Part shown: positions 1 through 64,000 of the stretch, one piece after another | Numbering within the stretch: the first letter of the stretch is position 1 | Layout of the letters: each line of letters opens with the position of its first letter | Source of the DNA: Candidatus Babeliales bacterium | GTDB taxonomy: Bacteria; Babelota; Babeliae; Babelales; JANWKD01 | Direction: 5' to 3' | Length of the DNA stretch: 64,000 bases | Assembly: GCA_963762115.1 (NCBI GenBank) | Contig: CAVXJH010000006.1 | Location: 192,001-256,000 of the forward strand | The notes under the pieces: generated by a model | The model's database searches: none | Seen by the model: the letters and a program-made list of their open reading frames with translations, nothing else | What the model was told of the DNA's origin: nothing | Translations under genes and position numbers: made by a program

Positions 1-822
1 ATAGTCATCTTCTAAAGTTTCTTTGGGTGTTTCTAGTATTTTTGGTATATCAATGAGTGCAGGATCGTTTATAAGGCATTCAAATCCTAATAACCCTATA
101 TGTCCTTTACCAATATCTTCATGCCTATCAAGATGTGAACCTAATTTTTGTTTTGAATCATTAAGATGAATTGCTTTTAGATGCTCTAGACCAATAGTGG
201 CATCAAAGGCTTTCCAAACATTTTGGTAAGATTCTTGTGTGCTGAGATCGTATCCTGCTGCAAATGCGTGACAAGTGTCAAAACAAAACCCAATTCTTTT
301 TTTATGGTGTATATTTGCTCTTATGAGCGCTAATTCTTCAAATGTTGATCCAATCGCTGACCCTTGGCCAGCCATATTTTCTAGAAGAATCATCGTTGAA
401 CTTGTTGTTTGCTCAAGTGCTTTATTTAAATTGGCACTAATTTGTTTGATACCTTCTTCTTTGGTGAGTGTTCCACAAGAGCCTGGATGCAACACAAGAC
501 TTTTAATGCCGAGCAATTCGCAACGTTCTAATTCATCAATAAGGGCTTTTATTGCTTTTTCTTCTGTTGCTTTTTGTGCAGATCCTACATTGATAAGGTA
601 ACTTGCATGAGCAATAACTGATTTAATGTTAGATTGTTCTAACGTCTTTTTAAAGAGAATAGCATCATCAATGTGTATTGGTTTTGCATACCATTGTCTG
701 TTGCTTTTGGTGAAAATTTGGATTGTGGTGCATCCTATTGATTCTCCACGAATAAGAGCTTGGTCATAGCCTCCAGCAACAGACATGTGTGCACCCAGTA
801 AGAGTGTTTTTTTAGAATTCAT
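1..822 (-). CDS. nfo: Endonuclease IV (deoxyribonuclease IV); 3' end runs off the window
   Basis: Absent from the ORF track. Manual translation from the ATG at 822 gives MNSKKTLLLGAHMSVAGGYDQALIRGESIGCTTIQIFTKSNRQW...HASYLIN...VLHPG...LENMAGQG...CFDTCH...HLNDSK...DRHEDIGKG, the Nfo zinc-ligand motifs. Confidence 0.95.
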   Translation of the reverse strand, partial: MNSKKTLLLGAHMSVAGGYDQALIRGESIGCTTIQIFTKSNRQWYAKPIHIDDAILFKKTLEQSNIKSVIAHASYLINVGSAQKATEEKAIKALIDELERCELLGIKSLVLHPGSCGTLTKEEGIKQISANLNKALEQTTSSTMILLENMAGQGSAIGSTFEELALIRANIHHKKRIGFCFDTCHAFAAGYDLSTQESYQNVWKAFDATIGLEHLKAIHLNDSKQKLGSHLDRHEDIGKGHIGLLGFECLINDPALIDIPKILETPKETLEDDY

Positions 823-1062
823 AAAAATACCTTTCATAATGTCATTGATTCTTTATTGTACTTGTCAGAGCGAGCAAATAGTAGCTCTTTTTAAGGTAAA
901 TAGTGGTTTTATTTGACAAATACAGAGAAAATAGTAACTTTTGTACATATATTTTATGACACAATTGGCCATAAAGAAGCAAAAAAAAATACTTTATTGT
1001 AGAGGCAATCTAAGAGTTTTTTTGCGTATTATTTCTTTCTTATTCATTAATGTTACCCTGAA

Positions 1063-3294
1063 ATGGATTTTTTTATGCAAAGTACAAAAAATGTTTTTTT
1101 ATTATTTGGTTTTTTTTTAATAGCTGAGATGCACGTATTAGCAGAACAACTTGTTCCTATGCCGTTGCACAAAGAAATGCAAGAAAAAGTACTTCTGTAT
1201 GCCGCTCAAGATGATGTGCAAGAAGATCAAGAAGATAGTGCTAAAGAAGCACCCTTTAAAACTGAACTAAATAATGATATTTATTCTATTACCGAAGAAC
1301 AAGAAGCTTTAGTAAAAAAAGAAAATATTGCCGGAGCTGGTGAAGAGGCTATTAATCAAGATTTTGAAAAAACCCTTTCAAAGGGTCCGTTATATTGGAG
1401 TGCTGGTAATTTGACGGGCAAGTTCCAAATAAAATATAAGCCTGAAACCTTTTATGCTAAAAACGCAAATTTGCTTAATAATGCAAATAAGTCTGATGAA
1501 ATATTCTTTAGCCGTTGCACTATTGATATCAACATGGGTCTTTATTACGGTAAAGAGTTTTATGGTTTTGATATTATGGATTTCTTTGTAACGCTGCGTA
1601 ACAAATCAAATTGGGGTAATCCTGATACTGTTGCACGTACAACATCAACACGTATAAAAACACTTGATAGTCTTGATGGCGGCCACTTACATTTTATATC
1701 GCGTCAAATTTTTTGGATGCGTGAAATGTGGCTTAAATTTTCAATTAATGAAACATTTGGTATTCCATTTACGAATCATCATTATTTCACCTTGGGAGCT
1801 TTCCCATTTGAGTTAGGACGTGGTATTGCCTTGGGCTCAGCATATGCGGTGAACCCGGGTGTATTAGGTTTTTTCTCTGATAACTCAATTGATCAGTATG
1901 CATTTGGTTATAAGTTGAATGGTGAACTTGTCCCTTCATGGCTTACCTATGATCTTTATTTGGCAATGTTGCAAAATAAAGCCGATACTTTTTTTGCAAC
2001 AGGAGAAAATATTTATGGTCAGGAATATGGTCGCATTTTAGATCAAGCACGTGGGCCATGGCATATTAATTATGTTTTTGCAGGTCGTGCAAAATGGATG
2101 CCGATAAAAACTGATTGTAATCTCATTACTATTGAGCCGTATTTTTTATATAACAGTGATCCAGAACAAGTCGTTGAATTTCCTGCTGATGCACGTACAA
2201 AATTAGGCACTTTTGGTTGTGCTGGTGAATTTACTTTTGGTGCACTTGATTTTGGTTTTGATACAGCAGTGAACATTGGGCATCAACATGTATTAGGATG
2301 GGATAGAAATCAAGTTGATCGTATTAACAATGTTGGTGTTTTCACGGTTGTTGATAGTCAAGTGGTGACCGCAGATCCAAACGTAAATGCTAAAGCGCCG
2401 AATGTTATTTATGCGCCTACCAATGCAAATGGACGTGAAGTACAAAATATTATTGATTCTGCGTCTGAAAGTGCTTCTCAAAATGGTAAATTTATAGGGT
2501 TAGCGCCAAATCCAACCAATCCTAGCGATCCAACTAAAAATGTTACTTTATTTAATAGTTTAAATCGTTTTAGAGATCCTTATAACAATAAATTTGAAGG
2601 ATGGATGATTGTTGGTGACGCAGCATATTGGTTTTGTCAAAGATCTATGCGTGTTGCTCTCGGTGCAGGTGTTGCTTCTGGTGATGAAGATCCTAATGTT
2701 GATTTTGAAAATCCTAATGATAGTAATGTTGATGGTAATTTTAAAGGATTCGTTGGGTTACAAGAAATTTATACTGGTGATCGTATACAAAGTGCATTCC
2801 TTCTTGGTGGTGCTGGCAGAATTCCTCGACCTCTTTCAACGCCAACCGGCTTGCAAGTGATCGATCGTATTCCAACAAATGTTTCCGGTTTTACTAACTT
2901 GTCTTTTGTTGGAGGCTCATTTCTATGGTCACCAAAACAATTTAAACATAATTTTAATTTCCGACCAAATATTCTTGCTTATTGGCAACAACATGCAACA
3001 AAGAAGTTTGATATTGTAACCAAGCAAAGTTCAGCAACTGAATTTGCTCGTAATTTTTTGGGTACAGAAATTAATACTTTCTTTGATCTTGAGTTAGTGC
3101 GTGATTTCAAATTCTTCTTGGTTGGCTCAATATTCTTCCCCGGCGGGCACTTTACTGATATTAAGGGTACGCCATTGAGTAAAGATCAACAGCGTATTTT
3201 AGACCGTGCTGATGTAACTGGCGTTGATACTATTCCGTTGCTTGGTGATAATACCGCGTATACATTGAACGTTGGACTTGAATATAGATTCTAA
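1063..3294 (+). CDS. Putative outer-membrane beta-barrel protein (alginate-export/porin-like)
   Basis: Signal peptide, acidic N-terminal region, amphipathic aromatic-rich strands, and C-terminal BAM-type beta signal LNVGLEYRF. ASGD and GTEIN motifs recall AlgE-like porins. Confidence 0.6.
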   Translation: MDFFMQSTKNVFLLFGFFLIAEMHVLAEQLVPMPLHKEMQEKVLLYAAQDDVQEDQEDSAKEAPFKTELNNDIYSITEEQEALVKKENIAGAGEEAINQDFEKTLSKGPLYWSAGNLTGKFQIKYKPETFYAKNANLLNNANKSDEIFFSRCTIDINMGLYYGKEFYGFDIMDFFVTLRNKSNWGNPDTVARTTSTRIKTLDSLDGGHLHFISRQIFWMREMWLKFSINETFGIPFTNHHYFTLGAFPFELGRGIALGSAYAVNPGVLGFFSDNSIDQYAFGYKLNGELVPSWLTYDLYLAMLQNKADTFFATGENIYGQEYGRILDQARGPWHINYVFAGRAKWMPIKTDCNLITIEPYFLYNSDPEQVVEFPADARTKLGTFGCAGEFTFGALDFGFDTAVNIGHQHVLGWDRNQVDRINNVGVFTVVDSQVVTADPNVNAKAPNVIYAPTNANGREVQNIIDSASESASQNGKFIGLAPNPTNPSDPTKNVTLFNSLNRFRDPYNNKFEGWMIVGDAAYWFCQRSMRVALGAGVASGDEDPNVDFENPNDSNVDGNFKGFVGLQEIYTGDRIQSAFLLGGAGRIPRPLSTPTGLQVIDRIPTNVSGFTNLSFVGGSFLWSPKQFKHNFNFRPNILAYWQQHATKKFDIVTKQSSATEFARNFLGTEINTFFDLELVRDFKFFLVGSIFFPGGHFTDIKGTPLSKDQQRILDRADVTGVDTIPLLGDNTAYTLNVGLEYRF

Positions 3295-4218
3295 ATGAAA
3301 AAGTTATTGTTATTTTTGTTGCTTAATTTAGTGACATGTGTTTCGGCAATGCAACTATTGAGACAGTGCATTTCACAGGTTGATGGAAAAAAAGTAGCAA
3401 TGACATCTTTGTCTGTAGGGTTAACGTGCCTTCATTATGTTTTGGCATATAATCCTTTGGGATTTATGATTGTTGAAATATGTCAGCCTGTCGATGAATC
3501 AAAAAAAGTTACTCCTGCGGTAGAAAACTTTGTAAAAGAAGAACTTACAAAGTGTGGTTATACCGCTTTCGATAGATTGAAAATAATTAAAAGTTTTGCT
3601 TTTTGCACAAAAGCGACTCCTTCACATGATTATTTATTTTTCAATAGCATGTATGAGCCACGATTGGAAACTGTCTTAAAAGGATCATGGTATAATCGTT
3701 TCTTAGATCGTATTGGCCCATATTTTATTAAGGATATGCAATCGAAACAAGAATATAAAAATACTGTTGCGGGTATAATTCAACATGAAGGTAGTCACCT
3801 TATTAATAAAGATTCTCAAAGATATGTTATAGCCCAGTTGGCAACCGTAGGTGCTCTTGAAATTTTTTCATTTTTTTTGAAAAAAAGAATGAGACCAATT
3901 AATAATTTCTGGATTAAGCAAAGTATGAAAATACCAACCGGAATGGTAAAATTTTCCCTTAATCTTGCAGGTTGTATGGCATTTCATCGTTATACAGAAC
4001 AAGAAGCTGATGATAGTATAAATGATGATATTGCATTGCTAACTGCGGTGAAGAAAGATTTGGAAAAAAAAATGTACTTTCCGTCTGGTGAACCATTTTA
4101 TAATTATATTTTCTTTCAAAATCATCCTTCAGATGGAGACCGTTTTGAACGGTTTACCAGACGTATAGGAAAATTAAAATTTGAAGAACAGCTAAAAAAA
4201 TCTAATAAAAAAATTTAA
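3295..4218 (+). CDS. M48-like zinc metallopeptidase, exported or membrane-bound
   Basis: HEGSH (HExxH), EQEADD (ExxAD) and NHPS...R motifs in M48 order; signal peptide ending SA-MQ. Confidence 0.65.
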   Translation: MKKLLLFLLLNLVTCVSAMQLLRQCISQVDGKKVAMTSLSVGLTCLHYVLAYNPLGFMIVEICQPVDESKKVTPAVENFVKEELTKCGYTAFDRLKIIKSFAFCTKATPSHDYLFFNSMYEPRLETVLKGSWYNRFLDRIGPYFIKDMQSKQEYKNTVAGIIQHEGSHLINKDSQRYVIAQLATVGALEIFSFFLKKRMRPINNFWIKQSMKIPTGMVKFSLNLAGCMAFHRYTEQEADDSINDDIALLTAVKKDLEKKMYFPSGEPFYNYIFFQNHPSDGDRFERFTRRIGKLKFEEQLKKSNKKI

Positions 4219-4277
4219 ATTTGTTGTATCTTCTTTAGAAAGAAGAAATTTTGTTATTAGGTAAGGAGATTTGAGTT

Positions 4278-4712
4278 ATGAAGCGTTTGTTATCTAGTTT
4301 TTTACTTTTGGTGTTATTTTCTACTCAAATATATGCACATGCACCAATAATTGATTATGAAAAAATTAATGCCTGGTGCAACTTTATCAAACTTTCAAAA
4401 GCAGAATTAACCTTATTTCAATCATATCTTCAAGATGGCAAGGAATTAGCCGAACAGTGCAGCAAAGATCCCCATTTTGTTGATTCGTCACAAGGCAAAG
4501 AGTTACAAAATCATATGGATAAATCGGTGCAAGAATTTATGCATGATAATGCTTTAAAAGAAGCGTTTCAGTATTTTGTGATTTTAGTGCGTGAAGAATT
4601 AGCTCAAAATATTCATGAACAAAACAGAAACAAAGTTAAACGTAATTATCGATTACTTGCCATGATATTTGGTGGTTGTTTACAGTGTGTTCAGGAAAAG
4701 TTAGTAAAATAA
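4278..4712 (+). CDS. Hypothetical exported protein
   Basis: AAGGAG RBS and a classical signal peptide ending IYA. Confidence 0.7.
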   Translation: MKRLLSSFLLLVLFSTQIYAHAPIIDYEKINAWCNFIKLSKAELTLFQSYLQDGKELAEQCSKDPHFVDSSQGKELQNHMDKSVQEFMHDNALKEAFQYFVILVREELAQNIHEQNRNKVKRNYRLLAMIFGGCLQCVQEKLVK

Positions 4713-4728
4713 AATTGAAGGAATTTCC

Positions 4729-4980
4729 ATGGATATCAGAAAATTATGTATGCTTTTTTGCGCCTGTACGCTTATTTTTGTGTCTTTTGCCGGTAAAAAA
4801 AATAAAGAAAGACGTCATTCTGCTCCTGTGACATTATCCCAAAATACTATGTATCACTATTTTGAGATGATTGAACATTGGGAGAATGAAAAAAAAACGA
4901 TTGTTTCTGCAGGATTTGCTGGTTATTTTCAACATTTGATAAGCGCAAGACTACAAAATAAAGAAAGAAAAAAAATATAA
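4729..4980 (+). CDS. Small hypothetical exported protein
   Basis: AAGGA RBS and a signal-peptide-like N-terminus followed by a basic patch. Confidence 0.55.
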   Translation: MDIRKLCMLFCACTLIFVSFAGKKNKERRHSAPVTLSQNTMYHYFEMIEHWENEKKTIVSAGFAGYFQHLISARLQNKERKKI

Positions 4981-5037
4981 TAATTATTATATTTTGGTAT
5001 ACTTATTAATACTAAAAATTGTAAATTTCTGTTCTTT

Positions 5038-6813
5038 ATGAGAAATGGTATGCAAAAAAATTATCTTCGCACTATTGGATGCGGTTCAGTTGATGAAAAA
5101 ATGCTCAATACGACAATTCATCTTTCAGGTTGGGTTGATGGACGTCGTGATCATGGCGGTCTTATTTTTATTGATTTGCGTGATCGTAGCGGTTTAATGC
5201 AACTTGTTTTTAACCCTGTATTTTCAGCCCAAGCACATAAAAAAGCGCATGAATTGCGTTCAGAATTTGTTATTTCTGTAACGGGTACCGTTGTTGCACG
5301 AAGTGCTGAAACGGTGAATGAAGAGTTGCCTACGGGCAGATGGGAATTGCAAGTAACTGAATTAATGGTGTTAAATACCTCAAAAGCTTTACCTTTTTCT
5401 CTTGATGCTGATGATATTGATGAAGAATTGCGTTTAAAGTATCGTTATCTTGATTTGCGTCGTCCTGCTATGCAGCGACGTCTTGCTTTGCGCAATGATA
5501 TTATTTTTGCTATGCGTTATTTTTTGCAACATAACGGTTTTTATGAAATTGAAACACCAATTTTAACGAAAAATACTCCTGAAGGTGCGCGAGAATTTAT
5601 CGTTCCTTCACGGCTGCACCAAGGCAGTTTTTATGCATTACCGCAATCACCACAACTTTATAAACAACTTTTGATGGCAAGTGGTTTTGAGCGTTATTTC
5701 CAAGTTGCGCGTTGTTTCAGAGATGAAGATTTACGAGCAGATCGTCAGCCTGAGTTTACGCAGCTTGACATAGAAATGTCGTTTGTAAAAGAAAATGATA
5801 TTATTGGTCTTATTGAAAATTTATTTCAATTTTTATTCAAAAAGATTTTTGATGTTGAGTTGACGTTACCATTGCCTCGCATGAACTATGATGAGGCTTT
5901 TGCTTTATATGGTTCTGATAAACCTGATTTGCGTTTTGATTTAAAAATTGTAGATTTTACCTCTGTTTTTCAAAACACAGAACTAAAATTTTTGCGTGCT
6001 GTGCTTGATAAAGGCGGTAAAATTGGCGGGTTGCAGGTTAAGAGTAAAAACTTTACGCGTTCTGAATTAGATGCCTATGTTGAATGGGCTCGTAAAGCGG
6101 GTTCCTCTGGTTTATTGTGGGTTCGTGTTGGTGAAAATAACACACTCGAAGCACCTGTTGCTAAATTTTTCCCACCTGATTTTTTTAATCAGTTGAAAAC
6201 AATATGTCCTTCACTTGAACAAGGTGACACCTTATTCCTGCTTGCAGGTCAATATGATGAAGCATGGGTTCATATTGGCAGATTGCGCCTTGAATTAGCG
6301 CGTGATTTGGGAATTATTCCTGTTGGAAAGCTACATTTATCATGGGTTACTGATTTCCCTCTTTTTGAATATGATAAAGAATCGAAACAATGGAATTCCA
6401 TGCATCATCCCTTTACTTCTCCGCAAGAAGGTTGGGAAAAACTTGAGCCTGGTCAAATGAAAGCACGTGCTTACGATATCATATTAAATGGCGTTGAACT
6501 TGGCGGTGGATCAATTCGTATTTTTAATAGTGAAGTTCAAAATAAAGTTTTCCAATTGCTTGGTCTTGATGAAAAAGCAATGCATGATAAATTTGGCTTT
6601 TTATTAGAAGCACAAGAATATGGTTTCCCACCGCATGGCGGCATTGCTTTAGGACTTGATCGTTTGCTTATGTTATTAACAAATGCTACCTCAATTCGTG
6701 AAGTTATTGCGTTCCCTAAAACGGCACGTGGTTATGATCCTATGATGCAATCGCCAACCGGTGTTGATGATAAGCAGCTTAAAGAATATGGTTTGCAGAA
6801 GATCAAGAAATAA
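5038..6813 (+). CDS. aspS: Aspartate-tRNA ligase (start may be 5050)
   Basis: RRDHGGLIFIDLRD, ALPQSPQLYKQLLM, CFRDEDLRADRQPEFTQLD and PPHGGIALGLDR motifs. Confidence 0.98.
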   Translation: MRNGMQKNYLRTIGCGSVDEKMLNTTIHLSGWVDGRRDHGGLIFIDLRDRSGLMQLVFNPVFSAQAHKKAHELRSEFVISVTGTVVARSAETVNEELPTGRWELQVTELMVLNTSKALPFSLDADDIDEELRLKYRYLDLRRPAMQRRLALRNDIIFAMRYFLQHNGFYEIETPILTKNTPEGAREFIVPSRLHQGSFYALPQSPQLYKQLLMASGFERYFQVARCFRDEDLRADRQPEFTQLDIEMSFVKENDIIGLIENLFQFLFKKIFDVELTLPLPRMNYDEAFALYGSDKPDLRFDLKIVDFTSVFQNTELKFLRAVLDKGGKIGGLQVKSKNFTRSELDAYVEWARKAGSSGLLWVRVGENNTLEAPVAKFFPPDFFNQLKTICPSLEQGDTLFLLAGQYDEAWVHIGRLRLELARDLGIIPVGKLHLSWVTDFPLFEYDKESKQWNSMHHPFTSPQEGWEKLEPGQMKARAYDIILNGVELGGGSIRIFNSEVQNKVFQLLGLDEKAMHDKFGFLLEAQEYGFPPHGGIALGLDRLLMLLTNATSIREVIAFPKTARGYDPMMQSPTGVDDKQLKEYGLQKIKK

Positions 6814-6831
6814 TTTTGAGAAATATGCAAA

Positions 6832-8196
6832 CTATTTTTTTAAATGTTCATTAAGTAATTCTTGTATTTCAGGATAAAAGCTTGCCCTCTGAAGAGCGTC
6901 TTTTGTTATTTTAGCGCCTTTGGCTAATAACAGTTTTACCATTTCAGAATTATTTTTTAGTATTGCAAGACTTAATGCATCGATACCCTTATGATCTTGA
7001 ACATTTGGATCACCACCAAATTTGAGAAATTTTTTCACTTCTTCTAAAGAATTTTGTTCAATGATATACGGTAATATAAAACTTCCGTTTTTGTCTGGAT
7101 CATTAGGATTAGCACCAGCCTTGATTAAATATTTTATTGCTTTTGGACTATATAATGCTGCATATAATAATGCAGTACCACCAACTTTATTTTCGATATT
7201 AATATTAGCACCAGCACCAATCAGAGATTTTATTGCTTTTTGATTATTTTTGATTACTGCATACATTAATGCAGTTCTGCCTTTATTGTCTTGTGCATCG
7301 ATATTTTTTAATATTGCATCATTTTGTAGAAGAATTTCCACAGAATCGGGATTGCTTTCTGCTGCAAACATTAATGGAGTTTTACCTTCTTTATCTTTAC
7401 TATTAACTAATTTTTCAGAATCAAATAATAATTTTTTTGAATCAGAATCAATAAAGGGTTGTATGAGAGATGGATTAAATTTAGCGGCAAACATGAGTGG
7501 ATTTTGGCGATATTTATTAGTTTGATGCATATAAGCACCTTGCTTTAAAAACTTTTTAGCCAGTTTTGGCATATAGGCAATGGCTAAAGTAAAGGCAGAC
7601 CGAGCTGTAGTATTAAAATTACTTATTTCGTTTCTTATCTCGGATGAATTTTGTTTCAAAATTTTAAAGATACTTTTGGCAAGTTTTTCATCTTCGTGTT
7701 CAATTGCATTTTGTAAAGGAGTAATGCCGAAAATATCTGGTGAAGTAACATCAAGATTTTTGCCTTCTTTTTCTATTAAATAAAGGGCTGCATTGAGGAA
7801 ACCTTTTTCAATAAGGGCATTAAGAACGGTTCTTCCTCTTCGATCTTTTAGATTTGGATTAACTCCTAATGTTAAAAGATTTTCAACTTCTTGTGCAGAT
7901 TTTGCATTATGAAGTCTTGTTTGATCGAATGGTAGTTTTTTTTGGGCTTCAGCTTTTATCTCTTGCCTTACTTCTTCTGCCGGAATTGATTCTAAAAGTT
8001 CAGGTACATTTTCAAGCTCGGGTATTACTTCAATAAATTTTTGTTTAGCAATTTCTTTTAATGTTTTGATTGGTATTATTTTTTTTTCTTCTAACTTTTG
8101 CTTTTTAGCGGGAGATTCTTTTTTTTCTTCCATAGAAAAAAGTTCAAAAGATATAAAAAATAAGGGTAACGTGATATAGAAAATATTTTTTTTCAT
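6832..8196 (-). CDS. Exported ankyrin-repeat protein with NLS-like and BC-box-like N-terminal motifs
   Basis: Signal peptide, PAKKQKLE, KTLKEIAKQKF...IPAEEVRQEI, then multiple GxTPLMxAA...GAxxN repeats. Confidence 0.9.
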   Translation of the reverse strand: MKKNIFYITLPLFFISFELFSMEEKKESPAKKQKLEEKKIIPIKTLKEIAKQKFIEVIPELENVPELLESIPAEEVRQEIKAEAQKKLPFDQTRLHNAKSAQEVENLLTLGVNPNLKDRRGRTVLNALIEKGFLNAALYLIEKEGKNLDVTSPDIFGITPLQNAIEHEDEKLAKSIFKILKQNSSEIRNEISNFNTTARSAFTLAIAYMPKLAKKFLKQGAYMHQTNKYRQNPLMFAAKFNPSLIQPFIDSDSKKLLFDSEKLVNSKDKEGKTPLMFAAESNPDSVEILLQNDAILKNIDAQDNKGRTALMYAVIKNNQKAIKSLIGAGANINIENKVGGTALLYAALYSPKAIKYLIKAGANPNDPDKNGSFILPYIIEQNSLEEVKKFLKFGGDPNVQDHKGIDALSLAILKNNSEMVKLLLAKGAKITKDALQRASFYPEIQELLNEHLKK

Positions 8197-8225
8197 TGTT
8201 AATCCTTTTTAAGTTTTTTAATTAA

Positions 8226-9920
8226 TCAATCAAATGCTGATGCAAAGTTCTGAGCAATTAAATTGAATATTTCGACATTGCCTTGAGCTTTTTCAATTGA
8301 TTGATCAGTAATTTCTGCTCCACCTTCTAATAATGCCTTTATTATTTCTGGTTCATTTTTTTCTATAGCAATCTCTAAGGGAGTTTCGCTGCTTATTTTA
8401 TCTCTGAAGTTAGGATTTGCGCCAACTTTTAACATGTTTTTAATTATCTCTACATTATTTTCTCTAACAGCTTTTATCAAATAACTTCCCAAGAAAGGGA
8501 TTATCAATTCTTTGATTTCACGGTTACGGGCAGCAAGTGCAAGTGTTTTTTCAGTTATTTCTGCTCCATGTTCTAATAAAACTTTTACTATATTAGATTG
8601 ATCCTGGGCTATTGCCATAGTTAATGCATCAAGACCTTCATTATTTTTGCCATTAGGATCAGCACCAAATTCAAGAAGTTTTTTTACTGCTTCTGATGAA
8701 CCTTGAGATACAGCAGCTAATAAAGGAGTTTCGCCATTTGTACCTTTTTCATTAGGGTTGACACCAGCTTTAATGAGTGGTTCTATTGTATTAGGATTAA
8801 ATCGAGCAGCATGATATAACGCTGTTTCATTATCAAGATCTTTAATGTTAATATTGGCACCAGCATCAATGAGTAATTGTACTGCTTCAGTATTATTTTG
8901 TGCTGCTAACATCAATGCAGTTTCCCCCTTTTTGTTTTTAGCATGGATGTTAGCTCTAGCTTTAATAAGGGTTGGAATGAGGGATGGATTATATGTTGCT
9001 GCAAACATCAAGGGCGCTTCACCATATTGATTTTTTTCATTTACTGAAGCTCCTAAGCTAATAAAGTTATCAATAAGTTCAGGCATATAACGAATTGCTA
9101 GGGTAAATGCTGACCATTCAATTTTATTAGTGGTATTTAATGCAGCAGGTAATTTGATATTTTTTGCTTCTTGAGGAAGAAAAAGATAATAGCCTTTTGC
9201 CTCATCTTTCTTTGCTTTTAATTTTTTTTGTTCTTGTAGAATTTCAATGATAAGATTAACAAGATCTAGATCTTGTTTTTGTATTGCACGTTGTAAAGGT
9301 GTGACGGCATATTCATCAGGAGAACTTACATCAAGTCCATTTCCTTGTGTTGCTAGTAAATATGATTTTATTAAATGATGAATATTTTCTTCTGTTAGCT
9401 TCTCTAAAGGAATTGTCTGATAAGGTATTGCTGTAAGAGCAATTGATACTAAATGAAATGCTGCATTAAGATGGCCTTTATCAATAAGTGCATTTAAAGC
9501 AGTTTTGCCGCTTCGATCTTTTAAATTTGGGTCAACGCCAAGCGTCAAAAGATTTTCAACTTCTTGTTCAGACGTTGCATTATGAAGTCTGGTTTCTTCA
9601 AAGCACAATTTTTTTTGAGCTTCAGCTTTTATCGCTTGCCTTACTTCTTCTGCCGGAATTGATTCTAAAAGTTCTGGTACATTTTCAAGCTCGGGTATTA
9701 CTTCAATAAATTTTTGTTTAGCAATTTCTTTTAATGTTTTAATCTGAGGTGGTTTTGTTGATACCCTTCTTCGTTTAATGGGAGGTTGTTGAGGTTGTTT
9801 TTGTAGTAGGCATCCCTTTTCTTCTTCTTCAGGTTGTTTCCGTTTTCGAGACTCTTCCATTGAACAAAGTTCAAAAGATATAAAAAAGAGAAATAAAAGA
9901 ATAAAAAATAGTTTTTTCAT
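8226..9920 (-). CDS. Exported ankyrin-repeat protein, paralog of 6832-8196
   Basis: Signal peptide, RKRK and PPIKRRRV, a near-identical BC-box-like segment, and many ankyrin repeats. Confidence 0.9.
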   Translation of the reverse strand: MKKLFFILLFLFFISFELCSMEESRKRKQPEEEEKGCLLQKQPQQPPIKRRRVSTKPPQIKTLKEIAKQKFIEVIPELENVPELLESIPAEEVRQAIKAEAQKKLCFEETRLHNATSEQEVENLLTLGVDPNLKDRSGKTALNALIDKGHLNAAFHLVSIALTAIPYQTIPLEKLTEENIHHLIKSYLLATQGNGLDVSSPDEYAVTPLQRAIQKQDLDLVNLIIEILQEQKKLKAKKDEAKGYYLFLPQEAKNIKLPAALNTTNKIEWSAFTLAIRYMPELIDNFISLGASVNEKNQYGEAPLMFAATYNPSLIPTLIKARANIHAKNKKGETALMLAAQNNTEAVQLLIDAGANINIKDLDNETALYHAARFNPNTIEPLIKAGVNPNEKGTNGETPLLAAVSQGSSEAVKKLLEFGADPNGKNNEGLDALTMAIAQDQSNIVKVLLEHGAEITEKTLALAARNREIKELIIPFLGSYLIKAVRENNVEIIKNMLKVGANPNFRDKISSETPLEIAIEKNEPEIIKALLEGGAEITDQSIEKAQGNVEIFNLIAQNFASAFD

Positions 9921-10018
9921 GATGCGATACCTATTAAATTAATGATTTATTAAATTTTTTCTTTATAAATAATCTATAGGTATAATTTTAACAAATACGC
10001 TATTCAAATTGCAATAAT
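9866..10018. repeat. About 150-bp direct repeat (signal-peptide coding start plus upstream region), also at about 11091-11243
   Basis: aaagttcaaaagatataaaaaagag...ctataggtataattttaacaaat...tattcaaattgcaataat occurs in both places with few mismatches. Confidence 0.9.
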
Positions 10019-10048
10019 TAACTTTTTTATAATTAAATTATATGCGCC

Positions 10049-10140
10049 GTACTTTAATTTTTTCTATTTTCTTAACATATACTCTGTTATAATCTTTGCG
10101 TTATCATAGCTTTTTTAGAGAAAAAACAAGTCTGATTAAA
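10049..10140. repeat. Copy of the eno upstream spacer (about 11669-11760)
   Basis: tagcttttttagagaaaaaacaagt[c/a]tgattaaa and flanking similarity are shared. Confidence 0.85.
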
Positions 10141-10179
10141 CAACTTAAAGAATATGGTTTGCAGAAGATAAAGAAGTAA
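10137..10179 (+). repeat. Duplicated 3' end of aspS (KQLKEYGLQKIKK*)
   Basis: 39 of 43 nt identical to 6771-6813; all 4 differences are synonymous third-codon changes. Confidence 0.92.
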
Positions 10180-10182
10180 AAA

Positions 10183-11145
10183 TTACTTCTTTCTTTGTAT
10201 GTATTCATTAACTATTTCCCATAGTTCGGGATATTTATCTTTTTCGCGCATTACTCTATTTCTTGATCCAAGTGGTATTATAGCTCCTGCATTTATTAAG
10301 AGTTTTAGAGCGTTAGCATTGTTATTATTTATTGCTATTGCTGCAGCCTGAGAAGTTGTAATACTATTAATTTTTTTTGAATAAGGACATGTCCAGTATG
10401 AAGTTGTATTGGGATTAGCACCTAACTTAATTAAAAGTTCAACTAATTCTGGTAAATGTTGTATTGCTAAAGTAAGAGCAGATTCTTTTTGATTATTAAT
10501 ATTATTTATTGAATCAAGTTTATTTTGCTTTTGTAAAATAGATATAATTCTTTTTGCAAGTTCTAAATTTTTATGTAAAATTGCTCTTTGCAAAGGAGTA
10601 AAAACATCATTATCTGGTGTACTAACGTCTAAATTTAATAGACCACCTTTTTCATTTATTAAGTTAATTAAATGAAGAGCTTCATTATCATGTTCATTAT
10701 ATATAAGTGAATTTATAGCTGTTTTACCAGATCGATCTTTAATATTTGGATCAAAGCCTAAAGTAAGTGCAGTTTCAATTTCTTTCTCAGTTTGAGCATT
10801 ATGTAATCTTGTTGGAGCAAAAGGAAGTTCTTGTTGTGCTGCTTCTCTTATTTCATGTTTTAGTTCTTCTTCTGGAATTGATTCAATAAATTCTGATAAT
10901 TCTTCTATTTCAGGAGCTATCTCTGCAATCTTTTCAGCAGCAATTTGACGTAATGAAGGAACAGTTGTTCTTCTTCGTTTAATTCGAAGTTGTTGGCAGA
11001 CATTCTCTTGTTCTTGCTCTTTTTCTTTTTCAGGCTCTTTTCGCTTTCGAGATTCTTTTTGGTATTCTTCTTGCTGGCCTTCCATTGCACAAAGTTCAAA
11101 AGATATAAAAAAGAGGGATAAAAGAATAAAAAATAGTTTTTTCAT
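10183..11145 (-). CDS. Exported ankyrin-repeat protein, third paralog of the cluster
   Basis: Same signal peptide, RKRK/KRRR, VPSLRQIAAEKIA, TRLHNA and ankyrin repeats. Confidence 0.88.
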   Translation of the reverse strand: MKKLFFILLSLFFISFELCAMEGQQEEYQKESRKRKEPEKEKEQEQENVCQQLRIKRRRTTVPSLRQIAAEKIAEIAPEIEELSEFIESIPEEELKHEIREAAQQELPFAPTRLHNAQTEKEIETALTLGFDPNIKDRSGKTAINSLIYNEHDNEALHLINLINEKGGLLNLDVSTPDNDVFTPLQRAILHKNLELAKRIISILQKQNKLDSINNINNQKESALTLAIQHLPELVELLIKLGANPNTTSYWTCPYSKKINSITTSQAAAIAINNNNANALKLLINAGAIIPLGSRNRVMREKDKYPELWEIVNEYIQRKK

Positions 11146-11258
11146 GATACGATACCTATTAAATTAATGATTGATTTAATTTTTTCTTTATAAATAATCT
11201 ATAGGTATAATTTTAACAAATTTATTATTCAAATTGCAATAATATATTCTTTTTAGAA

Positions 11259-11648
11259 TTATTGAGAAGATTTAGATAAGGTTTTTAGTTTTTTCAAATA
11301 ATGCAAATGTTTGTTGTAATATTCATTATTTTGATTTGTTAATTGATGATACTCTTGAGCAAGGCATGAATTTAAAATGATCATGGCTGGAAGAGTAAGA
11401 GAATTATATTCTTCATGTTCTAAGTCATTCCTTCTTTTCTGATTGAGTTGTGTATATTCGTTGAATTTTTTAATGTTGCTTTTCGATAACGTATAGCATG
11501 ATAAAAATTGTTCATTATTATTGTTAATTTCTTGAAGGGTAGCAATAAGAGCTCGTTGAATAGATGTATTTTGATTTTGAATATGTATCTGTTCCATTGC
11601 GGTGCATAGCATAAAGCAAAAAAACACAATAAACATATTTCTTTTCAT
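11259..11648 (-). CDS. Hypothetical exported protein
   Basis: AAGGGA RBS; signal peptide ending TA-ME. Confidence 0.65.
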   Translation of the reverse strand: MKRNMFIVFFCFMLCTAMEQIHIQNQNTSIQRALIATLQEINNNNEQFLSCYTLSKSNIKKFNEYTQLNQKRRNDLEHEEYNSLTLPAMIILNSCLAQEYHQLTNQNNEYYNKHLHYLKKLKTLSKSSQ

Positions 11649-11793
11649 TGTTTTATCCCTTAAGTAGTGTACGTTAGTTTTTTCTAGTTGCTTAGCATAT
11701 ATTCTTTTATAATTTTTACATTATCTTAGCTTTTTTAGAGAAAAAACAAGTATGATTAAATAAAGTAAATGTGATGATATAAAGGGGTTCTTA

Positions 11794-13047
11794 ATGAAAA
11801 TAATAAAAATACAGGGAAGAGAAATTTTTGATTCTCGAGGATTTCCAACACTCGAATGTGAACTCACGTTAGATGACGGTTGTTCATTTATAGCATCAGT
11901 TCCTTCAGGAGCTTCAACGGGAATTCATGAAGCAATTGAATTGCGTGATAATGATGCGCAGCGATTATTTGGTAAGGGAGTATTAAAGTCGATTGATATT
12001 CTTGAAAATGTTATAGCTCCTGCCTTGATTGGTAATGCCCCACAAGTTTGTAGCATAGATCGATTTATGATTGATCTTGATGGAACGCCAAACAAAGCAC
12101 GATTGGGTGCAAACACCATTCTATCAGCAAGTATTGCGGTTCTAAAAGCGCAGGCGCATCTTGAACAGGTTGAGCTCTATGAATGTATCGCACACCTTTA
12201 TAATGCTGAAGCGGTTATGCTGCCTATTCCTCTTTTTAATATGATCAATGGTGGTGCACATGCAGATAATAATTTGCGTATACAAGAATTTATGGTTGCT
12301 CCTCTGGGTGCTAAAAATTTTAGGCATGCATTAGAACAAGCTTCGCTCGTATTCCATCATTTAAAACGATTACTTAAAGAAGCTGGCAAAACTGTTTCTG
12401 TTGGTGATGAGGGCGGATTTGCACCTCATTTTGAACATGAAGTAGAAGCGATCGATTTTCTCTTGAAAGCAATTGATGAGGTTGGTGATCAAGATATGTT
12501 TAGAATTGCCCTTGATGTTGCAGCATCAGAATTTTATAATGCACAATCTCGCACTTATTTGTGGCATAACAAAGAATATTCATCAACTGATATGATCGCT
12601 TTTTATCAAGAATTGCTTGCGTATTATCCAATTTATTCAATTGAAGATGGTCTTGCACAAGATGATTGGGATGGTTGGATGACATTGAATCGTACACTTG
12701 GTGAAACAACACAAATTGTTGGTGATGACCTTTTTGTTACTTCAAGTTCGCGCATAATTCACGGTGTAAAAACACATGCAGCAAATGCAGCAATAATCAA
12801 ACCCAATCAAGTTGGCACGGTTACTGAAACATTGCAAGCAATTCAAACGTGCCAAGAATATGGTATGGGCACGATTATTTCGCATCGTTCAGGAGAAACT
12901 GAAGATTCGTTTATTGCTGATCTTGCTGTTGGCACGAGTGCAGGTCAAATCAAAGCAGGAAGTTGCTCACGTGGTGAACGAATGGCAAAATATAATCGTC
13001 TTTTGCGCATTGAAGATCAACTCATTTATGGATTACTTGAGGGCTAA
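11794..13047 (+). CDS. eno: Enolase
   Basis: DSRGFPT, VPSGASTG, GDEGGFAP, SHRSGETED and GQIKAG...RGERMAKYN motifs. Confidence 0.98.
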   Translation: MKIIKIQGREIFDSRGFPTLECELTLDDGCSFIASVPSGASTGIHEAIELRDNDAQRLFGKGVLKSIDILENVIAPALIGNAPQVCSIDRFMIDLDGTPNKARLGANTILSASIAVLKAQAHLEQVELYECIAHLYNAEAVMLPIPLFNMINGGAHADNNLRIQEFMVAPLGAKNFRHALEQASLVFHHLKRLLKEAGKTVSVGDEGGFAPHFEHEVEAIDFLLKAIDEVGDQDMFRIALDVAASEFYNAQSRTYLWHNKEYSSTDMIAFYQELLAYYPIYSIEDGLAQDDWDGWMTLNRTLGETTQIVGDDLFVTSSSRIIHGVKTHAANAAIIKPNQVGTVTETLQAIQTCQEYGMGTIISHRSGETEDSFIADLAVGTSAGQIKAGSCSRGERMAKYNRLLRIEDQLIYGLLEG

Positions 13048-15789
13048 CAACGGATTATTTGAATCCTGCATAAGTTGTTTTAATCGTTCAGCACGATATT
13101 GCATAGCATTATTTACTTGCTGCATCCCATTTTTTTCGGGTATCGCGTTTTCATATTCTTTATAATCATGTTGTATTCCCGATTTAATAACTTTTTCTTG
13201 CGCATTTTCATTCTCAGGAATAGCATTTTCATATTCTGTGAAATCATGTTTAATGTTAGCTTGATTGAATTCTTGCTCTGGAACGGCAATTTCATCTTTG
13301 CATGTTGCAGCTTCTTCACAATCATAGGTGACAGGAATAGTCTTATTTGTTGCATTACATGTTGGTTTTATGATGCTGCAATAGCCAGGATCATTACACA
13401 TATCACGTTTATCACTGCAACGTGAGCCACGCGCTTTACTCTCAGAGTGAACGTTCCATTCATTTTTCATTTCATGATTAACAAAATTGCCAATAACGGT
13501 ATCTGCATAGGTGAGATTTGGTTTAAAGAACCAACGAGTGACAGGATCGCGTAATGTTTCAAAAGCAAGTTCTTCAGTAAGTTCATTTTTTGCATAACAT
13601 AATTTGTCTTTTGTATAGCTGCCAATGCCGCCTTTCACCTTTGGATACATGATGCGTGGTGAAATAAAAATCATCAGATTATTTTTTGTTTTATTATCTC
13701 CTTTTCGTTTGAAGAACCAACCAAAGATAGGAATTCTACTCAATAATGGTGTTTCATTTTCACTGATTGAATCATTGAGGCTAATTAAACCACCTAACGC
13801 TAAAACTTCTCCGTTACCCACATTGGCGTTTGTTTGTACTAAACGTGTTCTTCTATTATTATTTTCGGCAAGAAATTGTTCAACTTTTACAATAATATTT
13901 AAATTAATATTATTATTATCAACACTGATACGTGGCAAAATATCAATTGAGGTAGCCGCAACAACATCATCTTTTTGGACTTTAATACCACCAGTTTGAC
14001 TTACTGCATCACCATCAACCAATCGTTGTTCGGCGATGGTGATTGAAGCTTGTCGATTATCTGCAGTCGTTATGAATGGTTGTGCAAGTAAGGTGCTGTT
14101 GGTATAAGCATCGAGAACCTGCCAAACACTCCAAATGCCGCTGTTATCAGGATCATTGAATGAGATTACCATTGATCCAACACCGCCTTCGGTGGCAAGA
14201 TTGAAGTTGCCGGTTTCGCCTTCTTGAATGCGCAATAAGTTTGCCATAAGTGCATGATTTGGATAGAACGGAATACTACCATTTGCAGTGTCTATACTGC
14301 CATTACCAGGACGAAGCACCGGAGAATCGATCATTGCTGTTTGAAAATCAACATTATCTGACCCTACGTTAAATAAACTACCTTTATTTCTCATTTGGCT
14401 GCCAAGGATTTTATCATTATTGAGCGTTAAGTCGACAACAAGAACTTCAATGGCAACTTGTGGTTGCGGTTTATCAAGGTCTTCAATGAGTGCCTTAATA
14501 CGAATCCAATCTTGTTTGCGCGCAGCAACAATAAGACGATTACCCGCTTGTTCAATACCTTGCGTTTCACCACTCACCGATTCACTACCATGAACTGCAG
14601 AAGGCGTCTCGCTTGGCGTGATTTGTGTGGCTTCGCTTTTTTTCGGTGCTTTTATGCTAAGCGTTGATTTTTCTGCAACAATGATGACATCTTGGAAATC
14701 TCGCTTTGGTCCTACTGTTTGACCTTGTGTTTGTGCTTGTCCTGTTACTGATTTGCTGATTAAATCTTGTAATATTCCTTGGAAATCTTCCGCATTAAGA
14801 TATTGCAAATCATAAATATGTAAGATTGATTCACCTGTTTCTAAGGGATGATCAATATATTTTATAATAAAATCTTTTACTGTTCTGATTGCCTTTATTG
14901 ATCCCATCACGACGATGGCATTTGTGCGTCCGAGTGCTAAGACTTTGGTGTTAGGGGGAAAGTAAGAAACTTGTTTGGTTGTTTCTCGGGTAGGGGTTGC
15001 ACTTGGTGTTGCTACAAATAATTTATTTTTAAAAAGATCTTCAACAAATGCGGCTTCTGTATAAAAAAGTGGAACAACTTCAATAGCATCGGGAATACCC
15101 TCTAAATCAAGTTCTTTGATAATAATCATTGCTGCACGAATATTGTCGGCTTTATCAGTTATAATAAGTGCATTTGTTTTATCATCACGTTTTATATCAG
15201 CCATAGGAGAAAGCATTGATTTTAAGATCGCTTCAATATTGGTACGTGTTGAATCATTGCTTAATTTTAGATTAGCAAGATAAAAAATTGTTTGTATGAC
15301 AGTGCCATCATTTGGCAAATCTTCAATTTGTGGATTTTTATAAACAGTAAGGGGTTCACGTTTAATATCATTGCTTATTTTAGTGAGTATCAGAAGATCA
15401 TCGTGGGGAATCCAAGAATAACCAAGAAATTCGAGAATTTTATTAACTTCTCGCCATGCTTGATTAAGAGTGACTTTTTTGGGTAGTTGATACGTTAACT
15501 TGGTGGTTAATGCATTGGGACTTTGTGGTTGGGGTAAAATAATATTAACTTTTTTTTCAGCTGCATATTCATTAATGACATCAGAAAGGGGAATATCTTT
15601 ATAGTTAAAAGAATATAGTTTTTTGGGTGCTTCTTGTGGAGCATCAGCTTTTGATTCGCTCGTATTTGGTTGATTTAATTTTTGTTCAAGAACTTTTTTT
15701 ACTGCCGTTAGCTCTTCAGTTGCTTTAGCATATATCGCACTATGTGCTAGCAGAATAAATAATGCTTGATAGATTATTTTAGTTTTCAT
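13033..15789 (-). CDS. gspD: Type II secretion secretin GspD (second copy) with Cys-rich C-terminal extension
   Basis: N-domain repeats (TNALII, NRLIV), LDKPQPQVAIEVLVV, and LGGLI...PLLSRIPIFGWFF...LMIFISPRI. Confidence 0.9.
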   Translation of the reverse strand: MKTKIIYQALFILLAHSAIYAKATEELTAVKKVLEQKLNQPNTSESKADAPQEAPKKLYSFNYKDIPLSDVINEYAAEKKVNIILPQPQSPNALTTKLTYQLPKKVTLNQAWREVNKILEFLGYSWIPHDDLLILTKISNDIKREPLTVYKNPQIEDLPNDGTVIQTIFYLANLKLSNDSTRTNIEAILKSMLSPMADIKRDDKTNALIITDKADNIRAAMIIIKELDLEGIPDAIEVVPLFYTEAAFVEDLFKNKLFVATPSATPTRETTKQVSYFPPNTKVLALGRTNAIVVMGSIKAIRTVKDFIIKYIDHPLETGESILHIYDLQYLNAEDFQGILQDLISKSVTGQAQTQGQTVGPKRDFQDVIIVAEKSTLSIKAPKKSEATQITPSETPSAVHGSESVSGETQGIEQAGNRLIVAARKQDWIRIKALIEDLDKPQPQVAIEVLVVDLTLNNDKILGSQMRNKGSLFNVGSDNVDFQTAMIDSPVLRPGNGSIDTANGSIPFYPNHALMANLLRIQEGETGNFNLATEGGVGSMVISFNDPDNSGIWSVWQVLDAYTNSTLLAQPFITTADNRQASITIAEQRLVDGDAVSQTGGIKVQKDDVVAATSIDILPRISVDNNNINLNIIVKVEQFLAENNNRRTRLVQTNANVGNGEVLALGGLISLNDSISENETPLLSRIPIFGWFFKRKGDNKTKNNLMIFISPRIMYPKVKGGIGSYTKDKLCYAKNELTEELAFETLRDPVTRWFFKPNLTYADTVIGNFVNHEMKNEWNVHSESKARGSRCSDKRDMCNDPGYCSIIKPTCNATNKTIPVTYDCEEAATCKDEIAVPEQEFNQANIKHDFTEYENAIPENENAQEKVIKSGIQHDYKEYENAIPEKNGMQQVNNAMQYRAERLKQLMQDSNNPLLALK

Positions 15790-15800
15790 TATTTAATTCC

Positions 15801-16379
15801 TTAGCTCTCAATTTCTTTTGGTGTTTCTACTTTTGGTTCAAGGGTCGCAATAGTTAGTTTTACATTGATAGCATTTGGATTTGTTGTTGAGCGTTCAACT
15901 TCAACATCCTTTGTATAAATTCTTTCTTCAAGTTCAATAGCATGGAGCAATTCGCTCATTTTTTTTGTATTCATATTGGTAAGATTAGCATACAATGTCC
16001 ACTCAGTATAATATCCATCCAGAACTTCTTGTGACATAGTTTCAACGTCTTGTGTTTTATTACTCATGAGTCCTAATTTTTGGAGTAGTTGATCGAAATA
16101 TTGAGAAATTTTGAAGTCTTTCTCTTTTGCTAATATCGCATCAACACCTACTTGTAGTTTTTTGACCAAATCATAACGACTGACCAATTCGCGTACGGCA
16201 ACGCGATGTTTATTCACTATAGCTATGCGAGAACGTAATGAGGAAATATTTCTATAATAAAGAAATACAATGAGTCCCATAAGAGCAATCAAAACACCAA
16301 AAGCAATAAGAATGTAATTTCTAAATTCTTTTTGATCCCAGTTATCGATATAGTTCTTTAACGAAGTTAAGATATTCAT
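15801..16379 (-). CDS. gspM: GspM/PilO-like inner-membrane platform protein
   Basis: Single N-terminal TM segment, coiled coil and ferredoxin-like C-terminus; lies between the gspL-like gene and gspD. Confidence 0.65.
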   Translation of the reverse strand: MNILTSLKNYIDNWDQKEFRNYILIAFGVLIALMGLIVFLYYRNISSLRSRIAIVNKHRVAVRELVSRYDLVKKLQVGVDAILAKEKDFKISQYFDQLLQKLGLMSNKTQDVETMSQEVLDGYYTEWTLYANLTNMNTKKMSELLHAIELEERIYTKDVEVERSTTNPNAINVKLTIATLEPKVETPKEIES

Positions 16380-18013
16380 TGAGTAACACCATTTTTCTTT
16401 AAAGGCATTTGCAAGGTGAATTTTGTAGTTTGTAAACTTGGTATAGTGAGGAATAAGTTAGTATTTTTTAACTCTCTTTCAAGTATTTTGAGTGCGTCAA
16501 AATCTTTTACTTCACCTTCAAGAGTAAGACTACTTGGTTCTTGTTGACTAATGATTAATTTTGTTATTTTAAGCCCAAGAGCATTTCTATCAATCGCAGC
16601 ACTGAGTTTTTCTAAATACTTTAAGAACGATACTCTTGTTTGCTGTGAGAATGCAAACCAAATAGCTTCTTCTTCGGTAACTTTTTCTTCTGCTTCGCGT
16701 ATGCCAACAGCTACTGATTTTGCATTAGTAAGCCCAAGTTTTTTTAAAGTTGAAAGTACTTCTTGCTCGGATGCTGCTACTTCTTTTTTTACCGTTTTGG
16801 TACGGAGAAAATTATTAACAAGCAGACCGATAAAAATACAACCAATAAGGAAAAAGCTCGTAATAATTTGTTTATTAAAAAGAGAATTTTCTGATGGTGC
16901 GAATTCTTGCCTGAGTAGATTGAACTCTTGCATGCGAGGTGTTATGAGTGCCGTACTTAAGCTTACTATGGTAGATTGCGGTATTTTTTTGCCATTTTTA
17001 ACAGAAAATCCCGGAACGTCCAAAAGAGCATTTATAGCGAATAATTCAGTTGAAATACCCAATTGTTCATTAAAAAATGAAACCATGTTGGGTAATTCTG
17101 CACCATCACCTAATAATAAAATGTTATCAAGTTTTTTATGGTTTGGATTTTGTGCAATAAATGAATCTAAAGTAAATCGAATTTCATTAAGATATGAGGT
17201 TACAACAGTATGAATAGCCTTACTATAAGGATCTTCAGTGTTTTTTTCCAAACCAAATCGAATAATTTTTTCTAACGTATCTTGTGGTGTTGCCGACAAA
17301 GATTGAGCAATTGTTTTTGCCCAGTTGGTGATTCCTTTTGGCAAGGTGCGAAGTAAGGTGAGTTGTCCATCAATGACGTAGGCAATGCTGGTAAAGTTAT
17401 AGCCGAGGTCAATAATTGCTGTTGCGCCTTTTGATGATGCATAACGAGGAATTATTGTGTAGAGGCCATATAAATCAAAAAGATCAATGGTAATAGTGTT
17501 TGGCGTAACTCCTGCAGCTTGAAAATAACTTACATGCTCAATAATATGTTGTTTTTGCAGAGCACACACAAGAACTTCAGAAGTATGTTGTTCAGGATTA
17601 CTTTTTGTAATAATAAAATCAATGATTGCATCTGAGGTAGGAAATGGCAAATATGGTTCAATTTCATAATTAAGAACCATGCTAATTTTATCACTCTCTA
17701 AAAAAGGTAGTGTTAACCCTTTAAAAATAGCATTTGAGCTTGCAAGTGAAGTGCGTATTAAATCATAACGATCAGCAGTTGCAAGAATTTTTTTTATGGC
17801 CTGTGCTACACGATCAGCAAAGGGAATAGACATATCTGTTGTTAATGATTCAGTAAAAAAACGTTCTAAAGTAACTTTATTTCCGTGCATCAGTACTTGT
17901 GTAGCATGTACCGATGATTTGTTAATAGAAAATCCTATTATTCTTTGTGAAATAAGATAATTGGTACCGAATTTTTCAGGAATAAAAATATTTTTTACAA
18001 GATTAGCTATCAT
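16376..18013 (-). CDS. gspL: GspL / PilM-PilN-like fused assembly protein
   Basis: Actin-like N-domain (IIDLG, ILLLGDGA), FNLL motif before a TM segment, and periplasmic domain with LTLEG. Confidence 0.75.
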   Translation of the reverse strand: MIANLVKNIFIPEKFGTNYLISQRIIGFSINKSSVHATQVLMHGNKVTLERFFTESLTTDMSIPFADRVAQAIKKILATADRYDLIRTSLASSNAIFKGLTLPFLESDKISMVLNYEIEPYLPFPTSDAIIDFIITKSNPEQHTSEVLVCALQKQHIIEHVSYFQAAGVTPNTITIDLFDLYGLYTIIPRYASSKGATAIIDLGYNFTSIAYVIDGQLTLLRTLPKGITNWAKTIAQSLSATPQDTLEKIIRFGLEKNTEDPYSKAIHTVVTSYLNEIRFTLDSFIAQNPNHKKLDNILLLGDGAELPNMVSFFNEQLGISTELFAINALLDVPGFSVKNGKKIPQSTIVSLSTALITPRMQEFNLLRQEFAPSENSLFNKQIITSFFLIGCIFIGLLVNNFLRTKTVKKEVAASEQEVLSTLKKLGLTNAKSVAVGIREAEEKVTEEEAIWFAFSQQTRVSFLKYLEKLSAAIDRNALGLKITKLIISQQEPSSLTLEGEVKDFDALKILERELKNTNLFLTIPSLQTTKFTLQMPLKKNGVTQ

Positions 18014-20829
18014 GTTCTCACCTCGTTATCTTTAGCGTTATCGATGGGTAAGAACTCCATAATCGATTTTCGTTTTTTTTGTTGAACAGAAGGCCGTTCT
18101 CTTTGTTCATTTTGCGTTATCGCGACCGCATGGGATGACACTGCTGCAGCTTCTTCATCAGCTTCAAGTGCTTTTACGGCACGTGGTTTTTCTTGTTGCA
18201 CAAATTCAATATCTTCTTGTTCAGGTTTTTTTTGTGCTTGTTGTGCTTCTAATTTTTCTTTTTTTGCTTCTTGTTCAACGGCTAATGCATTTACATCTTC
18301 TTCATCTTCTAAATCTTCTTGTTCAAGAGGTTCTTCTAATGGGGCTTGTTCTTCATCTTCTAAGAGTGCGTTTAATTTGTCTATCGAAGACACACAATTT
18401 GATTTAGCCAGACAACGTGGCTCTCGAGCGCAGGTATATTTATCTTTGCACGTTTGACCAGTGCAACGACAACGATAAAGATCACTATCAAAAACATCAT
18501 TTATGCGACAATCAATAACCTTTCCTGGTTCCAAGCAAGGGCTTTGTGGATGCAGGAAGAATTCAACTTTTTCTGTATCTTCATCGGGTCTATCTTTGAA
18601 GAACCAACGATGAATTGGGTCACGTTGTTCATAAGGTTGTCTCATATCACGTAAAGCATTTTTAGAATAATCGGCTTTTTTCACGGTGTAATTGCCAATA
18701 CCGCCTTGAGCCATTGGTTGTACGATTTGTGGTGAAATAAAGACTAATAAATTACTCTTATTTTTTGCTTTATTTTTATTTTTAAAAAACCAACCAAGAA
18801 TGGGAACTTTGCCAAGCAAAGGAACTTCAAAAGTTGCATCACTATTTTGATTTTGTAATAAGCCGCCGATGGCAAGAATTTCTTTATTAGCAACATTTGC
18901 ACTTGTTTTAATTGTTTTAGTATTTCTTGTTGCACTTGTTGCTAGAGCATCAGTAAAGGTATCAACGTCAATTCTAATTTCAAGATTAATTATGCCATCA
19001 TTATTAATTTGTGGGGTAATTTCCACCGTTAAATTTGCTGATAAATCAGCTTGTGTTGCGACCGTAGCATTACTTTGAACCGTACCCGTTGATACACGTC
19101 TCGTTTCACCAAGCGAAACACGTGCGGTAAACTTGTTGGTTGTTGTTAAAAATGGGTATGAGACAAGACTTGAATAGGTATAGGTTTCAAGCATTTTAAA
19201 GAGGGCCCAAACACCACCAGCAATGTTGCCGCCAATAGAAAGTAATGTTGTGCCGGGGTTTTGACCTTGTGCTAATGAAATTAAATCTCCCATAAGTCCA
19301 CCACTTGCATTTGTTATTATTCCTGATGTGCCGCCGCCAGTGATGCCAGAATTTTGAAATTCAACATTTCTTGTTCCTAAGCTGCCACCAAAACCGGGAG
19401 TTTTTGTTCGTATTTGTGATCCTAATGATTTAAGTTTGGTGGTATTAACGTTAACGACCAATACTTCAATAGCAATTTGTGGCTGTTTTACATCGAGTTG
19501 TTCAATGATAGTGCGAACCTTTAAATAATCTTCTTTTTCAGCACGAATAAGCAATCTGTTGCCGGAGGGCTCAGAAATGAATTGCATTTGTCTAAAAAAT
19601 TTATTGCCATCGCGAACGCCGCCATATATTGCAGCTTTTGAGTTAGGAGCAAATGCGGTGACTTGATTGAGAATTTGTGCAATATTATCCGAATTGGCAT
19701 ATTGCAAATCATAAACATAGAGAGGTGAATATGGTTGTTGTAGTTCTGTATCAACATAATTAAGAATAAAATCTTCAACTTTTTCTATGCTTGCGCGGGT
19801 ACCAAGAATAATAAGTGCATTGGTGCGCGGTTCGGCAATAAGTTTTGTATCTTCAGGAAAATAAGCTGTTGTTGATTGTTTTTTTGCGCCGAATAATCGT
19901 GCTGCTATGCCAGTTTTTTGCTCTTCTCGCGCAACAAGATTTTCATAAAGTGATACAACATCTTCGGCATTAGCATGTTTTAATTTTAACACTGAAAGTG
20001 CTTCGGGCATACTAACATTATCAAGTTCGCTGAGTATTGCCATTATTGAACGAATGTTTGATGATTTATCTGAAAAAATTAAAGCATTTAAGTCTTCAAA
20101 AGGTTGTACGATACCACTTTTGCTTTTGAAATCTTGCGCTATGGTGTTAAGTGTTGCCAATTGACTGTTTTCAACAAAATACACAAAACGAATTTTAGTA
20201 TCGTTGTCGGGTAAATCGCGCCACTTAACCCCAATAAAAACGGGAAGTGGTGCTTGATTGGCAACATCAGCAGGTAAAACAGTATAAGAAATAGGATGAC
20301 CATCAAGATATTGATTTGGCACGAGGGTTACACCAAAAAGATCGAGAAAACTTAAAAACAAATCCCAAACTTGACGTTTAGTCATTGATTTTTGTGTTTT
20401 ATAGGTAATAAGATTGCCGGCAACTTTACCTATGGCAGGGGGGGTAAAAGCATCGCCCGTTAAAAAATTAATTTTGAATATTTTTTTTATCCAATCTAAA
20501 AGATTGAGAATATCGGTTTTATCAAGATTAACTTCAATCGTATCATTGATGTTATGTATTGCTTCTCGTGGCATAAGTGAATTTAAATCTTTTTGAAGAT
20601 GAGCTTCATCATGATCATCAATCGTGCCATCTTTTAATTTTTGTACTTCTTTTTCTTCTTTTTTTGCTATTCGTTTTTTTTGTTTTCTTTTTTTTTGACT
20701 CTCAAGAGAATCATGATCAACTTTTTGTTTATTAGTTTCAATTGCACCATGCATGGTAAAGAATGAATGCCACATGATACTATGAAAATAAAGAGTGATT
20801 AAACAAATGAGTAAGGATCTTTTTTTCAT
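18010..20829 (-). CDS. gspD: Type II secretion secretin GspD with Cys-rich and acidic C-terminal extension
   Basis: LKHANAED, EPRTNALIILG, LDVKQPQIAIEVLVV, and IGGLL...VPLLGKVPILGWFF...LLVFISPQIV. Confidence 0.92.
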   Translation of the reverse strand: MKKRSLLICLITLYFHSIMWHSFFTMHGAIETNKQKVDHDSLESQKKRKQKKRIAKKEEKEVQKLKDGTIDDHDEAHLQKDLNSLMPREAIHNINDTIEVNLDKTDILNLLDWIKKIFKINFLTGDAFTPPAIGKVAGNLITYKTQKSMTKRQVWDLFLSFLDLFGVTLVPNQYLDGHPISYTVLPADVANQAPLPVFIGVKWRDLPDNDTKIRFVYFVENSQLATLNTIAQDFKSKSGIVQPFEDLNALIFSDKSSNIRSIMAILSELDNVSMPEALSVLKLKHANAEDVVSLYENLVAREEQKTGIAARLFGAKKQSTTAYFPEDTKLIAEPRTNALIILGTRASIEKVEDFILNYVDTELQQPYSPLYVYDLQYANSDNIAQILNQVTAFAPNSKAAIYGGVRDGNKFFRQMQFISEPSGNRLLIRAEKEDYLKVRTIIEQLDVKQPQIAIEVLVVNVNTTKLKSLGSQIRTKTPGFGGSLGTRNVEFQNSGITGGGTSGIITNASGGLMGDLISLAQGQNPGTTLLSIGGNIAGGVWALFKMLETYTYSSLVSYPFLTTTNKFTARVSLGETRRVSTGTVQSNATVATQADLSANLTVEITPQINNDGIINLEIRIDVDTFTDALATSATRNTKTIKTSANVANKEILAIGGLLQNQNSDATFEVPLLGKVPILGWFFKNKNKAKNKSNLLVFISPQIVQPMAQGGIGNYTVKKADYSKNALRDMRQPYEQRDPIHRWFFKDRPDEDTEKVEFFLHPQSPCLEPGKVIDCRINDVFDSDLYRCRCTGQTCKDKYTCAREPRCLAKSNCVSSIDKLNALLEDEEQAPLEEPLEQEDLEDEEDVNALAVEQEAKKEKLEAQQAQKKPEQEDIEFVQQEKPRAVKALEADEEAAAVSSHAVAITQNEQRERPSVQQKKRKSIMEFLPIDNAKDNEVRT

Positions 20830-20842
20830 TTTTATAATCCGT

Positions 20843-21982
20843 TTAAGTTCTAAGTGGTACAGAATTCATAAGCATATTTCTTTGTCTATCACCGGTTGAT
20901 CCGTACTGTACAATATCGCGCTTTTGTCTCATGCGTAACTCGTCTAAAGTTGGTGCAAATTGTTGCCGTTGACGTAAAATTTCGATTCTTTCTGCTTCAA
21001 TCTGCTCGGCTGATTTTATTGGAAGGCCAGAAGTTTCTTTTCCTGGCGTCGTTGCCGTTTTTTCAATTGATTGTAACGTGTAGTGTAGCATAATTTCTTG
21101 ATTATTTCTCATGAGAGTAATGTTGATAGTATCGCCATTATTCATAGCAATTATTTTTTGATAGATTTCGAATCGCGAATCGGTTGTAGTAGAAGGAATA
21201 TTGTTAATTGAGGTAATAATATCACCTTGTTGTAATCCTAAGGCAAGACCTATTGATTTGGGCTGCAAAGCGCCAACGCGGCAACCAATACTTTTACCTT
21301 GCTTATACACAGTAATTAAATTAAATGAGTCAATACACTGACTTAAATTCGAAATGTGTTTTATAAAACTCATTGGATCAACTGCATAGGAATTTTCTCC
21401 CGTTTTTTGTACAACTGAGGTCCAATCATTTGGAGCAAGTAATTGTTGATCAAGTTCTGCATCATATTGATTAACATATAGTGTTTCTTGTTGACCATTT
21501 GAACGGATGAGGATTATTTTATTTCTTAAAATTCTAATTAATTGAGCATCTTCAATTTTATCGCCAATCATATAATTTTTTGCCGTAGTTGATTTTGTGT
21601 CTTGAATAATGGCGATATTTTCTGTTTCATTATTCAAGGTAATGATTCCCTTAAGCGTGATTTGAAGGGGTTCTAGAAATTTTGGTGGCGATGCAATAGG
21701 CACTCTTACCGGTTGTGGCATTGGTGGTTCAGGAATGGCGATTCTTGTTTCAACGGGAGCAAGTATAGGAGAAGGTTGTTGATACGTGCCAAAAAGATCA
21801 TTCATATAAATCTTACTTAAATCAAGTCCTGAAACATCTTTTTTAGGAGGTTTAACCTCGGATTCTGGTTTTAAGCCTGCACGCTTTGGCATTGTTGGCG
21901 CAGACAACATTATAAAGCCTATAACGATAAAAAATAACAATAATAATGCGTCATTAAGCAGCCAAAAGGGATGTTTCATCAA
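20843..21982 (-). CDS. gspC: Type II secretion protein GspC (HR plus PDZ domains)
   Basis: N-terminal TM segment, Pro-rich linker, LKGI...AII...GDKI HR domain, PDZ motif LGLQQGDIITSIN; first gene before gspD. Confidence 0.85.
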   Translation of the reverse strand: MMKHPFWLLNDALLLLFFIVIGFIMLSAPTMPKRAGLKPESEVKPPKKDVSGLDLSKIYMNDLFGTYQQPSPILAPVETRIAIPEPPMPQPVRVPIASPPKFLEPLQITLKGIITLNNETENIAIIQDTKSTTAKNYMIGDKIEDAQLIRILRNKIILIRSNGQQETLYVNQYDAELDQQLLAPNDWTSVVQKTGENSYAVDPMSFIKHISNLSQCIDSFNLITVYKQGKSIGCRVGALQPKSIGLALGLQQGDIITSINNIPSTTTDSRFEIYQKIIAMNNGDTINITLMRNNQEIMLHYTLQSIEKTATTPGKETSGLPIKSAEQIEAERIEILRQRQQFAPTLDELRMRQKRDIVQYGSTGDRQRNMLMNSVPLRT

Positions 21983-22109
21983 ACTTTCCTTTTTTTGATT
22001 TTATTCTCAAACAATAACCCTGTTGTCTTAATCTTGTCAAGCGGAAATTTGGTGTTTGATTTTTGGCGATTAATTCTTGCGAATGATTTCATAAAATGTA
22101 TCCCAATAT

Positions 22110-23096
22110 CTATGGTACCGGAATAGTATTGAGAATGCTTTTAATAATATCATCAGAACTTATTGATTGCATATCTGCTTCATACGTTAAAATGATTCTA
22201 TGTCGTAACGCAGGTATCGCAACGGCTTTTACATCGTCAGGAGTTACAAAATGTCGATTTTTTAAATAAGCATGTGCTTGAGCGGCAGCATATAAAGTGA
22301 GACTTGCTCGGGGAGAAACACCATAAGAAATAAGTGGTTTTATATGCATTAAATCAAATTTTTCTGGTGATCGTGTTGCAAAAATTATGGCAACAATATA
22401 ATCAACAATTTTTTCATCAACATAGATTTGTTTCACTAATGCTTGTTGGGCAAGAATTTCTTCTTTTGATAGTTGTTGCACAATAGCAGTAAGTAGTGAT
22501 GATTTTTTTATAATTTCTTTTTCTTGCGCCATCGTTGGATACGTGACTAAGAGTTTGAACATGAATCTATCAATTTGTGCTTCTGGCAAACGATACGTGC
22601 CTTCTTGTTCAAGAGGATTTTGTGTTGCAAACACCAAAAATGGTTTATCAAGATGAAAGGTTGTTGAACCAATAGTTACTTGCTGTTCTTGCATTGCTTC
22701 AAGTAGCGCAGCTTGCACCTTTGCAGGCGCACGATTAATTTCATCGGCCAAAATTAAGTTTGCAAAAATTGGCCCCTTTTTAATTTCAAAATCTTGTAAT
22801 TTAGGATTATAAATTAAAGTTCCAATAAGATCTGCTGGTAATAAGTCTGGGGTGAATTGAATGCGTTGGAATGATAACCCAAGTGCTTTGGTAATTGCTT
22901 TGATCATCGTTGTTTTTGCAACACCAGGAACGCCTTCTAAGAGGACATGTCCTTCGCATAACATACTAATAATGATAAACGTAATTATATCAGTATGACC
23001 TACAACAACTTTTGCAACTTCATTAATCAAATGATTAAATCGTGGTTCTTGTTTTATTTGTTCGGCAATGGTAACGGGTGTAATATAAGTTTCCAT
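22110..23096 (-). CDS. moxR: MoxR-family AAA+ ATPase
   Basis: HVLLEGVPGVAKT, RIQFTPDLLPAD, LADEINRA and ATQNPLEQEGTYRLPEAQ motifs. Confidence 0.95.
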   Translation of the reverse strand: METYITPVTIAEQIKQEPRFNHLINEVAKVVVGHTDIITFIIISMLCEGHVLLEGVPGVAKTTMIKAITKALGLSFQRIQFTPDLLPADLIGTLIYNPKLQDFEIKKGPIFANLILADEINRAPAKVQAALLEAMQEQQVTIGSTTFHLDKPFLVFATQNPLEQEGTYRLPEAQIDRFMFKLLVTYPTMAQEKEIIKKSSLLTAIVQQLSKEEILAQQALVKQIYVDEKIVDYIVAIIFATRSPEKFDLMHIKPLISYGVSPRASLTLYAAAQAHAYLKNRHFVTPDDVKAVAIPALRHRIILTYEADMQSISSDDIIKSILNTIPVP

Positions 23097-23248
23097 TGTT
23101 GATACCCTTATTAAAAAAAGTTATGCATAAAATAGATTAAATAAGTGTATCAAGGTTAACTAATTCTTACAAGACGGGTTTTTCATGCATAGAAAATGAT
23201 ATTTCGATGCACTATCAGTTATTTGTTATTGCTAAATTTCTAACTTTT

Positions 23249-26155
23249 TTATTGAATTTTTGTTAGCTGTTCTTTTAAAGATGCAATCTTTGATTTAATG
23301 AATCCTACTTCTTGCTTTTTGTTATCTTTAAGCTGTTTTAAAAGAGTTTTGATTGTTGCTTTAACTTTAGCAGTTAATTGTGTATTTTTTTCATCGTCTT
23401 CTAAAACTGTTTCATATATATGAGTAACTTTTTTAATTAATGTATCCCATAATTTTTTAATGTTTTTTAATAAGGTAATTTCTGCTGTTGCAAAATCTTT
23501 ATTGGAACGAGGTAATTTTTTTCTGAAATCTTCTGACATATTTTTAAACAACATAATCTCGTCAACAAATTCTTTGTTCGTGCTTTCAGTAGGTTTTTTC
23601 AATAATGTTCTGAAAGTTTTTTTTAATTTTTTTTGAACTTCAGAGAGTTGGGTTACTTGTTTTTGAGCTGAAAAAACTTTTTTTAATTTTTTTTGCATTG
23701 CATGAGGTAATTCTGGCTCTAATTGTTCCACAAGGGGGTATAATTCAGCGCGTCTTTTTTGCATAATTTTTTTTATAAGTTGTAATTGCTCTTCCTGATT
23801 TAATAACAAAATATCTTTTTGAATGAGTGGATAAAAAATTTTCGAATCAAATTTAATTATTAGTTTAAAAAAACTAAATACTTTTTTCTTATTTTTGGGG
23901 TTATAGGATTTTTCTAGTACGAAAAAAAGATCATTATTAGCATTCTTTAAAATATATTTTGATAAAATTTGGCTAAAATTTGGAAATTCTTTTTGTACTA
24001 AGGGGTAAAATTCAGAAACTTTAAAATTGATACTATCTTGTAAAACTAATTGCTGATTTTCTTTTGAAAGTTTAGAGAATGAATTTTGTGCAACATCATA
24101 AAGCTCTTGAACATGGTTTTCTAATATTAATTTAAATAACGCTGGAGAATTTGATGCGATATTTTTTTGTATAAATTCTTCAATAATAGCATAAAGTTTT
24201 TTTCTTTTATTAAGGATAATTTTTTTTGCAAATAACAAAGTATCTTCAATGCCAAGAAATGGTGTTATAGCTTTTAATAAGGGGTGTATTTTTGAGGTGA
24301 ATAGTGGGTCTTGCGATAAAGTAATAAGCCAAATCTGTGCTTCTTCAATGTTGAATAAAAGTATATTTGTTATTTTATTATTATTGATAAAATCTTGATA
24401 ATGAGATGGATTAGGTTCGAAATTGCTTATCAGAGATGAAAAGTTTATTTGATATTGTTTAATAATTTTTAACAATGAGGTAAGATAACAGTGTGCAGGT
24501 TCAAAAGCTAATGAAAATATTGGGTTATGGTTGTGTTTGAAGGTAATAATCACATTATTTAAATTTTTAGTATCCAACGAAGCACTTGGTTCCCAAGTGA
24601 GATTTAATTGTTGTGCGCAAGAGCATAGAGTATCAAATTTCTCTTCGAGTGAAAGATTTTCAAAAGTCGAAGCATTGCCAAACATGCAGTAACTAATAAC
24701 GTTCATAACATTGTCAGCACTTGTTGTCATTTCACAAATAGGTTTTTCCTCAGGTTTATTATATATGACTCCTGAGCGTTCAGATACAACTTTATTCCAA
24801 GCATTATGCACTTTTAGAAATTGTGCTTTTAAAGGATCAGAATGTTGAAGATAAAAATTATTGAATTTTTTATCAAAAACGACCCCTTTTTTAATAAGAT
24901 CTTCATTAAGCGTAAGTTTAAAATTAAATAAATTTGGATTAAACATAATACTATTAATAAGGTTTCGTATTGCTGTTTCGACACAATCAGGAAATTTTAT
25001 ATTTTTATACTTTGATTCTGCAACACTATCAATTAAAGGTGGTAGTAGGTTATCCCAAATAGTTGATGCAAAGAGAAAAAAGACCGTTTTCTCGTAATCT
25101 TGCAAAACATTCTTTATCGTGATATCAGGTGAAAATGATGTTTTTAAGTATTCAAAATCATTTCGTGTATATGGAAGTAATGTTAAATAGGTTTGAAGTG
25201 CTTTTTCATCAAAAACTTCAGTATCAATTTGATAATGATCTTTAAAATTTTTTATAAAAAGAATAAGAGGGTCTTTAGATTCCATAATTTTCCATAAAAA
25301 TGATAAAAAAATCTGTTGGATGGTAAATGGTGGATATTGGTTTTTCTTTGATAAATTTTCATCGAAAGCATTAATGATGTGATGTATGAGATCATGTAGA
25401 TTTTTCTTTGATAAATCTTCTTTATAAAGTTGTTCATGTATTTTTTTTATGTCTGGTTTTTTTTCTAGCTGAATCAATGAACCATATTGCTTGGTTAATT
25501 TTTTTTGTTTCTTATATTTTTTTGTTAATTTTGCAGCAATACTCATAAATATATTTTTTGGAGCATCTTTTTGTTGTTCTTTAAGTGTTATTATATTGTT
25601 ATTTATTTTTTTTAAACGTATTAGATGAGCAAAATCTTCTGAAGAATTTATTGCACTTTTTACTATTTCTTCTTTTGTTATTTTAGCTGCATAATATAAA
25701 TCTTTAAAATGAATATCGCTTTTTATGCTTGTTTTAAGTTTCATAAAAAGCTCTTTTTTTATTTCTTCAGTTAATGAACTATCTTTTGTGTAAGGCTCCA
25801 AAATCGCCAGAATAATACCAATTGTTGACTCTTTAAAATAACGCGCTGGGTTTCTGTTTAAGGTCGTTATATCAAAGGTAACAAGATCTCTTTGTAAATA
25901 AAAAAGATTTCTTAAAAGTTGTATGGTGGCATGTTGCTTATTGCCATTTTTATATAAATTTTCAATAACATGATTATCCCACCAAAGAGCACCTTGTACT
26001 AAAGAAAGATGTTTATAATTTTCATGCACAATTGCATCAAGCCCATGAATGTCGGTGATTGAAAGTTCAGATTTAACACTTGTAACGTTGATTAAAAAAC
26101 AAAGGAAAAATATTTTTAATATGTTTTTTTGTGTGGTGATTTGAATGTTTTTCAT
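23249..26155 (-). CDS. Large exported hypothetical protein with a possible Cys-His catalytic domain
   Basis: 968-aa ORF with GAGG RBS and signal peptide; central FPDCVE...HNAWNKVVS...AHC; helical, Lys-rich C-terminus. Confidence 0.75.
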   Translation of the reverse strand: MKNIQITTQKNILKIFFLCFLINVTSVKSELSITDIHGLDAIVHENYKHLSLVQGALWWDNHVIENLYKNGNKQHATIQLLRNLFYLQRDLVTFDITTLNRNPARYFKESTIGIILAILEPYTKDSSLTEEIKKELFMKLKTSIKSDIHFKDLYYAAKITKEEIVKSAINSSEDFAHLIRLKKINNNIITLKEQQKDAPKNIFMSIAAKLTKKYKKQKKLTKQYGSLIQLEKKPDIKKIHEQLYKEDLSKKNLHDLIHHIINAFDENLSKKNQYPPFTIQQIFLSFLWKIMESKDPLILFIKNFKDHYQIDTEVFDEKALQTYLTLLPYTRNDFEYLKTSFSPDITIKNVLQDYEKTVFFLFASTIWDNLLPPLIDSVAESKYKNIKFPDCVETAIRNLINSIMFNPNLFNFKLTLNEDLIKKGVVFDKKFNNFYLQHSDPLKAQFLKVHNAWNKVVSERSGVIYNKPEEKPICEMTTSADNVMNVISYCMFGNASTFENLSLEEKFDTLCSCAQQLNLTWEPSASLDTKNLNNVIITFKHNHNPIFSLAFEPAHCYLTSLLKIIKQYQINFSSLISNFEPNPSHYQDFINNNKITNILLFNIEEAQIWLITLSQDPLFTSKIHPLLKAITPFLGIEDTLLFAKKIILNKRKKLYAIIEEFIQKNIASNSPALFKLILENHVQELYDVAQNSFSKLSKENQQLVLQDSINFKVSEFYPLVQKEFPNFSQILSKYILKNANNDLFFVLEKSYNPKNKKKVFSFFKLIIKFDSKIFYPLIQKDILLLNQEEQLQLIKKIMQKRRAELYPLVEQLEPELPHAMQKKLKKVFSAQKQVTQLSEVQKKLKKTFRTLLKKPTESTNKEFVDEIMLFKNMSEDFRKKLPRSNKDFATAEITLLKNIKKLWDTLIKKVTHIYETVLEDDEKNTQLTAKVKATIKTLLKQLKDNKKQEVGFIKSKIASLKEQLTKIQ

Positions 26156-26254
26156 TGCAAAATAACCTCTTTGATAAAAAAAATAATATTTTGTAATGAA
26201 TATATCTAAAATATAAAAATAAAATCAATAAAAACAATTAACGCTAATGCATCA

Positions 26255-27325
26255 TCAATGAGATAGTAAACAATACGCTGCGCCATATAAACTAATCTTT
26301 GGTTCAGTGATAACAAATATTGGCATATCGAGCAGCATTGCTTTCATAAAAGGATGTTGACAACCAAAAAGCTGTTCAAAGAATTCAGGTGTTGCAAACA
26401 ATGAACTATGCTTTATAGCAATTGCATTCGTAATATAAATGCCGCCATGAGGCAGAACTGCATATGCCATATTTCTGATTAATCGAGCATATAGTTTCAA
26501 ATAAAAATCAACAGCATCTTTGCATTGCTCGTCACTCGATGCATGAGTAAAAATCGCATCAGCATTTTTTGTCTCAAGCGTTGAATTATACTCTTTTTTG
26601 GTGTCGACAAAATCATAGGCTGCAACAATACCGCCTGTTGAACCAAGAATTTTTCCCCAAGTAATGATGTTTTCATCGATTCTTTTTTTCAAGAATGCAA
26701 TATATTCGAGTTCTTTAAGTGTTTGCGGGGCAAAATCCATATAACAAGCACCTAAAGGGAGAATGGTAGAGCTGCTTTGTTGTGGATTTTGAGTAAGTAA
26801 AGCAGACCCTAACCCTGCGCCTGCACCAATAATAAGTTTTGGTGCATTATTGCGCATAATGCCTTTGTTGATTTGAATGAGATTGCTTTCGTCAAGGGCA
26901 TTAATCCCATATGCTTGCACTTCAAAATCATTAATAACTAACACATGTTTTATTATATTTTTTTCAATAAGTTCATGACCATCAACAGCAAAAGTTAAAT
27001 GGGGTGATTGAATGAACATACGATCTTCTGAGGTGTTACCGGGGACGCCAAAACAGGCACGAGTGATGGTAATATCATTTTCATTTTTAAGACCTTCAAG
27101 GATATGTTGCATAAAATCACTAAAATGAGTGATCGAGGCTGTAGGATAGTATAAAGTCATAACATGCTCAGCTTTATTTTCATTAATTTGAAAAATACCA
27201 AGCTCAGTTTCATAGCGGCCAATATTTCCACCCATGATATATTCAGATTTAACTAAGTTGGCGTTAGTTAGTATGCCTAAAAGACTGAATACAAAAACTT
27301 TCCAGTTCATATTTTTTTCTTTCAT
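26255..27325 (-). CDS. Glucokinase-family protein, degenerate, with signal-peptide-like N-terminus (start may be 27310)
   Basis: ACFGVPG, INDFE, GAGAGLG, DFAP, GGIYI and LYGAA match Glk; the phosphate-1 loop and ExGH motif are altered. Confidence 0.8.
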   Translation of the reverse strand: MKEKNMNWKVFVFSLLGILTNANLVKSEYIMGGNIGRYETELGIFQINENKAEHVMTLYYPTASITHFSDFMQHILEGLKNENDITITRACFGVPGNTSEDRMFIQSPHLTFAVDGHELIEKNIIKHVLVINDFEVQAYGINALDESNLIQINKGIMRNNAPKLIIGAGAGLGSALLTQNPQQSSSTILPLGACYMDFAPQTLKELEYIAFLKKRIDENIITWGKILGSTGGIVAAYDFVDTKKEYNSTLETKNADAIFTHASSDEQCKDAVDFYLKLYARLIRNMAYAVLPHGGIYITNAIAIKHSSLFATPEFFEQLFGCQHPFMKAMLLDMPIFVITEPKISLYGAAYCLLSH

Positions 27326-27410
27326 TAAAATTGCATGAAATGTTCTTGAAAAGAGTAGCTTGAAACAAGCGAATTGTATACTCTATTGTTATAAAGTTAA
27401 TGGTGAATAA

Positions 27411-27839
27411 GTGAAAAACTATAGGGGTAAAATAGTGAATTTTCGTGCATTTAAACAAAATAAATTATGGAGAGATAAAGCAGTTGATATGACTGAAGCA
27501 AATGGCTCTAGAGTTCATTGGGAAAGGTTAAATGATGTTGAATTTTCTGAGCAATTAAAAATAAAATTTATGGAAGAAGCGCATGAGGTTTGTGCAGCAA
27601 AAACTAAAGAAGCATTGGTCGAAGAGCTTGCTGATATTTTAGAAGTTATTGGCTCACTATGTGAAGCTCATGATTTTACTTTACAGGATATTATGAATGC
27701 GCAATCCAAAAAACATCAAGAACGTGGTGGATTTGGTGGTCGAAAGTTTGTTACTCATGCAGAACATGAAGTTGGTAGTTTTGGAGAAAAATATTGTTTA
27801 GCTGATCCTGAAAAATATCCAGAAATTGAAAGTTATTAA
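27411..27839 (+). CDS. MazG-like / all-alpha NTP pyrophosphohydrolase
   Basis: NKLWRD, EEAHE, EELADILEV and K...RGGF motifs. Confidence 0.8.
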   Translation: MKNYRGKIVNFRAFKQNKLWRDKAVDMTEANGSRVHWERLNDVEFSEQLKIKFMEEAHEVCAAKTKEALVEELADILEVIGSLCEAHDFTLQDIMNAQSKKHQERGGFGGRKFVTHAEHEVGSFGEKYCLADPEKYPEIESY

Positions 27840-27848
27840 AATAATGAA
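27811..27848 (+). repeat. 38-bp perfect direct repeat, left copy (right copy 29243-29280)
   Basis: aaaaatatccagaaattgaaagttattaaaataatgaa is identical on both sides of the serine hydrolase gene. Confidence 0.95.
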
Positions 27849-27857
27849 TCGGACTTC

Positions 27858-29243
27858 ATGTTAAAGAAAATTAGTATAAAAAATTTATTTTTAATGGTGA
27901 GTTTTATATCTGCGATGACGAATGGCTCTACTGAAATAGCAGGTAAGCCAGATAATATTAAGACTATGAGCAAACAATTAGATGTATACATGGATGCATT
28001 AACAAAGCTAAATCGTTTTAGTGGTACGGTTATTGTTACAAAAGGAAATGAAATATTACTCAACAAAGGCTATGGATTTGCAAGTTTAGAATTTGAAGTT
28101 CCTAATACAGAACATACACTCTTTAGAATATGTTCAATTACTAAAATGGTTACTGCCGCAGCTCTTATGCAATTGCAAGAAAGAGGTTTGTTAAATGTTC
28201 ATGATGTTGTAAATAAATATATTCCTGATTTTCCTAGAGGTAATGAGATAACGATTCACCAATTGCTTTCGCATACTTCTGGAGTATCCTCTGAGAATTT
28301 TCCGCTTGAGATGGTTGTTCAACCAGCACATTTCGATCAAATAATCTCTTTTATTAAAAGTAAACCACTAGAATATGATCCTGGTTCAGATTATCGTTAT
28401 AGTAATGGCGGTTATTATGTGCTTTCACATATTATTGAAAAAGTTTCTGGAAAAACGTATGAATCATTTGTTAAAGAAAATATTTTAGTACCGAGTGGCA
28501 TGAAAGAGAGCTTTTTTCGTGAGCAAGAGTATGCAATTTTAAAAAATTGTGCTGTTGGCTATTGCTTGAATGAAAAAAATGAAATAGTAAATGGTCATTA
28601 TATTTATGAAAATTTTAAAGGCGGTGGCGGATTATTTTGTACAGCGCTTGATCTTTATAAATTTGCTCGATCATTGAATGCATTGGCATTGATTAATCAA
28701 AAATCTTTGAAAGCTATGGTTACGCCTTATCACCATCAAGAGAATTATGGGTACGGCTGTCACATTCAAGAGTTAATGAAAAAAAGATATATAGAACATG
28801 GTGGTATGTTATCAAGTGGATTTAAATCAAATGTAACTATATTTATCGATGATGAAATTTATATCGTGCTTTTAAGCAACCTTTTTTCTTCATGGGTTAA
28901 TGAAGCGCGTAATTCGCTTGCAGCAATCGTCTTAGGATTACCATATGACATTCCAAGTTTGCAAGTTATCAAGCTAAGTTCAGATGCCTATAATGATTAT
29001 GTAGGTTTGTATGACCATCCAGCTTTTAAGTTGGGTTATAAAATTGAAAGAAAAGGAGATTCACTCTATTTACCAGATAACATAGAACTTTCGGCCGTTG
29101 CAAAAGATCAGTTTATGACTTTAAATCGAAATGCAAACAATGTAGTTTATAGGTTTGCAAGAGATGAAACTGGATTAATAATACAATTGAGAATTATAGG
29201 TGGCGCACCTTATTTTGAAATACGATGTGATAAAATTAGATAA
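27858..29243 (+). CDS. Serine hydrolase, beta-lactamase class C / PBP-like family
   Basis: SITK (SxxK), LLSHTSG, YSN and HGG motifs; signal peptide. Confidence 0.92.
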   Translation: MLKKISIKNLFLMVSFISAMTNGSTEIAGKPDNIKTMSKQLDVYMDALTKLNRFSGTVIVTKGNEILLNKGYGFASLEFEVPNTEHTLFRICSITKMVTAAALMQLQERGLLNVHDVVNKYIPDFPRGNEITIHQLLSHTSGVSSENFPLEMVVQPAHFDQIISFIKSKPLEYDPGSDYRYSNGGYYVLSHIIEKVSGKTYESFVKENILVPSGMKESFFREQEYAILKNCAVGYCLNEKNEIVNGHYIYENFKGGGGLFCTALDLYKFARSLNALALINQKSLKAMVTPYHHQENYGYGCHIQELMKKRYIEHGGMLSSGFKSNVTIFIDDEIYIVLLSNLFSSWVNEARNSLAAIVLGLPYDIPSLQVIKLSSDAYNDYVGLYDHPAFKLGYKIERKGDSLYLPDNIELSAVAKDQFMTLNRNANNVVYRFARDETGLIIQLRIIGGAPYFEIRCDKIR

Positions 29244-29280
29244 AAAATATCCAGAAATTGAAAGTTATTAAAATAATGAA
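29243..29280 (+). repeat. 38-bp perfect direct repeat, right copy
   Basis: Identical to 27811-27848; supplies the ATG of the peptidase E gene. Confidence 0.95.
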
Positions 29281-29956
29281 ACAAATAATTGCAATTGGTG
29301 GCGGTGGTTTCACCAAAAAAGGTTGTTCATTAGCATTGGAAAGATATATCCTTGCGCAAACAAAAAAAGAGAATCCTAAGATATGCTTTTTGCCGCAAGC
29401 AAGCAATGAATCGCCTACTTACATTCTTAAATTTTTTGAATCCTTTCTCAGTTTGGATGCACAGCCTTCTTGGATTTCATTGTTTGGCAGTGTAAAAGAT
29501 TCTTGGAAAGAAAAGTTATTACAAGCCGATATTGTCTATGTTGGCGGTGGCAACACAAAAAGCATGATTGCATTATGGAAAGCATGGGGCGTTGATCATG
29601 TGTTGAAAGAAGCATATAACAAAGGTGTTGTAATGGCAGGATTAAGTGCCGGCATGATTTGTTGGTTTGAACAAGGTATTACTGATTCTATGTGGCCTTT
29701 GGGGTTTGTTGAAGGACTAGGCTTTTTGAAAGGAAGTGGTTGTCCGCATTTTGATTCTGAAGTTGAGCGTCAAGATGTGTATAAAAATTTGGTTGCATCT
29801 GGGCAAGTGAGTCCCGGTATTGCCTTGGAAGATGGGGTAGCAGCTCATTTTATTGATGGAAAATTATTCAAGATTGTTACTGAAATACAACATAAAAAAG
29901 CATTTCAAATTACTGCAACTGGGCAAGAAGCATTAAAAGCAGAGTTTATTTTGTAA
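29276..29956 (+). CDS. pepE: Peptidase E (S51 family)
   Basis: MKQIIAIGGGGF, YVGGGNT, GLSAG nucleophile and CPHFD; start placed at the internal ATG. Confidence 0.85.
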   Translation: MKQIIAIGGGGFTKKGCSLALERYILAQTKKENPKICFLPQASNESPTYILKFFESFLSLDAQPSWISLFGSVKDSWKEKLLQADIVYVGGGNTKSMIALWKAWGVDHVLKEAYNKGVVMAGLSAGMICWFEQGITDSMWPLGFVEGLGFLKGSGCPHFDSEVERQDVYKNLVASGQVSPGIALEDGVAAHFIDGKLFKIVTEIQHKKAFQITATGQEALKAEFIL

Positions 29957-29995
29957 AAATCAACGAGATAAATTGGTTTATATCAGGAAAATTGT

Positions 29996-30361
29996 ATGTA
30001 TTACATTCCTATAAATGATGGTTCTACTATTTCAATACATGAACATGAACTCAAGGATAATGTTAACATTGCAGAGTACGAAAAAGAAGTAGCAGATACC
30101 TTAAAAAATTTGAAAGTGCCAGGTTTACTGCATGCATATTTACTTAAAGGTTTTAAAGGTGAACGAACGAATAGCTATTCAGTTGTGTGGGTTTGGAAAA
30201 ATAAGCAAGTAATTAAAGAGAATTTTGGAACTCTTGATAATCCCAAATGGCCTGAAGATTGGCTTTATTATGAAAATGAAATATTGGCAAAATATTTGAC
30301 GTGTCATCCTGATAAAATTAATTTTACTTGTTATGACATTATTGATGTGATTAATTTTTAA
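29996..30361 (+). CDS. Hypothetical protein (possible dimeric alpha-beta barrel)
   Basis: AGGA RBS; 121 aa with LLKGFKGER and YxVVWVW; family uncertain. Confidence 0.55.
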   Translation: MYYIPINDGSTISIHEHELKDNVNIAEYEKEVADTLKNLKVPGLLHAYLLKGFKGERTNSYSVVWVWKNKQVIKENFGTLDNPKWPEDWLYYENEILAKYLTCHPDKINFTCYDIIDVINF

Positions 30362-30467
30362 TGAAAATACGTGAAAAATATAGCAGTTGTTGAGTTGTCG
30401 ACAATTTGTCGATAACTGAAATTAATCGCTTTAACAAACAAAAAAGACAATAGAAAAATCAAAGAAG

Positions 30468-31007
30468 ATGTTTAAATCTAAAAACTTTTTACTCCTATTT
30501 TTGTTCATATCAACCATAAGTTATGGTGTTGATAAGCCTCTATTTTCAACTAACCAAAAAAAATGTACTGGATGCGCATTATTAAATCGTGAAATTGAAA
30601 GCGTCGGTGGAATTATTGCTTCAACCCTATACTTTGAAGCACAACAAGATTGCTTCATTCCTATTCCAGGATTTATTACTATAAACTCAAGACGACATGT
30701 TCAAAGCATTGATGATTTTACTCAAGAAGAACGAGCTGATTTTATTGAATTTTTGTATAAAGTGAGAAAAAATATGCGAGAGACATTGAACATTGAAACA
30801 ATATACATGATACAAGAAGAAGATGCTTCACATTTTCATGTGTGGTTATTTCCACACTATGATTGGATGGAAAAGTTTGAAAAGAAGGTTTCTTCAATTA
30901 TTTCTATTATGAGGTGGGCAAAAGAACATTTAAAAACAGAAGAAAATTTGGAACATGTTCTTATGTCTGCCCAAATTTTGAAACAATCATTTGCCATATT
31001 TCATTAA
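30468..31007 (+). CDS. HIT-family protein with signal peptide
   Basis: CxxC, PIPG...RRHV and HFHVWLFP (variant HIT motif). Confidence 0.8.
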   Translation: MFKSKNFLLLFLFISTISYGVDKPLFSTNQKKCTGCALLNREIESVGGIIASTLYFEAQQDCFIPIPGFITINSRRHVQSIDDFTQEERADFIEFLYKVRKNMRETLNIETIYMIQEEDASHFHVWLFPHYDWMEKFEKKVSSIISIMRWAKEHLKTEENLEHVLMSAQILKQSFAIFH

Positions 31008-31013
31008 AGATCT

Positions 31014-31583
31014 TTATTTATAAAAAATGTTTAAATTTTCTGGCCCAAAACGGAACGGCAATAAATCTTCAATAGTGGCACAGGCAACAATACCATTACC
31101 TTCAAGGTTGAGAATTTTTACTTTGGTATCATTGCAACAATTTTCCCAAATAATTTGTAAGCAATGTCCGCAAGTAACGTTAGAAATAGCAATATTGCTT
31201 GGTTCTGTTAAGGAGATCTTAACATCTTTAAGCGCTCCTACCACGGCAATTTTTTCAATTTTTGATGGTCCGATCGTTGCAATCATACTATCAATAGCGT
31301 TTTGTTCTGCGTGAGTGGTTTGTGTATAAGTGCAACGTTCAACATTGCATCCAACATGAATTGTCCCTTTATCACTTAAGATGGCAACACCAACATGATA
31401 GTTTGAATAAGGTGCTTGAGCATTATTGCGCACTTTAAGTGCTTCTTGAAATAGATTTTTTTCATCTTCTGGTAATTGATCAAAAGGTATTTTTTGAATA
31501 CGAACTGTTTTTTCGATTTTGTGCACTTTGATTTCTTTGAGCGTTGTTTTTGTATAAAGAAATTTTTTTACTATAATTACCAC
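31014..31583 (-). CDS. cdd: Cytidine deaminase (start uncertain)
   Basis: APYSNYHVG, GCNVE, HAE, CGHC and LLPFRF motifs. Confidence 0.9.
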   Translation of the reverse strand: MVIIVKKFLYTKTTLKEIKVHKIEKTVRIQKIPFDQLPEDEKNLFQEALKVRNNAQAPYSNYHVGVAILSDKGTIHVGCNVERCTYTQTTHAEQNAIDSMIATIGPSKIEKIAVVGALKDVKISLTEPSNIAISNVTCGHCLQIIWENCCNDTKVKILNLEGNGIVACATIEDLLPFRFGPENLNIFYK

Positions 31584-31651
31584 AATAATTAAAAATAGTT
31601 AAAAAAATCTGTATATTTATAGAAATAGCACAATTATGAGAAGGAAATAGT

Positions 31652-32167
31652 ATGTATAATGCAATTGAGTTGAATAAAAATGCGTATATAAATCAAATGA
31701 TTATTGCATGGCAAACGTACATACATACAAAAGCAAATTGGCATGAATTAGTTAATAGTGTTGTGCCAAAATATACAGGCAACGGCGCAATTTATGAACT
31801 GCCTAATTTTTTGAATCGGCCAAACGAAAGTTTTGCTGTTTGTGATATGCGAGAACTACTTTTTAGTGAACCGCATTATCATCCTGATAATGATATCGAA
31901 ATTTATTTTGTTCTTGAGGGAAGTGCCCTTGTTGTAGTTGGCAATAATGAACAGCATGCACATAAAGGGGATGTGATAATTATTCCTTCAAATACGGCAC
32001 ATTTTACTATTCCAAACAATGAATTTATCATGGCCATAGTTAACACGCCGCTATTTAAATTTGAAAGTTATATCGTTGTTAATCAAACTAATCCAGATGT
32101 TATTTTTGATCATGAATATTTTATTGAGTTAACCACGAAATGTAATGTGAAAGGAAAAACATGGTAA
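31652..32167 (+). CDS. Cupin-domain protein
   Basis: PHYH...EIYFVLEG...GDVIIIP...H cupin signature. Confidence 0.85.
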   Translation: MYNAIELNKNAYINQMIIAWQTYIHTKANWHELVNSVVPKYTGNGAIYELPNFLNRPNESFAVCDMRELLFSEPHYHPDNDIEIYFVLEGSALVVVGNNEQHAHKGDVIIIPSNTAHFTIPNNEFIMAIVNTPLFKFESYIVVNQTNPDVIFDHEYFIELTTKCNVKGKTW

Positions 32168-32745
32168 TACCAATTTTATTAACAGTCTTATTGGGAAATC
32201 AAATTACTGATATTATTCCAACGATTGCAAAACTTAGAATCAAATCATTCAAAGGATATCCTTATCTTTATAATGGCACATTAGAAAGTGAACTTGAATA
32301 TCTTGAATTGTATAAAAATAATGAACATGCGTTAGTGGTCCAAGAAAGCGAATCAGCTGAAACAGTAATGCTTATTGGAGCGCCATTAATTGATATTTTC
32401 CCTGAAGCAAAAACAATCTTTGAATCTGCGCAGTATAATGCAGATGAATGTTATTATGCTGAAGAAGTTGTTTTGCCATTGGCAAATATGCCACTTATTC
32501 TTGAAGCATTTGAAGCGCAGGTGATCAAATGGAACTATAAAAATCTCTGTTTAATTACCGTAAAAGAAGAAGAAAATCATCCTTTAAAGCCAGAAAACTA
32601 TCAAAGTATTGAGCCATTGTTTGAAGAGCTGGGTTTTTCAAAAACAGATCTTTCAATTTCCGCGGCATATTCTACTTTTTGTGCTGGTGGTTCTGTGCAA
32701 CAACGCGGGCATGAATTTGTGTTTTGGATAAAAAAATTGAATTAA
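32161..32745 (+). CDS. GNAT-like acetyltransferase with eroded motif A
   Basis: FKGYPYLY, HPLKP, LGFSKT and FWIKKL are shared with the 32822 and 48901 paralogs; QxxGxG is absent. Confidence 0.7.
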   Translation: MVIPILLTVLLGNQITDIIPTIAKLRIKSFKGYPYLYNGTLESELEYLELYKNNEHALVVQESESAETVMLIGAPLIDIFPEAKTIFESAQYNADECYYAEEVVLPLANMPLILEAFEAQVIKWNYKNLCLITVKEEENHPLKPENYQSIEPLFEELGFSKTDLSISAAYSTFCAGGSVQQRGHEFVFWIKKLN

Positions 32746-32821
32746 TTATTACATTACTCTAAAAGTGAAAATTGTTATTCAAGAAATTTAATAGCAACGT
32801 ATTTAGTTGGTTCAAAATGTC

Positions 32822-33430
32822 TTACTTATTTAATTCTTTAGTCCAAAAAGTAAGAGTATTTTCGTGCATTTCTACTGTTCCTTGTTCATCCATAATAGTT
32901 GGCCATGATTCTTTAATTGTTAAAGAAGTTTTTGAAAAACCTAAGCGTTGCCAAAATATTGCAGGATCTTTGAAGTTTGTAGGTTTTAAAGGATGATCTT
33001 CTTTGCGTTCAACAGTACAAAGACAAATTTTTTTATATCCCCAAAATCGAGCTTTCTTTTCTAGTTTTTTATAAAGTTTTGAACCGATTCCTTTATTTTG
33101 ATACTGAGATAAAACAATGACATCATTAATATGAAAAAAATCAGATGGGTCTAGATTGTTTTTTTCAAAAAGTTCAGCTTCATATGAATATGCTAATAAT
33201 GGAATGCCAGTTGCAATAGCTATTACGGTATGATCATTAGTCTGTGCAATTAAAAATGTACAATGTGGTTCTTGTGAAAACTTTTTGAAATTATCTTTTA
33301 CGCCCTCAAAGGTTCCTTGGTTTAAGATAGGATATTCTTTAAAAATATTAAGCCATCCGGGTAGTATACTTTCTGGAATATTTAATATTTGTAGTCCAAT
33401 ATACATAGTGATTATTAAAGAAGATGTCAT
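32822..33430 (-). CDS. GNAT acetyltransferase
   Basis: VIVLSQYQNKGIG motif A, HPLKP and WQRLGF. Confidence 0.88.
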   Translation of the reverse strand: MTSSLIITMYIGLQILNIPESILPGWLNIFKEYPILNQGTFEGVKDNFKKFSQEPHCTFLIAQTNDHTVIAIATGIPLLAYSYEAELFEKNNLDPSDFFHINDVIVLSQYQNKGIGSKLYKKLEKKARFWGYKKICLCTVERKEDHPLKPTNFKDPAIFWQRLGFSKTSLTIKESWPTIMDEQGTVEMHENTLTFWTKELNK

Positions 33431-33508
33431 AGGTTAATCCTATTGTGTTAGATAATGGTTTTTAATAATAGTATAGAATTATGCTAAATTTCTGCTATAT
33501 ATCCTCTG

Positions 33509-34417
33509 TTAATGGCTATGCAGGCGACTTAAATTCTGTTTGGAATGTACTATTTTCTTCTCTTCGCGATAATACAAAAACAAGCTAATGTTTATGATCA
33601 AAAATGCGCAATAATAATGCCAGGAAATAGCTTTATTGAAAAAAAGAGCTCCATAAAATGTAGTAAAGAACGGGCATAACAAGCTGCCAAGTACTATAAA
33701 TGTTTGGCTATATTTTTTGAGTAACAGTGCATACCAATTGTGGCACACAATATTGCTTACCAAAATAATAACACTTATCAAAGTAACAAAGGGAAAAAAC
33801 TCAGTAACAAAAGGAGTTTTTTCGATAGAGAGACTTGTAAACAATGCTAACAATCCACCGCATGTCATGGTAATGCTATTAATTAAGAATGGGTGATAGT
33901 GAAGTTCAGTTATTAATTTTCTAATAAGAAGCCAACCATAACTAAAACTTATCACTGAACAAAGTAGTGCAAAATCTGGCAACCCAAAGGAAGTTAGTGC
34001 AAGCGATTGCTGTCGTAACACCATTGGGCTAATAAGAAGAATTGCACCGTAACTGATGCACAATAAGCTCATTTTGCGTGCATTGAATTTTTCAATAGCA
34101 AAAAACAGAACACAAAAATAGGTGATTAACGGTCCAGAATTATAGAGCATAAATGCGCGTGATTCAGGGCAATAAAGTAGTCCGTAATAACGCAAAATGT
34201 AGGGGAAATATAAAGCAAAGAGGATTATCTGAATGAAATAAAAAATATGACGCTGAGGAATTTTGAATTTTTTTTGATAAAAGAAACAATAACCAAACAA
34301 AATAATGCCTGCAATGCTCATACGAATGCCAATTAAAAAAAATGGTTGTGTATGCTGTAAAAGCATTTTAGTTAAAGAGAAAGTACTTAAAGCATGAAGA
34401 AGTACTACTGAAATCAT
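33509..34417 (-). CDS. DMT/EamA-family transporter
   Basis: About 10 hydrophobic segments in two EamA-like halves; PFFLIGIRM motif. Confidence 0.85.
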   Translation of the reverse strand: MISVVLLHALSTFSLTKMLLQHTQPFFLIGIRMSIAGIILFGYCFFYQKKFKIPQRHIFYFIQIILFALYFPYILRYYGLLYCPESRAFMLYNSGPLITYFCVLFFAIEKFNARKMSLLCISYGAILLISPMVLRQQSLALTSFGLPDFALLCSVISFSYGWLLIRKLITELHYHPFLINSITMTCGGLLALFTSLSIEKTPFVTEFFPFVTLISVIILVSNIVCHNWYALLLKKYSQTFIVLGSLLCPFFTTFYGALFFNKAISWHYYCAFLIINISLFLYYREEKKIVHSKQNLSRLHSH

Positions 34418-34432
34418 TACATTCCTTGGGAA

Positions 34433-35098
34433 TTAGTCTTGCTCTTTTGTATCAATTGGACAAGCATGATAATTTAAAACAGTAGTCTGTAATTCTTGTG
34501 CTGCTTGAACTAATATTTCCTCTTTATAACTGTCTGATCGATCGTTTAAAGTAACTAAAAATGAAGAACAGTTTTTATCATTTATACAACGTCTAAAGCT
34601 TGTTCTTTTTGCAAGGAAATCAAATTTTAGGCATAACGATGATTGATTTAATCTATAAAGAGCATCATGATTATCATCTCGACGAGACTTCGCCTTTTTT
34701 TTCTTAAAATGTAATAAAAAAGATCTTTTTTTGAGATGTCGATATTCTTTGGCGCCACGTTCAAATTCTTTGGCAAGTTCTTCTGCTTTTTTCAAAACTT
34801 GTGGACATTCTTGCTGACGTAGGTGTGTTAATTTTTCTGTGGTATCAACCAATCTTGTGCAAGCATTATCATCAAGGCTTTCTCCGCATTGAGTAGCCAG
34901 ATCTGCTACTTCAAAAAAATTATCTAATGGAAAGTCATGTAATTTTTTTAAAAAAACGGCTGTTTCGACCCAGCATGCATATTTTAGTTGCCCTTTTTCA
35001 GTTTTTTGTAATAAATAGGGTATTTTAGGATTTTCCATTGAATAACAGGTGTTGATAGAGATTGTTAAAAGAATTAATGCAAAATATTTTGTTAACAT
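34433..35098 (-). CDS. Hypothetical exported protein with basic NLS-like patch
   Basis: Signal peptide ending YS-ME; KKRSFLLHFKKKKAKSRR. Confidence 0.7.
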   Translation of the reverse strand: MLTKYFALILLTISINTCYSMENPKIPYLLQKTEKGQLKYACWVETAVFLKKLHDFPLDNFFEVADLATQCGESLDDNACTRLVDTTEKLTHLRQQECPQVLKKAEELAKEFERGAKEYRHLKKRSFLLHFKKKKAKSRRDDNHDALYRLNQSSLCLKFDFLAKRTSFRRCINDKNCSSFLVTLNDRSDSYKEEILVQAAQELQTTVLNYHACPIDTKEQD

Positions 35099-35256
35099 AT
35101 TTCCCTTCTTTTTTTGTGATCAGTATTCTTATGATAAAAGCTATTGCAGTATAGTAATCTTTTTTAAGAAAGTTAATTTTTTGGAAAGAAATCAATAAGT
35201 ATATTTTTTTAAGAAAAGAGACAAATTGCTGAAATTTAAAGATGGCAGAAATAATA

Positions 35257-35988
35257 TTAATTTGCTTCCTTTTCTTTTTCTGCATGCTCTTGTTTTAGGA
35301 GTTGTAAAATTTCTTGAGTGTTTTTGAGGGCTCTTTCTCTATGCTCCTGATCTTTATCTTTATCATCATTCCAAAAGATAATTTCATGATTATAGAGCTG
35401 TTTATAGCGTTTTTTAATAAAATCAAGAGTGTTAGATTCATTAACAATTAATTCAGGGTCGCCATCATGTTCTAACAATTTTTTGAAAAGAACGAGAGCT
35501 GGTCGGTAACCATATGAAGCTGATTCTGTTGTGAATCTCAATAATGAGATTTTTTTTTGATCAAAAGAGTTGATTATAAAGCTGTTTGGTGTAAATTTGG
35601 TTGCTTCAAAATAGGTATTCAATACTTGATCTAAAATACCAAGTTCATTATATTTTTCTGCCCAAAAAAGAATATGTGATCTAAAGAATTGAAATGATTC
35701 TTTTTGGATGTTTGGATTTTCTAAATAAGATGTGAAATAGTCATAAAATTTTTCGGATTCAGATTTTTTAACAGTTAATATTTCTTGTGGGGAAACATAT
35801 TCTTTTTTTCTTGCTTTAGCGCGTTTTCTTTGCAAGCCTCTTCTTTGACCCTTGGTTATTTTTGGTGCTGTACTACTTTCTTGAATGATAGAAGTTGCTG
35901 AAAGTGCAGAAGCACCTTCTTCCATGGCAATTAATAAATAAGAACTTGATATGGTTAACAAGAACATTGAATATTTTAAAAACTTCAT
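35257..35988 (-). CDS. Exported protein of a local paralog family (SASYGY domain)
   Basis: AAGGAG RBS before the ATG at 35988; signal peptide; domain shared with 36118 and 41053. Confidence 0.8.
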   Translation of the reverse strand: MKFLKYSMFLLTISSSYLLIAMEEGASALSATSIIQESSTAPKITKGQRRGLQRKRAKARKKEYVSPQEILTVKKSESEKFYDYFTSYLENPNIQKESFQFFRSHILFWAEKYNELGILDQVLNTYFEATKFTPNSFIINSFDQKKISLLRFTTESASYGYRPALVLFKKLLEHDGDPELIVNESNTLDFIKKRYKQLYNHEIIFWNDDKDKDQEHRERALKNTQEILQLLKQEHAEKEKEAN

Positions 35989-36061
35989 AGAAAACTCCTT
36001 TTTTTCTTGAAAAATTTTTTTAAGATTCTTGCTTACTCTAATAGAGATTGAGATTTGATGC

Positions 36062-36092
36062 AAAAAAAGGCAGAGAAAATTCTCTGCCTTTT
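36062..36092 (-). terminator. Rho-independent terminator
   Basis: 12-bp stem aaaaggcagaga/tctctgcctttt followed by a U-run on the minus strand, downstream of 36118-37464. Confidence 0.8.
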
Positions 36093-36117
36093 ATATTTAC
36101 AAAATGTTGGAAAAAAA

Positions 36118-37464
36118 TTAGTCAGCTTTTTGTTGCGCTTTTTCTTTTTTTTCTTGTTCTTCTTTAATGCGTTGCGCAATATATTTCGATGCTTCACAAC
36201 GTTTTTCTGCTATAGCCGTTTTTGCTATTCTCGTATACTCGGTAGAATAATTGCCTTTGCGTGGGGTATGAATTTGCTGTTTAATAAAATGAGAAGCATG
36301 ATTACAATAATAATCACATTCATTGTTAACATCTTCTTCGAGGTTGGTTTTTCTGTCGCTATGAATATAATCGTCTTCTGTAACAACTGCTGCATCACCA
36401 CCACGGAGTAGTAATTTTTCAAAAAGAATTCGATGCTTTTTTTTGCCGGAATTCGCTGCTTTAACGGCGATATATTGGAATAGAGTATTTCTATCTGTTG
36501 AATATTCAGGGAAATTAGTAAAGCCAAAAAACGTAGTCTCTCTTCCTCTATGCTTCATCCATTTTTCAATAACTGAATTTGGATTCTTTTTCGTTTTTTT
36601 AAAAAAATAATCAAGAGCTTTATCTAAGATGTCTAATTTTTCAAATTTTTCGGCATTTTTGATTAGAGGGTTAAGTTGATAAACTATATTATTATGAGTT
36701 TGATGTCCTCTTACTTTTTCTTTAAGATCTTTTTTGAAATCACTGAGGGCTTTTTTACCTTCTTTAACGTTTTTAAGGCGCTGCAAAATTCCTTTTATTT
36801 TTTTACATCCTTGGGTATTATTTCCGTTATATCCGTGACATAAAAATTGATCATATCTTTTTTCAATACAATCAATGGTATTAGATCCATTGATTACTAG
36901 TTCGGGATCACCGCCACGCTCTAACAATTTTTTAAAAAGAATTTCGGCTGGTTCATAACCATATGAAGCAGAATCAGTTATGAATTGAAAGAAAGAAGTT
37001 TTTTCTTTATCAACAGTACCGATAAGTTTTATCATTGTGTTTGGCGTTGTCTTTGTGATTTCAAAATAGGTATCCAATACTTCATCAAGAATGCCAAGTC
37101 TATCATATTTTTCTGCCCAGAAAAGTATATCGCTATTAAAGAAATCGTAAATAGGGGAACTTATTTCTCTGTTGTACACTTCCCCCAATGATTCTCGGGC
37201 ATCTTTTTTATTTAACAATAGATTAAGCGCATAATTTTCTTGGTTTATTAATGCATCGAGTTTAGATTTGAAAGCATTTAATACGGTTACAGATTCAGGT
37301 TCAACAGCTTCAACTTTTGGCGGCGTGCATTCATCAGGAGTAACAGAACCAAAAGAATCGATGGTTTCAGGACCTATTTTGGGCGATGGAACTTCCCATG
37401 CTGCAAGTGCATGAGCGTTGTACCCAGCGAGCAATGCAATAAAAAGTATTTTTTGTATTTTCAT
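36118..37464 (-). CDS. Exported protein with two copies of the SASYGY-family domain
   Basis: Signal peptide from MKIQKILF; AEK..LGILD..LD.YF..TK..PN...LF.KLL.RGGD occurs twice. Confidence 0.8.
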   Translation of the reverse strand: MKIQKILFIALLAGYNAHALAAWEVPSPKIGPETIDSFGSVTPDECTPPKVEAVEPESVTVLNAFKSKLDALINQENYALNLLLNKKDARESLGEVYNREISSPIYDFFNSDILFWAEKYDRLGILDEVLDTYFEITKTTPNTMIKLIGTVDKEKTSFFQFITDSASYGYEPAEILFKKLLERGGDPELVINGSNTIDCIEKRYDQFLCHGYNGNNTQGCKKIKGILQRLKNVKEGKKALSDFKKDLKEKVRGHQTHNNIVYQLNPLIKNAEKFEKLDILDKALDYFFKKTKKNPNSVIEKWMKHRGRETTFFGFTNFPEYSTDRNTLFQYIAVKAANSGKKKHRILFEKLLLRGGDAAVVTEDDYIHSDRKTNLEEDVNNECDYYCNHASHFIKQQIHTPRKGNYSTEYTRIAKTAIAEKRCEASKYIAQRIKEEQEKKEKAQQKAD

Positions 37465-37618
37465 GAAATTATTTCTTCCATTCATTTTTAAAATAGTAAC
37501 ATTAATAAATAGTATATAGTAATTATGGCTACTTTCAAGCAAACTAAAAACAATTTATAATTTCAGTCAGAAATTATCATTCTGTACAAAGTGTTACTTG
37601 AAATTATCAAATTTGTTT

Positions 37619-38677
37619 TTACGGTGCTTTTTCTTGTTGCGCAGCTTTTTGTTTTGTTCTAAAAAGCTCTCTTGTTTTCTTATTGGTGCGAATATAACCT
37701 TCTTCATTTTTTCTTTGTGTTTTTGCTAATCTGAGAGGGGTTATAGATCCAATTTTGCTTTCTTTATGTCTGCAGATTGCATATTTGTTAGCACCACATT
37801 CAAGTAATATTCTTGCTTTTTTATACCGTTTAAATTTTACCGCTTCATGCAAGGGGGTTCCATATTCATTTTCACAAATATTTATGTCTGCACCATGATT
37901 GATAAGAATTCTTGCATTTTTGTGTGACGCAAAATGTAAAGGCGTTCTGCCATATTTATCTTGAACATTAATGTCATCAAGTGCTCCATTATTAAGAAGT
38001 ACTTTTATGAATTTTTTACTTTTTGCTCGTTGTGCAGTTGTTTCATCATAGTGCCATACAGCTCTATGCAAAGGTGTTTGTCCTGCAAGGTTGCTCCTGC
38101 CCCATGTTCTTGCATGAACATCAGCACCATTTTTGATCAAAATTTTTGCAACTTTTGGTGATGTTGCATTATGTAAAGGGGTGTCGCCAAACTCAGTTTT
38201 TGTGTTTACATTAGCTCCGAGTTGTATTAAAAGCTTTACACTTTTAGGTTGTTTTAATATTTCTTGGCAATTCAATGGTGTATAGCCACCGCGTGTTCTT
38301 GCATGAATATTAGCACCTCGATTTATTAGAAGCTTGACGCATTCCGGTGTTGCGGCACGATGTAAAGGGGTATCATTAATTTCTCCTTTTAAATGCACAT
38401 CAGCTCCTTTATTGAGGAGTAATTCCATTATTTTTGCATTTCCTGCTTCCGCTATTTTATGTAATAAAGTATCGCCACATTTATCTTGTGTGTTTATGTC
38501 AGAACTATCACATTTTTCAATGAAAGTAGTTAATTTTGTATCTTTTTCTTCTTGCGTTAAGTTTTTATATTCTTTACTATTTATAAAATCAATTATTTCT
38601 GTGACGGTTGAAGCGGCAATGTTACTACAAGTAAGCATCGTGAAAAAAGTTAGATTTAATAAAATTTTTTTGTTCAT
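37619..38677 (-). CDS. Exported ankyrin-repeat protein
   Basis: Signal peptide; repeated G(D/Q/R)TPLH...L...GAD(V/I) units. Confidence 0.92.
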   Translation of the reverse strand: MNKKILLNLTFFTMLTCSNIAASTVTEIIDFINSKEYKNLTQEEKDTKLTTFIEKCDSSDINTQDKCGDTLLHKIAEAGNAKIMELLLNKGADVHLKGEINDTPLHRAATPECVKLLINRGANIHARTRGGYTPLNCQEILKQPKSVKLLIQLGANVNTKTEFGDTPLHNATSPKVAKILIKNGADVHARTWGRSNLAGQTPLHRAVWHYDETTAQRAKSKKFIKVLLNNGALDDINVQDKYGRTPLHFASHKNARILINHGADINICENEYGTPLHEAVKFKRYKKARILLECGANKYAICRHKESKIGSITPLRLAKTQRKNEEGYIRTNKKTRELFRTKQKAAQQEKAP

Positions 38678-38915
38678 GATTATTACCTTATGTTATAAAA
38701 TTAATCTTACATAATAGTGTATTCTCTTTTTAGCTATAATCAATTCAAAATTCTTACTATAAAAAATCTCTATTATGCAACTTATATTAAGGCAAATTGA
38801 GATAATCGTTTTTGCCAAAAATATGAAAAACTTTTATTGTTATAAATAATATTATTTAAATAAATTAAAACTATAAAAATTCAGTTATGAAATTTTATAG
38901 GGGTGGGGATATTTC

Positions 38916-39293
38916 ATGAATAAGAAACTCAAAGCTTTTTTACTATTTCTTGTTTCTGCAGGACAAAGTGCTGCCTTACAGAATGGTTTAGATATTTATG
39001 TTGAGCAAAATCAAGGGGAAATTAATAAACAAAAATTAGCTCAACAGATAAAAAGTCTCATTCGTGAGGAAAAAGTATATGAAGTATATGTACTTATTAA
39101 TTCTGAAACATTGCATCATTATTCACAAGGAAATAAAGAGCTTGGAGAAGATATAATCGATCTTCATGATGCATTTATAGACAGAGACGAGGCACAAATA
39201 AAACTTGATGAATTTTGCAGAAAATGGGACTTAGAGAATATAAATATATCAGAAGTAATTCGTCTAGAGCACGTTAAAATTAAGAAAAAGTGA
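38916..39293 (+). CDS. Hypothetical exported protein
   Basis: GGGGA RBS and signal-peptide-like N-terminus. Confidence 0.6.
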   Translation: MNKKLKAFLLFLVSAGQSAALQNGLDIYVEQNQGEINKQKLAQQIKSLIREEKVYEVYVLINSETLHHYSQGNKELGEDIIDLHDAFIDRDEAQIKLDEFCRKWDLENINISEVIRLEHVKIKKK

Positions 39294-39325
39294 TAGTTTT
39301 TACTTTTGTGAAGTATGTTTTTTTA

Positions 39326-39409
39326 TTAGAATCTAAATATTACGCAAGTGTCTTTATGTGCTTTTAATAAACAAGTAAAGGTAATGAACAGTAGAAGAAA
39401 TTTTTTCAT
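39326..39409 (-). pseudogene. Truncated exported-protein remnant (signal peptide only)
   Basis: ATGA-coupled to the stop of the upstream gene; MKKFLLLFITFTCLLKAHKDTCVIFRF*. Confidence 0.4.
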
Positions 39410-39918
39410 TGTATCTCTCTAAATGATTTCAAAATATAAACCTGTTTTTCATCTTTAAATGTATCAAGTTCACGGATTATTGCTTCTCGATAACATTTAT
39501 TGAAGGTCCAAACCCAGTGCAAAAACTCTAAATATTTGAAACTAAAAAGTTGTTGTTTACACTCTTTTGGGCTTCCTGGAATTATCTTACCAAAATTTAA
39601 TATCGATCGTTTTATGACGTACCAAATACATTTATAGCGAGGAACATCAAGAAAAATAATCACGTCTGCATGACAAGCTCGCCAGTAAAATAATCTATAA
39701 TAAGAGCCCTCCATAATCCATTCATCTTGTTCACAAAGATCTGCATGAATTTTGCTGAACTCTTCAAATTCAGCTCGTTGCCAACCTGGTTTCCAATAAT
39801 ATTGATCCAAATGATAAAGGGGTAACTTAAGTTTTTCTTGTAAGTGAAATGCAAGTGTTGTTTTTCCTGATCCGGCACAACCAATGATTGCTATTTTTTT
39901 ATGATGAGGTTTAATCAT
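39406..39918 (-). CDS. Adenylate-kinase-like P-loop protein (topology modulation protein/FlaR family)
   Basis: IIGCAGSGKTT, HLDQYYWKPGW, WIMEG and ADVIIFLD motifs. Confidence 0.88.
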   Translation of the reverse strand: MIKPHHKKIAIIGCAGSGKTTLAFHLQEKLKLPLYHLDQYYWKPGWQRAEFEEFSKIHADLCEQDEWIMEGSYYRLFYWRACHADVIIFLDVPRYKCIWYVIKRSILNFGKIIPGSPKECKQQLFSFKYLEFLHWVWTFNKCYREAIIRELDTFKDEKQVYILKSFREIQ

Positions 39919-40016
39919 AGAGTTCCATTATTAATCATTATTTGGAAAAAACTGAAAATAGTATATCTTTTTTAGGTATTTTAATTTTAACCATTTAGAA
40001 GATTGCTGTAAAAAAT

Positions 40017-41012
40017 ATGAAATTGAGACTATTTTTTTTCATTGGCATTTTTAGCTTTTGTTATGCTCAATCTGATCGTATTGTTTTTACGCCGCGCTTG
40101 CAAATATTACTTGATGATATGAAACTTTATAAACTTGATGCAGAAGGTGAGCTTTATTTGCATGCAGGCGATCTCTATGAGCATTCTGTTTGGGCATATA
40201 ACGCTGCGTGGGAAATTCTTGATGATAGTTCGCCGTATATGCAAGGTTTTTTTCTAACTGAGCGTCAAAAAGAGATTGTTGCTTTAGCAGCATTATTGCA
40301 TGATATAGGGAAAGCTGGTCGCTTTGAACTTTTTGAACATACACATCCCACATTGCGTTATGATGTTATAAAACATGAAGATAATACTGTTGATTATGTT
40401 GTGTACTTTGTTGATTATCAAACGCATCCACATATTGGATTTGAATATTCAGGAAAACATTTTTTTGCACCGGATGTTAAAGGATTTGTTCCGCAATATT
40501 ATTACTTAATACATAAACGAACGGGTCAGTTAGAAGAGTTTGATTTTGCACAGCTATTTTGCGAGATTGGATTAACGAAAGAAGAGCAGAAAATAGTCGC
40601 AATTTTGATTGGTATCCATTATGAATTTGGTAATTTAAAATATGCTAAAATTACGCAAGAAGAATTTCTGTCGCTTATTGAAGATCTTGTCAAAGTAGTT
40701 GATTATAATCATGGAGAACTTGATGAACTCATTGTGCGATTATCAATCTTGATACAGGTGATTGATGTGAAAGGATTAATACTCGTGCCAGCAAAAAATA
40801 GCTCATTGTTTCCCGAAGGAATTCATAGTGATGTTACTCATTTTGATTTGAAATTTGAAGATCCATTTTTAGCTTTTGAATATGCAACAAGGGATCAATC
40901 TACTCCTTTTGCCATTAATCTCATGTTGCGTATTTTGGATACTTATTATTCAAAAACGGCAGAGAAGGATATAAAGAATTATTTTATTGAAAACAATTTT
41001 TTGATCGCTTGA
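40017..41012 (+). CDS. HD-domain protein with signal peptide
   Basis: EHS...AALLHDIGK...HPHIG...IH...D HD-superfamily motifs. Confidence 0.8.
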   Translation: MKLRLFFFIGIFSFCYAQSDRIVFTPRLQILLDDMKLYKLDAEGELYLHAGDLYEHSVWAYNAAWEILDDSSPYMQGFFLTERQKEIVALAALLHDIGKAGRFELFEHTHPTLRYDVIKHEDNTVDYVVYFVDYQTHPHIGFEYSGKHFFAPDVKGFVPQYYYLIHKRTGQLEEFDFAQLFCEIGLTKEEQKIVAILIGIHYEFGNLKYAKITQEEFLSLIEDLVKVVDYNHGELDELIVRLSILIQVIDVKGLILVPAKNSSLFPEGIHSDVTHFDLKFEDPFLAFEYATRDQSTPFAINLMLRILDTYYSKTAEKDIKNYFIENNFLIA

Positions 41013-41052
41013 AAATATCAAATTGTTGCTAATCCTGCGCATCGGCATGTTC

Positions 41053-41730
41053 TTATTTCAAGCGTTGCAAGACTAGTTGAGAACTTTTTGTAACTTGGTC
41101 TGTGTATTTTTTATTTTTTTCGTTCATGTGTATAGCTAAAGGATCTTGACTAGAAAAATAATTATATCTTTTTTCAACAATTTCAATGGTGCTAGAACCA
41201 TCAATGATTAACCGAGGATTGCCGCCACGCTCTAATAATTTCTCAAAAAGAATTTGAGCTGGTTTATAACCATAAGAAGCAGAATCAGTTATAAATTTGA
41301 ATAATGAAGTTTCTTTTTTATCAAGGGGGTCAATTATAAGAGTATTTGGTGTAATTTTGTTAGCTTTAAAGTAAGCATCCAACACTTTATCTAAAATACC
41401 AAATTCATTATATTTTTCTGCCCCATAAAAAACATATTTTCTAAAAAATTGAAATGATTCTTTTGAGATATTCTGATCATTAAGTTGAGATTCGAAATAA
41501 TCATAAATGGCCTTGGAATGGGATTGTTTCACCGCTAATTCTTTTTTTCTTTCCGCAGCGCGTTTTCTTTGCAAGCCTCTTCTTTGGCCTGTTGTTATTC
41601 TGGATGTTTTATTACTTTCTTTAACAACGTAAGTTTTATGTGCAAGTATTGATGCATTTTCTTGCATTGCAACTAATAAAAAAGAATGGGATATCGTTAA
41701 TAAAGATAATAAGGATTTAAAGAAAACCAT
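41053..41730 (-). CDS. Exported SASYGY-family paralog
   Basis: AAGGA RBS before the ATG at 41730; GQRRGLQRKRA and the downstream domain are shared with 35257. Confidence 0.8.
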   Translation of the reverse strand: MVFFKSLLSLLTISHSFLLVAMQENASILAHKTYVVKESNKTSRITTGQRRGLQRKRAAERKKELAVKQSHSKAIYDYFESQLNDQNISKESFQFFRKYVFYGAEKYNEFGILDKVLDAYFKANKITPNTLIIDPLDKKETSLFKFITDSASYGYKPAQILFEKLLERGGNPRLIIDGSSTIEIVEKRYNYFSSQDPLAIHMNEKNKKYTDQVTKSSQLVLQRLK

Positions 41731-41840
41731 AAAGAATTCCTTTAACAGTTTTTTTGAACAATAATTTTTCATAGGCAGTAAAACTAAAGCACGCTAGGTT
41801 TTTTGTCAATTAAAACCTAATGCATAGCATTTAATTTTTA

Positions 41841-41861
41841 TGGAGGGCATTGTGCCCTCCA
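41841..41861 (-). terminator. Hairpin, probable terminator of the ABC operon
   Basis: tggagggca-ttg-tgccctcca, a 9-bp stem just after the permease stop; U-tract is weak. Confidence 0.55.
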
Positions 41862-41873
41862 CTATTAATGTTT

Positions 41874-42659
41874 TTAAACAAAATCAAGTCGTTTTTGCAG
41901 ATTTCGCATGCCAACTGCAAGACATAGTGCAGAAAAAAATGTTATGGCAAGTAAGCATAACCAAAAGTTAATATAGTCTGATTGTCCTAATATTGATGCT
42001 CGTGCTGCTTCAGTGATATAGATCATTGGATTAAACAAATTGATATAACTAATAATAGGCATCACTTTATGTAATGCAATCCAAGAGAACTGAAAACCAC
42101 CCATGAACCACATAGGGAAAATATAGCGTGCCCAGACGCTGCCAAGTCTGCTCATATTGGCGATGATACTTGTGATCCATAAAACAAAACAGGCATAAAA
42201 TATGTTTTGAAAGATCATACTAAGAAAAAATTTGAAATAATTAATGTGAGTAAGATCAAGTTGATTCCATAAGGTAAATTTTCCAATGGGAAGCATGAGC
42301 AATGAAAGTATAAAATAGATTATAAAGTAATATACTCCTTTGCTGACAATTGCCATCCAGGAAGGAATTGGTAATGTTAAGCTGTAGTTAATAACACGAT
42401 CGCCTTCAAAGTCTGAAACAAGCTCTATCACGCTTGCATAGAGTTCAAATAATCCAATTGCTGCAATAACGCCACCGAGTTGAAAGACTCCAAAATCACT
42501 CGATAACCCAAAATAGGGCATAATATAACTCGTAACGATCATAGTTAAAGCAACCCATATAGTGATATCGATAAATTTATCAAAAAATGTTTGTTTAAAA
42601 ACAAGAAGATCCGCGTGAATAAGTTCTTTGCAGATTTTAAGATATGACCAAGTATTCAT
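41874..42659 (-). CDS. ABC-2 type transporter permease
   Basis: About 6 TM segments, NPMIYITEAAR motif, adjacent to an ABC ATPase. Confidence 0.88.
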   Translation of the reverse strand: MNTWSYLKICKELIHADLLVFKQTFFDKFIDITIWVALTMIVTSYIMPYFGLSSDFGVFQLGGVIAAIGLFELYASVIELVSDFEGDRVINYSLTLPIPSWMAIVSKGVYYFIIYFILSLLMLPIGKFTLWNQLDLTHINYFKFFLSMIFQNIFYACFVLWITSIIANMSRLGSVWARYIFPMWFMGGFQFSWIALHKVMPIISYINLFNPMIYITEAARASILGQSDYINFWLCLLAITFFSALCLAVGMRNLQKRLDFV

Positions 42660-42687
42660 AAAAATTCTTTCATTAAAATAATGGTTA

Positions 42688-43425
42688 TTATTGTTGACCG
42701 GCTTTTAATAATTCAATAAACACATCTTCAAGATTTTTTTGCTTGAAATCGGTTAATAGCTTATCAGGTGTATCGATGAGCTTTATTTGCCCGGCATCTA
42801 AAATACAAACGCGATCAGATAGTTTCTCCGCTTCATCAAGATAATGGGTAGTGAGCAAAACGGTGATGCCATCCTTTTTGAGATTTTTGATCATTTCCCA
42901 CAGATTTCTTCTGATGTGTGGATCAAGACCAACAGTAGGCTCATCTAAAATAACAAATTCAGGTTTGTGAATTAAACTACGTGCAATCATAAAGCGTTGT
43001 TGATAGCCGCCGGATAACACTGATGCTTTTTGATGAAGATATTTTTGTAACTCAAATTGATGAACTAATTCATCAATGCGTGTTTTAATTTCAGTTGCCG
43101 AAAGGCCATAAAATTTGCCGGCAAAAATGAGATTTTGTTCCAAGGTGAGCATCGTATTAAGATTTGGTTTTTGTGGGCAATATCCTAATCGTCGACGAAA
43201 AGCAGGAATGTTTTTAAAAATTGAGATGCCGTTATATTCAATATCACCTTCACTTGCAGGATGCAAAGTCGCAATAATTGACGATAAGGTTGTTTTTCCG
43301 GCGCCATTTACACCCAGAAGGCTGAGGATTTCTCCTTTGAAAATTTCTAAATTGATGCCTTTCAGGACTTGGCTGTTGCCATAGTTTTTTTTGATATTTT
43401 TTATGGTAAGTAAAATTTGGTTCAT
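42688..43425 (-). CDS. ABC transporter ATP-binding protein (DrrA/NodI-like)
   Basis: GVNGAGKTT, LSGG, ILDEPTVGLDP and TTHY motifs. Confidence 0.95.
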   Translation of the reverse strand: MNQILLTIKNIKKNYGNSQVLKGINLEIFKGEILSLLGVNGAGKTTLSSIIATLHPASEGDIEYNGISIFKNIPAFRRRLGYCPQKPNLNTMLTLEQNLIFAGKFYGLSATEIKTRIDELVHQFELQKYLHQKASVLSGGYQQRFMIARSLIHKPEFVILDEPTVGLDPHIRRNLWEMIKNLKKDGITVLLTTHYLDEAEKLSDRVCILDAGQIKLIDTPDKLLTDFKQKNLEDVFIELLKAGQQ

Positions 43426-43637
43426 AAAGCCTCATGAGTGTGCTTTTTTGTGTGAGCGCACCGTTAAAAGAGTGTTGTTAAAAAATACGATAAAGATTAT
43501 GAGTATAAAAACAGTAAACGAATGTGTTTTGTTTAATGAAGTAATAATGAAAAAAAATAAGGCAATAAAAAAGAGCAAATACAAAATATTGTATTTTATT
43601 TTTGGAACAAAATCTGCCTCACTAAACGAAAATTAGT

Positions 43638-43673
43638 TTAATGTGTGGGGGCAATGTGTACAGTGGTTTTCAT
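43638..43673 (-). other. Short upstream ORF / possible leader peptide MKTTVHIAPTH
   Basis: Strong AAGGAG RBS, 11 codons, upstream of the ABC exporter. Confidence 0.3.
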
Positions 43674-43772
43674 GTTTTTCTCTCCTTTGAGAGTTTTTTT
43701 GAAAGTATGCGATAGACAAAATGTCTAATTTCAAAAATAGTATTTGTGTGATAAAAAGTCAAATAAAATAAT

Positions 43773-44570
43773 TTAATTATTCAGCATATATTCAAGATTT
43801 TGTAATTTTCCAATAAGTAAATCTAGCTCATGAACCAACAATTTTTCAGTGGATTTTTTTGCCAAGATTGGTATGTTCGGCTTTTGCGTAGCAATAGGTA
43901 ACGGTTTTTTAATACAAGGTTGAGATGGTTCGATAGTTGGTTTTTCTATTGTTGCTTTTTGGGCAGCAGCATTAATTAATTGTTTAATTTCATAATTTGT
44001 TCCGGCGTAATCTGCTGCAGACTGGTTACCAAAATTTTTTATCGTTGTATCAGCATCGTAATAGAGTAATAATTTTACGATGTCGACAAAACCACCTTTT
44101 GCAGCATACATTAAAGGGGTAACACGTGTGTCTGACATGCCACTTGGATCGGATTTATTAAGTTCATTAATCCATGCAGGTGCTTTTGGTAAATTATATT
44201 GTTCAGCTCCATCAAATTTTGGGTAAAACTCTGCGCTTGCCGTATTAGGGTTTGCACCATGTTTCAAAAGTAATTTTACAATTTCGGTATTACCTTGTGT
44301 AACGGCAGCTTGCAAGGCAAAAAATGCTGGGCCTTCTCGCCACCAAGTATGCTGTTCGTCAACATTGGGTTTATCGGCAAGAAATTCTTTTACTTTTTCG
44401 ATGTTTCCTGCATAAGCTGCTATAGGCAACCAATATTCTGCCTTTTGTTTCGCATCTTTAAATGCTCCGGTACCATCAAGGCGTTCATCGCCATATAAGT
44501 TTTCTGAATAGAGGCTAGCGTTGTTGCTTAGGCAAAGTAATAATAGCATCCATTTACAAGATATATTCAT
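43773..44570 (-). CDS. Exported ankyrin-repeat protein
   Basis: Signal peptide; GNTEIVKLLLKHGANPN and TPLMYAAKGG. Confidence 0.88.
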   Translation of the reverse strand: MNISCKWMLLLLCLSNNASLYSENLYGDERLDGTGAFKDAKQKAEYWLPIAAYAGNIEKVKEFLADKPNVDEQHTWWREGPAFFALQAAVTQGNTEIVKLLLKHGANPNTASAEFYPKFDGAEQYNLPKAPAWINELNKSDPSGMSDTRVTPLMYAAKGGFVDIVKLLLYYDADTTIKNFGNQSAADYAGTNYEIKQLINAAAQKATIEKPTIEPSQPCIKKPLPIATQKPNIPILAKKSTEKLLVHELDLLIGKLQNLEYMLNN

Positions 44571-44715
44571 TATTTCCTAACAAAATAAAATAGTTATATT
44601 TGAACGTTAGAAAAAAATCATTATGAAAATCAAGAATTGTAAAAATAATATGTTTTATGATGTATTATTTAGAAGAGTATGTTCTTATAAAAATTGTTAT
44701 TATTTTTTATATTCT

Positions 44716-44876
44716 TCGGCCCTATGCGGGCAGCACAAAGGTATTGTTTGCCCAATACCTTTGATACAAGGGCACCAACGTTCCGTTGGATCGTCTCTCC
44801 CGCGCGAATATGCACCATTCCATTGTTGATGCCTTCAGCATCAAAATTCCAGGTGCACGTCGCACTACCGGACTAA
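44716..44876 (-). ncRNA. ssrS: Probable 6S RNA
   Basis: GC-rich intergenic segment of about 160 nt. The minus strand folds into a rod: closing stem GUCC..UGCG..GCAC/GUGC..CGCA..GGGC, a central bubble with a 3' hairpin, and inner stem UUUGAUGC..GGCAUCAAC/GUUGGUGCC..GUAUCAAA with G-U pairs. Confidence 0.6.
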
Positions 44877-44943
44877 CTTATTTATAAAAAAATTTCACCA
44901 TGCAATATATTCATGCCTTGCCGGCATAAGGCAAGTTTTGATG

Positions 44944-45966
44944 CTATTTTTTGCTTTCAATATCAATAATTTTTTGCTTATTTTTCATAGAAATTATCAC
45001 GGGTTCTTTTGCCTGTAAATTATGTTTCATTAAATCAACACTATATATTTGTGGATTTTCATAGGTATGAAAATAATATCGTTTATTACGTAAATCGCTT
45101 GCACTGGTCCATTGGGTATAATCATAAAGTTCTTTATTATTTTCCAGATGTCGTACAACGCCAAGGGGAATATTAAAGAGGTTGAGAAGATGAAAAGCAG
45201 CATCTAAAGCTTCATTTTCATTGTTGCCAACAACAATGCTTTGACTAAAAGCAACGGCGCGTATAAAGCGAGATGGCGGTGTGAAATCTCCTGGTAAACC
45301 AAGCATACCCGATCCTTGACCAAGGGAAGGTACGGTAACACCATTTTTAAGCTGAATATTTTGTGTATTGGTTGGTTTAAGATTTAAATAATTACCTAAA
45401 TTAATCATGTGCCAATCGAAGGGAGGAGAGTTAGTGAATGCGCCAAGTGGATTATCATACACAAATAAATTTTCGTTAACATATTCGATGACTAAACTTT
45501 TTCCTGTCGTGTCATGCACAATTGCATGTACGGGGGGAACAAATCCCCAAGGGCCAAACGTTGTGCTGCCAACAAAAATGCTTGTTAATGCTTTTTTGAC
45601 TTCATCAACTGTAGAAAAGTTGGTTAAAATCCATGTTATCAGTTCCCAAGGGGCAAGAGATTTTTTGTAGTTTTCTTGCGCAATTTCTTGATAATGAGCA
45701 AAATCAACAAAATAAAAAAGACCGCCTGCTAATCCTTTTTCGTTAACGCCATCAATAATATGATTAATATTTAATGCATTTGCACCAACAACAGCATAGT
45801 GCGACTGCCATTGCAGACCTTCTGCTTTCCCTGATGGTGCTGTGCCGGTAAATGTATAATTACGGGGAATGATAATGATGTTAGAGGCGATATCTTGTCC
45901 AAATTCTAGTGTGCGTGCATATACTGCTGCACCATTATCAGCGATTAATCTAATTCCTGTGCACAT
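44944..45966 (-). CDS. Choloylglycine hydrolase / penicillin V acylase family Ntn hydrolase
   Basis: N-terminal MCT nucleophile, DGVNEKGL, TNSP, GLPGDFTPPSRF and YTQWT motifs. Confidence 0.93.
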   Translation of the reverse strand: MCTGIRLIADNGAAVYARTLEFGQDIASNIIIIPRNYTFTGTAPSGKAEGLQWQSHYAVVGANALNINHIIDGVNEKGLAGGLFYFVDFAHYQEIAQENYKKSLAPWELITWILTNFSTVDEVKKALTSIFVGSTTFGPWGFVPPVHAIVHDTTGKSLVIEYVNENLFVYDNPLGAFTNSPPFDWHMINLGNYLNLKPTNTQNIQLKNGVTVPSLGQGSGMLGLPGDFTPPSRFIRAVAFSQSIVVGNNENEALDAAFHLLNLFNIPLGVVRHLENNKELYDYTQWTSASDLRNKRYYFHTYENPQIYSVDLMKHNLQAKEPVIISMKNKQKIIDIESKK

Positions 45967-46041
45967 ATGTTGTATCCCTTTTTCTAAAAAACTACTTTTG
46001 TTTGAATGTACAAAGGATTTTTGGAAAATTGATATATTTTT

Positions 46042-46809
46042 TTAGAAATTATGAGATTCTTGGGGGATTTCTGATTGAATCGGGCCTTCAGCTAATCCAC
46101 GAATGAATTGATAAATATAAGGATTATCAGATTCCCAAATGGTTTTAGCGTCACCAAAGAAGCGAATTTTTCCTTCATGCAGCAAGGCAACATAGTCGGC
46201 ATATTTAAAGATTTCTACATCATGAGAAATAATAATAGAAGTGATTTGAAATTGTTTTTGCATATCATACATGAGTTCATGTATCACGCGTGAGGTGATT
46301 GGATCAAGACCAGTTGTTGGTTCATCATAAAGAATAATTTTTGGTTGTGTCATGAGCGTGCGAGCAAGGCCAACACGTTTTCTCATACCACCCGAAATTT
46401 CAGAGGGATATTTGTTGAGAACATCTGAGTTAAGATTGACTATACTCAGTTTTTGAGTAACTAAGGGTAAAACTTCTTTCTCAGAAACATCATTTTCAAG
46501 AAGAGTGATTCCTACATTTTGAAATATTGTTAATGAATCAAGAAGTGCAGCGAATTGGAAAACATAGCCAAATTGTTTGAAAACTGCTTGGTGATCTTTT
46601 TTGCCTAATTCGGTGATATTGACATCATCAATAAAAACAGCTCCTGATGTTGGGTCAATGAGGCCAATAATCTGTTTGAGAAGAACTGATTTTCCTTCAC
46701 CAGATCTTCCGACAATGACGGTCATTTTTCCTTCAGGAATATCAAGTGAAACGCCATTAGTCACCCAACGCTCACCAAACTGTTTTTTTAAATCAACTAA
46801 TTTAATCAT
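46042..46809 (-). CDS. mlaF: MlaF/Mkl-like ABC ATPase
   Basis: GRSGEGKS, FQFAALLDSL, ISGGMRKRVGLAR and YDEPTTGLDP; adjacent to mlaE. Confidence 0.9.
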   Translation of the reverse strand: MIKLVDLKKQFGERWVTNGVSLDIPEGKMTVIVGRSGEGKSVLLKQIIGLIDPTSGAVFIDDVNITELGKKDHQAVFKQFGYVFQFAALLDSLTIFQNVGITLLENDVSEKEVLPLVTQKLSIVNLNSDVLNKYPSEISGGMRKRVGLARTLMTQPKIILYDEPTTGLDPITSRVIHELMYDMQKQFQITSIIISHDVEIFKYADYVALLHEGKIRFFGDAKTIWESDNPYIYQFIRGLAEGPIQSEIPQESHNF

Positions 46810-46816
46810 ACTACTC

Positions 46817-47605
46817 TTAAAATAAAATTGCAGTGAGAAAGTAATTTGCCAAAATTAATAAAATTGAACCCATAACAACGCTTTGTGTTGTTGCAATACC
46901 AACACCGCGAGCGCCGCCGTTCGCAATATATCCTTTAAAGCAGCCAACCCAAGTGAGAATAAAGCCAAACCAAGCTGCTTTAATTAATCCGCTCGTGATG
47001 TCGGAAAATTCAAGATATTTTTTAATACCATGAATATATTGTTCACCGTTTAAGCCTAAAGCGTGAACGGCGATAAAATAACCACCCATAACACCAAACA
47101 TCATAGAAAAAACCGTCAGGAATGGCATAACAATGATGCCAGCAATCATGCGAGGAATGACAAGGTATTGGATGGGATTAATTGCTAGAGTTTGCAGTGC
47201 ATCAATTTGTTCGGTGATGCGCATAGTGCCGATTTCAGCAGCAATTGCCGATCCAGCGCGTCCGGTGACCATGAGGCCTGTAATAACTGGGCCTAATTCC
47301 CGTGCCATACTTAAGGCAACAACAGGGCCCACAAATTCTTGTCCGCCATAGCGCTTAAAGCCTATATAACTTTGTAATGCTAATACGGCACCAGCAAAGG
47401 TGCCCGTTAAAATAGCAATGATCCAAGAATCAACGCCAATTTCTTCTATTTGAACAAATGTTTTTCGTATCTTGAGCCGTGTTGAAAATAATGTTTTTAT
47501 CACCTGAAATAAAAAGAGAACTAATGCCCCCATTGTTACACAAAGATGCAGGATAAAACCACCTAAATAAGCAAAAAAACCCTCAATTATTGAGATTGTT
47601 TTCAT
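46817..47605 (-). CDS. mlaE: MlaE-family permease
   Basis: RELGPV...GRAGSAIAAEIGTMRITEQIDAL and GARGVG motifs. Confidence 0.95.
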   Translation of the reverse strand: MKTISIIEGFFAYLGGFILHLCVTMGALVLFLFQVIKTLFSTRLKIRKTFVQIEEIGVDSWIIAILTGTFAGAVLALQSYIGFKRYGGQEFVGPVVALSMARELGPVITGLMVTGRAGSAIAAEIGTMRITEQIDALQTLAINPIQYLVIPRMIAGIIVMPFLTVFSMMFGVMGGYFIAVHALGLNGEQYIHGIKKYLEFSDITSGLIKAAWFGFILTWVGCFKGYIANGGARGVGIATTQSVVMGSILLILANYFLTAILF

Positions 47606-47619
47606 TACTACAGCCTATT

Positions 47620-47937
47620 TTATTGCGGGGTTTGGGTTTTTATTGGATTCATTGGTTGTTGTATTGGGTTAGGTCGTGCTTGTGAAACATAACGTGATGA
47701 TTGATAATTATTGGTTTTCATAATTGAAAGTAACAATGATCCACCAATAAAAATCACGCCGAGTCCCCAGGTGATTTTTTGAAAAAGATCTTGGCCACCG
47801 GAACCACCAAAAAGCATTTGTGTGCCACCACCCAAATTACCGATACCCATGCTGCCTTTACCTTTTTGAACAAGAATCAGTAAAACAAGCAAAATGCATA
47901 CAAAAACATATACAGAAAGTAGCAATCCAAATAACAT
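47620..47937 (-). CDS. secG: Preprotein translocase subunit SecG
   Basis: ILVQKGKG...LFGGSG...KIT; follows tpiA; GGAG RBS before the ATG at 47937. Confidence 0.92.
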   Translation of the reverse strand: MLFGLLLSVYVFVCILLVLLILVQKGKGSMGIGNLGGGTQMLFGGSGGQDLFQKITWGLGVIFIGGSLLLSIMKTNNYQSSRYVSQARPNPIQQPMNPIKTQTPQ

Positions 47938-47974
47938 TTTTTCTCCAGAAATTTTATAGTGAAATAACAATTAC

Positions 47975-48736
47975 TTACTCATGCAATAATGATACAACTT
48001 TTTTTAGTTCTTGGAAATCGGTACTTGCTTTCCCTAATAAAAATCCATCCAATAAGGGTATTTTTTTTAACGGTATAATTGTTTCAGATGAAACGCTGCC
48101 GCCATAGATCATAGTTGCATCAATACCATGTTCAAGGGCAATTTTCTTGACCAAATTGAGGATGTTTTCTAAGTTTTTTTCGGTGGGAATATTTCCTGAT
48201 CCAATGGCCCATCGAGGTTCATAGGCAAATAGTGCTTGTGTAGTATAATTTTTTTTTAATGTTGAGCAAAAAAGCGTAATCTGTTTGGCGATGCTGATTT
48301 CTGTTAAATTTTGTTCATATTCTTGCTTGCTTTCACCAAAACATATAATTGGTACAAGAGTATATTTTAATAAAATGGTAATTTTTTTGAGCATTGTTTC
48401 CTGATAGAGATTCCAATTTTCGTATGTTTCACTGTGGCCAATTATACAATAATGACAGCCAATTTGTTGCAATGATTGCGCACAAACTTGTCCCGTGAAT
48501 GGTCCGGATTCATGTTCAGAACAATCCTGTGCGCCCAAAAAAATAGGAAGCTCTGAGAGAATTGTTTTGCATGCCGAAAGGGACTCAAAAGAGGGGCAGA
48601 GTACAAGGGAAATATCTTTTTGTTGTAAACAATACTGGGTTAAAGATTCTTTATTGGTTTCTAGCCAGGTTATCGCTTGATTGAATGAAAAGTACATTTT
48701 CCAATTTGCTATAAGCATGTATTTTTTGTGTTGCAT
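47975..48736 (-). CDS. tpiA: Triosephosphate isomerase
   Basis: ANWKM, GPFTG, IIGHSE, AYEPRWAIG, YGGSV and DGFLLGKAS motifs. Confidence 0.96.
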   Translation of the reverse strand: MQHKKYMLIANWKMYFSFNQAITWLETNKESLTQYCLQQKDISLVLCPSFESLSACKTILSELPIFLGAQDCSEHESGPFTGQVCAQSLQQIGCHYCIIGHSETYENWNLYQETMLKKITILLKYTLVPIICFGESKQEYEQNLTEISIAKQITLFCSTLKKNYTTQALFAYEPRWAIGSGNIPTEKNLENILNLVKKIALEHGIDATMIYGGSVSSETIIPLKKIPLLDGFLLGKASTDFQELKKVVSLLHE

Positions 48737-48900
48737 TCTAAGCTCCTTTTTTAGTAATTAAGGTAAGTGTGCAATAAAATGCAATAAGATGCCAGTTTCC
48801 CTTTTTTATTTTTATCGTATTGCAAGAACTATTGAAAAATTGATCACTATTTTCACAGTATTGATATCATAGGTCTACTTTAAAAAGGGGGAAAGTTGTT

Positions 48901-49512
48901 ATGATTTCAATGCCTATTGCATGCATTCTTGGTATGCAAATTTTGAATTTTATACATACGGCACCAGAAATTATTTTAAACACCTTTAAAGAATATCCTT
49001 ATTTGCATAGTCCTAGTCTTGAAGAAAAAAAAACGTATCTTACTTGGTTTGCAGAAAATAAAGAAGGCATACTTATTGTGGCGCATGATCAAGATGAGTT
49101 GGCTGGTTTGATCACGGGTATTCCTATGGAAGCAGTGAAAGAATATATTCCTGAAATTGATGAATTGTTTAAACAAAATAATTTGTATTTAAAAGATTGT
49201 TATTATTGTGGGGATGTTATTGTTTTGCCCGGTTATCAAAGGCAAGGCCTCTGTAGTAAAATGTTTTCTGCCTTTGAACAAAAAGTAAAAGCTTTGGGTT
49301 ATAAAACAATATCCTTGATCACCTCAGTGCGAGAAGAAGATCATCCATTAAAACCTGCACAGTATGTTGATCCAGGAAGTATTTGGCAACATTATGGTTT
49401 TAACAAAACTTCAATTATCATAAAAAATATGCAGCCAACCGTTATTGATGATTTGGGCGCTGTTGAAGAGCAAGAAAATTCCTTTGTTTTTTGGATTAAA
49501 AAATTAGAGTGA
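48901..49512 (+). CDS. GNAT acetyltransferase
   Basis: VIVLPGYQRQGL motif A, HPLKP and FWIKKLE; paralog of 32161 and 32822. Confidence 0.88.
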   Translation: MISMPIACILGMQILNFIHTAPEIILNTFKEYPYLHSPSLEEKKTYLTWFAENKEGILIVAHDQDELAGLITGIPMEAVKEYIPEIDELFKQNNLYLKDCYYCGDVIVLPGYQRQGLCSKMFSAFEQKVKALGYKTISLITSVREEDHPLKPAQYVDPGSIWQHYGFNKTSIIIKNMQPTVIDDLGAVEEQENSFVFWIKKLE

Positions 49513-49543
49513 TGTTTTAAATTATACTACATAAAGGGAAATT

Positions 49544-50737
49544 ATGAATTTTTATCAACTATGTATGATTGTTGTTTTTATTTTTTATCCAATTGGTTTT
49601 TTATTTGGGGTTAATGAAGAGCTAAAAAAAAATCTGTTGCAATTAGAAAATGCCCTAGATCAATTACATACATCATTGAACATACAAAGTTATAAAAAAG
49701 AATCTGTTCAAAAAACAATACAGAAAACAGATACAGAAAAAAGTATTGAAGAATTAATTATACCATTTAATGAATCAGATTTTGAATTATTGCCTCTAGA
49801 ACTAAAAGAAAAAGTTTTATTAGAATTGGTGCCGACATCAGTAATTCAGAATGCAGACCAGTTGATTGACAAATTACAAAAATTTACGAATATTGGCCAG
49901 CCTAATAAGGCCATTAGGGATGTCTTGTCCGATGAACATTTTATGAAAAATATAATCAAAGTAATGTTTTCTAAAATTGAAAATAATAAAATAATAGAAG
50001 ATGCAATAAAAAAGATTAGAGACTTTAGAAATCCTTATGATCCAAGTTTTAGAATAAGAATACTGCCGGTTTTTCAACAAGCCCTTAAAAACGTTATGAA
50101 TAAAATTGAAATGTATAAAAAAGCGGTAGATTCGAATAGAAAAGAGGTAGAAAATCTTACAAAAGAACTTATTGAAAAAAACTATTTGAATCCTAATTTT
50201 TTTATTGATGACAATGCGTTTTTGCATAATGCTGTTAAGAAGGATTTTTCAGGATTGATAGATTATTTAATAGAAAAAGGTGCAAATATCCATGCTAAAA
50301 ATAAAAAATTTGAAACACCTTTATTAATTGCTTTAAAAAATGACCCTCAATTAGCATTAGAATTAATGAAAAAATATAAAAATGTTAGGCTTACTGATGA
50401 AAGTAGTTTTATTATTAGGCTATTGTATTTCAATAAAGATACTTATATGGAAGCAATCAAAAAATTAATTAAGAAATCAGTTAAGAGAGGTTTAAGTCCT
50501 AATGCTGACAACTTAAAGTCTGCGCAATTTCGCACTCCCCTATTGATATGGGCAATTGATATAGCTGAATCAACAGGGTCCTTAAGGGGGAATTTGGATT
50601 TAATTGAATTTTTATTAAAACGCGGTGCAGATCCTGAACTTGAGTATGTAGATCATAGTGAAAATATAGATACGCCCTTAAATTATGCTAAAGATTATCC
50701 TGATATTATTGCATTGATGAATATTTATAAAAAATAA
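49544..50737 (+). CDS. Exported F-box-like plus ankyrin-repeat protein
   Basis: Signal peptide; FELLPLELKEKVLLEL; ankyrin motifs EKGANIH, ETPLLIAL and KRGADP. Confidence 0.8.
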   Translation: MNFYQLCMIVVFIFYPIGFLFGVNEELKKNLLQLENALDQLHTSLNIQSYKKESVQKTIQKTDTEKSIEELIIPFNESDFELLPLELKEKVLLELVPTSVIQNADQLIDKLQKFTNIGQPNKAIRDVLSDEHFMKNIIKVMFSKIENNKIIEDAIKKIRDFRNPYDPSFRIRILPVFQQALKNVMNKIEMYKKAVDSNRKEVENLTKELIEKNYLNPNFFIDDNAFLHNAVKKDFSGLIDYLIEKGANIHAKNKKFETPLLIALKNDPQLALELMKKYKNVRLTDESSFIIRLLYFNKDTYMEAIKKLIKKSVKRGLSPNADNLKSAQFRTPLLIWAIDIAESTGSLRGNLDLIEFLLKRGADPELEYVDHSENIDTPLNYAKDYPDIIALMNIYKK

Positions 50738-50779
50738 TTTTTTTTTAAAAAAGATGAGGATTTTGCTTTTTTATGCCTA

Positions 50780-50930
50780 ACTTTTGGCATACATTTTTTA
50801 GCATTTTTACTTTCAACTGCATGATAGACTTGACGAATTGAAACAGTGCCAAATTTGTTGTGTGCAGAAAGGCCGAGTTGTTGCCAAGGCTGAAGAATCA
50901 CGTTTCTGCCCATAATTTTTGAATGATGCA
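50780..50930 (-). pseudogene. Decayed gene remnant, homologous to 52468-52620
   Basis: With frameshifts it encodes ...KNY...HAVESKNAKKMYAKS, versus ...KNY...HAMESLKAKKMYAESRS* in the second copy. Confidence 0.5.
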
Positions 50931-50953
50931 AGATTTTATTGTTTTAAATTTTT

Positions 50954-51019
50954 TTGGATTAAAGATTTGAAGTAAGCCTTTGATTATTGGATTAAAGATT
51001 TGAAGTAAGCCTTTGATTA
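50954..51019 (+). repeat. 33-bp perfect tandem duplication containing a GNAT-like 3' end
   Basis: ttggattaaagatttgaagtaagcctttgatta twice; encodes (F)WIKDLK*. Confidence 0.9.
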
Positions 51020-51058
51020 TAAGCTCATTTTAGATAGTTATTGGCTTTTTATAGTAAT

Positions 51059-51087
51059 TTGACAGTATTTTCTTTTTGTATTATTAT
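51059..51087 (+). promoter_or_regulatory. Candidate sigma70 promoter for 51158
   Basis: TTGACA-17 bp-TATTAT. Confidence 0.5.
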
Positions 51088-51157
51088 GAAAAATAAAATA
51101 TATTTTTCATATATGGTTATTTTTAAATAATATACAATAAGGGTAAAAATATAAATC

Positions 51158-52462
51158 ATGAATTACTTTAAGATACATTATATGCTTCGGTTGCATATTT
51201 TATTTTTGATATGCATATCATTCTTTTCTGACATAATGCAGGCAGTAAATATTGAACATAAAAAATTTTTTGATAGTTCATCAATGGAAAAACAGGATCA
51301 ACTATTAAAAAAAGTTGAAAATATTGCGTCAAATCAGGATTATTCAGACGATGATTATGAAAAATGTGTTAGATTGGCACATACAGTGAATAAAAAATAT
51401 TCTGCAAATGTTCCTGCGAATTTTATTAATCAACCTACTCAAAATCAACAAGATTATCAGAGAATTATCGCACTAGGTCATGACGTCAATAAAAGATATT
51501 CTGCAAAGCATAAAAATTTATTTTTTCCAAAGGTAATTAACGTTGAGGAAAAGATAAAGGAGAGTATCAAAGAAAAGGATAAAAAAGGGCCTCAAGCAAT
51601 TGATTATTTCTCCGTAATTCCCTATAAAAAACCCAATGCAATAGCGCTTTCATTAATACCACAATCAATTCACAATGGGGATGAACTTCTATCTGTGTTG
51701 GGAGCGATTAATAATTTTGTAACTAATCATAAGCATCGCGAATTATTTGAATCGGAAGAATTTTTAAAATTATTCAAAGCAAAATTATCGCATGCCATTG
51801 CTGCAGATACAATATTTAATGATGCTTTAGAAAAGCTAAAAAAGACTCAAGTTTTAAAGTGCCTTAAAATAGTGGAAGCGCTACAAGAGATTGAAAATAA
51901 AATTGCAAACCATATTGTAGAAATAAAAGAAGGAAAATCAGAGAATATAAGACAATTCATTAAAGATGGTTTTGATCCTAATTTTATTATCAATCATAAA
52001 GATCCTTATCTTCCCATAGTATTTCAGAATAATTTATTAAGTTATGTTGATTTTAAAAACAATCCTGAGCTGGCAATAGAATTATTAGAAAAGGGTGTTA
52101 ATCCTAATGGTGCAAATTTATTGCGTAAACAATTTTTTATGCCGCCACCAACGTGGGAGCTTTTTAACGGCTCACGATATATTATTTACAAAAAATTATT
52201 TAAACTTCTTATAGAAAAAGGCTTAGATCCAAATCACAAGTTTAAATTGTGTGAGAATTTCTATCCCACGTTATTAGGAATTGTCGGCTTTTATTTTGAT
52301 TATGATATGGAATTACTTGAAATACTTTTAAAAAAAGGTGCTGATCCTCAATTAGAATATTATATAGAGAGCAGCATAAAAACAACTCCGTGGAAAAATG
52401 CTGAATTGAATAAACGTGAAAAAGTTTTAGCATTATTTAGAAAATATCAAAAATCAGAGTAA
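51158..52462 (+). CDS. Exported degenerate F-box-like plus ankyrin protein with internal repeat
   Basis: Signal peptide; DY....L.H.VNK.YSA twice; EKGVNPN, EKGLDPN and KKGADP. Confidence 0.78.
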   Translation: MNYFKIHYMLRLHILFLICISFFSDIMQAVNIEHKKFFDSSSMEKQDQLLKKVENIASNQDYSDDDYEKCVRLAHTVNKKYSANVPANFINQPTQNQQDYQRIIALGHDVNKRYSAKHKNLFFPKVINVEEKIKESIKEKDKKGPQAIDYFSVIPYKKPNAIALSLIPQSIHNGDELLSVLGAINNFVTNHKHRELFESEEFLKLFKAKLSHAIAADTIFNDALEKLKKTQVLKCLKIVEALQEIENKIANHIVEIKEGKSENIRQFIKDGFDPNFIINHKDPYLPIVFQNNLLSYVDFKNNPELAIELLEKGVNPNGANLLRKQFFMPPPTWELFNGSRYIIYKKLFKLLIEKGLDPNHKFKLCENFYPTLLGIVGFYFDYDMELLEILLKKGADPQLEYYIESSIKTTPWKNAELNKREKVLALFRKYQKSE

Positions 52463-52467
52463 TTTTT

Positions 52468-52620
52468 TTAAGATCGACTTTCAGCATACATTTTTTTAGC
52501 TTTTAGGCTTTCCATTGCATGATCGACAATAGGTTTTTGATATTTTGTAGTAGTTTTTTGTGCAAACCAAGTGTGAATAGTTGATGGAGCATAATTTTTA
52601 AGCTGTGGAATCCATTTTTT
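52468..52620 (-). pseudogene. Decayed gene remnant, second copy
   Basis: KKWIPQLKNYAPSTIHTWFAQKTTTKYQKPIVDHAMESLKAKKMYAESRS*, with an in-frame stop upstream. Confidence 0.5.
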
Positions 52621-52646
52621 GATATAGATATACTATTGGAAAGAAT

Positions 52647-54119
52647 ATGCCCATTTTATTTTTTATGATTATTAGTTTTTTGTTTTTTCATTCTGTCGCC
52701 TTACATGGTATGGATCAATCTAACAAAAACCGCGCAGGTTTATCTTTTAAAGATAGGCGAGTGATAGAGCTCGAGAAAAAAATTGAAGGTATAAGTTTTC
52801 TTGCTTTGGTCGGAATTAATAAGCTTCCAAAATCAAGTTTTAGTAAAGAGCAAAAATACTTTGTTAGAGTTATGCTTGAAAAAGAAGACAAAGAAAATTT
52901 AAAATTATTTCAAGCAGAATTGAAAGAAAAGATGGCACAAAGAGACAGCAATTATGCCGGGCTCTCTTTAGAGGATAGAAATAATAATGAGATTAAAGAA
53001 AAGATTGAAGGTGTAAGCTTTCTTGCCTCAGCCGGCATTAAAAATTCATCAAAAGCATATTTTACTAAAGAGCAAAAATATTTTATCAATTGTAAATTTG
53101 CAGAATTAAATAGATGTTGGTTCAATGAATTACCGATGGAATTACAAGAAAAAGTTATAGAAGGATTAATTCCTTCTAAGGTTACTCCAGATGGGCTATT
53201 ATTCTTATTAAAAGATCTTGCGCATTTTGGCGCAACAAATAAACAAGCTAGAGATTTGATGTGTGCGGAGCTTAAAAAGTATTTTTATAAATGGCCAGAA
53301 TATGGCTTAAATGCACAACATCATTGTATGAGGAATATAATAAAGAGGGTATTTTTGTCTGTGGATTCTGATGTTGCAATAGTTGGAGCTTTAGAATTTA
53401 TTAAAAAATATAAGGGCTTAAAGAATTCTCTTTTGATTTTATTTAAAACAAATTTTAAATCCGTAGATACTTTGATAAGGAAATATAAAATTGCCCTTGA
53501 GCAAAAAAAATTGCATCAGGAATATGACAATCATGCAAGTGCTGATTATGAAAAAAATATAAAAGAAAAAAATAAAGAAATCAAAAAAAATTTAGAGGTC
53601 TTGTTGAGAATAGTTAATCCCAATATTTTAATTGATGATAAAACGTTTTTAGAAAAAGCCCTTGAAGATAATGATTTAGAAATGCTTGATTTTCTTTTAG
53701 ATAAAGGTGCGGACATTAATTTTTTACATGAAGTTACTGAGAGGCTAGTTTTTGTGGGGCTTTCTCAAGAAGATTATTGGGAGATGTTTGTAAAAGCAAA
53801 TCTGCCTTCTTTCATGTTATCAAGATATGAGCAAACTCTTCTTAATGCAGCGGTGCATTCTAATCCACAGTTTGCTCTTGAATTGCTAAAGAGAGATAAC
53901 ATAAATCCCACATTGGGAAGGTATGAAGTTGATTTAGATACTTTTAGAAAAGATTATGGCATTTATAAAGAATTATTTGAAAAACTCATGGAAAAAGGTT
54001 TAGATCCTCAAACAACTTGTAAAATGCCAGGTTATTTTAATGGTATACATACTCTTAAAGCCTTATATAATGAAGCTTGCGTTGGTGTAGATGCAGAAAA
54101 TTATTTAGCAAAAAATTAG
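52647..54119 (+). CDS. Exported F-box-like plus ankyrin protein with duplicated N-terminal module
   Basis: AGLS..DR...E...KIEG.SFLA..GI......F.KEQKYF twice; FNELPMELQEKVIEGL; DKGADIN. Confidence 0.8.
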   Translation: MPILFFMIISFLFFHSVALHGMDQSNKNRAGLSFKDRRVIELEKKIEGISFLALVGINKLPKSSFSKEQKYFVRVMLEKEDKENLKLFQAELKEKMAQRDSNYAGLSLEDRNNNEIKEKIEGVSFLASAGIKNSSKAYFTKEQKYFINCKFAELNRCWFNELPMELQEKVIEGLIPSKVTPDGLLFLLKDLAHFGATNKQARDLMCAELKKYFYKWPEYGLNAQHHCMRNIIKRVFLSVDSDVAIVGALEFIKKYKGLKNSLLILFKTNFKSVDTLIRKYKIALEQKKLHQEYDNHASADYEKNIKEKNKEIKKNLEVLLRIVNPNILIDDKTFLEKALEDNDLEMLDFLLDKGADINFLHEVTERLVFVGLSQEDYWEMFVKANLPSFMLSRYEQTLLNAAVHSNPQFALELLKRDNINPTLGRYEVDLDTFRKDYGIYKELFEKLMEKGLDPQTTCKMPGYFNGIHTLKALYNEACVGVDAENYLAKN

Positions 54120-54172
54120 TAACATAAAAATAGTAATAACTCTCTTAAGATAAATCTGCACGATCAATTTTT

Positions 54173-54493
54173 TTAGTTTAACAATTTAATAATTTCTGAA
54201 GAGCTTGTTATCTCTCTAGGCATTTTTTGTGCTTTATTGCGCTTGTTTTTTAAGGTGGGTGCTAAATGCACTAATTCTCGAATCATATCAACATTATTAT
54301 TTTCAACTGCTTTGTGCAGCAATGTGTTTCCGTGTTCATCAGTAATGTGCGCAAGAACACGTTTTTTTTCTTGTAATAGTTTTGGATTATTTTGCTGTAT
54401 TGCTCTAAAGAGTTGTGCAACAAGTTCCGTATCCATACTTTTTATGGGATGCAATGATGTTAAAAAAAAGCATAATAAATAAATTTTTTTCAT
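54173..54493 (-). CDS. Small exported ankyrin protein
   Basis: Signal peptide ending KS-MD; DEHGNTLLHKAV. Confidence 0.8.
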   Translation of the reverse strand: MKKIYLLCFFLTSLHPIKSMDTELVAQLFRAIQQNNPKLLQEKKRVLAHITDEHGNTLLHKAVENNNVDMIRELVHLAPTLKNKRNKAQKMPREITSSSEIIKLLN

Positions 54494-54664
54494 CGTGTTG
54501 GATCCATTTTTTAATACATGGTAATACTTAAAATGATCATATATAAAAAAATAATAATCGTAAAATTAGATAAACTATTTTTTATTCCGTAATCTATTTG
54601 TTACTCTTCGCATTATAAATGGGATCTTATAAGCGGGGATTATAATTATGTTGAAAAATACATT

Positions 54665-55918
54665 ATGAAGGTTGGTATAATAGGGGCAGGTGCAGCAGGA
54701 TTAACAACGGCATGGTTGCTCGATCAAGATTGCGAAGTTGTTCTTTTTGAGCAACAAAATCGTTTGGGCGGTCATGCTCATACTGTTTTTATTGTGCAAG
54801 ATGGTGAAAATATTCCTATAGAGATTGGCTTTGAATTTTTTAATGCGTGGCTCTTTCCAAAATTTAATTGTTTGCTTAAAATTTTAGAAGTCCCTGTTGT
54901 TTCTTTTCCTTTAACCTATTGTTTTTATACTCATGAAAGCATGTTAACGTTATCTTCATTGCAACCAAGTAAAATGCTCAGACAACTTTTTCATCCTTCA
55001 CTTGTATCAACGTTATTGCAATTTAATTATGTCTTGCAACAAGGTAGAAAATTTGTCAAAAATCCTGATTATAAACTGAGTATTAAGCAATTTGCTGATA
55101 CTTTGTTTATAACACAAACATTTAAAGATGCTTTTTTATATCCATTTTTAACGGCAGGATGGGGGTGTGGTATTGATGAATTTAAGTTGTTTTCAGCGTA
55201 TGATGTGCTTTCATGGATAACGCAAAAAGCGGTTACTATTAAACCTCAAGAATGGTATGAAATTGTTGGCGGAATTTCTGTTTATATTGATGCGCTTGTT
55301 GCACAATTAACAAAAACAGTTATTAGGCAGGATTCTGCTATTGAGGCGGTTCTCTATGAACAAAATAAGTATGTTATTATTGAAAAAAATGGCAGGAAAA
55401 CTGAAGTTGATCATTTGATTATTTCGACTAATCCTCAACAAGCAGCAGAGTTTTTGAAAGATGTTACCTCAAGCCAAGAGGTTTATAAAAAATTATTATA
55501 CTTTGAATCATTTCCTGCCACCGTTGCGATTCATGGTGATCAGCGATTTATGCCAAAAAATAGAGTAGATTGGTCAGTTGCGAATGTTCGTTATGACGGT
55601 GTACAAAGTGCATTAACCGTGTATAAGCCATGGAAATCAAAAAAAATTTTTCGTAGTTGGTTAGTAAGAGATGACATTCAAATGCCAAACCCTCTTTATG
55701 CACTAGAGCAATTTAACCATCAAAAAGTAACGCCGCGCTATTTTGAAGCACAAAAATATTTAAAAAATGTTCAAGGCACCAATAATCTATGGCTTGCTGG
55801 CTGTTATATGGATAATCTTGACTCACATGAGAGTGCTATTGTTTCTGCAATAAACATAGCAGAAAAATTAGCACCACATGCCAAACGATTAGTGCATCTA
55901 AAAAATATTATTTCTTAG
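54665..55918 (+). CDS. FAD-dependent oxidoreductase (amine-oxidase/COG2907-like)
   Basis: GAGAAG, RLGGHAHT and LAGCY...SHESAIVSA motifs. Confidence 0.88.
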   Translation: MKVGIIGAGAAGLTTAWLLDQDCEVVLFEQQNRLGGHAHTVFIVQDGENIPIEIGFEFFNAWLFPKFNCLLKILEVPVVSFPLTYCFYTHESMLTLSSLQPSKMLRQLFHPSLVSTLLQFNYVLQQGRKFVKNPDYKLSIKQFADTLFITQTFKDAFLYPFLTAGWGCGIDEFKLFSAYDVLSWITQKAVTIKPQEWYEIVGGISVYIDALVAQLTKTVIRQDSAIEAVLYEQNKYVIIEKNGRKTEVDHLIISTNPQQAAEFLKDVTSSQEVYKKLLYFESFPATVAIHGDQRFMPKNRVDWSVANVRYDGVQSALTVYKPWKSKKIFRSWLVRDDIQMPNPLYALEQFNHQKVTPRYFEAQKYLKNVQGTNNLWLAGCYMDNLDSHESAIVSAINIAEKLAPHAKRLVHLKNIIS

Positions 55919-56189
55919 GCGAATTTTTGTGATTTTTGTGATCGGTGTGATGGTGATTTCCTTTATCAATATCTCTACCGGAAATTTTACTATTCGAGCC
56001 ACCACGAGAACGAATTGCTCGGGAAAATTCTGAAGCACCTTCAGATAATTTTTTATGGGTAGAATGCATAAGTTTTGACCACGATTCCTGAAGATTCATC
56101 TTCATGCCCGATTGCTTTGAAGGATCGGTGTGATTTGTTGTTTTTTTACTTGAAAATGTGTTTTTTAGCCAATTATTCAATTTTTTCAT
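55908..56189 (-). CDS. Small basic, His-rich hypothetical protein
   Basis: AAGGAG RBS before the ATG at 56189; hydrophilic 93 aa. Confidence 0.55.
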   Translation of the reverse strand: MKKLNNWLKNTFSSKKTTNHTDPSKQSGMKMNLQESWSKLMHSTHKKLSEGASEFSRAIRSRGGSNSKISGRDIDKGNHHHTDHKNHKNSPKK

Positions 56190-56369
56190 TATAAAAACTC
56201 CTTTGTTTATAGTATAAGTATAGTAAAAAGTAATAATAGAATGCAATAGTTTGAAAAATTTGATTTTTTTTGTTAATTGTTGCTATTAGAAATAAAGATC
56301 TGATAAAATGATATTAAAGATATAAAAATCTTAAAGATAAAATTTTTTGATTGTATTGAGGAGATTGCT

Positions 56370-56918
56370 ATGAAGAATATGCGTTATTTTATGATACTAT
56401 TTTTAATCACGAGTTCAGTTTCTTTGTTTGCTAAAATTGCTGATCCTGAAGATTTTTCGCTTGAAGGTGGTTCTAAGGAAGTTGAGCAAGCAAGATTTAT
56501 TAATGATTCAGTAGTAAATATGAGTGATCAAAATATTCTTGTTCAGATACAATTTCATAAAGTATTTAATATAAGTCTTACTCAAGCGCGAGCAGATCTT
56601 AAGAAATATGCTTCTTATAAACAAGTAAGTAGAGTTGTTAATTACGTTCTAGCGCCAAAAAAAGCAATAAAAATGTATGAAATTTTTTTGAAGTCTAATC
56701 CTCTTAGCGATAAGTCATATTGGATGCCAGTAGGGGTGAATATATCAGCACCTGTAGAGCTTTTATCAAAGAGTGGTGAAGTACAACAAAAATTAAGTAT
56801 ACACCTTGATGTAGGTGTTTATACCATTATTGATGGCGTTGTACAATCGAAAAAATATGTTGTTAACATGGTTAATAATGAGTTGCAAGTTGAAACAGAA
56901 AATACGTTAAAACCATAA
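56370..56918 (+). CDS. Hypothetical exported protein
   Basis: GAGGAG RBS and signal peptide ending LFA. Confidence 0.7.
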   Translation: MKNMRYFMILFLITSSVSLFAKIADPEDFSLEGGSKEVEQARFINDSVVNMSDQNILVQIQFHKVFNISLTQARADLKKYASYKQVSRVVNYVLAPKKAIKMYEIFLKSNPLSDKSYWMPVGVNISAPVELLSKSGEVQQKLSIHLDVGVYTIIDGVVQSKKYVVNMVNNELQVETENTLKP

Positions 56919-56941
56919 TATGATTACGGTGAGATGAAGCT

Positions 56942-57436
56942 ATGAATAAAAAATATGTTGCGTTAATTTTTATATTAAGTTTTTTGTATGTGCCCTGTGT
57001 GCAGACAATTACCTATATTCAAAATATGTCCCAAGTATGGGGCCTGAGTGTGCAGAATAAATCAAAAATTCCTTTGGCTATTGTTGATGAAATTTATTAT
57101 CCACAGCATACCAAAGTACGAAAAGAAATTATTAATCCGGGAGGTTTTTATCGTTCTGCGTGGATTAATGCTGCTGTTGGTCGTGATTATAAAACTCAAC
57201 AAACAAGAAACTTTTCGTGGGTATTATCCAATGAGCCTCCTCGAGGACGTATTATTTTTATTTGGGGAGATTGCAAAGGATCAGTTGGTTCAACAAATAT
57301 GATTACTATTGGCAATGCTGAAGGTGTTACTTATCAAGCTGTTCCTTCAGGCACTTACACAGTGATAAATCCACCAAATGGTTCACGATGTGAAATTACG
57401 CTTGCAAATCCAATAGATACTCAATTTACACAATAA
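56942..57436 (+). CDS. Hypothetical exported beta-rich protein
   Basis: Signal peptide; two Cys in the mature part. Confidence 0.65.
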   Translation: MNKKYVALIFILSFLYVPCVQTITYIQNMSQVWGLSVQNKSKIPLAIVDEIYYPQHTKVRKEIINPGGFYRSAWINAAVGRDYKTQQTRNFSWVLSNEPPRGRIIFIWGDCKGSVGSTNMITIGNAEGVTYQAVPSGTYTVINPPNGSRCEITLANPIDTQFTQ

Positions 57437-57440
57437 AAAA

Positions 57441-58796
57441 TTAACTTTTTTTGTCACGAACATCAACGCCCATTTTGTGCAAAATGTCACGCAGCTCATC
57501 AGATTTTTTCCAATCTTTGTCAATGCGTGCTTGATTTCTTTCATCAATAAGTTTTTGTATTTCAGGGGTGATAGTAACTTCTTTTTCTTTTAAAGAGAGT
57601 AAGGTTAATCCAAGTATTTGTTGCAAGAAAGCTTTTACTAAACATGCTTCATGTTTATTTTCAGCAAGATACGTGAGATTTTCAAAAACAACACCAAACA
57701 TTCCTGGCGTATTAAGATCATCGCATAAAAACGTGAGCATTTTTTTTACAATCACCGATTCTTTGATTGCATGTTGGTCTTCTTTTTGGCATTCAAAGCG
57801 TGCAAAGAAGAGGCACAGTTTTTGGTAACTTTTTTGTAGCATTGCCAGATCTTCATGAGAAAAATCAAGAGGAGCACGATAATAGTGATTCAGGATAAAA
57901 AAACGCAAAACCATTGGATCAAATTGTTTGCAGGTGTCACGAATAGTGAAAAAATTACCCAAAGATTTAGACATTTTTTCTTTATCAATACGCACAAAAG
58001 CATTATGCATCCAATAGGTTGAAAATGGTTTTCCGTATAAAGATTCTGACTGTGCAATTTCATTTTCATGATGAGGAAACATGAGGTCCATGCCGCCGCC
58101 ATGAATATCAATATGTTCTCCCAAATATTTTTTTGCTAAGGCAGAACATTCTATGTGCCATCCGGGCCTTCCCCATCCCCAAGGACTTTCCCAAAAAGTT
58201 CCTTTTTCTTCATTTTTCCATAAAGCAAAATCAAGAGGGTTTTTTTTAATAGTATTGATTTCTACGCGAGTGCCTGCTTCAAGATCGTTTATTTTTTGTT
58301 TTGAAAGTTTGCCGTAATCAGGAAAGCTATCAATGCTAAAGTAAACATCGCCGTCAACAACATAGGCATTGCCTTGTTTAACAAGATTTTTAATAAAGGT
58401 AATTATTTCTTGCATGTTATCAGTAACGCGTGGTTCAAACGTAGGCACCAAGCAATTAAGAGCGTTCATATCTTCTTGAAATGTTTCAATAAACGTTGAA
58501 GCAACTTGGTGATAGAGCGTTTTGTCGCCATATTCTTTCTGAGCTCGTAGTAGCAATTTGTCATCAATATCGGTAAAGTTACGACAATAATTGACTGAAT
58601 AGCCAAGAAACATAAGAAGTCGATACATCACGTCAAAAGTTATGTATACTCGTGCATGACCAATATGAGCATAATCATACGGAGTAATACCACAAACATA
58701 TATTTTTAATGGGTGGTTTGGTTGAGGAGTAAAAAGTTCTTTTTTATTACTGAGTGTGTTGGTGATAGTTATCATTTGCATTCTCGAGGGTTTCAA
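57441..58796 (-). CDS. cysS: Cysteine-tRNA ligase
   Basis: YVCGITPY, HIGH, DFALWK, GRPGWHIECS and KMSKSLGN motifs. Confidence 0.98.
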   Translation of the reverse strand: MKPSRMQMITITNTLSNKKELFTPQPNHPLKIYVCGITPYDYAHIGHARVYITFDVMYRLLMFLGYSVNYCRNFTDIDDKLLLRAQKEYGDKTLYHQVASTFIETFQEDMNALNCLVPTFEPRVTDNMQEIITFIKNLVKQGNAYVVDGDVYFSIDSFPDYGKLSKQKINDLEAGTRVEINTIKKNPLDFALWKNEEKGTFWESPWGWGRPGWHIECSALAKKYLGEHIDIHGGGMDLMFPHHENEIAQSESLYGKPFSTYWMHNAFVRIDKEKMSKSLGNFFTIRDTCKQFDPMVLRFFILNHYYRAPLDFSHEDLAMLQKSYQKLCLFFARFECQKEDQHAIKESVIVKKMLTFLCDDLNTPGMFGVVFENLTYLAENKHEACLVKAFLQQILGLTLLSLKEKEVTITPEIQKLIDERNQARIDKDWKKSDELRDILHKMGVDVRDKKS

Positions 58797-58949
58797 AAAA
58801 TTTAATTCCTGTTACGTTATGATTATTAGTGTAAAGGAGATCTTGGTCTCTGGTCAATTTTAAAAAAAAAGGTATTCTATTTTATTACTTTGTCACTCTG
58901 TTAACTGCATGCAAAAAAAAACTGCAGTGTTATGTCTCAGGAGCATTAG

Positions 58950-61418
58950 ATGACAGCATCGTCTATCAAAAAAATTAACTCTACAACGGTATTATTTATT
59001 TCTTGTGCTTTTTTCTTGGTACAATCTACCTTTTTGTTTGCAATGCAACCAACAGAAGAATTGTCTCAAGATGTTGAGCAGAATGAGGTTTTTGATGATG
59101 ATATTTCTATTATCAAGCAACGACGAATTCATGATATTATTGTTGAAGGTAACCATCATGTGAGCACTGAAGCAATTTTTAATAAGATTCCTTATCATAA
59201 GGGTGAGATATTTTCTCCGTTGAAATCTAGATCACTTATTAATAATGTGATGCAATTAGGTTATTTTAAAAATGTACAAATCTTTGGCAAGAACGTTGAT
59301 GATGGTATTGATTTGTATGTTGTCGTTGTTGAAAAAAAACTATTAAAAGAGGTTATTTTTAAAGGTAATAAACACTTAACCGAAAAAGAAATTACCGCCA
59401 AAATTCCCTTTGCTGATATTCCGGCCTTGGATGAATCAGATTTAAAAAAATATTGTATCGCGATAAAAAAACTGTATCGAGATAAAGATTATCATCAGGC
59501 AACTGTTGAAGCTACTCTTGAAGATCATGATGAAAAAGTTACCGCGATCTTTACTATTAATGAACAAAAGAAAACAGCAGTAAAGCGCGTATTTTTTGAA
59601 GGCAATAAGGCTTTTGATAGCAAAAAATTACGCAGTATAATTTTCACTCGTGAAGATTGGGCTTTTGGTTTCTTAGATCGAGCGGGAAGTTATCAACCTG
59701 AAGCAATTGAATCAGATAAACATGTGTTAGAAAATTTTTATCAAAGTAATGGTTATCTTAATGCAAAAGTGACTAAAGTTGACATTGTTCCTGATGAAGA
59801 TCCTCATTATGTACAAGTTACTTTTCATATTGATGAAGGCGATCTTTATACGCTGAGTTCAATAACGGTGCAAGGCAATGACGCTGTTTCAGAAGAACAA
59901 ATTCTTGTGCGTTTGCCCATTGCTGTTGGCGATCTCTATTCAAAAGATAAAATACGGCAAGCAATTGAAACAATCAGATTAATCTTGGGCGAGTTTGGTT
60001 ATATTTATGCCGATGTTGAGCCATCAATTGAGCCCGATGATGAAAATAAAACAGTAAGTTTGTCTTTCTTTACTGAGTTAGGTGATAAAGTCTTTTTGGA
60101 AAGAATTAAGATTATTGGTAATGAAAAAACGCGCGATAAAGTAATTCGTCGTCAGTTACTCTTTGATGAAGGCGATTTATTAACTACGCAAAAACTTGAA
60201 GAATCAAAGACGCGTGTTGAAAATCTTGGTTTCTTTGATCAACAAGGTGGTGTCAGCTGGAAATATGACCGTACAACAAAGGATTCTGCCGATTTAAAAC
60301 TCTATGTTAAAGAAATCAAAACAGGAAGACTTGATGCACAAGTTGGGTTTGGTGGTTCGCCAAAAGATTTACAAAATCCAACTGAATCATTAAGAGTTGG
60401 AGGATCTCTTTCTGATACTAATCTTTTTGGTCTTGGTATCGGCTTTAATTTAAGTGGTGAAATTTCCAAACAAGAGCGTCAATTACTCTTTAATATAACT
60501 GAACCGTGGCTTTTCGATCGACCAATTTATGCAGCGTTTGATGTTGCATTCAAAAAATCTGTCTACGATGATTTTCAGTTGACCAAAGATGAAGTTAAAG
60601 AGCAACTTGCAAGCGGATCATTAAGTTTAGGTTTTGTTGCAGCAAGTTTAAATCAAACAAGATTTGTGTGCCAAGCTGGCTACGAAGGATTGCATTATAA
60701 AAAGCAACCTGTTGCTGATCTTGGTGCCAATGCTGACCCTAAAGAACAGGCAGAATTTCAACGAATTTTAGATAAGCGTTTCCCACAAGGTAATTTTCCA
60801 TGGCTTGGTAGTCAGGCAGCACAAGATTTTAGAAATCATCCATTGCATCCAAGTCGTGGGTATCAGTGGCAAGTTACGACCAGAATTGGTATTCCCAATG
60901 ATGCATTTGGTTTTTGGAAATTTGATTGTGATGCAAGTTATTATACACCAATTATAGGTGAACGAGATTTAGTGTTTTATCTTCACTCACATTTTGGTTG
61001 GGTAACTGCTTTTATGGATAAATTAATTCCATTCAGAGAGTTGTATCATATTGGTGGTCCGTCAAGTGTGCGCGGCTTCCTGTTTGGTGAAATAGGGCCA
61101 ACATTCAAAGGTGTTGATTCAATTGGTGGTAAAAAAGCATTTTGGTTAAATGCTGAACTTATCTTTCCTGTAGCGCCAGATTTTTCGATAAAAGGTGTTC
61201 TTTTCTATGATGGTGGTGCGGGATGGGATACGCCCGACGCAGATCAAATTGCAAAAAAACGACTCAAGAATAATCATTTTAGTTATAGGCATTCAGTTGG
61301 GTTTGGTGTGCGTATTTATCGTCCAACACCTATTCGTATTGATTGGGGTTTTAAGCTTGATCGTAGAAAAGGTGAGAAAGCGAGTGAAGTTCACTTAAGT
61401 TCTTCCTATGATTTCTAA
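58950..61418 (+). CDS. bamA: Outer membrane protein assembly factor BamA
   Basis: POTRA repeats (GNxxT.D.VIRR), VRGF loop-6 motif, and C-terminal barrel ending in F. Confidence 0.96.
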   Translation: MTASSIKKINSTTVLFISCAFFLVQSTFLFAMQPTEELSQDVEQNEVFDDDISIIKQRRIHDIIVEGNHHVSTEAIFNKIPYHKGEIFSPLKSRSLINNVMQLGYFKNVQIFGKNVDDGIDLYVVVVEKKLLKEVIFKGNKHLTEKEITAKIPFADIPALDESDLKKYCIAIKKLYRDKDYHQATVEATLEDHDEKVTAIFTINEQKKTAVKRVFFEGNKAFDSKKLRSIIFTREDWAFGFLDRAGSYQPEAIESDKHVLENFYQSNGYLNAKVTKVDIVPDEDPHYVQVTFHIDEGDLYTLSSITVQGNDAVSEEQILVRLPIAVGDLYSKDKIRQAIETIRLILGEFGYIYADVEPSIEPDDENKTVSLSFFTELGDKVFLERIKIIGNEKTRDKVIRRQLLFDEGDLLTTQKLEESKTRVENLGFFDQQGGVSWKYDRTTKDSADLKLYVKEIKTGRLDAQVGFGGSPKDLQNPTESLRVGGSLSDTNLFGLGIGFNLSGEISKQERQLLFNITEPWLFDRPIYAAFDVAFKKSVYDDFQLTKDEVKEQLASGSLSLGFVAASLNQTRFVCQAGYEGLHYKKQPVADLGANADPKEQAEFQRILDKRFPQGNFPWLGSQAAQDFRNHPLHPSRGYQWQVTTRIGIPNDAFGFWKFDCDASYYTPIIGERDLVFYLHSHFGWVTAFMDKLIPFRELYHIGGPSSVRGFLFGEIGPTFKGVDSIGGKKAFWLNAELIFPVAPDFSIKGVLFYDGGAGWDTPDADQIAKKRLKNNHFSYRHSVGFGVRIYRPTPIRIDWGFKLDRRKGEKASEVHLSSSYDF

Positions 61419-61594
61419 AGATAAAGTAATTCTAAAGTGAATTTGATGAGTAGGAACACGTGAAGTAAAAAATATTTTCATGAGAAAAAAAGCATTAATA
61501 ACAGAAATGTCATTGCTGTATGTGTTCAGAGTTTCGGTGAATAATTTTTTACACAAAGTGGCAATCAAAGTTGAATTGTAAGTTTTTTAATTCC

Positions 61595-61966
61595 TTAAAC
61601 GGGTATGCCGGTTTCTTTCAACAATTCGGATGGTACTTTGCCATTCAAACCTTGATGCGGCCGATGTTCATTGTGATAGAAATTATATCCAAGAACAGCA
61701 TCTTTTAATTCATCGATTGTGTTAAAGATGGATCCTTCAATAACTTCATCATCAAAAGAACGCCAAAATCTTTCAATTTTTCCATTTGTTTGTGGTCTAT
61801 AAGGCAAAGTTCTTCGATGTTTAATCGCAAAATGAAGTAGCAATCGTTCAAAAGGATGATTTTTTAATTTTTCTGGCGTTGAACAAAACTCAGCACCATT
61901 ATCTGTCAGAGCTTCATCAAAGGTGATATTATATCGTTGGTTCATATGTAAAATAATATCCATCAT
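61595..61966 (-). pseudogene. IS481 transposase, C-terminal part
   Basis: LTDNGAEF, PYRPQTNGKIERF and HNEHRPHQGL (integrase core); in frame with the N-part once IS110 is removed. Confidence 0.92.
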
Positions 61967-62013
61967 AGTGATTGTGTTAAAAGTCAAATATTTTTTAATA
62001 AAGCTAAACAATA

Positions 62014-62955
62014 TTAAGCTTTACATAATTCACCTTTTTTTAGTAAAGAATTAGCAATCACAATAAGTTTATGCATAATAGCTACGATAGCTATTTTAAA
62101 AGGTTTTTTAGAAGTTATTAAACGATCGTAAAGTTCCTTTAATGGGAGATGATATTTAATAGTTGTTAATGCACACATATAAAGCATATTTCTTGGAATA
62201 GTTCTTCCACCTCTGATGAATTTTTTACCCTTATAACTTCCACTTTCATTCTCATAAGGACAAACACCAATGAGTGCTGATACTTTTTTATTACTTATTT
62301 GACCAAGTTCAGGAACGAATGATAATAATGTTGCAGCTGAAGTTTTGCCTATTCCTGGAATTGACTCCAAAATTTTTGATTTTGTATTTAATTTTTCATC
62401 TTGCTGAATTAAATCTTGTATCTTTAAATCAATTGATTTGATTTCGCACTCTAAGATTTTGATAAATTTCTTTATACTTGATGCATATAATGCATGAGAT
62501 GGATGTTTAGATCTTGTTTTTTCGGCAACTAAAAATTTTACCAAGTCATTTTTACGATTGACCAAAGCTTGTAATTTTTCTTGATTTTCGCTTTTGTTCA
62601 TTATCTCATAATCAGGAGAATTTTTAGAAGCAAATTCAGCAATTTTTCGAGCATCAATTTTATCCGTTTTGCTTTTGCAGCCACTAGCAACAATATAGCC
62701 TTTTATTCTTCTTGGATCGATGATCCAAAGATAATAACAATTTTTTTTTAATATTCGAGCAAGTAATTTTTCATACCCACCAGTTGCTTCGCATGCAATT
62801 TGTTCGATATCATATTTAACTAATTCTTTAATGATCTCCGTTATTCCAACTTCTGAGTTTGATACTTTTAAAGATTTTCCTATTGGATGGATATAAACAT
62901 CTAAAGTGTTTTTTGAAATATCGACACCTATAAATACTTTTGATATATTTTTCAT
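62014..62955 (-). CDS. IS110-family DEDD recombinase (bridge recombinase), 313 aa
   Basis: GVDISK, CEATG and KTDKIDA (DEDD); IPGIG; ESG catalytic Ser; GGR..R..LYM. Confidence 0.96.
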   Translation of the reverse strand: MKNISKVFIGVDISKNTLDVYIHPIGKSLKVSNSEVGITEIIKELVKYDIEQIACEATGGYEKLLARILKKNCYYLWIIDPRRIKGYIVASGCKSKTDKIDARKIAEFASKNSPDYEIMNKSENQEKLQALVNRKNDLVKFLVAEKTRSKHPSHALYASSIKKFIKILECEIKSIDLKIQDLIQQDEKLNTKSKILESIPGIGKTSAATLLSFVPELGQISNKKVSALIGVCPYENESGSYKGKKFIRGGRTIPRNMLYMCALTTIKYHLPLKELYDRLITSKKPFKIAIVAIMHKLIVIANSLLKKGELCKA

Positions 62956-62959
62956 AAAT

Positions 62960-63163
62960 ACCTCTGGCTTGTAGACATGCGAGATCGTATGTACTTGATA
63001 CGTCTCTAGTGATTGTTCGAGGTCATTTTTGTATAAGCTGATAGTCTCAAACTATGACACGGTCCTTTGAGACCAAGCTTGACACGAGATCTATCAGCTT
63101 CTCAAACAATTAATTTCAAAACAACTGATCATAAATTAACAAAATTTAGCTTTAAAATCATTT
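62960..63163 (-). ncRNA. Bridge RNA with target-binding and donor-binding loops
   Basis: Target loop closed by aagctgatag/ctatcagctt; donor loop closed by acctc/gaggt. Donor guides ACAAUCACU and UACAAG match the element's own circle junction. Right target guide GUCAUAG matches the insertion site. Confidence 0.88.
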
Positions 63164-63177
63164 TGATTTAACATACA

Positions 63178-63801
63178 AGCAAAGGCAACATCAATTGCCT
63201 TTAAAGATTCAATTACTTCGACCCAAACTATTCTCGAAAAATCATCAATTACACCCAATACAAAATATTTCTTTTTAGGTTCAGATTGTACAATTCCCTT
63301 AGGTAGGTAATGGCAATCTATATGAGCTAATGATCCTGCAAATGTTCTCACAATCTTTCTTTTTTCCTCTTGCACTAATTTAGTTAATTTAGAAACACCA
63401 TATTTTCGTAAAGTTCGATACACTGAACTTGCAGAAAAACCCTTTTTAATCAAAGGATTTTTTTTGAGGGCCGCAGCGATAACATACCTATTTAAACCTG
63501 ATTTTCGGTATTCCAAAATTTTTTTTACAAGGCTATCATCTGCAAGTGGAAGTTCCTCAAATTTAGGTTTAGGACCACGCCTTATAGGCAGTAGAAGTTC
63601 GGGAATTCCCTGGGCCGCTTTATAGCGCCCATAAAGTTTATAAAAATTCTGGAAACAGAGCTCCCTGGCTTCAAAAAATTCTCGAACAAACCTAAATTGT
63701 GGATGCTTTTTTGCCTTAACAAGCTCATATTCTTCTACATATTTTAGCATGTACTTTATTGAATTACTAACCAAAGTAGGATACGATGTATTTATACTCA
63801 C
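63178..63801 (-). pseudogene. IS481 transposase, N-terminal part
   Basis: AGGAG RBS and GTG start; HTH-like region, RRGPKP, SVYRTLRKYG, AHIDCH and VIDDFSR. Confidence 0.92.
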
Positions 63802-64000
63802 AAAAGAACTCCTGTGTTAAAATTGTTAATATTTGCGTATTCTAATTCTAACTCTGATTTACTTTTGTGGGTATTTTTTTATTCACCGAAATTATGAACT
63901 TTTACAATTGCGAGCCAACATTGTTGGCGTGGCAACCCAGCATATAAAATGCTATTAATTTTTTCCTATAAAGTGAATTAAAAAATATTTGTTAATGTAA

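Follow-up and report, generated by a model that had tools for sequence, protein, structure and literature searches.

Over a third to about 40% of the signal-peptide proteins of a Babeliales bacterium (Babelota/Dependentiae; G000 in our genome comparison) carry methionine directly behind the predicted signal peptidase I cut, and these Met-type proteins are mostly eukaryote-like and orphan ones. Babelota live inside single-celled eukaryotes. The first-pass annotation of the window, the 64,000-nucleotide stretch of DNA analysed here, had described eleven exported ORFs exposing Met-Glu, Met-Asp or Met-Gln. All eleven were recovered with the motifs described, behind predicted signal peptides of 17–31 residues (Table 1). 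They had been assigned to several unrelated families; about seven groups can be told apart, but kinship exists within the set. Three of the ankyrin ORFs are paralogues (38–46% identical), ORFs 35988 and 41730 share 49% identity, and ORF 52647 weakly matches ORF 9920. The starts of ORFs 35988 and 41730 are inner ATGs preceded by Shine-Dalgarno sequences, inside longer ORFs. An upstream-only weight matrix, applied in-sample, ranks the Met site first in nine of the eleven and second in two.

Table 1. Features of the window, with predicted signal peptides and the codon positions of the exposed dipeptide
Feature	Coordinates	Strand	Signal peptide and mature start
Exported ORFan, 307 aa	3295..4218	+	18 aa, Met-Gln (codons 3349-3354)
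Ankyrin-repeat protein, 454 aa	6832..8196	-	21 aa, Met-Glu (8133-8128)
Ankyrin-repeat protein, 564 aa	8226..9920	-	20 aa, Met-Glu (9860-9855)
Ankyrin-repeat protein, 320 aa	10183..11145	-	20 aa, Met-Glu (11085-11080)
Exported ORFan, 129 aa	11259..11648	-	17 aa, Met-Glu (11597-11592); Met site rank 2
Type II secretion/type IV pilus cluster (2 secretins, PilM-like, GspC-like); context	13033..21982	-	
Exported ORFan, 221 aa	34433..35098	-	20 aa, Met-Glu (35038-35033)
Exported ORFan, 243 aa, paralogue of 41053-41730	35257..35988	-	21 aa, Met-Glu (35925-35920)
Exported ORFan, 225 aa	41053..41730	-	21 aa, Met-Gln (41667-41662)
Exported ORFan, 490 aa	52647..54119	+	21 aa, Met-Asp (52710-52715)
Short ankyrin protein, 106 aa	54173..54493	-	19 aa, Met-Asp (54436-54431); Met site rank 2
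BamA, 822 aa	58950..61418	+	31 aa, Met-Gln (59043-59048)

The pattern extends far beyond the window, which bears out the proposed enrichment of M[EDQ] over background. The motif [ASGCT]M[EDQN] lies at residues 13–36 in 216/588 signal-peptide-like proteins of G000, compared with 13/587, 12/565, 7/539 and 10/496 in control stretches of equal length in more downstream parts of these proteins, and 34/739 among proteins that lack such a signal. Inflation by paralogues was considered as a source of this count and ruled out, as 144 of 421 families hold the motif; so do 113 of 361 single-copy proteins. Purpose-made heuristics called the signal peptides and cut sites; 18 of 541 annotated signal-peptide-like proteins were cytoplasmic false positives, and window ORFs 35988 and 52647 were overlooked.

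An untrained predictor using upstream residues only places Met at +1 in 167 of 588 proteins (9–32 at other offsets), and a family-held-out, upstream-only matrix puts the predicted cut at Met in 168/215 cases. That Met is uncommon at +1 of signal peptidase I sites, as had been stated, agrees with the reference substrates in the supplement of PMC2638155, where it occurs in 0/307 (0.00%) Gram-negative cases; the usual bacterial +1 residue there is Ala (41.7%), and Ala occupies -1 in 93% of the Gram-negative sets. Among 497 G000 proteins, +1 is Met in 145 and Gln in 25. The residue after Met is E, Q, N or D in 119 of the 145 (untrained predictor), E/Q/D in 108 and E in 83; hydrophobic residues follow in 4/213 (25% expected) and small ones in 13/213 (31% expected). 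The Met-type proteins have the features of Sec/signal peptidase I substrates: a basic n-region, a hydrophobic h-region and small residues at -1/-3. In 213 of them, -1 is A93 G56 S38 C19 T4 P3 and the leading -3 residues are L81 S29 A28 I23. Met and non-Met substrates have similar -1/-3 spectra, both more relaxed than the 93% Ala of the reference sets. Arg is not common at any of positions -3 to -6 of Met-type proteins, and the cut fits signal peptidase I. G000 encodes two tandem Ser/Lys signal peptidases, both ordinary enzymes. A dedicated peptidase paralogue was rejected as the source of the rule, with which copy number does not correspond (G001 has one copy and is Met-rich; G010 has two and lacks the rule).

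The Met tracks the class of cargo. In the comparison of effector-like with envelope proteins that had been proposed, predicted Met at +1 was found in 33 of 43 eukaryote-like proteins (ankyrin, WD40, J-domain and RING proteins) and 1 of 29 envelope proteins, with 4/45 enzymes and 158/326 proteins without a Pfam domain. Counted by motif, with paralogues kept in, the figures are 34/44 eukaryote-like versus 5/42 envelope proteins and 6/58 enzymes (p 5e-10 and 4e-12). The mark is present on all four exported J-domain proteins, the RING protein, seven of eight WD40 proteins (the eighth begins Met-Ser) and 9/9 Skp1/POZ-like matches, two of them above cut-off. The motif is missing from ten of the 44 eukaryote-like proteins, for some of which the predicted terminus is K, N, Q or H. 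BamA, once invoked against specificity, loses that force as the sole Met-at-+1 protein among the 29 envelope proteins; its orthologues, read by eye, have the mark in 6/31. In line with a host destination, 13 of the 14 exported G000 proteins with a C-terminal prenylation (CaaX) box are Met-type (13/264 versus 1/306 other exported proteins, p 5e-4; by family, 9/181 versus 1/225, p 0.006), and Cys in Met-type proteins peaks at -4 from the C-terminus (21 versus 2–7). To our knowledge, CaaX boxes are usable only in the eukaryotic cytosol.

Across the phylum, 36 of 121 genomes have an excess of the motif in its strict DNA form, its frequency being patchy, and residue +2 is lineage-specific: one genome uses Met-Ile/Val/Gln, and others prefer Ser or Ala at +1. 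By predictor, D/E/N/Q follows Met in 12/16 cases in G040, 1/15 in G048 and 1/7 in G041, compared with the 119/145 of G000. All 15 G048 ankyrins have Met at +1, yet only three have Met-[EDQN]; Met-Ile (4/15) and Met-Val (3/15) occur, and Met-Ala/Ser are also in use. The ankyrin and CaaX proteins of G040, G041 and G047 start mostly with Ser or Ala, and those of Met-poor relatives, read by eye, begin SD, SQ, SE, AQ, AA or AD. This substitution is significant with Met included (42/61 versus 174/350, p 0.008) and not with Met removed (26/45 versus 135/311, p 0.08). Other lineages appear to arrive at the same end through Met plus other residues, or through Ser/Ala.

Some alphaproteobacterial protist endosymbionts may have the same Ala-Met-Glu junction. 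A profile of 70 N-termini gave four marginal matches among 1.84 billion proteins, ESM Atlas queries gave no usable match, and searches for homologues yielded either generic WD40 proteins or a single near relative. No protist-endosymbiont plasmid was among the best 50 of 210 matches of a plasmid search, and our literature search found no earlier description of the Met-at-+1 pattern.

Because Met is rare at +1 elsewhere and the mark tracks host-type cargo, our lead reading, to which we give about an even chance, is that Met-type signal peptides recreate an N-terminus of host style, by which the proteins avoid decay through host N-degrons. It builds on a sequence pattern that exceeds its controls, is restricted to host-type cargo and occurs together with CaaX boxes. 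Met-type proteins would be exported by Sec, cleaved before Met by a Ser/Lys signal peptidase with relaxed -1/-3 preference, and released through the type II system; the cluster in Table 1, both secretins of which lack the mark, is likely their outer-membrane exit. Once in the host cytosol, a Met with a large polar residue behind it would be untouched by host Met aminopeptidase and would be neither a Met-hydrophobic terminus, as bound by Ubr1, nor an Arg/N-degron; it may or may not become acetylated. The +1 residue of envelope and luminal enzymes would be free, since these never come into contact with the proteasome. Listeria p60 is reportedly an N-degron substrate as a signal-cleaved protein in the cytosol, and PMC8037982 describes escaped BiP as another. 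In each case the fate in a eukaryotic cytosol depends on the residue that signal peptidase leaves behind; p60 and BiP are single proteins, whereas the Babeliales pattern is proteome-wide, covering >200 proteins, and recreates an initiator-like Met. Several observations count against this reading: Met-Ile in the G048 ankyrins is a degron type, ten eukaryote-like proteins lack the motif, BamA has Met although its N-terminus is expected to stay periplasmic, and the Ser/Ala substitution loses significance once Met is removed. Ala at +1 is already stabilising, and therefore Met is neither the only nor the simplest fix.

The proposal that mature effectors mimic host N-termini thus survives as our lead reading, but its strict NatB form is unsupported. 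The NatB substrates Met-Asp/Glu/Asn/Gln are defined by exactly the four commonest second residues of G000. However, NatB is ribosome-tethered (PMC9692967) and acts on nascent chains, which delivered Babeliales proteins are not, and the second residue is lineage-specific across the phylum, as the G048 ankyrins illustrate.

It is possible, if rather improbable, that the exposed Met-X is instead an export tag, read PEXEL-like either in the type II system, for which a sorting tag had been proposed, or at a step crossing the vacuole membrane. The destination bias would fit, as would the invariant Met of the G048 ankyrins despite a varying +2, and Met-E/Q/D matches the mature PEXEL terminus xE/Q/D, whose first residue decides export according to 10.1101/2023.07.12.548774. 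As in Plasmodium, a proteolytically exposed N-terminus with E/Q/D in second place would mark host-bound proteins of a vacuole-dwelling parasite; the likeness holds in G000 and not in G048. Unlike PEXEL, where plasmepsin V, an aspartic protease, cuts RxLxE/Q/D, the Babeliales proteins have a Sec signal, a predicted signal peptidase I site without Arg at -3 and a fixed Met at +1; no PTEX-like translocon is known, and the export role is putative. BamA would be mis-sorted by such a tag, one CaaX protein and ten eukaryote-like proteins of G000 lack it, and no receptor or translocon is known for it. Given the Ser/Ala starts in G040, G041 and G047, a conserved machine would need to read different tags. 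Reading of the terminus during export would bear on type II cargo selection and on how cargo exits the vacuole. More speculatively still, Met-X could be a bacterial PEXEL counterpart, serving both as a host-style, degron-free start and as the pass that takes proteins through the outer and vacuole membranes; if so, two mature residues alone would sort about half of the phylum's secretome to the eukaryotic cytosol, and a type II secretion route would have its first linear cargo code.

We think it unlikely that a signal-peptide cassette ending in Met-Glu was copied or recombined onto fast-evolving effector genes, with Met inherited and nearly neutral. Among 137 pairs whose signal peptides are similar, identity falls from 0.77 at +1 to 0.48 at +2 and then to about 0.2, so Met-Glu travels with the signal and not the mature domain; the patchy frequency and the Met of BamA and a few enzymes solely in Met-rich genomes point the same way. 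However, signal peptides are otherwise highly diverse (mean column identity 22% across 70 families), single-copy proteins have the motif, and Met, a one-codon residue expected to decay fast, recurs in 8/17 families. Very unlikely, in our view, is a bacterial envelope reason, by which Met would suit the lineage's signal peptidase or guard against periplasmic aminopeptidases, like the pyroglutamate of the Bacteroidetes Q-rule. There, Gln at +1 of signal peptidase I substrates is cyclised by glutaminyl cyclase (PMC5837995, PMC10653852), which stabilises exported proteins (PMC10653852). Both systems place a lineage-wide fixed residue behind the signal peptidase I cut, read as protecting the mature protein, and BamA and the tandem peptidases would suit such a role. 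The Q-rule, however, is not compartment-specific (PMC5837995), covering ~71% of substrates in all compartments, whereas the Met mark, patchy in the phylum, follows host-type cargo and is absent from 28/29 envelope and 41/45 enzyme-type exported proteins; the residue is Met, not Gln, and a modifying enzyme is known for the Q-rule, not for the Met mark. The similar -1/-3 spectra and the peptidase copy numbers likewise argue against an envelope reason.

We regard as highly improbable an origin of the Met as a start codon, either a second one giving a cytoplasmic form by internal initiation or a former one marking a signal peptide placed before an old gene. An in-frame ATG does lie exactly on the domain boundary, and a few ordinary enzymes are among the Met-type proteins. 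Yet Shine-Dalgarno-like words precede 144/236 true starts, only 5/236 internal ATGs and 93/1069 deep ATGs, and Kozak-type codon bias at -1 is absent (Ser AGY 12/43 versus 32% genome-wide), on which grounds internal initiation and a Kozak-like context were rejected. Grafting before existing start codons, as formerly suggested, does not fit residue 2 of 739 non-exported proteins (K122, N80, L72, I68, S64, E26), compared with Glu after Met in 83 of 145.

Under the lead reading of a host-style N-terminus, Met-X would be a two-residue marker, readable from sequence alone, of the proteins delivered to the host by a phylum of protist parasites that is widespread and barely cultured. Secretomes in this phylum are mostly orphans, and the 158 Met-bearing proteins without a Pfam domain would become effector candidates. 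We suggest that Sec-dependent effectors face a host N-degron problem, whereas injected effectors keep their own start Met, and that one lineage solved it proteome-wide by rebuilding the start Met behind the signal peptide.

Among other host-type motifs, and counting against the lead reading, neither NLS-like (21/264 Met-type versus 14/306 other exported proteins, p 0.12) nor BC-box-like motifs (p 0.19) are enriched in Met-type proteins, and a cysteine-parity test gave no significant difference between Met-type and other proteins. Pfam F-box and SOCS model searches, which likewise speak against it, gave no match; in its favour, an F-box-like motif occurs in 7/264 Met-type proteins, from three families, versus 0/306 others. 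Exported GNATs were noticed in G000, and the 454-residue ankyrin-repeat protein of the window has a basic NLS-like cluster and a BC-box-like stretch behind its Met-Glu.

All 11 Met-Glu/Asp/Gln junctions that the first-pass annotation had placed behind signal peptides, BamA's included, are present in the window ORFs. They span several groups as claimed but are not all independent, since paralogy reduces them to about seven. Our own gene caller yielded 1418 proteins in the Candidatus Babeliales genome under study. Of these, 588 were signal-peptide-like by our own filter, which used the n- and h-regions only and excluded proteins with further membrane helices. The motif [ASGCT]M[EDQN] lies at residues 13–36 in 216/588, far above control stretches of the same proteins (13/587, 12/565, 7/539 and 10/496); proteins without such a signal carry it in 34/739 cases. 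With 144/421 families and 113/361 singleton proteins carrying the motif, its excess does not stem from paralogues. We also applied an untrained cut-site rule that ignores +1, the first residue behind the predicted signal peptidase I cut; it found Met there in 167/588 proteins and 9–32 Met at each other offset. A matrix trained on upstream residues recovered Met in 168/215 family-held-out cases, a score favoured by the choice of training sites with a small residue at –1. Met had been called uncommon at +1, and 307 experimentally mapped Gram-negative substrates are indeed reported with 0.00% Met and 41.7% Ala (PMC2638155). The residue behind Met is mostly Glu (E83, Q18, N11, H9, D7, K5; n = 145), a preference that is partly generic because reference substrate sets are also reported to favour acidic residues at +2 (D+E+N+Q about 45%; PMC2638155). 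Judged from sequence, the Met junction is a real, genome-wide and cargo-specific +1 rule at the predicted signal peptidase cut.

Cargo was labelled by family in a Pfam scan of 516 of the 588 proteins (first 450 residues) plus 25 from the window. Our cut-site predictor, applied without proteins whose site is weak or has Cys at +1, gives +1 Met in 33/43 eukaryote-like proteins versus 1/29 envelope proteins (BamA), so the effector-envelope comparison suggested earlier separates the two; the values are 4/45 for enzyme-type proteins and 158/326 for those with no Pfam match. The motif, over all labelled rows, occurs in 34/44, 5/42 (at least three inside the signal), 6/58 and 170/379, respectively. 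The eukaryote-like class is mainly ankyrins, with the Met junction in six of eight linked families; J-domain (4/4) and WD40 (7/8) proteins and the single RING protein also carry it, as do all nine Skp1/POZ-like matches, two of which exceed the Pfam cut-off. Members of this last family, some adding WD40 repeats and CaaX ends, are likely host ubiquitin-ligase adaptors. The junction is present on a single member of the CPT-like pair and of the several methyltransferase paralogues, as on the second copy of the tandem PvcA/Dit1 pair, which suggests that paralogues are split between destinations. Most signal-bearing enzymes of cytoplasmic type lack the Met; the thymidylate synthase-like protein is Met-type.

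A C-terminal CaaX prenylation box is an independent marker of cytosolic destination. It is found in 13/264 Met-type versus 1/306 other exported proteins (p = 5e-4), or 9/181 versus 1/225 by family (p = 0.006), and Cys peaks at –4. Comparable C-termini were seen in five other Babelota genomes (G001, G040, G041, G047, G048), and no report of host prenylation of Babelota effectors was found among the literature matches listed. An F-box-like motif occurs in 7/264 Met-type versus 0/306 other proteins (three families); Pfam F-box and SOCS models had no matches. Genome-wide, NLS-like and BC-box-like motifs were not enriched in Met-type proteins.

Babelota (Dependentiae, TM6) are protist parasites. 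The genome under study measures 1.53 Mb, with the window at 192001-256000 of its contig C6, and its window BamA shares 79% identity with that of a Candidatus Babeliales MAG, which places the organism in this phylum. A strict DNA pattern, L/F-x-A/G-M-E-E/Q/K, serves as a rough proxy whose background is raised by in-frame internal matches; 27 of its 29 matches in this genome are true junctions. Across 121 Babelota genomes it gave 665 matches versus 214 for a reversed control, with at least seven in 36 genomes from 8/17 families (control maximum five) and the highest count in the genome under study. A 3.7 Mb Fibrobacteraceae genome has five. In sampled stretches of relatives, 80–500 kb each, motif counts were 10/32 (G001), 6/34 (G005), 23/192 (G040), 7/112 (G041), 5/73 (G048), 0/40 (G047), 0/40 (G027) and 0/12 (G010). 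All 15 G048 ankyrins that were read by eye have +1 Met; the next residue is Ile (4), Val (3), Gln (3), Ser (2), Ala, His or Thr. Those of G040 mostly start with Ser or Ala, then E/Q/D/S, those of G041 with Ala-Ala or Met, and CaaX proteins of relatives with SD, SQ, AA or AD. In pooled relatives, +1 is M/A/S/T/V/G in 42/61 effector-like versus 174/350 other proteins (p = 0.008) and, with Met left out, in 26/45 versus 135/311 (p = 0.08). BamA has Met in 6/31 orthologues (by eye), five of them in genomes with high pattern counts. Signal peptidase I copies number 1–3 across Babelota and do not track the Met rule.

From the sequence pattern and cargo bias we infer, at even chances, that a host-style Met terminus lets delivered proteins evade host N-degron decay. 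Such proteins would be exported by Sec, cut before the Met, passed through the type II system and released into the host cytosol, where a signal-cleaved protein would face N-degron pathways, as Listeria p60 reportedly does. Escaped BiP is described as exposed to them in the same way (PMC8037982). Met plus a bulky polar residue would be spared by Met aminopeptidase and lie outside the Met-hydrophobic degron; +2 is hydrophobic in 4/213 Met junctions of the genome versus 25% expected (in-sample). Regarding the proposed likeness to NatB substrates, the four residue pairs on which NatB acts are the most frequent Met termini here, but NatB is reported to be ribosome-tethered (PMC9692967) and G048 departs from these termini; Met would thus be the conserved element and acetylation optional. 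Type II is the sole secretion system reported for the vacuole-dwelling Babela, which has signal peptides on 79/126 ankyrin proteins (PMC4378268, whose main text lacks the word 'methionine'). Chromulinavorax reportedly has them on 44% of genes and 78% of ankyrin proteins (PMC6561590). Two secretins are described as a general Babelota trait (PMC4776705), and the window carries such a two-secretin type II cluster.

The exposed Met-X might be read during export, a somewhat unlikely account that is compatible with N-degron evasion. PEXEL offers a close analogy: export there is reported to be decided by the mature terminus, xE/Q/D, and by the residue that begins it (bioRxiv 2023.07.12.548774). In pairs with similar signals, identity is 0.77 at +1, 0.48 at +2 and then about 0.2, and the Met-X dipeptide therefore belongs with the signal. 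This drop fits a travelling neutral signal-peptide cassette, which we consider improbable, and also selection on the mature terminus. That Met serves some purpose in the bacterial envelope seems very unlikely. We give hardly any credence to a second or former start codon: Shine-Dalgarno-like words precede 144/236 true starts but only 5/236 inner ATGs, –1 codons lack Kozak bias, and non-exported proteins start MK, MN, ML, MI or MS, with ME in just 26/739. Met therefore does not function as a second start, nor is it just a former one, and the residue-2 spectrum speaks against a signal module grafted before existing start codons.

The Met rule has its nearest described counterpart in the Bacteroidetes Q-rule, which fixes another residue, extends to every compartment and relies on a modifying enzyme (PMC5837995, PMC10653852); the main text of PMC5837995 mentions neither methionine nor TM6 or Dependentiae. 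No report of the Met rule was found among the listed results of the literature searches, which covered mainly papers available without subscription.

Locations of individual features (L numbers, sequence stretches; C3, contig of the genome under study)
Feature	Location	Strand	Observation
Ankyrin paralogues (three)	window 6832-11145	-	Basic NLS-like clusters ≤15 residues from Met; BC-box-like T/S-L-x-x-I-A 24-44 residues in
Cytoplasmic-type enzymes	window 26255-27325	-	Signal-like starts on glucokinase, DOT1-like methyltransferase, histone deacetylase-like, thymidylate synthase-like, MavL-like ADP-ribosylhydrolase, DXD glycosyltransferase, GNATs (both rows)
Cytoplasmic-type enzymes	L054:5732, L068:3534, L086:14444, L069:10428, L093:1		
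BamA	window 58950-59120; L104-L132		Variable, often very acidic extension of ~10-70 residues, signal peptide to POTRA1, in Babelota
IS110-family transposase	window 61595-63801	-	Between integrase-core fragment and unassigned ORF
Signal peptidase I paralogues	C3:457976-459744		Two in tandem, both Ser/Lys type
Skp1/POZ-like family	e.g. L044:12826-13398, L049:1-3232		Exported; Skp1/BTB-like N-terminal domain
PvcA/Dit1 tandem pair	L055:12889-15203		Met-Glu junction on second copy only
CaaX ends	e.g. L065:3927, L078, L091:6015, L070:7013-7423, L101:12295		At least 14 exported proteins of the genome, often behind polybasic run
G041 ankyrin family	L164, L154, L019		Junction N-A-L-P, then Ala-Ala or Met

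The G041 ankyrin junction may be cut after Pro, or after Ala leaving Leu-Pro for a dipeptidyl peptidase; Pro at –1 was also seen in the genome under study, G001 and G048. A 99-aa database protein (P0123) apparently has two successive signal-plus-Met units. The ORF adjoining the IS110-family transposase may be the remainder of a second element.

Follow-up and report, generated by a model that had tools for sequence, protein, structure and literature searches.

Apparent stacking of a second aspS-eno allele in a Candidatus Babeliales genome, with recurring orphan gene ends

Anatomy of the aspS-eno interval

The window analyzed in this study is a stretch of 64,000 nucleotides from a Candidatus Babeliales genome (assembly GCA_963762115.1, contig CAVXJH010000006.1). 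The features lying between aspS and eno are listed in Table 1. The gene calls and the repeat matches confirmed the order of parts given in an earlier note on this DNA, that is, aspS, two ankyrin genes, spacer, aspS end, one ankyrin gene, a small gene, spacer and eno. In the nucleotide comparison, 10049-10149 was 85% identical to 11669-11769 (E 3e-25), and 10137-10179 was identical to 6771-6813 at 39 of 43 positions (E 5e-9). No further copy of the spacer repeat or of the aspS-end repeat was found elsewhere in the 1.53-Mb assembly. The small gene shows 30% identity to a small gene at the same place in the genome of a sister species (G001).

Table 1. Features of the aspS-eno interval (positions in the window).
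Feature	Position	Strand	Remark
aspS, aspartyl-tRNA synthetase, 591 aa, intact	5038-6813	+	putative homologous anchor
3' end of current aspS, first copy of 36-nt repeat	6778-6813	+	probably arrived with the cassette
Ankyrin gene 1, 454 aa, signal-peptide-like start, unit 1	6832-8196	-	
Ankyrin gene 2, 564 aa, unit 1	8226-9920	-	
Leader and upstream region of ankyrin gene 2	9854-10028	-	92% identity to 11079-11253
Second version of eno-upstream spacer, right end of inserted unit	10049-10143	+	
Imperfect 13-nt spacer/aspS similarity patch containing the joint 10143/10144	10137-10149	+	
Orphan aspS 3' end, 36 nt (11 codons and stop)	10144-10179	+	probable former resident end
Ankyrin gene 3, 320 aa, unit 2	10183-11145	-	adjoins aspS directly in strain X2
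129-aa gene, without Pfam family	11259-11648	-	
Resident eno-upstream spacer	11669-11793	+	
eno, enolase, 417 aa	11794-13047	+	

By base-by-base comparison, the joint was placed between 10143 and 10144. The letters at 10140 and 10143 are the spacer letters found at 11760 and 11763, and the C at 10141 recurs at 11761 in the related strain X2. Thus, the spacer-derived part reaches 10143, and the aspS-derived part is 10144-10179. The inserted unit is then 6778-10143, 3,366 nt in which an aspS end is followed by two ankyrin genes and part of the eno spacer, and its spacer differs from the resident version at 13 positions in 95 nt.

The earlier note had counted four synonymous differences between the two aspS tails and had taken them as evidence against neutral decay of the orphan. 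All four are at third positions and synonymous as read, but two of them are letters of the eno spacer. Since only two (ATC/ATA and AAA/AAG) lie between the true tails, the argument is weak at aspS; a 36-nt tail with two differences does not suffice to reject neutrality. The tgat(t)aa microhomology that the same note had placed at the joint proved to be out of register, needing a gap, and lies 7 nt to the left. In the 13-nt patch, spacer and aspS agree at 8 positions, or at 9 with the X2 letter, and the latter agreement is reached by 114 of 32,544 spacer-by-aspS-end pairings. The joint has zero exact overlap with the alleles of the window, within the 0-10 nt of microhomology typical of homology-facilitated illegitimate recombination (HFIR), and its sequence gave 0 matches to viral contigs. 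The orphan tail would have no function of its own, and the 36-nt repeat would permit renewed loss of the unit.

In comparisons of the shared core, ankyrin gene 3 shows 48-49% identity to genes 1 and 2, whereas genes 1 and 2 reach 53-64% identity to three of the four G001 genes. Over its N-terminal core, gene 2 also has 70% identity to a G004 gene that lies at another locus. The two inserted genes thus resemble genes from other species more than they resemble gene 3. The best match of gene 1 is not gene 3, either in whole length or at the C-terminus; genes 1 and 2 have a common 297-nt block at 86%. The non-coding flanks of these genes differ by only 8-14%. None of the five inner branches of the ankyrin tree was supported. 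Tandem arrays of secreted paralogues are common in this genome.

The ankyrin repeats belong to Pfam Ank, and the signal-peptide-like start was called by a crude hydrophobicity rule rather than a trained predictor. Delivery to and action in the host cell have been proposed for Dependentiae ankyrins (PMC6561590). Ankyrin repeats and a predicted export signal are present, and the ankyrin proteins may be host-targeted effectors with putative delivery into the host cell. A resemblance of the N-terminal SLRQIA/TLKEIA segment to a BC/SOCS box was not supported: there was no such Pfam match at E up to 10, the model stood at about 60 pLDDT, and the matches listed were of ankyrin type.

As the earlier note had stated for the locus, no integrase is present; matches to tyrosine or serine recombinases were absent from the whole contig, and no recombinase was found in the scanned inserts of this genome. 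Elsewhere, the genome has genes for two tyrosine recombinases and for two serine recombinases of full length. It also has ComEC, DprA and a ComM-size ChlI-family match, and ComEA was not found in it.

Related strains and orphan gene ends

The comparison of aspS-eno intervals across relatives, proposed in the earlier note, revealed a single-unit strain. Run X2 is about 95-97% identical to the window genome, and on its 1,262-nt contig, aspS 5902-6777 is joined straight to 10144-10527, so that the 3,366 nt are skipped. X2 has the last codon and flank of the orphan, and its spacer agrees with the resident version at 11 of the 13 positions separating the two spacers. The resident tail, ankyrin gene 3 and spacer are retained in the window and match X2. 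X2 also has an ankyrin-1-type leader and an ankyrin-2-like end, which indicates that the units are mosaic. X2 could instead have lost the unit through a crossover between the tails.

A related genome (L031) has a single copy of the target and an empty slot of 368 nt. Across 46 genomes, the aspS-eno distance ranges from 14 to 7,220 nt; the conserved genes on either side are fixed, and what lies between them varies. None of 14 hand-picked relatives and none of 78 loci with an aspS end (80 genome loci examined) had a second aspS tail or eno spacer; thus neither a donor nor a second stacked strain was found. An anchor in aspS would agree with the geometry, with X2 and with the polarity. For the recombination breakpoint in aspS that the earlier note had suggested looking for, a more divergent donor tract was not significant (p 0.06 over the 30 nt preceding the tail, p 0.17 over the preceding 73 nt).

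We scanned uniformly for same-strand downstream copies of gene 3' ends in the window genome (G000), in G001 and in 0.8 Mb of a genome from another family (G022), discarding copies that hold an ORF of at least 100 aa. G000 yielded 16 orphan copies, distributed over 13 genes; G001 yielded 7, and the 0.8 Mb of G022 yielded 3. Their repeats are 29-210 nt long, and the target genes, 13-15 in number, are unrelated. G000 and G001 were also searched for copies of at least 200 nt; besides the 210-nt case of G001, only secreted-type paralogues appeared.

The scars recur in this genome and its relatives with a synonymous signature like that of alleles. Synonymous differences numbered 62 of 111 in G000 and 43 of 64 in G001. 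When 26 orphans were pooled and their first 10 nt trimmed, 119 of 190 differences were synonymous, compared with the 27% expected under neutral decay or 43% if the gene also drifts. The value against within-genome duplication at 43% is p 2.5e-8, and the worst leave-one-out value is 2.4e-5. Nonsynonymous differences outnumbered synonymous ones in 7 of the 26 orphans, and at C3:93774 both orphans have the appearance of neutral decay (0/6 and 1/10 synonymous).

Immediately past the stop codon, identity drops to background in 20 of 23 orphans and similarity continues in 3. At the 16 anchors that have an orthologue in the sister genome, only the genes after the orphan match the sister's neighbours in 10 cases, the proximal cargo also matches them in 4, and neither side does in 2. 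There was no shared joint motif (top 5-mer in 8 of 23 joints, null mean 8.3). One array carries three TamB tails, of which two of the three joints are homologous. No RM family was found among the other scanned cargo genes of G000. An E. coli control gave 0 of 414 genes in 0.5 Mb, with p 0.026 against G000 and p 0.056, which is not clear, against the pooled Babeliales.

Origin of the inserted unit

We consider it probable, at roughly 0.7, that the 3,366-nt unit is a second aspS-eno allele from a related Babeliales lineage, which was added before the resident allele by homologous recombination in aspS and a non-homologous joint, so that the old aspS end was orphaned. The proposal of the earlier note that two alleles were stacked, anchored in aspS and added rather than swapped, is supported by the single-unit strain X2, the ankyrin relationships and the genome-wide codon test. 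The donor DNA would have paired with aspS as far as the stop codon, where homology ends, and its far end, inside its own spacer, would have been attached to the resident chromosome at the imperfect 13-nt patch, 36 nt short of the stop. Alternatively, the fragment may have circularised first and entered by one crossover; the product would be the same, and the sequence cannot separate the two routes. Judging from gene content, uptake may have occurred by natural transformation.

The synonymous differences would also be expected if a tandem duplication arose in one genome and one copy was then replaced or converted by foreign alleles via two-sided recombination. Homologous flanks (tail, leader and spacer) do lie on both sides of each unit, the 297-nt block in genes 1 and 2 suggests conversion, and joints are reusable, as seen in the TamB array. 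However, for most scored orphans a downstream copy of the pre-joint DNA was absent among the matches listed, and a foreign allele would therefore have no second homologous arm there. The cargo on the two sides is usually unrelated, and two steps would be required at each of many loci, so that we regard this course as unlikely. A simple within-genome tandem duplication, after which the orphan decayed neutrally and the ankyrin genes diverged fast, accords with the common arrays of secreted paralogues, with the few differences in the 36-nt tail and with the orphans at C3:93774. It is nevertheless rejected by the pooled codon test even when drift of the gene is allowed, gene 1 is not nearest to gene 3, and homology mostly stops at the stop codon; it is largely refuted across the genome and very improbable at aspS.

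The geometry is also that of 3'-end replacement by integrative elements, and one of the four recombinases of the genome might act in trans to integrate cassettes at gene ends with attL/attR-like repeats. We give this little credence, given the diversity of targets and repeat lengths, the absence of a shared motif and the lack of any recombinase in the scanned inserts. An assembly chimera of two co-occurring strains deserves equally little credence. It is true that no independent contig spans the joint in runs X1-X4; the near-identical X1 has no cover there, and X3 and X4 offer only scraps. But the joint is a new adjacency rather than a collapsed repeat, the two tails have no exact repeat longer than 26 nt in common, and the same scars occur in G001, which is a single 1.34-Mb contig, and in G022.

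Through stacking as preferred here, intracellular parasites with small genomes would have a concrete way of building up arrays of secreted proteins and ankyrin proteins that needs no mobile elements. It also implies that DNA is often exchanged among strains and species not known as transformable. The single aspS scar alone is ordinary; the value lies in recurrence, polarity and statistics. We tentatively speculate, at somewhat less than even odds, that an order-wide, integrase-free process exists in Babeliales, in which the 3' end of any conserved gene can serve as a recombination site for DNA taken up from related cells, with addition rather than swapping as the outcome, enlarging the repertoire of secreted proteins. 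If this is true, each housekeeping gene end is a potential entry point for cassettes, and gene flow among these intracellular parasites could be dated from the orphan tails.

Comparison with known systems

An integrative element with attL/attR differs from the present case, in that no integrase lies in or beside the aspS-eno insert and no core site is common to the insertions. Neisseria minimal mobile elements (PMC3787668) likewise occupy a variable cassette slot between conserved genes, as aspS-eno does in the 46 genomes. Their exchange, however, takes place by recombination on both sides, in the flanking genes, and aspS-eno has two tandem alleles and a new joint. In the sequential displacement of Vibrio T6SS effector-immunity modules and the orphan 3' ends of Rhs (PMC5361080, PMC9711863), the old 3' part is displaced downstream by a module anchored upstream of it, and arrays build up when this happens repeatedly, as with the three TamB tails. 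In Babeliales, however, the anchors are housekeeping genes at many unlinked loci, and the displaced piece is a non-functional tail of 29-210 nt, together with old neighbours that are still intact, rather than the tip of a toxin or an immunity gene.

HFIR (PMC3240628) resembles the present case, with its putative aspS anchor, in having homology at one end, an illegitimate joint with little or no microhomology at the other, a kilobase insert and no integrase. Laboratory HFIR usually deletes about as much resident DNA as is inserted, whereas the aspS-eno locus lost nothing and 36 nt of the anchor were duplicated. A closer fit in the same paper is the class of trimmed, recircularised, single-crossover products, seen in 56 of 60 clones with duplications of 109-950 bp.

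In insertion with long target duplication (Furuta, Abe and Kobayashi 2010, PMC2853133), an insert shorter than 20 kb is bounded by a direct repeat longer than 30 bp that is unique in the genome and imperfectly identical, without another mobile element, and the class is found mostly in competent species. At aspS, the insert is 3,366 nt, the duplication is 36 nt, the contig is without recombinase, and X2 and L031 are single-copy relatives. The cargo here is secreted-type proteins (two ankyrin genes at aspS) and not RM genes, so that breaks made by RM systems cannot explain the Babeliales insertions, and one genome has about 10 such cases per Mb. Allele-like differences between the repeats are reported here, whereas the word "synonymous" is absent from the main text of that paper. 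Allele stacking and duplication can be told apart simply, by testing the codon positions of the differences in orphan tails, and this test can be applied to the present class; by extension, if the order-wide process speculated on above is true, other competent bacteria would have allele pairs, and not copies, in their long target duplications. We think that the stacking at aspS-eno is akin to the known HFIR and to insertion with long target duplication.

The joint between aspS and eno

In the 1.53-Mb, 7-contig assembly that holds the window (genome G000), gene calls and repeat comparison bore out the gene and repeat order from aspS to eno that the earlier note had claimed. When the junction was compared base by base with both parents, spacer letters were found through 10143 and aspS letters from 10144. 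Two of the four synonymous differences previously counted between the aspS tails remain, and the other two, at 10140 and 10143, are spacer letters. In X2, a sequencing run of a related strain that is 95-97% identical to the window, the letter at 11761 is C, with which the junction matches the X2 spacer through 10143. The orphan, that is, the leftover copy of the 3' end of aspS, is therefore shorter and carries two differences (see the table). The duplicated aspS-end and spacer feature is real. The joint falls in a 13-nt patch that has 8 identities between spacer and aspS, or 9 with the letter of X2; because only 114 of 32,544 comparable pairings reach 9/13, the patch probably guided the join, although this is a single event.

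The comparison of relatives proposed in the earlier note revealed a variable slot: of 80 genome loci, 46 contained both genes, at aspS-eno spacings from 14 to 7,220 nt. In L031 (aspS identity 93%) the interval measures 368 nt and lacks ankyrin genes; in the sister species G001 it measures 7.2 kb and carries four ankyrin family members. No second aspS tail was found in 78 loci having an aspS end. X2 is a strain without the extra unit: a 1,262-nt contig of depth 15.4 joins aspS 5902-6777 (47 differences) directly to 10144-10527 (15 differences). From the counts, 17 versus 15, we infer that two more differences of X2 in 10137-10143 are aspS letters. As to which strain matches which tail, X2 has the orphan's letter in the last codon of the aspS end, and its T at 10170 fits neither window copy. 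Among the spacer-discriminating positions listed, 11 of 13 carry the resident letter in X2. Taken together, this contig, the orphan's letter and the resident-type spacer indicate that unit 2 (gene 3, a 129-aa gene and the resident spacer) is the unit common to close kin. The inserted unit could instead have been lost secondarily in X2, and a second X2 contig speaks against a clean story: in it, the gene 3 body is fused to a leader of gene 1 type and an end resembling that of gene 2.

Upstream of aspS lies a weak M48-peptidase-like gene; it diverges by about 12% in X2, and L031 shows no counterpart ORF at this position. This is another variable slot; no orphan tail was detected there.

Features discussed in the text
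Feature	Source	Coordinates
Ankyrin genes 1, 2 and 3	window	6832-8196 (-); 8226-9920 (-); 10183-11145 (-)
Inserted segment (3,366 nt)	window	6778-10143
Orphan aspS end	window	10144-10179
Block common to genes 1 and 2	window	7774-8070; 9447-9743
Leader and upstream DNA common to genes 2 and 3	window	9854-10028; 11079-11253
KRRR stretch and helical segment	window	9720-9780; 10900-11000
M48-peptidase-like gene	window	3295-4218
Two secretin genes and PilM-like gene	window	13033-20829
gpsA and PASTA-gene tails (joined at C3:561866)	G000 (L198)	C3:561773-561919
Three TamB-family orphan tails	G000 (L200)	C6:76729-80514
MavL-like cargo	G000 (L199)	C5:33639-35114
Cargo ahead of a G001 orphan, and its G000 match	G001; G000	C1:848588-849712; C5:7951-9084
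Gene with the single G004 copy	G004	C1:63547-65274
Gene 2 relative with upstream region	G004	L028:7342-8872
Enolase-like orphan 3' ends	two distant relatives	L151:19333-19404; L171:7160-7215

Ankyrin genes of the slot

Identity over the shared core is 48-49% between gene 3 and genes 1 and 2. Genes 1 and 2 come closer to three of the four G001 genes, at 53-64%, and the fourth shares 43-44% with them. The C-terminus of gene 1 scores 119 against the first G001 gene and 75 against gene 3; the ankyrin tree gave no resolution of relationships. The flanks of the units diverge by just 8-14%, and such deep coding divergence beside them is hard to derive from the event behind the tail repeat. Gene 2 has a relative at a non-aspS locus of G004, a genome of another genus, with 70% identity over the shared core, an insertion common to both, and 74% identity over 792 nt including the upstream region; the adjacent ORF is presumably transposase-like. 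The sharing of a 297-nt block by genes 1 and 2 (86%) and of leader and upstream DNA by genes 2 and 3 (92%), together with the gene-1-type leader of gene 3 in X2, suggests that ankyrin genes have been shuffled through conserved leaders.

In the ankyrin proteins, a conserved helical segment comes after a basic KRRR stretch and to our eyes resembles a BC/SOCS box; this reading received no backing from Pfam, the structure model or the fold search.

Orphan 3' ends across genomes

We searched single-copy ORFs of at least 100 aa for copies of at least 28 nt at 80% identity, outside ORFs and within 15 kb. In G000 (1,288 ORFs), 13 genes had 3'-end copies downstream on the same strand, 16 in all; one upstream copy stemmed from a repeat-like ORF, and inverted copies were absent. 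There were 7 copies among 1,147 ORFs of G001, 3 among 677 ORFs (800 kb) of G022, from another family, and 1 in 260 kb of G004. The G004 copy may be an ordinary att site instead, because the start of its gene looks, we presume, like a serine recombinase. The 76 loci around aspS gave 3 copies, two of them enolase-like tails, whose differences are synonymous at 4/4 and 3/3. E. coli K-12 gave none among 414 ORFs in 0.5 Mb (p 0.026 versus G000; 0.056 versus the pooled set). The Maf and PASTA-gene orphans of G000 came from separate passes and are excluded from these counts. Anchor families include YdjM, Maf, PASTA, GpsA, TamB, MurB, RodA/FtsW and a Na/H antiporter, and further anchors we take to be secA, gatB, HPF, SbcD and YicC. 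By a crude rule, a signal-peptide-like start occurs in 19/19 G000 cargo genes scored, versus 187/607 core and 318/462 accessory genes.

Synonymous changes made up 62/111 tail differences in G000 and 43/64 in G001; in the longest G001 case (210 nt), they outnumber non-synonymous ones by 21 to 2. After trimming of the first 10 nt, the pool of 26 orphans gave 119/190. Neutral decay predicts 27%, and duplication with the gene drifting too predicts 43% at kappa 4 (about 3.5 was observed at fourfold sites). The excess had p 2.5e-8, with a worst leave-one-out value of 2.4e-5; with the two longest orphans removed, p was 0.0016, and 0.017 at kappa 8. Singly, 15 orphans lean toward synonymous, 7 toward non-synonymous and 4 are tied. 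Orphan tails differ from their genes in the manner of alleles. Joints lie 29-210 nt upstream of the stop, and beyond the stop 20/23 orphans show background identity. Sixteen anchors have a sister-genome orthologue: at 10, only post-orphan genes match those that follow in the sister (some of these distal matches being core genes, of low weight); at 4, proximal cargo also or alone matches (aspS included, and one a mirror view of the PASTA event); at 2, neither side does.

At a second two-allele stack of the same build as that of aspS, gpsA and PASTA-gene tails stand back to back between two different ankyrin genes, and G001 has just the second there. In the TamB-family tails, 15/16 differences are synonymous, and the first two tails have a homologous joint in common; joints can therefore be inherited and restacked. 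One G001 cargo gene is 95% identical to a gene at an unrelated G000 locus, against a median of 69% for orthologues, which points to recent transfer between the species. Another G000 cargo has a strong MavL-like ADP-ribosylhydrolase Pfam match and 73% identity to a G001 gene.

Proposed mechanism and known systems

The orphan tails are best read as products of additive recombination between lineages. The donor would pair homologously with the upstream gene up to the end of homology, and its far end would be attached by a non-homologous joint just inside the homology boundary. A trimmed circle entering through one crossover would give the identical product. No recombinase genes were found on the window's contig, and no motif common to the joints was found. 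The earlier conclusion that a second allele was stacked behind aspS without an integrase is supported, on better grounds than those offered.

ComEC was found in 40/41 genomes searched; G000 has DprA and a ComM-size match. MutS is present, and ComEA was not found. Natural transformation is compatible with this gene content, which is no demonstration of it, since most control genomes also carry ComEC and DprA. Adjoining eno, the secretin and PilM-like genes, under the curated cut-offs of type II secretion and type IV pilus models, might serve in export or in taking up DNA.

Homology-facilitated illegitimate recombination deletes resident DNA as a rule, with partial anchor duplications in 56/60 E. 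coli clones (PMC3240628), and Vibrio displacement arrays are ascribed to it (PMC5361080, PMC9711863). Dependentiae are described as rich in ankyrin and signal-peptide proteins (PMC6561590). Titles and abstract openings, with few subscription journals covered, yielded no paper on additive gene-tail recombination in Babeliales. Minimal mobile elements are alike in their variable slot (PMC3787668). 'Insertion with long target duplication' has the same geometry but was defined on restriction-modification genes (PMC2853133). Set beside these systems, the proposed process is additive, housekeeping-anchored and genome-wide, with an allelic signature.

Follow-up and report, generated by a model that had tools for sequence, protein, structure and literature searches.

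Three exported ankyrin proteins of a Babeliales bacterium as candidate adaptors for host Elongin BC–cullin ubiquitin ligases

The group to which the Babeliales belong consists of parasites of protists. In the stretch of a Babeliales (Dependentiae) genome analysed here (the window, 64,000 nucleotides of contig CAVXJH010000006.1), three tandem paralogs each encode a signal peptide and a basic patch, then a module predicted to form three helices, and finally ankyrin repeats. A first-pass annotation had proposed them as candidate nuclear adaptors for cullin ubiquitin ligases. The three open reading frames it described are present on the minus strand at the coordinates claimed, and every motif it quoted is found in the sequence (Table 1). 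Judged from sequence, the three proteins are somewhat likely to be exported substrate adaptors for host Elongin BC–cullin ubiquitin ligases.

Table 1. Features of the locus, in positions of the window
Feature	Position	Strand	Remark
Gene 1 (P0001, 454 aa)	6832..8196	-	signal peptide, weak NLS-like patch, box module, ankyrin repeats
Gene 1 predicted Sec signal peptide, ~residues 1-21	8134..8196	-	sequence and hydropathy heuristic
Gene 1 PAKKQKLE, loose monopartite NLS-like motif	8089..8112	-	matches loose pattern only
Gene 1 BC-box-like helix TLKEIAKQKF	8035..8064	-	
Gene 1 cullin-box-like motif IPAEEVRQEI	7957..7986	-	Cul2 consensus plus one residue
Conversion tract in gene 1	7940..8068	-	125/129 nt identity with 9613-9741
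Gene 2 (P0002, 564 aa)	8226..9920	-	signal peptide, bipartite NLS-like patch, box module, ankyrin repeats
Gene 2 NLS-like region RKRK-(20 aa)-KRRR	9762..9848	-	relatives carry similar patches
Gene 2 BC-box-like helix TLKEIAKQKF	9708..9737	-	
Gene 2 cullin-box-like motif IPAEEVRQAI	9630..9659	-	
Gene 2 upstream region and signal-peptide codons	9854..10028	-	92% identity to 11079-11253 of gene 3; 157/173 in a second comparison
Inferred tandem-duplication junction	10049..10179	+	copy of eno upstream region (11669-11769, 85%), then copy of last 43 nt of aspS (6771-6813, 91%)
Gene 3 (P0003, 320 aa)	10183..11145	-	signal peptide, bipartite NLS-like patch, box module, ankyrin repeats
Gene 3 NLS-like region RKRK-(19 aa)-KRRR	10966..11049	-	within low-confidence N-terminal part of structure model
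Gene 3 BC-box-like helix SLRQIAAEKI	10927..10956	-	
Gene 3 cullin-box-like motif IPEEELKHEI	10849..10878	-	
Type II secretion-like cluster (two GspD-like secretins, PilM-like, GspC-like)	13033..21982	-	candidate export route; every match under curated cut-offs

Export signals, ankyrin repeats and basic patches

All three proteins begin with a hydrophobic, signal-peptide-like segment (best 10-residue Kyte-Doolittle means of 2.2, 3.4 and 3.1 for genes 1, 2 and 3), as called by our own hydropathy heuristic, not SignalP; the heuristic found no lipobox or later transmembrane segment in any of them. The ankyrin repeats of all three pass Pfam cut-offs, and a fold search with a whole-protein model returned ankyrins and DARPins only. 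With residues 50-200 of P0003 as query, a search for homologs turned up one other protein in a set of 558 candidates. In this group 44% of CDS carry a signal peptide, a very high share (PMC6561590), and delivery to the host cytosol is therefore an assumption.

The basic patches are of unequal quality. Genes 2 and 3 fit a strict nuclear localization signal (NLS) pattern that is shared by 3 of 580 other signal-peptide proteins, whereas the PAKKQKLE of gene 1 fits only the loose pattern K(K/R)x(K/R), which recurs in 44 of the 580. The first-pass annotation had assigned NLS-like motifs to all three proteins, and this stands for genes 2 and 3 but not on the strict pattern for gene 1. Nuclear targeting is plausible for the products of genes 2 and 3, and the case for that of gene 1 is weak. 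The idea that an NLS generally accompanies the module was rejected, the strict motif being found in 2 of 19 carriers, both from this array.

The box module and its consensus matches

The module is N-terminal in all three proteins, ahead of the ankyrins, and consists of a helix with the BC-box consensus and, 16-17 residues on, a proline-capped helix; AlphaFold models the box as three helices (pLDDT 77). The BC consensus, (S/T/P)Lxxx(C/S/A)xxx-phi (PMC3355856, PMC6232478), is found in all 8 family members; position 1 is T, S or P, and position 6 is Ala or Ser in place of the canonical Cys. The family spacer of 16-17 residues between BC box and cullin box lies inside the range of 8-23 given there (PMC3355856). 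The likeness to a BC box plus cullin box noted earlier holds in its first half. In its second half, none of the eight members has the exact Cul2-box consensus phi-P-x-x-phi-x-x-x-phi, all eight fit a version one residue longer, and the Cul5 motif LPphiP occurs in none. Among related boxes outside the family, 18 of 21 fit the exact Cul2-box consensus and only 12 of 21 the full BC consensus.

A BC half that fits in every member, beside a cullin half that is one residue off in every member, would suit a module that binds Elongin BC without forming an active ligase, whether as a decoy, as a protein stabilised by Elongin BC or as a mimic of nuclear Elongin A. Legionella LicA offers a parallel, in that it binds Skp1 and forms no active ligase (PMC13720258, section 15). 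However, the proline-capped motif is kept at fixed spacing in all 8 box-bearing members, and poxvirus ANK/BC proteins, as PMC6232478 describes them in its available text, recruit Cul2 without any cullin box; we consider this alternative quite unlikely.

Statistical searches and the spread of the module

The BC pattern alone is at chance level, occurring in 48 of the 599 signal-peptide N-termini of this genome against a shuffled mean of 40.8, and it was discarded as evidence in its own right. When combined with LPxE, in a pattern tuned on these very sequences, it matches 13 of the 599 signal-peptide N-termini. The figures for comparison are 2 of 519 among other N-termini, 2 of 378 among downstream windows and, after shuffling, a mean of 0.45 (maximum 3 in 200). 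Published patterns only are barely enriched (6/599 versus 5/519 others, shuffled mean 1.9), and the three genes fall outside the 6. Pfam SOCS, VHL and F-box models do not match the three proteins, and a search of the whole genome with SOCS_box, VHL_C and Elongin_A gave no match, even at E 10. When module profiles were run against the PDB, chains of VHL, SOCS or Elongin A were absent from the results; matches to REV1, NPR1, CagY repeats and FliG were judged not meaningful. Fold searches with the 54-residue box model gave no Foldseek match under E 3.9, the best VIA result (Z 3.9) falling on unrelated chains, and the ESM Atlas yielded a single match (0.75, under the useful range). A search of 1.84 billion representatives produced 17 matches, those examined being training genes, close relatives and two repeat proteins. 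Viral contigs yielded no relative resembling Skp1 or Elongin C.

The chance-level BC pattern, the weak enrichment of published patterns and the lack of a PDB or Pfam box match for the three genes would all be expected if the module had no link to host cullins, matched the consensus by chance and were instead a bacterial feature, for example one that N-caps repeat domains or tags the protein for secretion or a chaperone; a position directly after the signal peptide would also fit a secretion tag. Its distribution and homology make this explanation unlikely. The module directly follows the signal peptide in only about 20 of the 599 signal-peptide proteins of this genome. It is found in 12 Babeliales genomes from 4 families ahead of unrelated folds, ankyrin or WD40, is missing from one intact full-length paralog (in G001) and lies near the C-terminus in one ANK protein, which together mark it as a movable unit.

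Comparison of the family box with 13 boxes from other genomes gave an hhalign probability of 85.6 and a score of 28.9, whereas none of 30 column shuffles scored above 12.7. Under a held-out profile built from other genomes only, genes 3, 2 and 1 rank 10, 14 and 23 of 1118, with weak E-values (0.028, 0.096 and 0.71). In one of the 13 boxes (G138), positions 1-38 of 39 align to Pfam SOCS_box at 24.5 bits, above the cut-off; as a whole protein, the same homolog scores 20.5 bits, below it. The earlier cullin-adaptor reading gains indirectly from the BC consensus and from homology to the module of other exported ANK/WD40 proteins, one of them a Pfam-level SOCS box, and loses on the exact Cul2 box and LPphiP. 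Also in its favour, Skp1_POZ domains are encoded in 46 of 261 genomes of the same order, most of those inspected following a signal peptide.

The cullin half also invites comparison with the F-box, since phi-P-x-x-phi-x-x-x-phi is common to F-box and Cul2 box (PMC6232478, PMC3355856). A divergent F-box for Skp1/Cul1, with a 'BC' helix that is fortuitous or left over from a Skp1-F-box fusion, would accord with the LPxE genes of this genome that lack the BC helix, several of which score alongside genes 1-3 under the held-out profile, and with the established N-terminal F-boxes of Chlamydiae effectors (PMC4209131). By eye, Skp1-domain fusions show a similar helix and LP motif. Even so, the S/T/P-L helix is conserved 16 residues before the proline in every member, neither F-box nor F-box-like Pfam models match the three genes, and profile comparison with the Skp1-fusion segments is not significant (probability 0.5 and 1.9). 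An F-box identity is accordingly quite unlikely, and the same comparison lends no support to an origin of the module in Skp1 fusions that lost their core.

More tentatively, Babelota may possess an exported repertoire of Elongin BC–cullin receptors (about 20 here, with ankyrin, WD40 or unknown target-binding domains) together with one-piece Skp1-domain adaptors. These would be the first class of bacterial proteins shown to hijack CRL2/CRL5, delivered by Sec and T2SS, with this tandem family aimed at nuclear targets.

Proposed action, known counterparts and gene conversion

As Elongin BC–cullin adaptors, the three proteins would be exported by Sec and released via the neighbouring type II secretion system, and their signal peptides would be cleaved ahead of 'ME'. 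Importin-dependent entry into the nucleus may follow for the products of genes 2 and 3 and is doubtful for that of gene 1. The first helix would occupy the Elongin C groove and the proline-capped helix would touch Cul2 or Cul5, a Cul2-like contact being likelier because LPphiP is absent. The variable ankyrins would pick different host targets and present them for ubiquitination.

An N-terminal SOCS box ahead of ankyrins is already known from a virus: as described in PMC13342108, the MGF505-1R family of ASFV combines a VHL/SOCS box at the N-terminus with predicted ankyrin repeats and co-immunoprecipitates with EloB and Cul5. MGF505 proteins are viral, made in the host cytosol and have a short spacer and a BC-box Cys, whereas the Babeliales genes are bacterial and have signal peptides, NLS-like patches, a 16-residue spacer and Ala/Ser. 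Orthopoxvirus ANK/BC proteins such as ECTV 010 are likewise pathogen ankyrin proteins that recruit Cul2 by a BC box, but they are viral, and the box is C-terminal and without a cullin box in the account available (PMC6232478). Eukaryotic ASB and VHL-box CRL2 receptors share the BC box, the 8-23 residues, the proline-capped hydrophobic helix and a repeat-domain substrate binder; in ASBs the SOCS box is C-terminal and includes LPphiP, unlike the N-terminal Babeliales module, which lacks that motif (PMC3355856, PMC4878042). From VHL-box receptors, the Babeliales family differs by one residue in Cul2-box spacing. N-terminal VHL boxes occur in ZYG11, PRAME and APPBP2.

Among bacteria, the F-box effectors (Legionella AnkB and LegU1, Ralstonia GALA, Agrobacterium VirF, Neochlamydia NEX1) are also exported CRL adaptors with an N-terminal box and repeats, expanded in protist parasites (PMC13720258, section 15; PMC4209131). 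These use Skp1-Cul1, whereas the Babeliales proteins are predicted to use Elongin C and the Sec/T2SS route. Bacterial F-box effectors are T3SS/T4SS substrates. Listeria InlC is a secreted repeat protein for which BC- and cullin-box-like motifs were proposed in discussion and for which an interaction screen picked up Cul2 and Cul5; it is a single protein, with putative cullin boxes in its last 33 residues, and is treated as a ubiquitinated substrate, Elongin binding not being demonstrated in the surveyed text (PMC6918085). A 2026 review of bacterial ubiquitin effectors names, in its section on CRL adaptors, F-box proteins only, and the paper holds no mention of Elongin, SOCS or BC box (PMC13720258). 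In the literature searched, the Elongin C-cullin route is shown for viruses so far and only suggested for bacteria.

If Elongin C is bound, bacteria would join viruses as hijackers of the Elongin BC-cullin arm, and a testable function would be gained for part of the large, so far unexplained set of ankyrin and WD40 proteins that Dependentiae secrete. Standard Pfam models would then overlook the module, and there would be many natural Elongin-recruiting adaptors, whose targets would point to the means by which protists resist intracellular bacteria.

The docking module would be held uniform by gene conversion. Between genes 1 and 2, 125 of 129 nucleotides of box DNA are identical; the first-pass annotation had called this DNA nearly identical, with the gene 2 segment one base off (9612-9740 for 9613-9741). 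It had offered conversion or selection as the cause. For the box, pS is 0.14, whereas it reaches 0.48 over the 44 codons that follow and 0.58 over the remainder; near-identity thus extends to synonymous sites, which puts it down to gene conversion atop ordinary purifying selection and rules out selection alone. Across genomes, module pN is 0.12-0.23 versus pS of 0.43-0.75 (gene 3 excluded). As a genome-wide and order-wide feature, the module had been overlooked in the first-pass annotation.

The box of genes 1–3

All three open reading frames of the array, together with every motif that the first-pass annotation quoted for them, are present in the sequence. The box, a BC-box-like helix followed by a proline-capped, cullin-box-like helix, is a real feature of these genes, in which Pfam finds ankyrin repeats and, at E values up to 1, no match to the SOCS, VHL or F-box families. 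An AlphaFold model built on a nine-row family alignment (mean pLDDT 73.5) has a low-confidence N-terminal stretch, then three helices over the box, then the ankyrins; modelled alone, the box also forms three helices (pLDDT 77). Fold searches and PDB profile searches with the box gave no informative match.

The proposed resemblance to a BC box plus cullin box holds for its first half: all eight box-bearing family members fit the BC consensus, with permitted residues only at both variable positions. The Cul2-box consensus is matched exactly by 0/8 and by 8/8 with one extra residue, so genes 1–3 are not classed as VHL-box or ASB proteins. Judged by their sequences, they most likely work like such proteins. 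Boxes outside the family, 21 chosen partly on the motif itself, fit the Cul2 consensus in 18 cases and the BC consensus in 12.

On the best-supported reading, which we consider somewhat probable, and for which the sequence shows the anatomy while we infer every binding and localization step, the products of genes 1–3 would be exported and enter the host, helix 1 of the box would dock on Elongin C, the proline-capped helix would contact a cullin, and the ankyrins would select targets. That the box acts as an Elongin decoy is rather improbable. About as improbable, if not slightly more so, is a Skp1-binding F-box. A non-animal-type Elongin C sequence, chosen as a potential partner for the box, scored E 5.5e-29 against Elongin C versus 1.6e-6 against Skp1.

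In the full-text literature searched, which covered few subscription papers, no BC-box adaptor had been demonstrated for a bacterium, and none was mentioned for Babelota. ASFV MGF505 proteins share the order of genes 1–3, an N-terminal box and then predicted ankyrins, and EloB and Cul5 were recovered by co-IP, while co-IP of overexpressed EloC was not obtained (PMC13342108); poxvirus ANK/BC proteins, in contrast, carry the BC box C-terminally (PMC6232478). For Listeria InlC, motifs like the BC and cullin boxes have been put forward as a suggestion (PMC6918085). Secreted ankyrins and one F-box protein were described before in Babela.

Classical NLS-like motifs had been assigned to all three paralogs. 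Genes 2 and 3 bear them in a strict form (background 3/580 other signal-peptide proteins and 1/519 proteins without one); gene 1 has only a loose motif that recurs in 44/580 signal-peptide proteins. The two basic clusters of genes 2 and 3 lie 19–20 residues apart, and classical bipartite-type spacing is shorter, at 10–12. Similar paired clusters occur in G004, another Babelota genome, and in two paralogs of G001, from the same genus. One candidate nuclear effector elsewhere in the own genome is a protein of 397 aa in which, as judged by eye, C2H2-like zinc-finger motifs recur alongside basic patches.

Distribution of the module

Motif scans of the own genome found an S/T/P-L helix and proline-capped helix right behind the signal peptide in 16 further genes, picked by eye (Pfam: 5 ankyrin, 3 beta-propeller, 8 without informative match), and the canonical cysteine of the BC box is present in six; there are two more carriers beyond these. 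A pattern tuned on the same genes that it counts matched 13/599 signal-peptide N-termini versus 2/519 other N-termini and 2/378 downstream windows (shuffled mean 0.45). Published patterns, untuned, were barely enriched (6/599 versus 5/519; shuffled mean 1.9), which leaves the module statistics dependent on the tuned version together with hold-out tests. Two signal-peptide ankyrin proteins of the window have an F-box-like LPxEL motif, no BC helix and no Pfam F-box match; they rank 3 and 16 among own-genome proteins by the held-out profile.

The ankyrin family of genes 1–3 was found in 4/61 related genomes, all from the taxonomic family of the own genome. At E 0.01, the module profile matched 22/261 genomes of the phylum, including 8 that gave training rows. 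Twenty regions around further matches held 19 above 12 bits: 15 full modules, within the first ~60 residues after a signal-like start, and 4 apparently spurious. By eye, the module was recognized in 12 genomes of four families. Pfam SOCS_box exceeded its cut-off in 1/261 genomes (G138); the gene concerned encodes a signal peptide, the box and ankyrins and was already among the matches of the own-genome profile. Aligned with 13 boxes of other genomes, the family box gave a probability of 85.6 and scored more than double the highest of 30 shuffles, the alignment having a gap of one residue behind the proline. Among 1118 own-genome proteins, the 13-box profile placed gene 3 10th, gene 2 14th and gene 1 23rd, each individually weak.

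One G001 paralog keeps signal peptide, basic patch and ankyrins and lacks the box; another keeps the box and lacks the NLS-like patch. L216, a signal-peptide ankyrin protein, has a BC-box-like helix near its C-terminus, an ASB-like order. By these comparisons, the box is dispensable as a cap and can be gained, lost or moved. A module working independently of the host is unlikely.

Skp1_POZ domains occur in 46/261 Babelota genomes (45 over cut-off) and 0/14 controls. The proteins inspected (including L217, L218 and L063–L074) mostly combine a signal peptide, a Skp1 core and WD40, ankyrin or LRR-like repeats, often with an LP motif; they are apparent one-piece cullin adaptors, and a full-text literature search gave no description of them. 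The two ORFs at L218 are possibly a single gene in two pieces.

History of the array

The assembly (1.53 Mb, 34% GC) belongs to the Babelota (Dependentiae), of which the cultured members parasitize amoebae and flagellates intracellularly (PMC4378268, PMC6561590). The array is flanked by aspS and eno and adjoined by a type II secretion-like cluster; G001 has four paralogs in the same slot.

Either conversion or selection had been offered for the near-identical box DNA of genes 1 and 2 (125/129 bases). Synonymous divergence is 0.14 in the box, compared with 0.48 over the 44 codons that follow and 0.58 across the rest. The box of gene 2 also resembles that of gene 1 (96%) more than it does its G004 counterpart (81%), and we infer recent gene conversion. 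Purifying selection on the box proved ordinary, about as strong across genomes as on the first ankyrin repeat. Upstream DNA and signal-peptide codons are common to genes 2 and 3 (157/173), making gene 2 a mosaic. Between these genes, an eno-upstream copy is fused to a copy of the final 43 bases of aspS, which suggests a tandem-duplication junction and growth of the array by tandem duplication of the aspS–eno interval. A small exported ORF of G001 occupies the slot of the window's 129-aa ORF, on the array's strand.

Features in the window and in Babelota genomes (G000, own genome)
Feature	Location	Strand	Remarks
Genes 1, 2, 3	window 6832-8196, 8226-9920, 10183-11145	-	ankyrin paralogs
Putative duplication junction	window 10049-10179		
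129-aa signal-peptide ORF	window 11259-11648	-	no informative Pfam match
Two GspD-like secretins, GspC-like and PilM-like genes	window 13033-21982	-	secretins with long, partly Cys-rich C-terminal extensions
LPxEL ankyrin proteins	window 49544-50737, 52647-54119	+	
Integrase-core transposase	window 61595-63801	-	apparently split by IS110-like transposase ORF (62014-62955); labels by eye
L217	G000:C3:380015-381307		Skp1_POZ
L218	G000:C3:33816-34391		Skp1_POZ
L218 ORF pair	G000:C3:32330-34391		191-aa Skp1-domain ORF, then 401-aa ORF on same strand (beta-propeller-like by eye; no Pfam match)
L216	G000:C3:305828-307285		
Zinc-finger-like protein	G000:C3:39310-40503		
L034, L046, L050, L052	G138:C1:852000-859000		tandem exported genes, apparent C-terminal BC + LP module; one also with BTB/Skp1-like stretch by eye

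Follow-up and report, generated by a model that had tools for sequence, protein, structure and literature searches.

The hydrolase locus

The window (the whole stretch of DNA that was analysed, 64,000 nucleotides) contains a serine hydrolase gene that lies between a MazG-like gene and a PepE-like gene and is flanked by two copies of a 38-bp direct repeat. The features of the locus are the following.

23249..39293, no strand: accessory block of about 16 kb, which contains the mazG-like, hydrolase and PepE-like genes
27435..27839, + strand: MazG-like (PRA-PH/MazG) gene, 134 aa, GTG start (Pfam PF03819/PF01503); the anchor gene, duplicated at its 3' end
27811..27848, + strand: left 38-bp repeat, made up of the final 29 nt of the MazG-like ORF, a 4-nt spacer and ATGAA
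27844..27864, + strand: six-codon mini-ORF that begins at the duplicated start codon of the pepE-like gene and overlaps the hydrolase start
27849..27857, + strand: 9-nt leader, the sole non-coding unique DNA of the insert
27858..29243, + strand: cargo serine hydrolase, 461 aa (PF00144 and DUF3471), with S93-x-x-K96, Y181-x-N183 and H314-G-G and an intact native C-terminus
29243..29280, + strand: right 38-bp repeat, made up of the displaced mazG-like end and the pepE-like gene start (its last 5 nt are the start of 29276-29956)
29276..29956, + strand: PepE-like peptidase S51 (Pfam), 226 aa, with a start that agrees with those of its homologues (MKQIIAIGGG-type)

Comparison of the two repeat copies (27811-27848 and 29243-29280, spacing 1432) showed that they are 100% identical, as the first-pass annotation had stated; the chance expectation for any such 38-nt pair in 64 kb is about 2e-12. 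The 38-mer was found only twice in the 1.53-Mb genome under study (G000), even when nine mismatches were allowed. The annotation had described the repeat as the last codons of the mazG-like gene, the spacer and the pepE-like ATG, and the insert as the hydrolase ORF plus 9 nt, and both descriptions were borne out: the repeat reads as 29 nt, 4 nt and ATGAA, and the unique DNA (27849-29242, 1394 nt) consists of 9 nt and the hydrolase ORF minus the final A of its TAA stop codon, this A being the first base of the right repeat. Translational coupling is possible, given the overlap of the mini-ORF with the hydrolase start.

The insert carries one ORF and no other mobile element, its base composition is equal to that of its surroundings and, as had been noted, the 38-bp duplication is far longer than the usual IS target repeats. 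The reported lack of a transposase, an integrase and an attC in the insert was confirmed, with no hairpin better than shuffles at either junction on either strand (z +0.5 to +1.0) and no Rfam match in 22-42 kb of the window. No terminal inverted repeat was located at the insert ends among the longest 25 of 32 inverted repeats, promoter and terminator scans gave results at chance level, and the 38-mer had no match in viral contigs, in which only two distant homologues of the hydrolase were present. The IS481 and IS110 genes of the window are more than 30 kb from the insert; an IS110 transposase gene is located there between two IS481 fragments (61595-63750), which suggests that one element was inserted in the other.

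The accessory block, which includes MazG, HIT, cupin, GNAT and similar genes, is absent from the congeneric genome G001, where the flanking moxR and AAA_18 genes are 2.4 kb apart. The 134-aa form of the MazG-like protein is the recorded form, and its homologues were found in 95 of the 261 genomes of the class. The name pepE, used in the first-pass annotation, could be kept only as PepE-like, the peptidase S51 protein scoring 25 bits with the PepE model against a cut-off of 156. The 121-aa ORF that comes after this gene (29996-30361) had no Pfam or NCBIfam match. In a protein cluster look-up, every protein found was a singleton cluster on one or two contigs.

Identity and distribution of the hydrolase

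The PF00144 domain and the SxxK, YxN and H-x-G motifs of the cargo protein identify it by sequence as an S12-type serine hydrolase. In an alignment of 21 sequences, S93, K96, Y181 and N183 were invariant and H314 and G315 nearly so. The label beta-lactamase-like describes a fold only, and the protein scores far under the class C beta-lactamase cut-off of NCBIfam NF033085 (74 bits versus 415). The cargo shares SxxK, YxN, HGG and PF00144 with the peptidase S12/class C beta-lactamase-like hydrolases and also has DUF3471; it differs from that group in falling under every NCBIfam cut-off shown and in having as its nearest relatives (49-68%) a small clade, the sole named member of which is from Ca. 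Babeliaceae (68% identity). Its best PDB match was 2qmi (E 1e-34) and it resembles D-aminopeptidase and AmpH. Its predicted function is that of an S12-type D-amino-peptidase or esterase, and export is predicted as well, from a signal peptide judged by eye only.

Matches to the hydrolase at E 1e-40 were obtained in 38 of the 261 class genomes. The close clade (48-66%) is represented in only four genomes besides G000, all of another family. At the same threshold G000 itself had one match only and its four family members had none. A metagenome scan with the single hydrolase protein gave no match, and a scan with the hydrolase alignment gave three close loci of 80, one of which was the G085 contig again and one of which was too short. 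A GTDB-wide scan gave relatives at 40% identity at most.

We rejected a mobile cassette specific to the hydrolase as the main reading, the loci of G071, G090, G091 and L156 having no flanking repeat. A flanking repeat was present in only one of the five other loci of the close clade; the G071 copy lies between two IS3-type genes and the G090 and G091 copies are broken. As a control, an exact flanking repeat of at least 16 was present in 8 of 129 locus records of distant hydrolases (cases not inspected singly). The closest genome homologue (66%, L141:5171-11728 in G071) has beside it a gene with an EndoU domain and another, small partner gene, and the group is flanked by the two IS3-type transposase genes in a composite-transposon-like manner.

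Gene-end scars in the genome

We scanned each of the 1289 ORFs of G000 for a nearby copy of its own last 45 nt, paralogue ends being excluded. The first-pass annotation had proposed a genome scan for flanking repeats, and this one was productive: 16 copies of an ORF's own 3' end were located downstream within 5 kb and one upstream (binomial p 1e-4 for 16/17), and a looser 8-kb pass gave 17 downstream and three upstream. Visual inspection removed four of the 16 downstream cases: two belonged to a paralogue array, one was of promoter type and one lay in a stretch rich in repeats. The 12 clean scars that were kept, the focal one included, are 31-126 bp long and 87-100% identical. The focal scar is likely the youngest of the 12, since it is the only perfect one.

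The targets include aspS, maf, murB and a gene of the rodA/ftsW family, and a further one that we take to be priA. Each of the 12 scars has its own unrelated repeat, and their left ends are variable. At four targets the displaced copies number two or three and are separated from one another by different genes (nested). No paralogue of the cargo follows the displaced copy in 10 of the 12 scars; at the other two, aspS and murB, the cargo and the next gene are paralogous. The aspS scar is made up as follows.

6771..6813, + strand: in-gene copy, the final 43 nt of aspS, with its end at the stop codon
10137..10179, + strand: displaced copy, 91% identical, with four changed codons, all synonymous

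Its cargo is two ankyrin genes (6832-8196 and 8226-9920). A third ankyrin paralogue is located after the displaced copy, and a related array occupies the same place in G001.

Comparison of the copies in the 11 non-identical pairs showed that 43 of 64 changed codons were synonymous and 21 were not, whereas 38-45% would be expected to be synonymous if a duplicate had simply decayed (P 2e-6 to 3e-4). Two lineage-specific targets ran in the opposite direction (5 synonymous versus 13 non-synonymous) and, when they were left out, 38 of 46 changes were synonymous. The repeat ended 0-13 nt past the stop codon in 10 of the 12 scars, and exactly at the stop in four. The combined p for ends near the stop was 8e-6, under a null of uniform stop position that ignores the faster erosion of non-coding DNA. 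The synonymous bias and the ends near the stop codon point to two working alleles that would have been joined late. The synonymous bias could also have arisen if the allele of the working gene was replaced later.

The gene-end scar pattern is strong in G000 and thinner elsewhere. The downstream and upstream counts were 5 and 1 in G085 (624 ORFs), 3 and 1 in G092 (943 ORFs), 2 and 1 in other Babeliae loci (218 ORFs) and 2 and 0 in non-Babeliae loci (701 ORFs), not all of the counts outside G000 being clean. Clean scars numbered 12 in 1289 ORFs in G000 and 1 in 701 in the non-Babeliae loci (p 0.04; the control loci are short).

Several other repeats were observed in G000. At G000:C6:76728-81450 there are four copies of the end of a 915-aa gene, two of them with the same upstream junction; the genes between the copies are a pair of 96 and 89 aa, which we presume to be toxin-antitoxin-like, a 219-aa gene and an 862-aa gene. 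Mirror-type scars, in which a promoter and a gene 5' end are duplicated around inserted ORFs (57-139 bp, 91-96% identity, no statistics), were seen at G000:C7:20152/21433, C7:22397/24373 and C3:135674/141542. The region G000:C5:166500-177300 has dense dispersed repeats of 20-110 bp, of several kinds, and few ORFs.

Empty sites and the G085 insertion

The empty site that the first-pass annotation had suggested looking for was absent at the focal locus and present elsewhere. The mazG-then-pepE adjacency was found in none of the 260 other Babeliae genomes, none of which is conspecific (480 loci checked), so the direction of the focal event, a gain, is inferred. The donor arrangement, a mazG adjoining a hydrolase of the close clade, was not found in the 260 other genomes. 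In G001, the empty-site gene order was present at maf and rodA and was not clean at murB or aspS. The contigs of run X1, from a 99%-identical organism, span neither junction and leave a hole at 27434-29334; gaps of about 2 kb are seen in X1 over core genes as well, so this one says nothing on the focal site.

G085 contains a homologue of the hydrolase (56% identity) that is flanked, together with about 540 nt upstream of its likely start, by identical 44-bp copies of the end of a different gene. G092, which is 93% identical to G085, has one copy and no insert, and constitutes an empty site. The sequence downstream in G092 follows the displaced copy of G085, and the in-gene copy of G085 ends in different codons. 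An alignment of 416 kb between G085 (0.80 Mb covered of about 1.0 Mb) and G092 (1.2 covered of 1.6 Mb) revealed 32 indels, and the hydrolase site was the only one with a long, perfect repeat not of tRNA origin. Seven more indels scored, and these were accounted for by paralogue duplications, weak matches, the end of a tRNA and a repeat resembling a terminator.

The mazG end was rejected as a dedicated att site, a degenerate form of the motif being found in 43 of the 261 genomes and nearly always at the gene itself. Extra copies of the mazG end were found in G083 (an orphan end) and in G239 and G020 (longer pseudogene pieces), and the mazG end is at most a weak hotspot. In G083 (L145:8399-11659), a distant pepE-like gene, mazG, a PAF-AH-type hydrolase and a NUDIX fusion are co-oriented; the hydrolase lies downstream of the mazG of G083 itself and has a diverged mazG end fused on as its C-terminus, an arrangement that fits displacement of a gene end at mazG too. 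In G239 (L144:8387-12200), two tandem units, each ending in a degenerate mazG fragment, are located upstream of an intact mazG.

Comparison with known systems

The footprint called insertion with long target duplication was reportedly named by Nobusato et al. in 2000. Furuta, Abe and Kobayashi (2010) gave as its criteria RM cargo, an insert of less than 20 kb and a repeat of more than 30 bp; they proposed DNA breakage as a hypothesis for its cause and found most further cases in naturally competent species (PMC2853133). Two other papers (PMC4978471 and PMC3154945) only cite it, as far as their accessible text goes. The focal insertion resembles the class so described in its size, in its repeat of more than 30 bp that is unique in the genome and in its lack of a mobility gene; the repeat over a gene 3' end is also common to the focal site and to the 46-bp cases of H. 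influenzae. It differs from the published cases in that their cargo is RM genes, whose breakage of DNA is the suggested cause, while the cargo here is a hydrolase and, in other scars, ankyrin and unknown genes; the focal insert contains no RM genes (PF00144 and DUF3471 only). Twelve scars in one genome, and copies that look like two alleles, also set G000 apart from those cases. The focal insertion works like the long-target-duplication class and is not an RM member of it. The word "synonymous" is absent from the main text of the 2010 survey (PMC2853133).

Homology-facilitated illegitimate recombination (HFIR) has been proposed for the T6SS arrays that stand behind an anchor gene in Vibrio (Kirchberger et al. 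2017, PMC5361080). When DNA with one-sided homology was introduced into E. coli, 56 of 60 clones had duplications of 109-950 bp, which were ascribed to re-circularisation and a single crossover (Amarir-Bouhram et al. 2011, PMC3240628). The scars described here would share with HFIR and single crossover one homologous anchor, one illegitimate joint, the use of host enzymes only and repeated events that build arrays behind a conserved anchor, and the circle route gives target duplications. In classical HFIR, by contrast, the recipient loses about 1 kb of its DNA. The duplications made in the laboratory (PMC3240628) spanned 109-950 bp, against 31-126 bp here, and the Vibrio arrays are confined to T6SS loci (PMC5361080) whereas the anchors here include the ends of housekeeping genes.

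Like an integron cassette, the focal insert is a promoterless, nearly ORF-only unit in line behind another gene; unlike one, it has no attC hairpin, no integron integrase and no common recombination site. The catalytic domains of the two PF00589 proteins scored 194 and 196 bits for XerC/XerD and 101 and 110 for integron integrase, and no integron integrase was found in G000 (genome 95% complete). The route of gene-cassette capture put forward in the first-pass annotation found no support, given the lack of an attC fold, the presence of only XerC/XerD-like tyrosine recombinases and the unrelated repeats of the scars. Precise excision of the gene, also put forward there, would be possible by the geometry of the repeats. 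The focal event is a real, non-RM variant of a known footprint and not an integron-like cassette.

Mechanism and alternative explanations

We consider it somewhat probable that the hydrolase was gained when DNA of a close relative recombined at the common mazG-like end, without a transposase or integrase of its own. The anatomy of the locus, the like footprint in G085 with its empty site in G092 and the 11 other scars of G000 support this reading. The incoming DNA would consist of the end of the anchor gene and the cargo. Recombination at the common gene end would push the resident end downstream. An illegitimate joint would link the far end of the fragment to a site that lies 30-130 nt within the anchor gene; the fragment could have circularised first and then undergone a single crossover, or a linear piece could have entered by HFIR. 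The incoming allele would restore the anchor gene, so that the ends of housekeeping genes could tolerate insertion and be hit repeatedly, which would lead to nested arrays. The recombination proteins of the host would do the work, although 38 bp is short for RecA, and natural transformation would be the likely route of entry. The ComEC family was present in five of five genomes tested and DprA in two of four, both being present in G000; DprA was not found in G085 and G092 (67% and 88% complete).

The focal repeat itself argues against such a capture, as it has no differences between its copies and runs 9 nt past the stop codon into the pepE-like start, so that the donor would have needed those 9 nt before its hydrolase. 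An exact duplication explains the focal case at least as simply, and the focal pair, having no differences between its copies, is the least diagnostic of the scars. Further points against capture are the two lineage-specific targets with mostly non-synonymous changes, the removal of four cases by visual inspection, and the scarcity of such repeats among the other close-clade hydrolase loci (one of five) and the indels between G085 and G092 (one of 32). Since this pair cannot show two alleles and its 9-nt overrun fits duplication too, we hold capture from a relative to be only somewhat probable and give appreciable, though minor, weight to a true target duplication, in which a staggered break or a stalled fork was repaired with a foreign fragment and both copies derive from resident sequence. 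The core repeats of the focal and G085 sites, both 100% identical, and the inclusion of the spacer and the next start codon in the focal repeat agree with the latter, and Furuta et al. (2010) suggested double-strand breakage for the same footprint (PMC2853133); it does not, however, predict the synonymous bias and the ends at stop codons of the older scars, and the cargo encodes no nuclease. We find it rather unlikely that a tandem segmental duplication, followed by deletions that left 38 bp of redundancy, moved a resident hydrolase beside mazG. Tandem paralogue arrays are numerous in the genome, the cargo at aspS and murB is paralogous to the gene that follows, as this reading predicts, and G239 has its tandemly duplicated mazG pseudogene pieces, but several precise events would be needed, there is a single hydrolase match in G000 and none in its four family members (E 1e-40), 10 of 12 scars are without paralogy and G092 has no insert at the G085 site.

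Integrases often target, and then restore, gene 3' ends, and genes such as those of MazG, HIT, cupin and GNAT type, found in the block, are typical of cassette arrays. A site-specific cassette or decayed integrative element, with the repeat as att core and its integrase acting in trans or lost, would also account for nested copies that resemble the repeated use of one site. We nevertheless judge it very unlikely: a search for tyrosine recombinases gave only two PF00589 matches, which score best as XerC and XerD, there is no attC fold, the twelve unrelated repeats of 31-126 bp have variable left ends and the 38-mer was not found in viral contigs. An assembly artefact, from a strain mixture or a repeat loop in the metagenome assembly, is the least probable explanation and hardly credible, even though neither junction is spanned by an independent contig. 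The contig is 586 kb long in a genome of seven contigs, the same footprint is present in an independent assembly (G085) with an empty sister site, and the copies in most of the other scars differ (87-97% identity), as those of a collapsed repeat would not.

Implications

The focal event, taken singly, is ordinary. The footprint itself is already in print, reportedly named in 2000 and, in the 2010 survey, accompanied by a hypothesis of its cause only; what is new here is a dozen graded gene-end scars and an allele signature. A literature search whose coverage left out supplements and most subscription journals gave no paper on such scars in Babeliae and no report of a synonymous bias between copies, which is no proof of novelty, and the terms competence, horizontal and direct repeat are absent from the accessible text of Yeoh et al. 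(PMC4776705).

With twelve scars of different ages in a single genome, the cause of the footprint becomes testable, and the synonymous bias and the ends at stop codons, which separate a donor allele from a true duplication, are applicable to any published case. If the gene end does act as a landing pad, the synonymous bias would supply, for insertion with long target duplication in general, the mechanistic signature that has been missing.

We propose tentatively, as a reading that falls a little short of even chances, that Babeliae routinely gain genes at the last codons of resident genes, those of housekeeping genes too. The gene-end allele of a relative would bring its neighbour, repair the gene and leave the old end behind, repeatedly, and integron-like arrays would result without a dedicated enzyme. 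If this is true, conserved gene ends would be hotspots, and small host-dependent bacteria would gain and stack accessory genes by host recombination alone.
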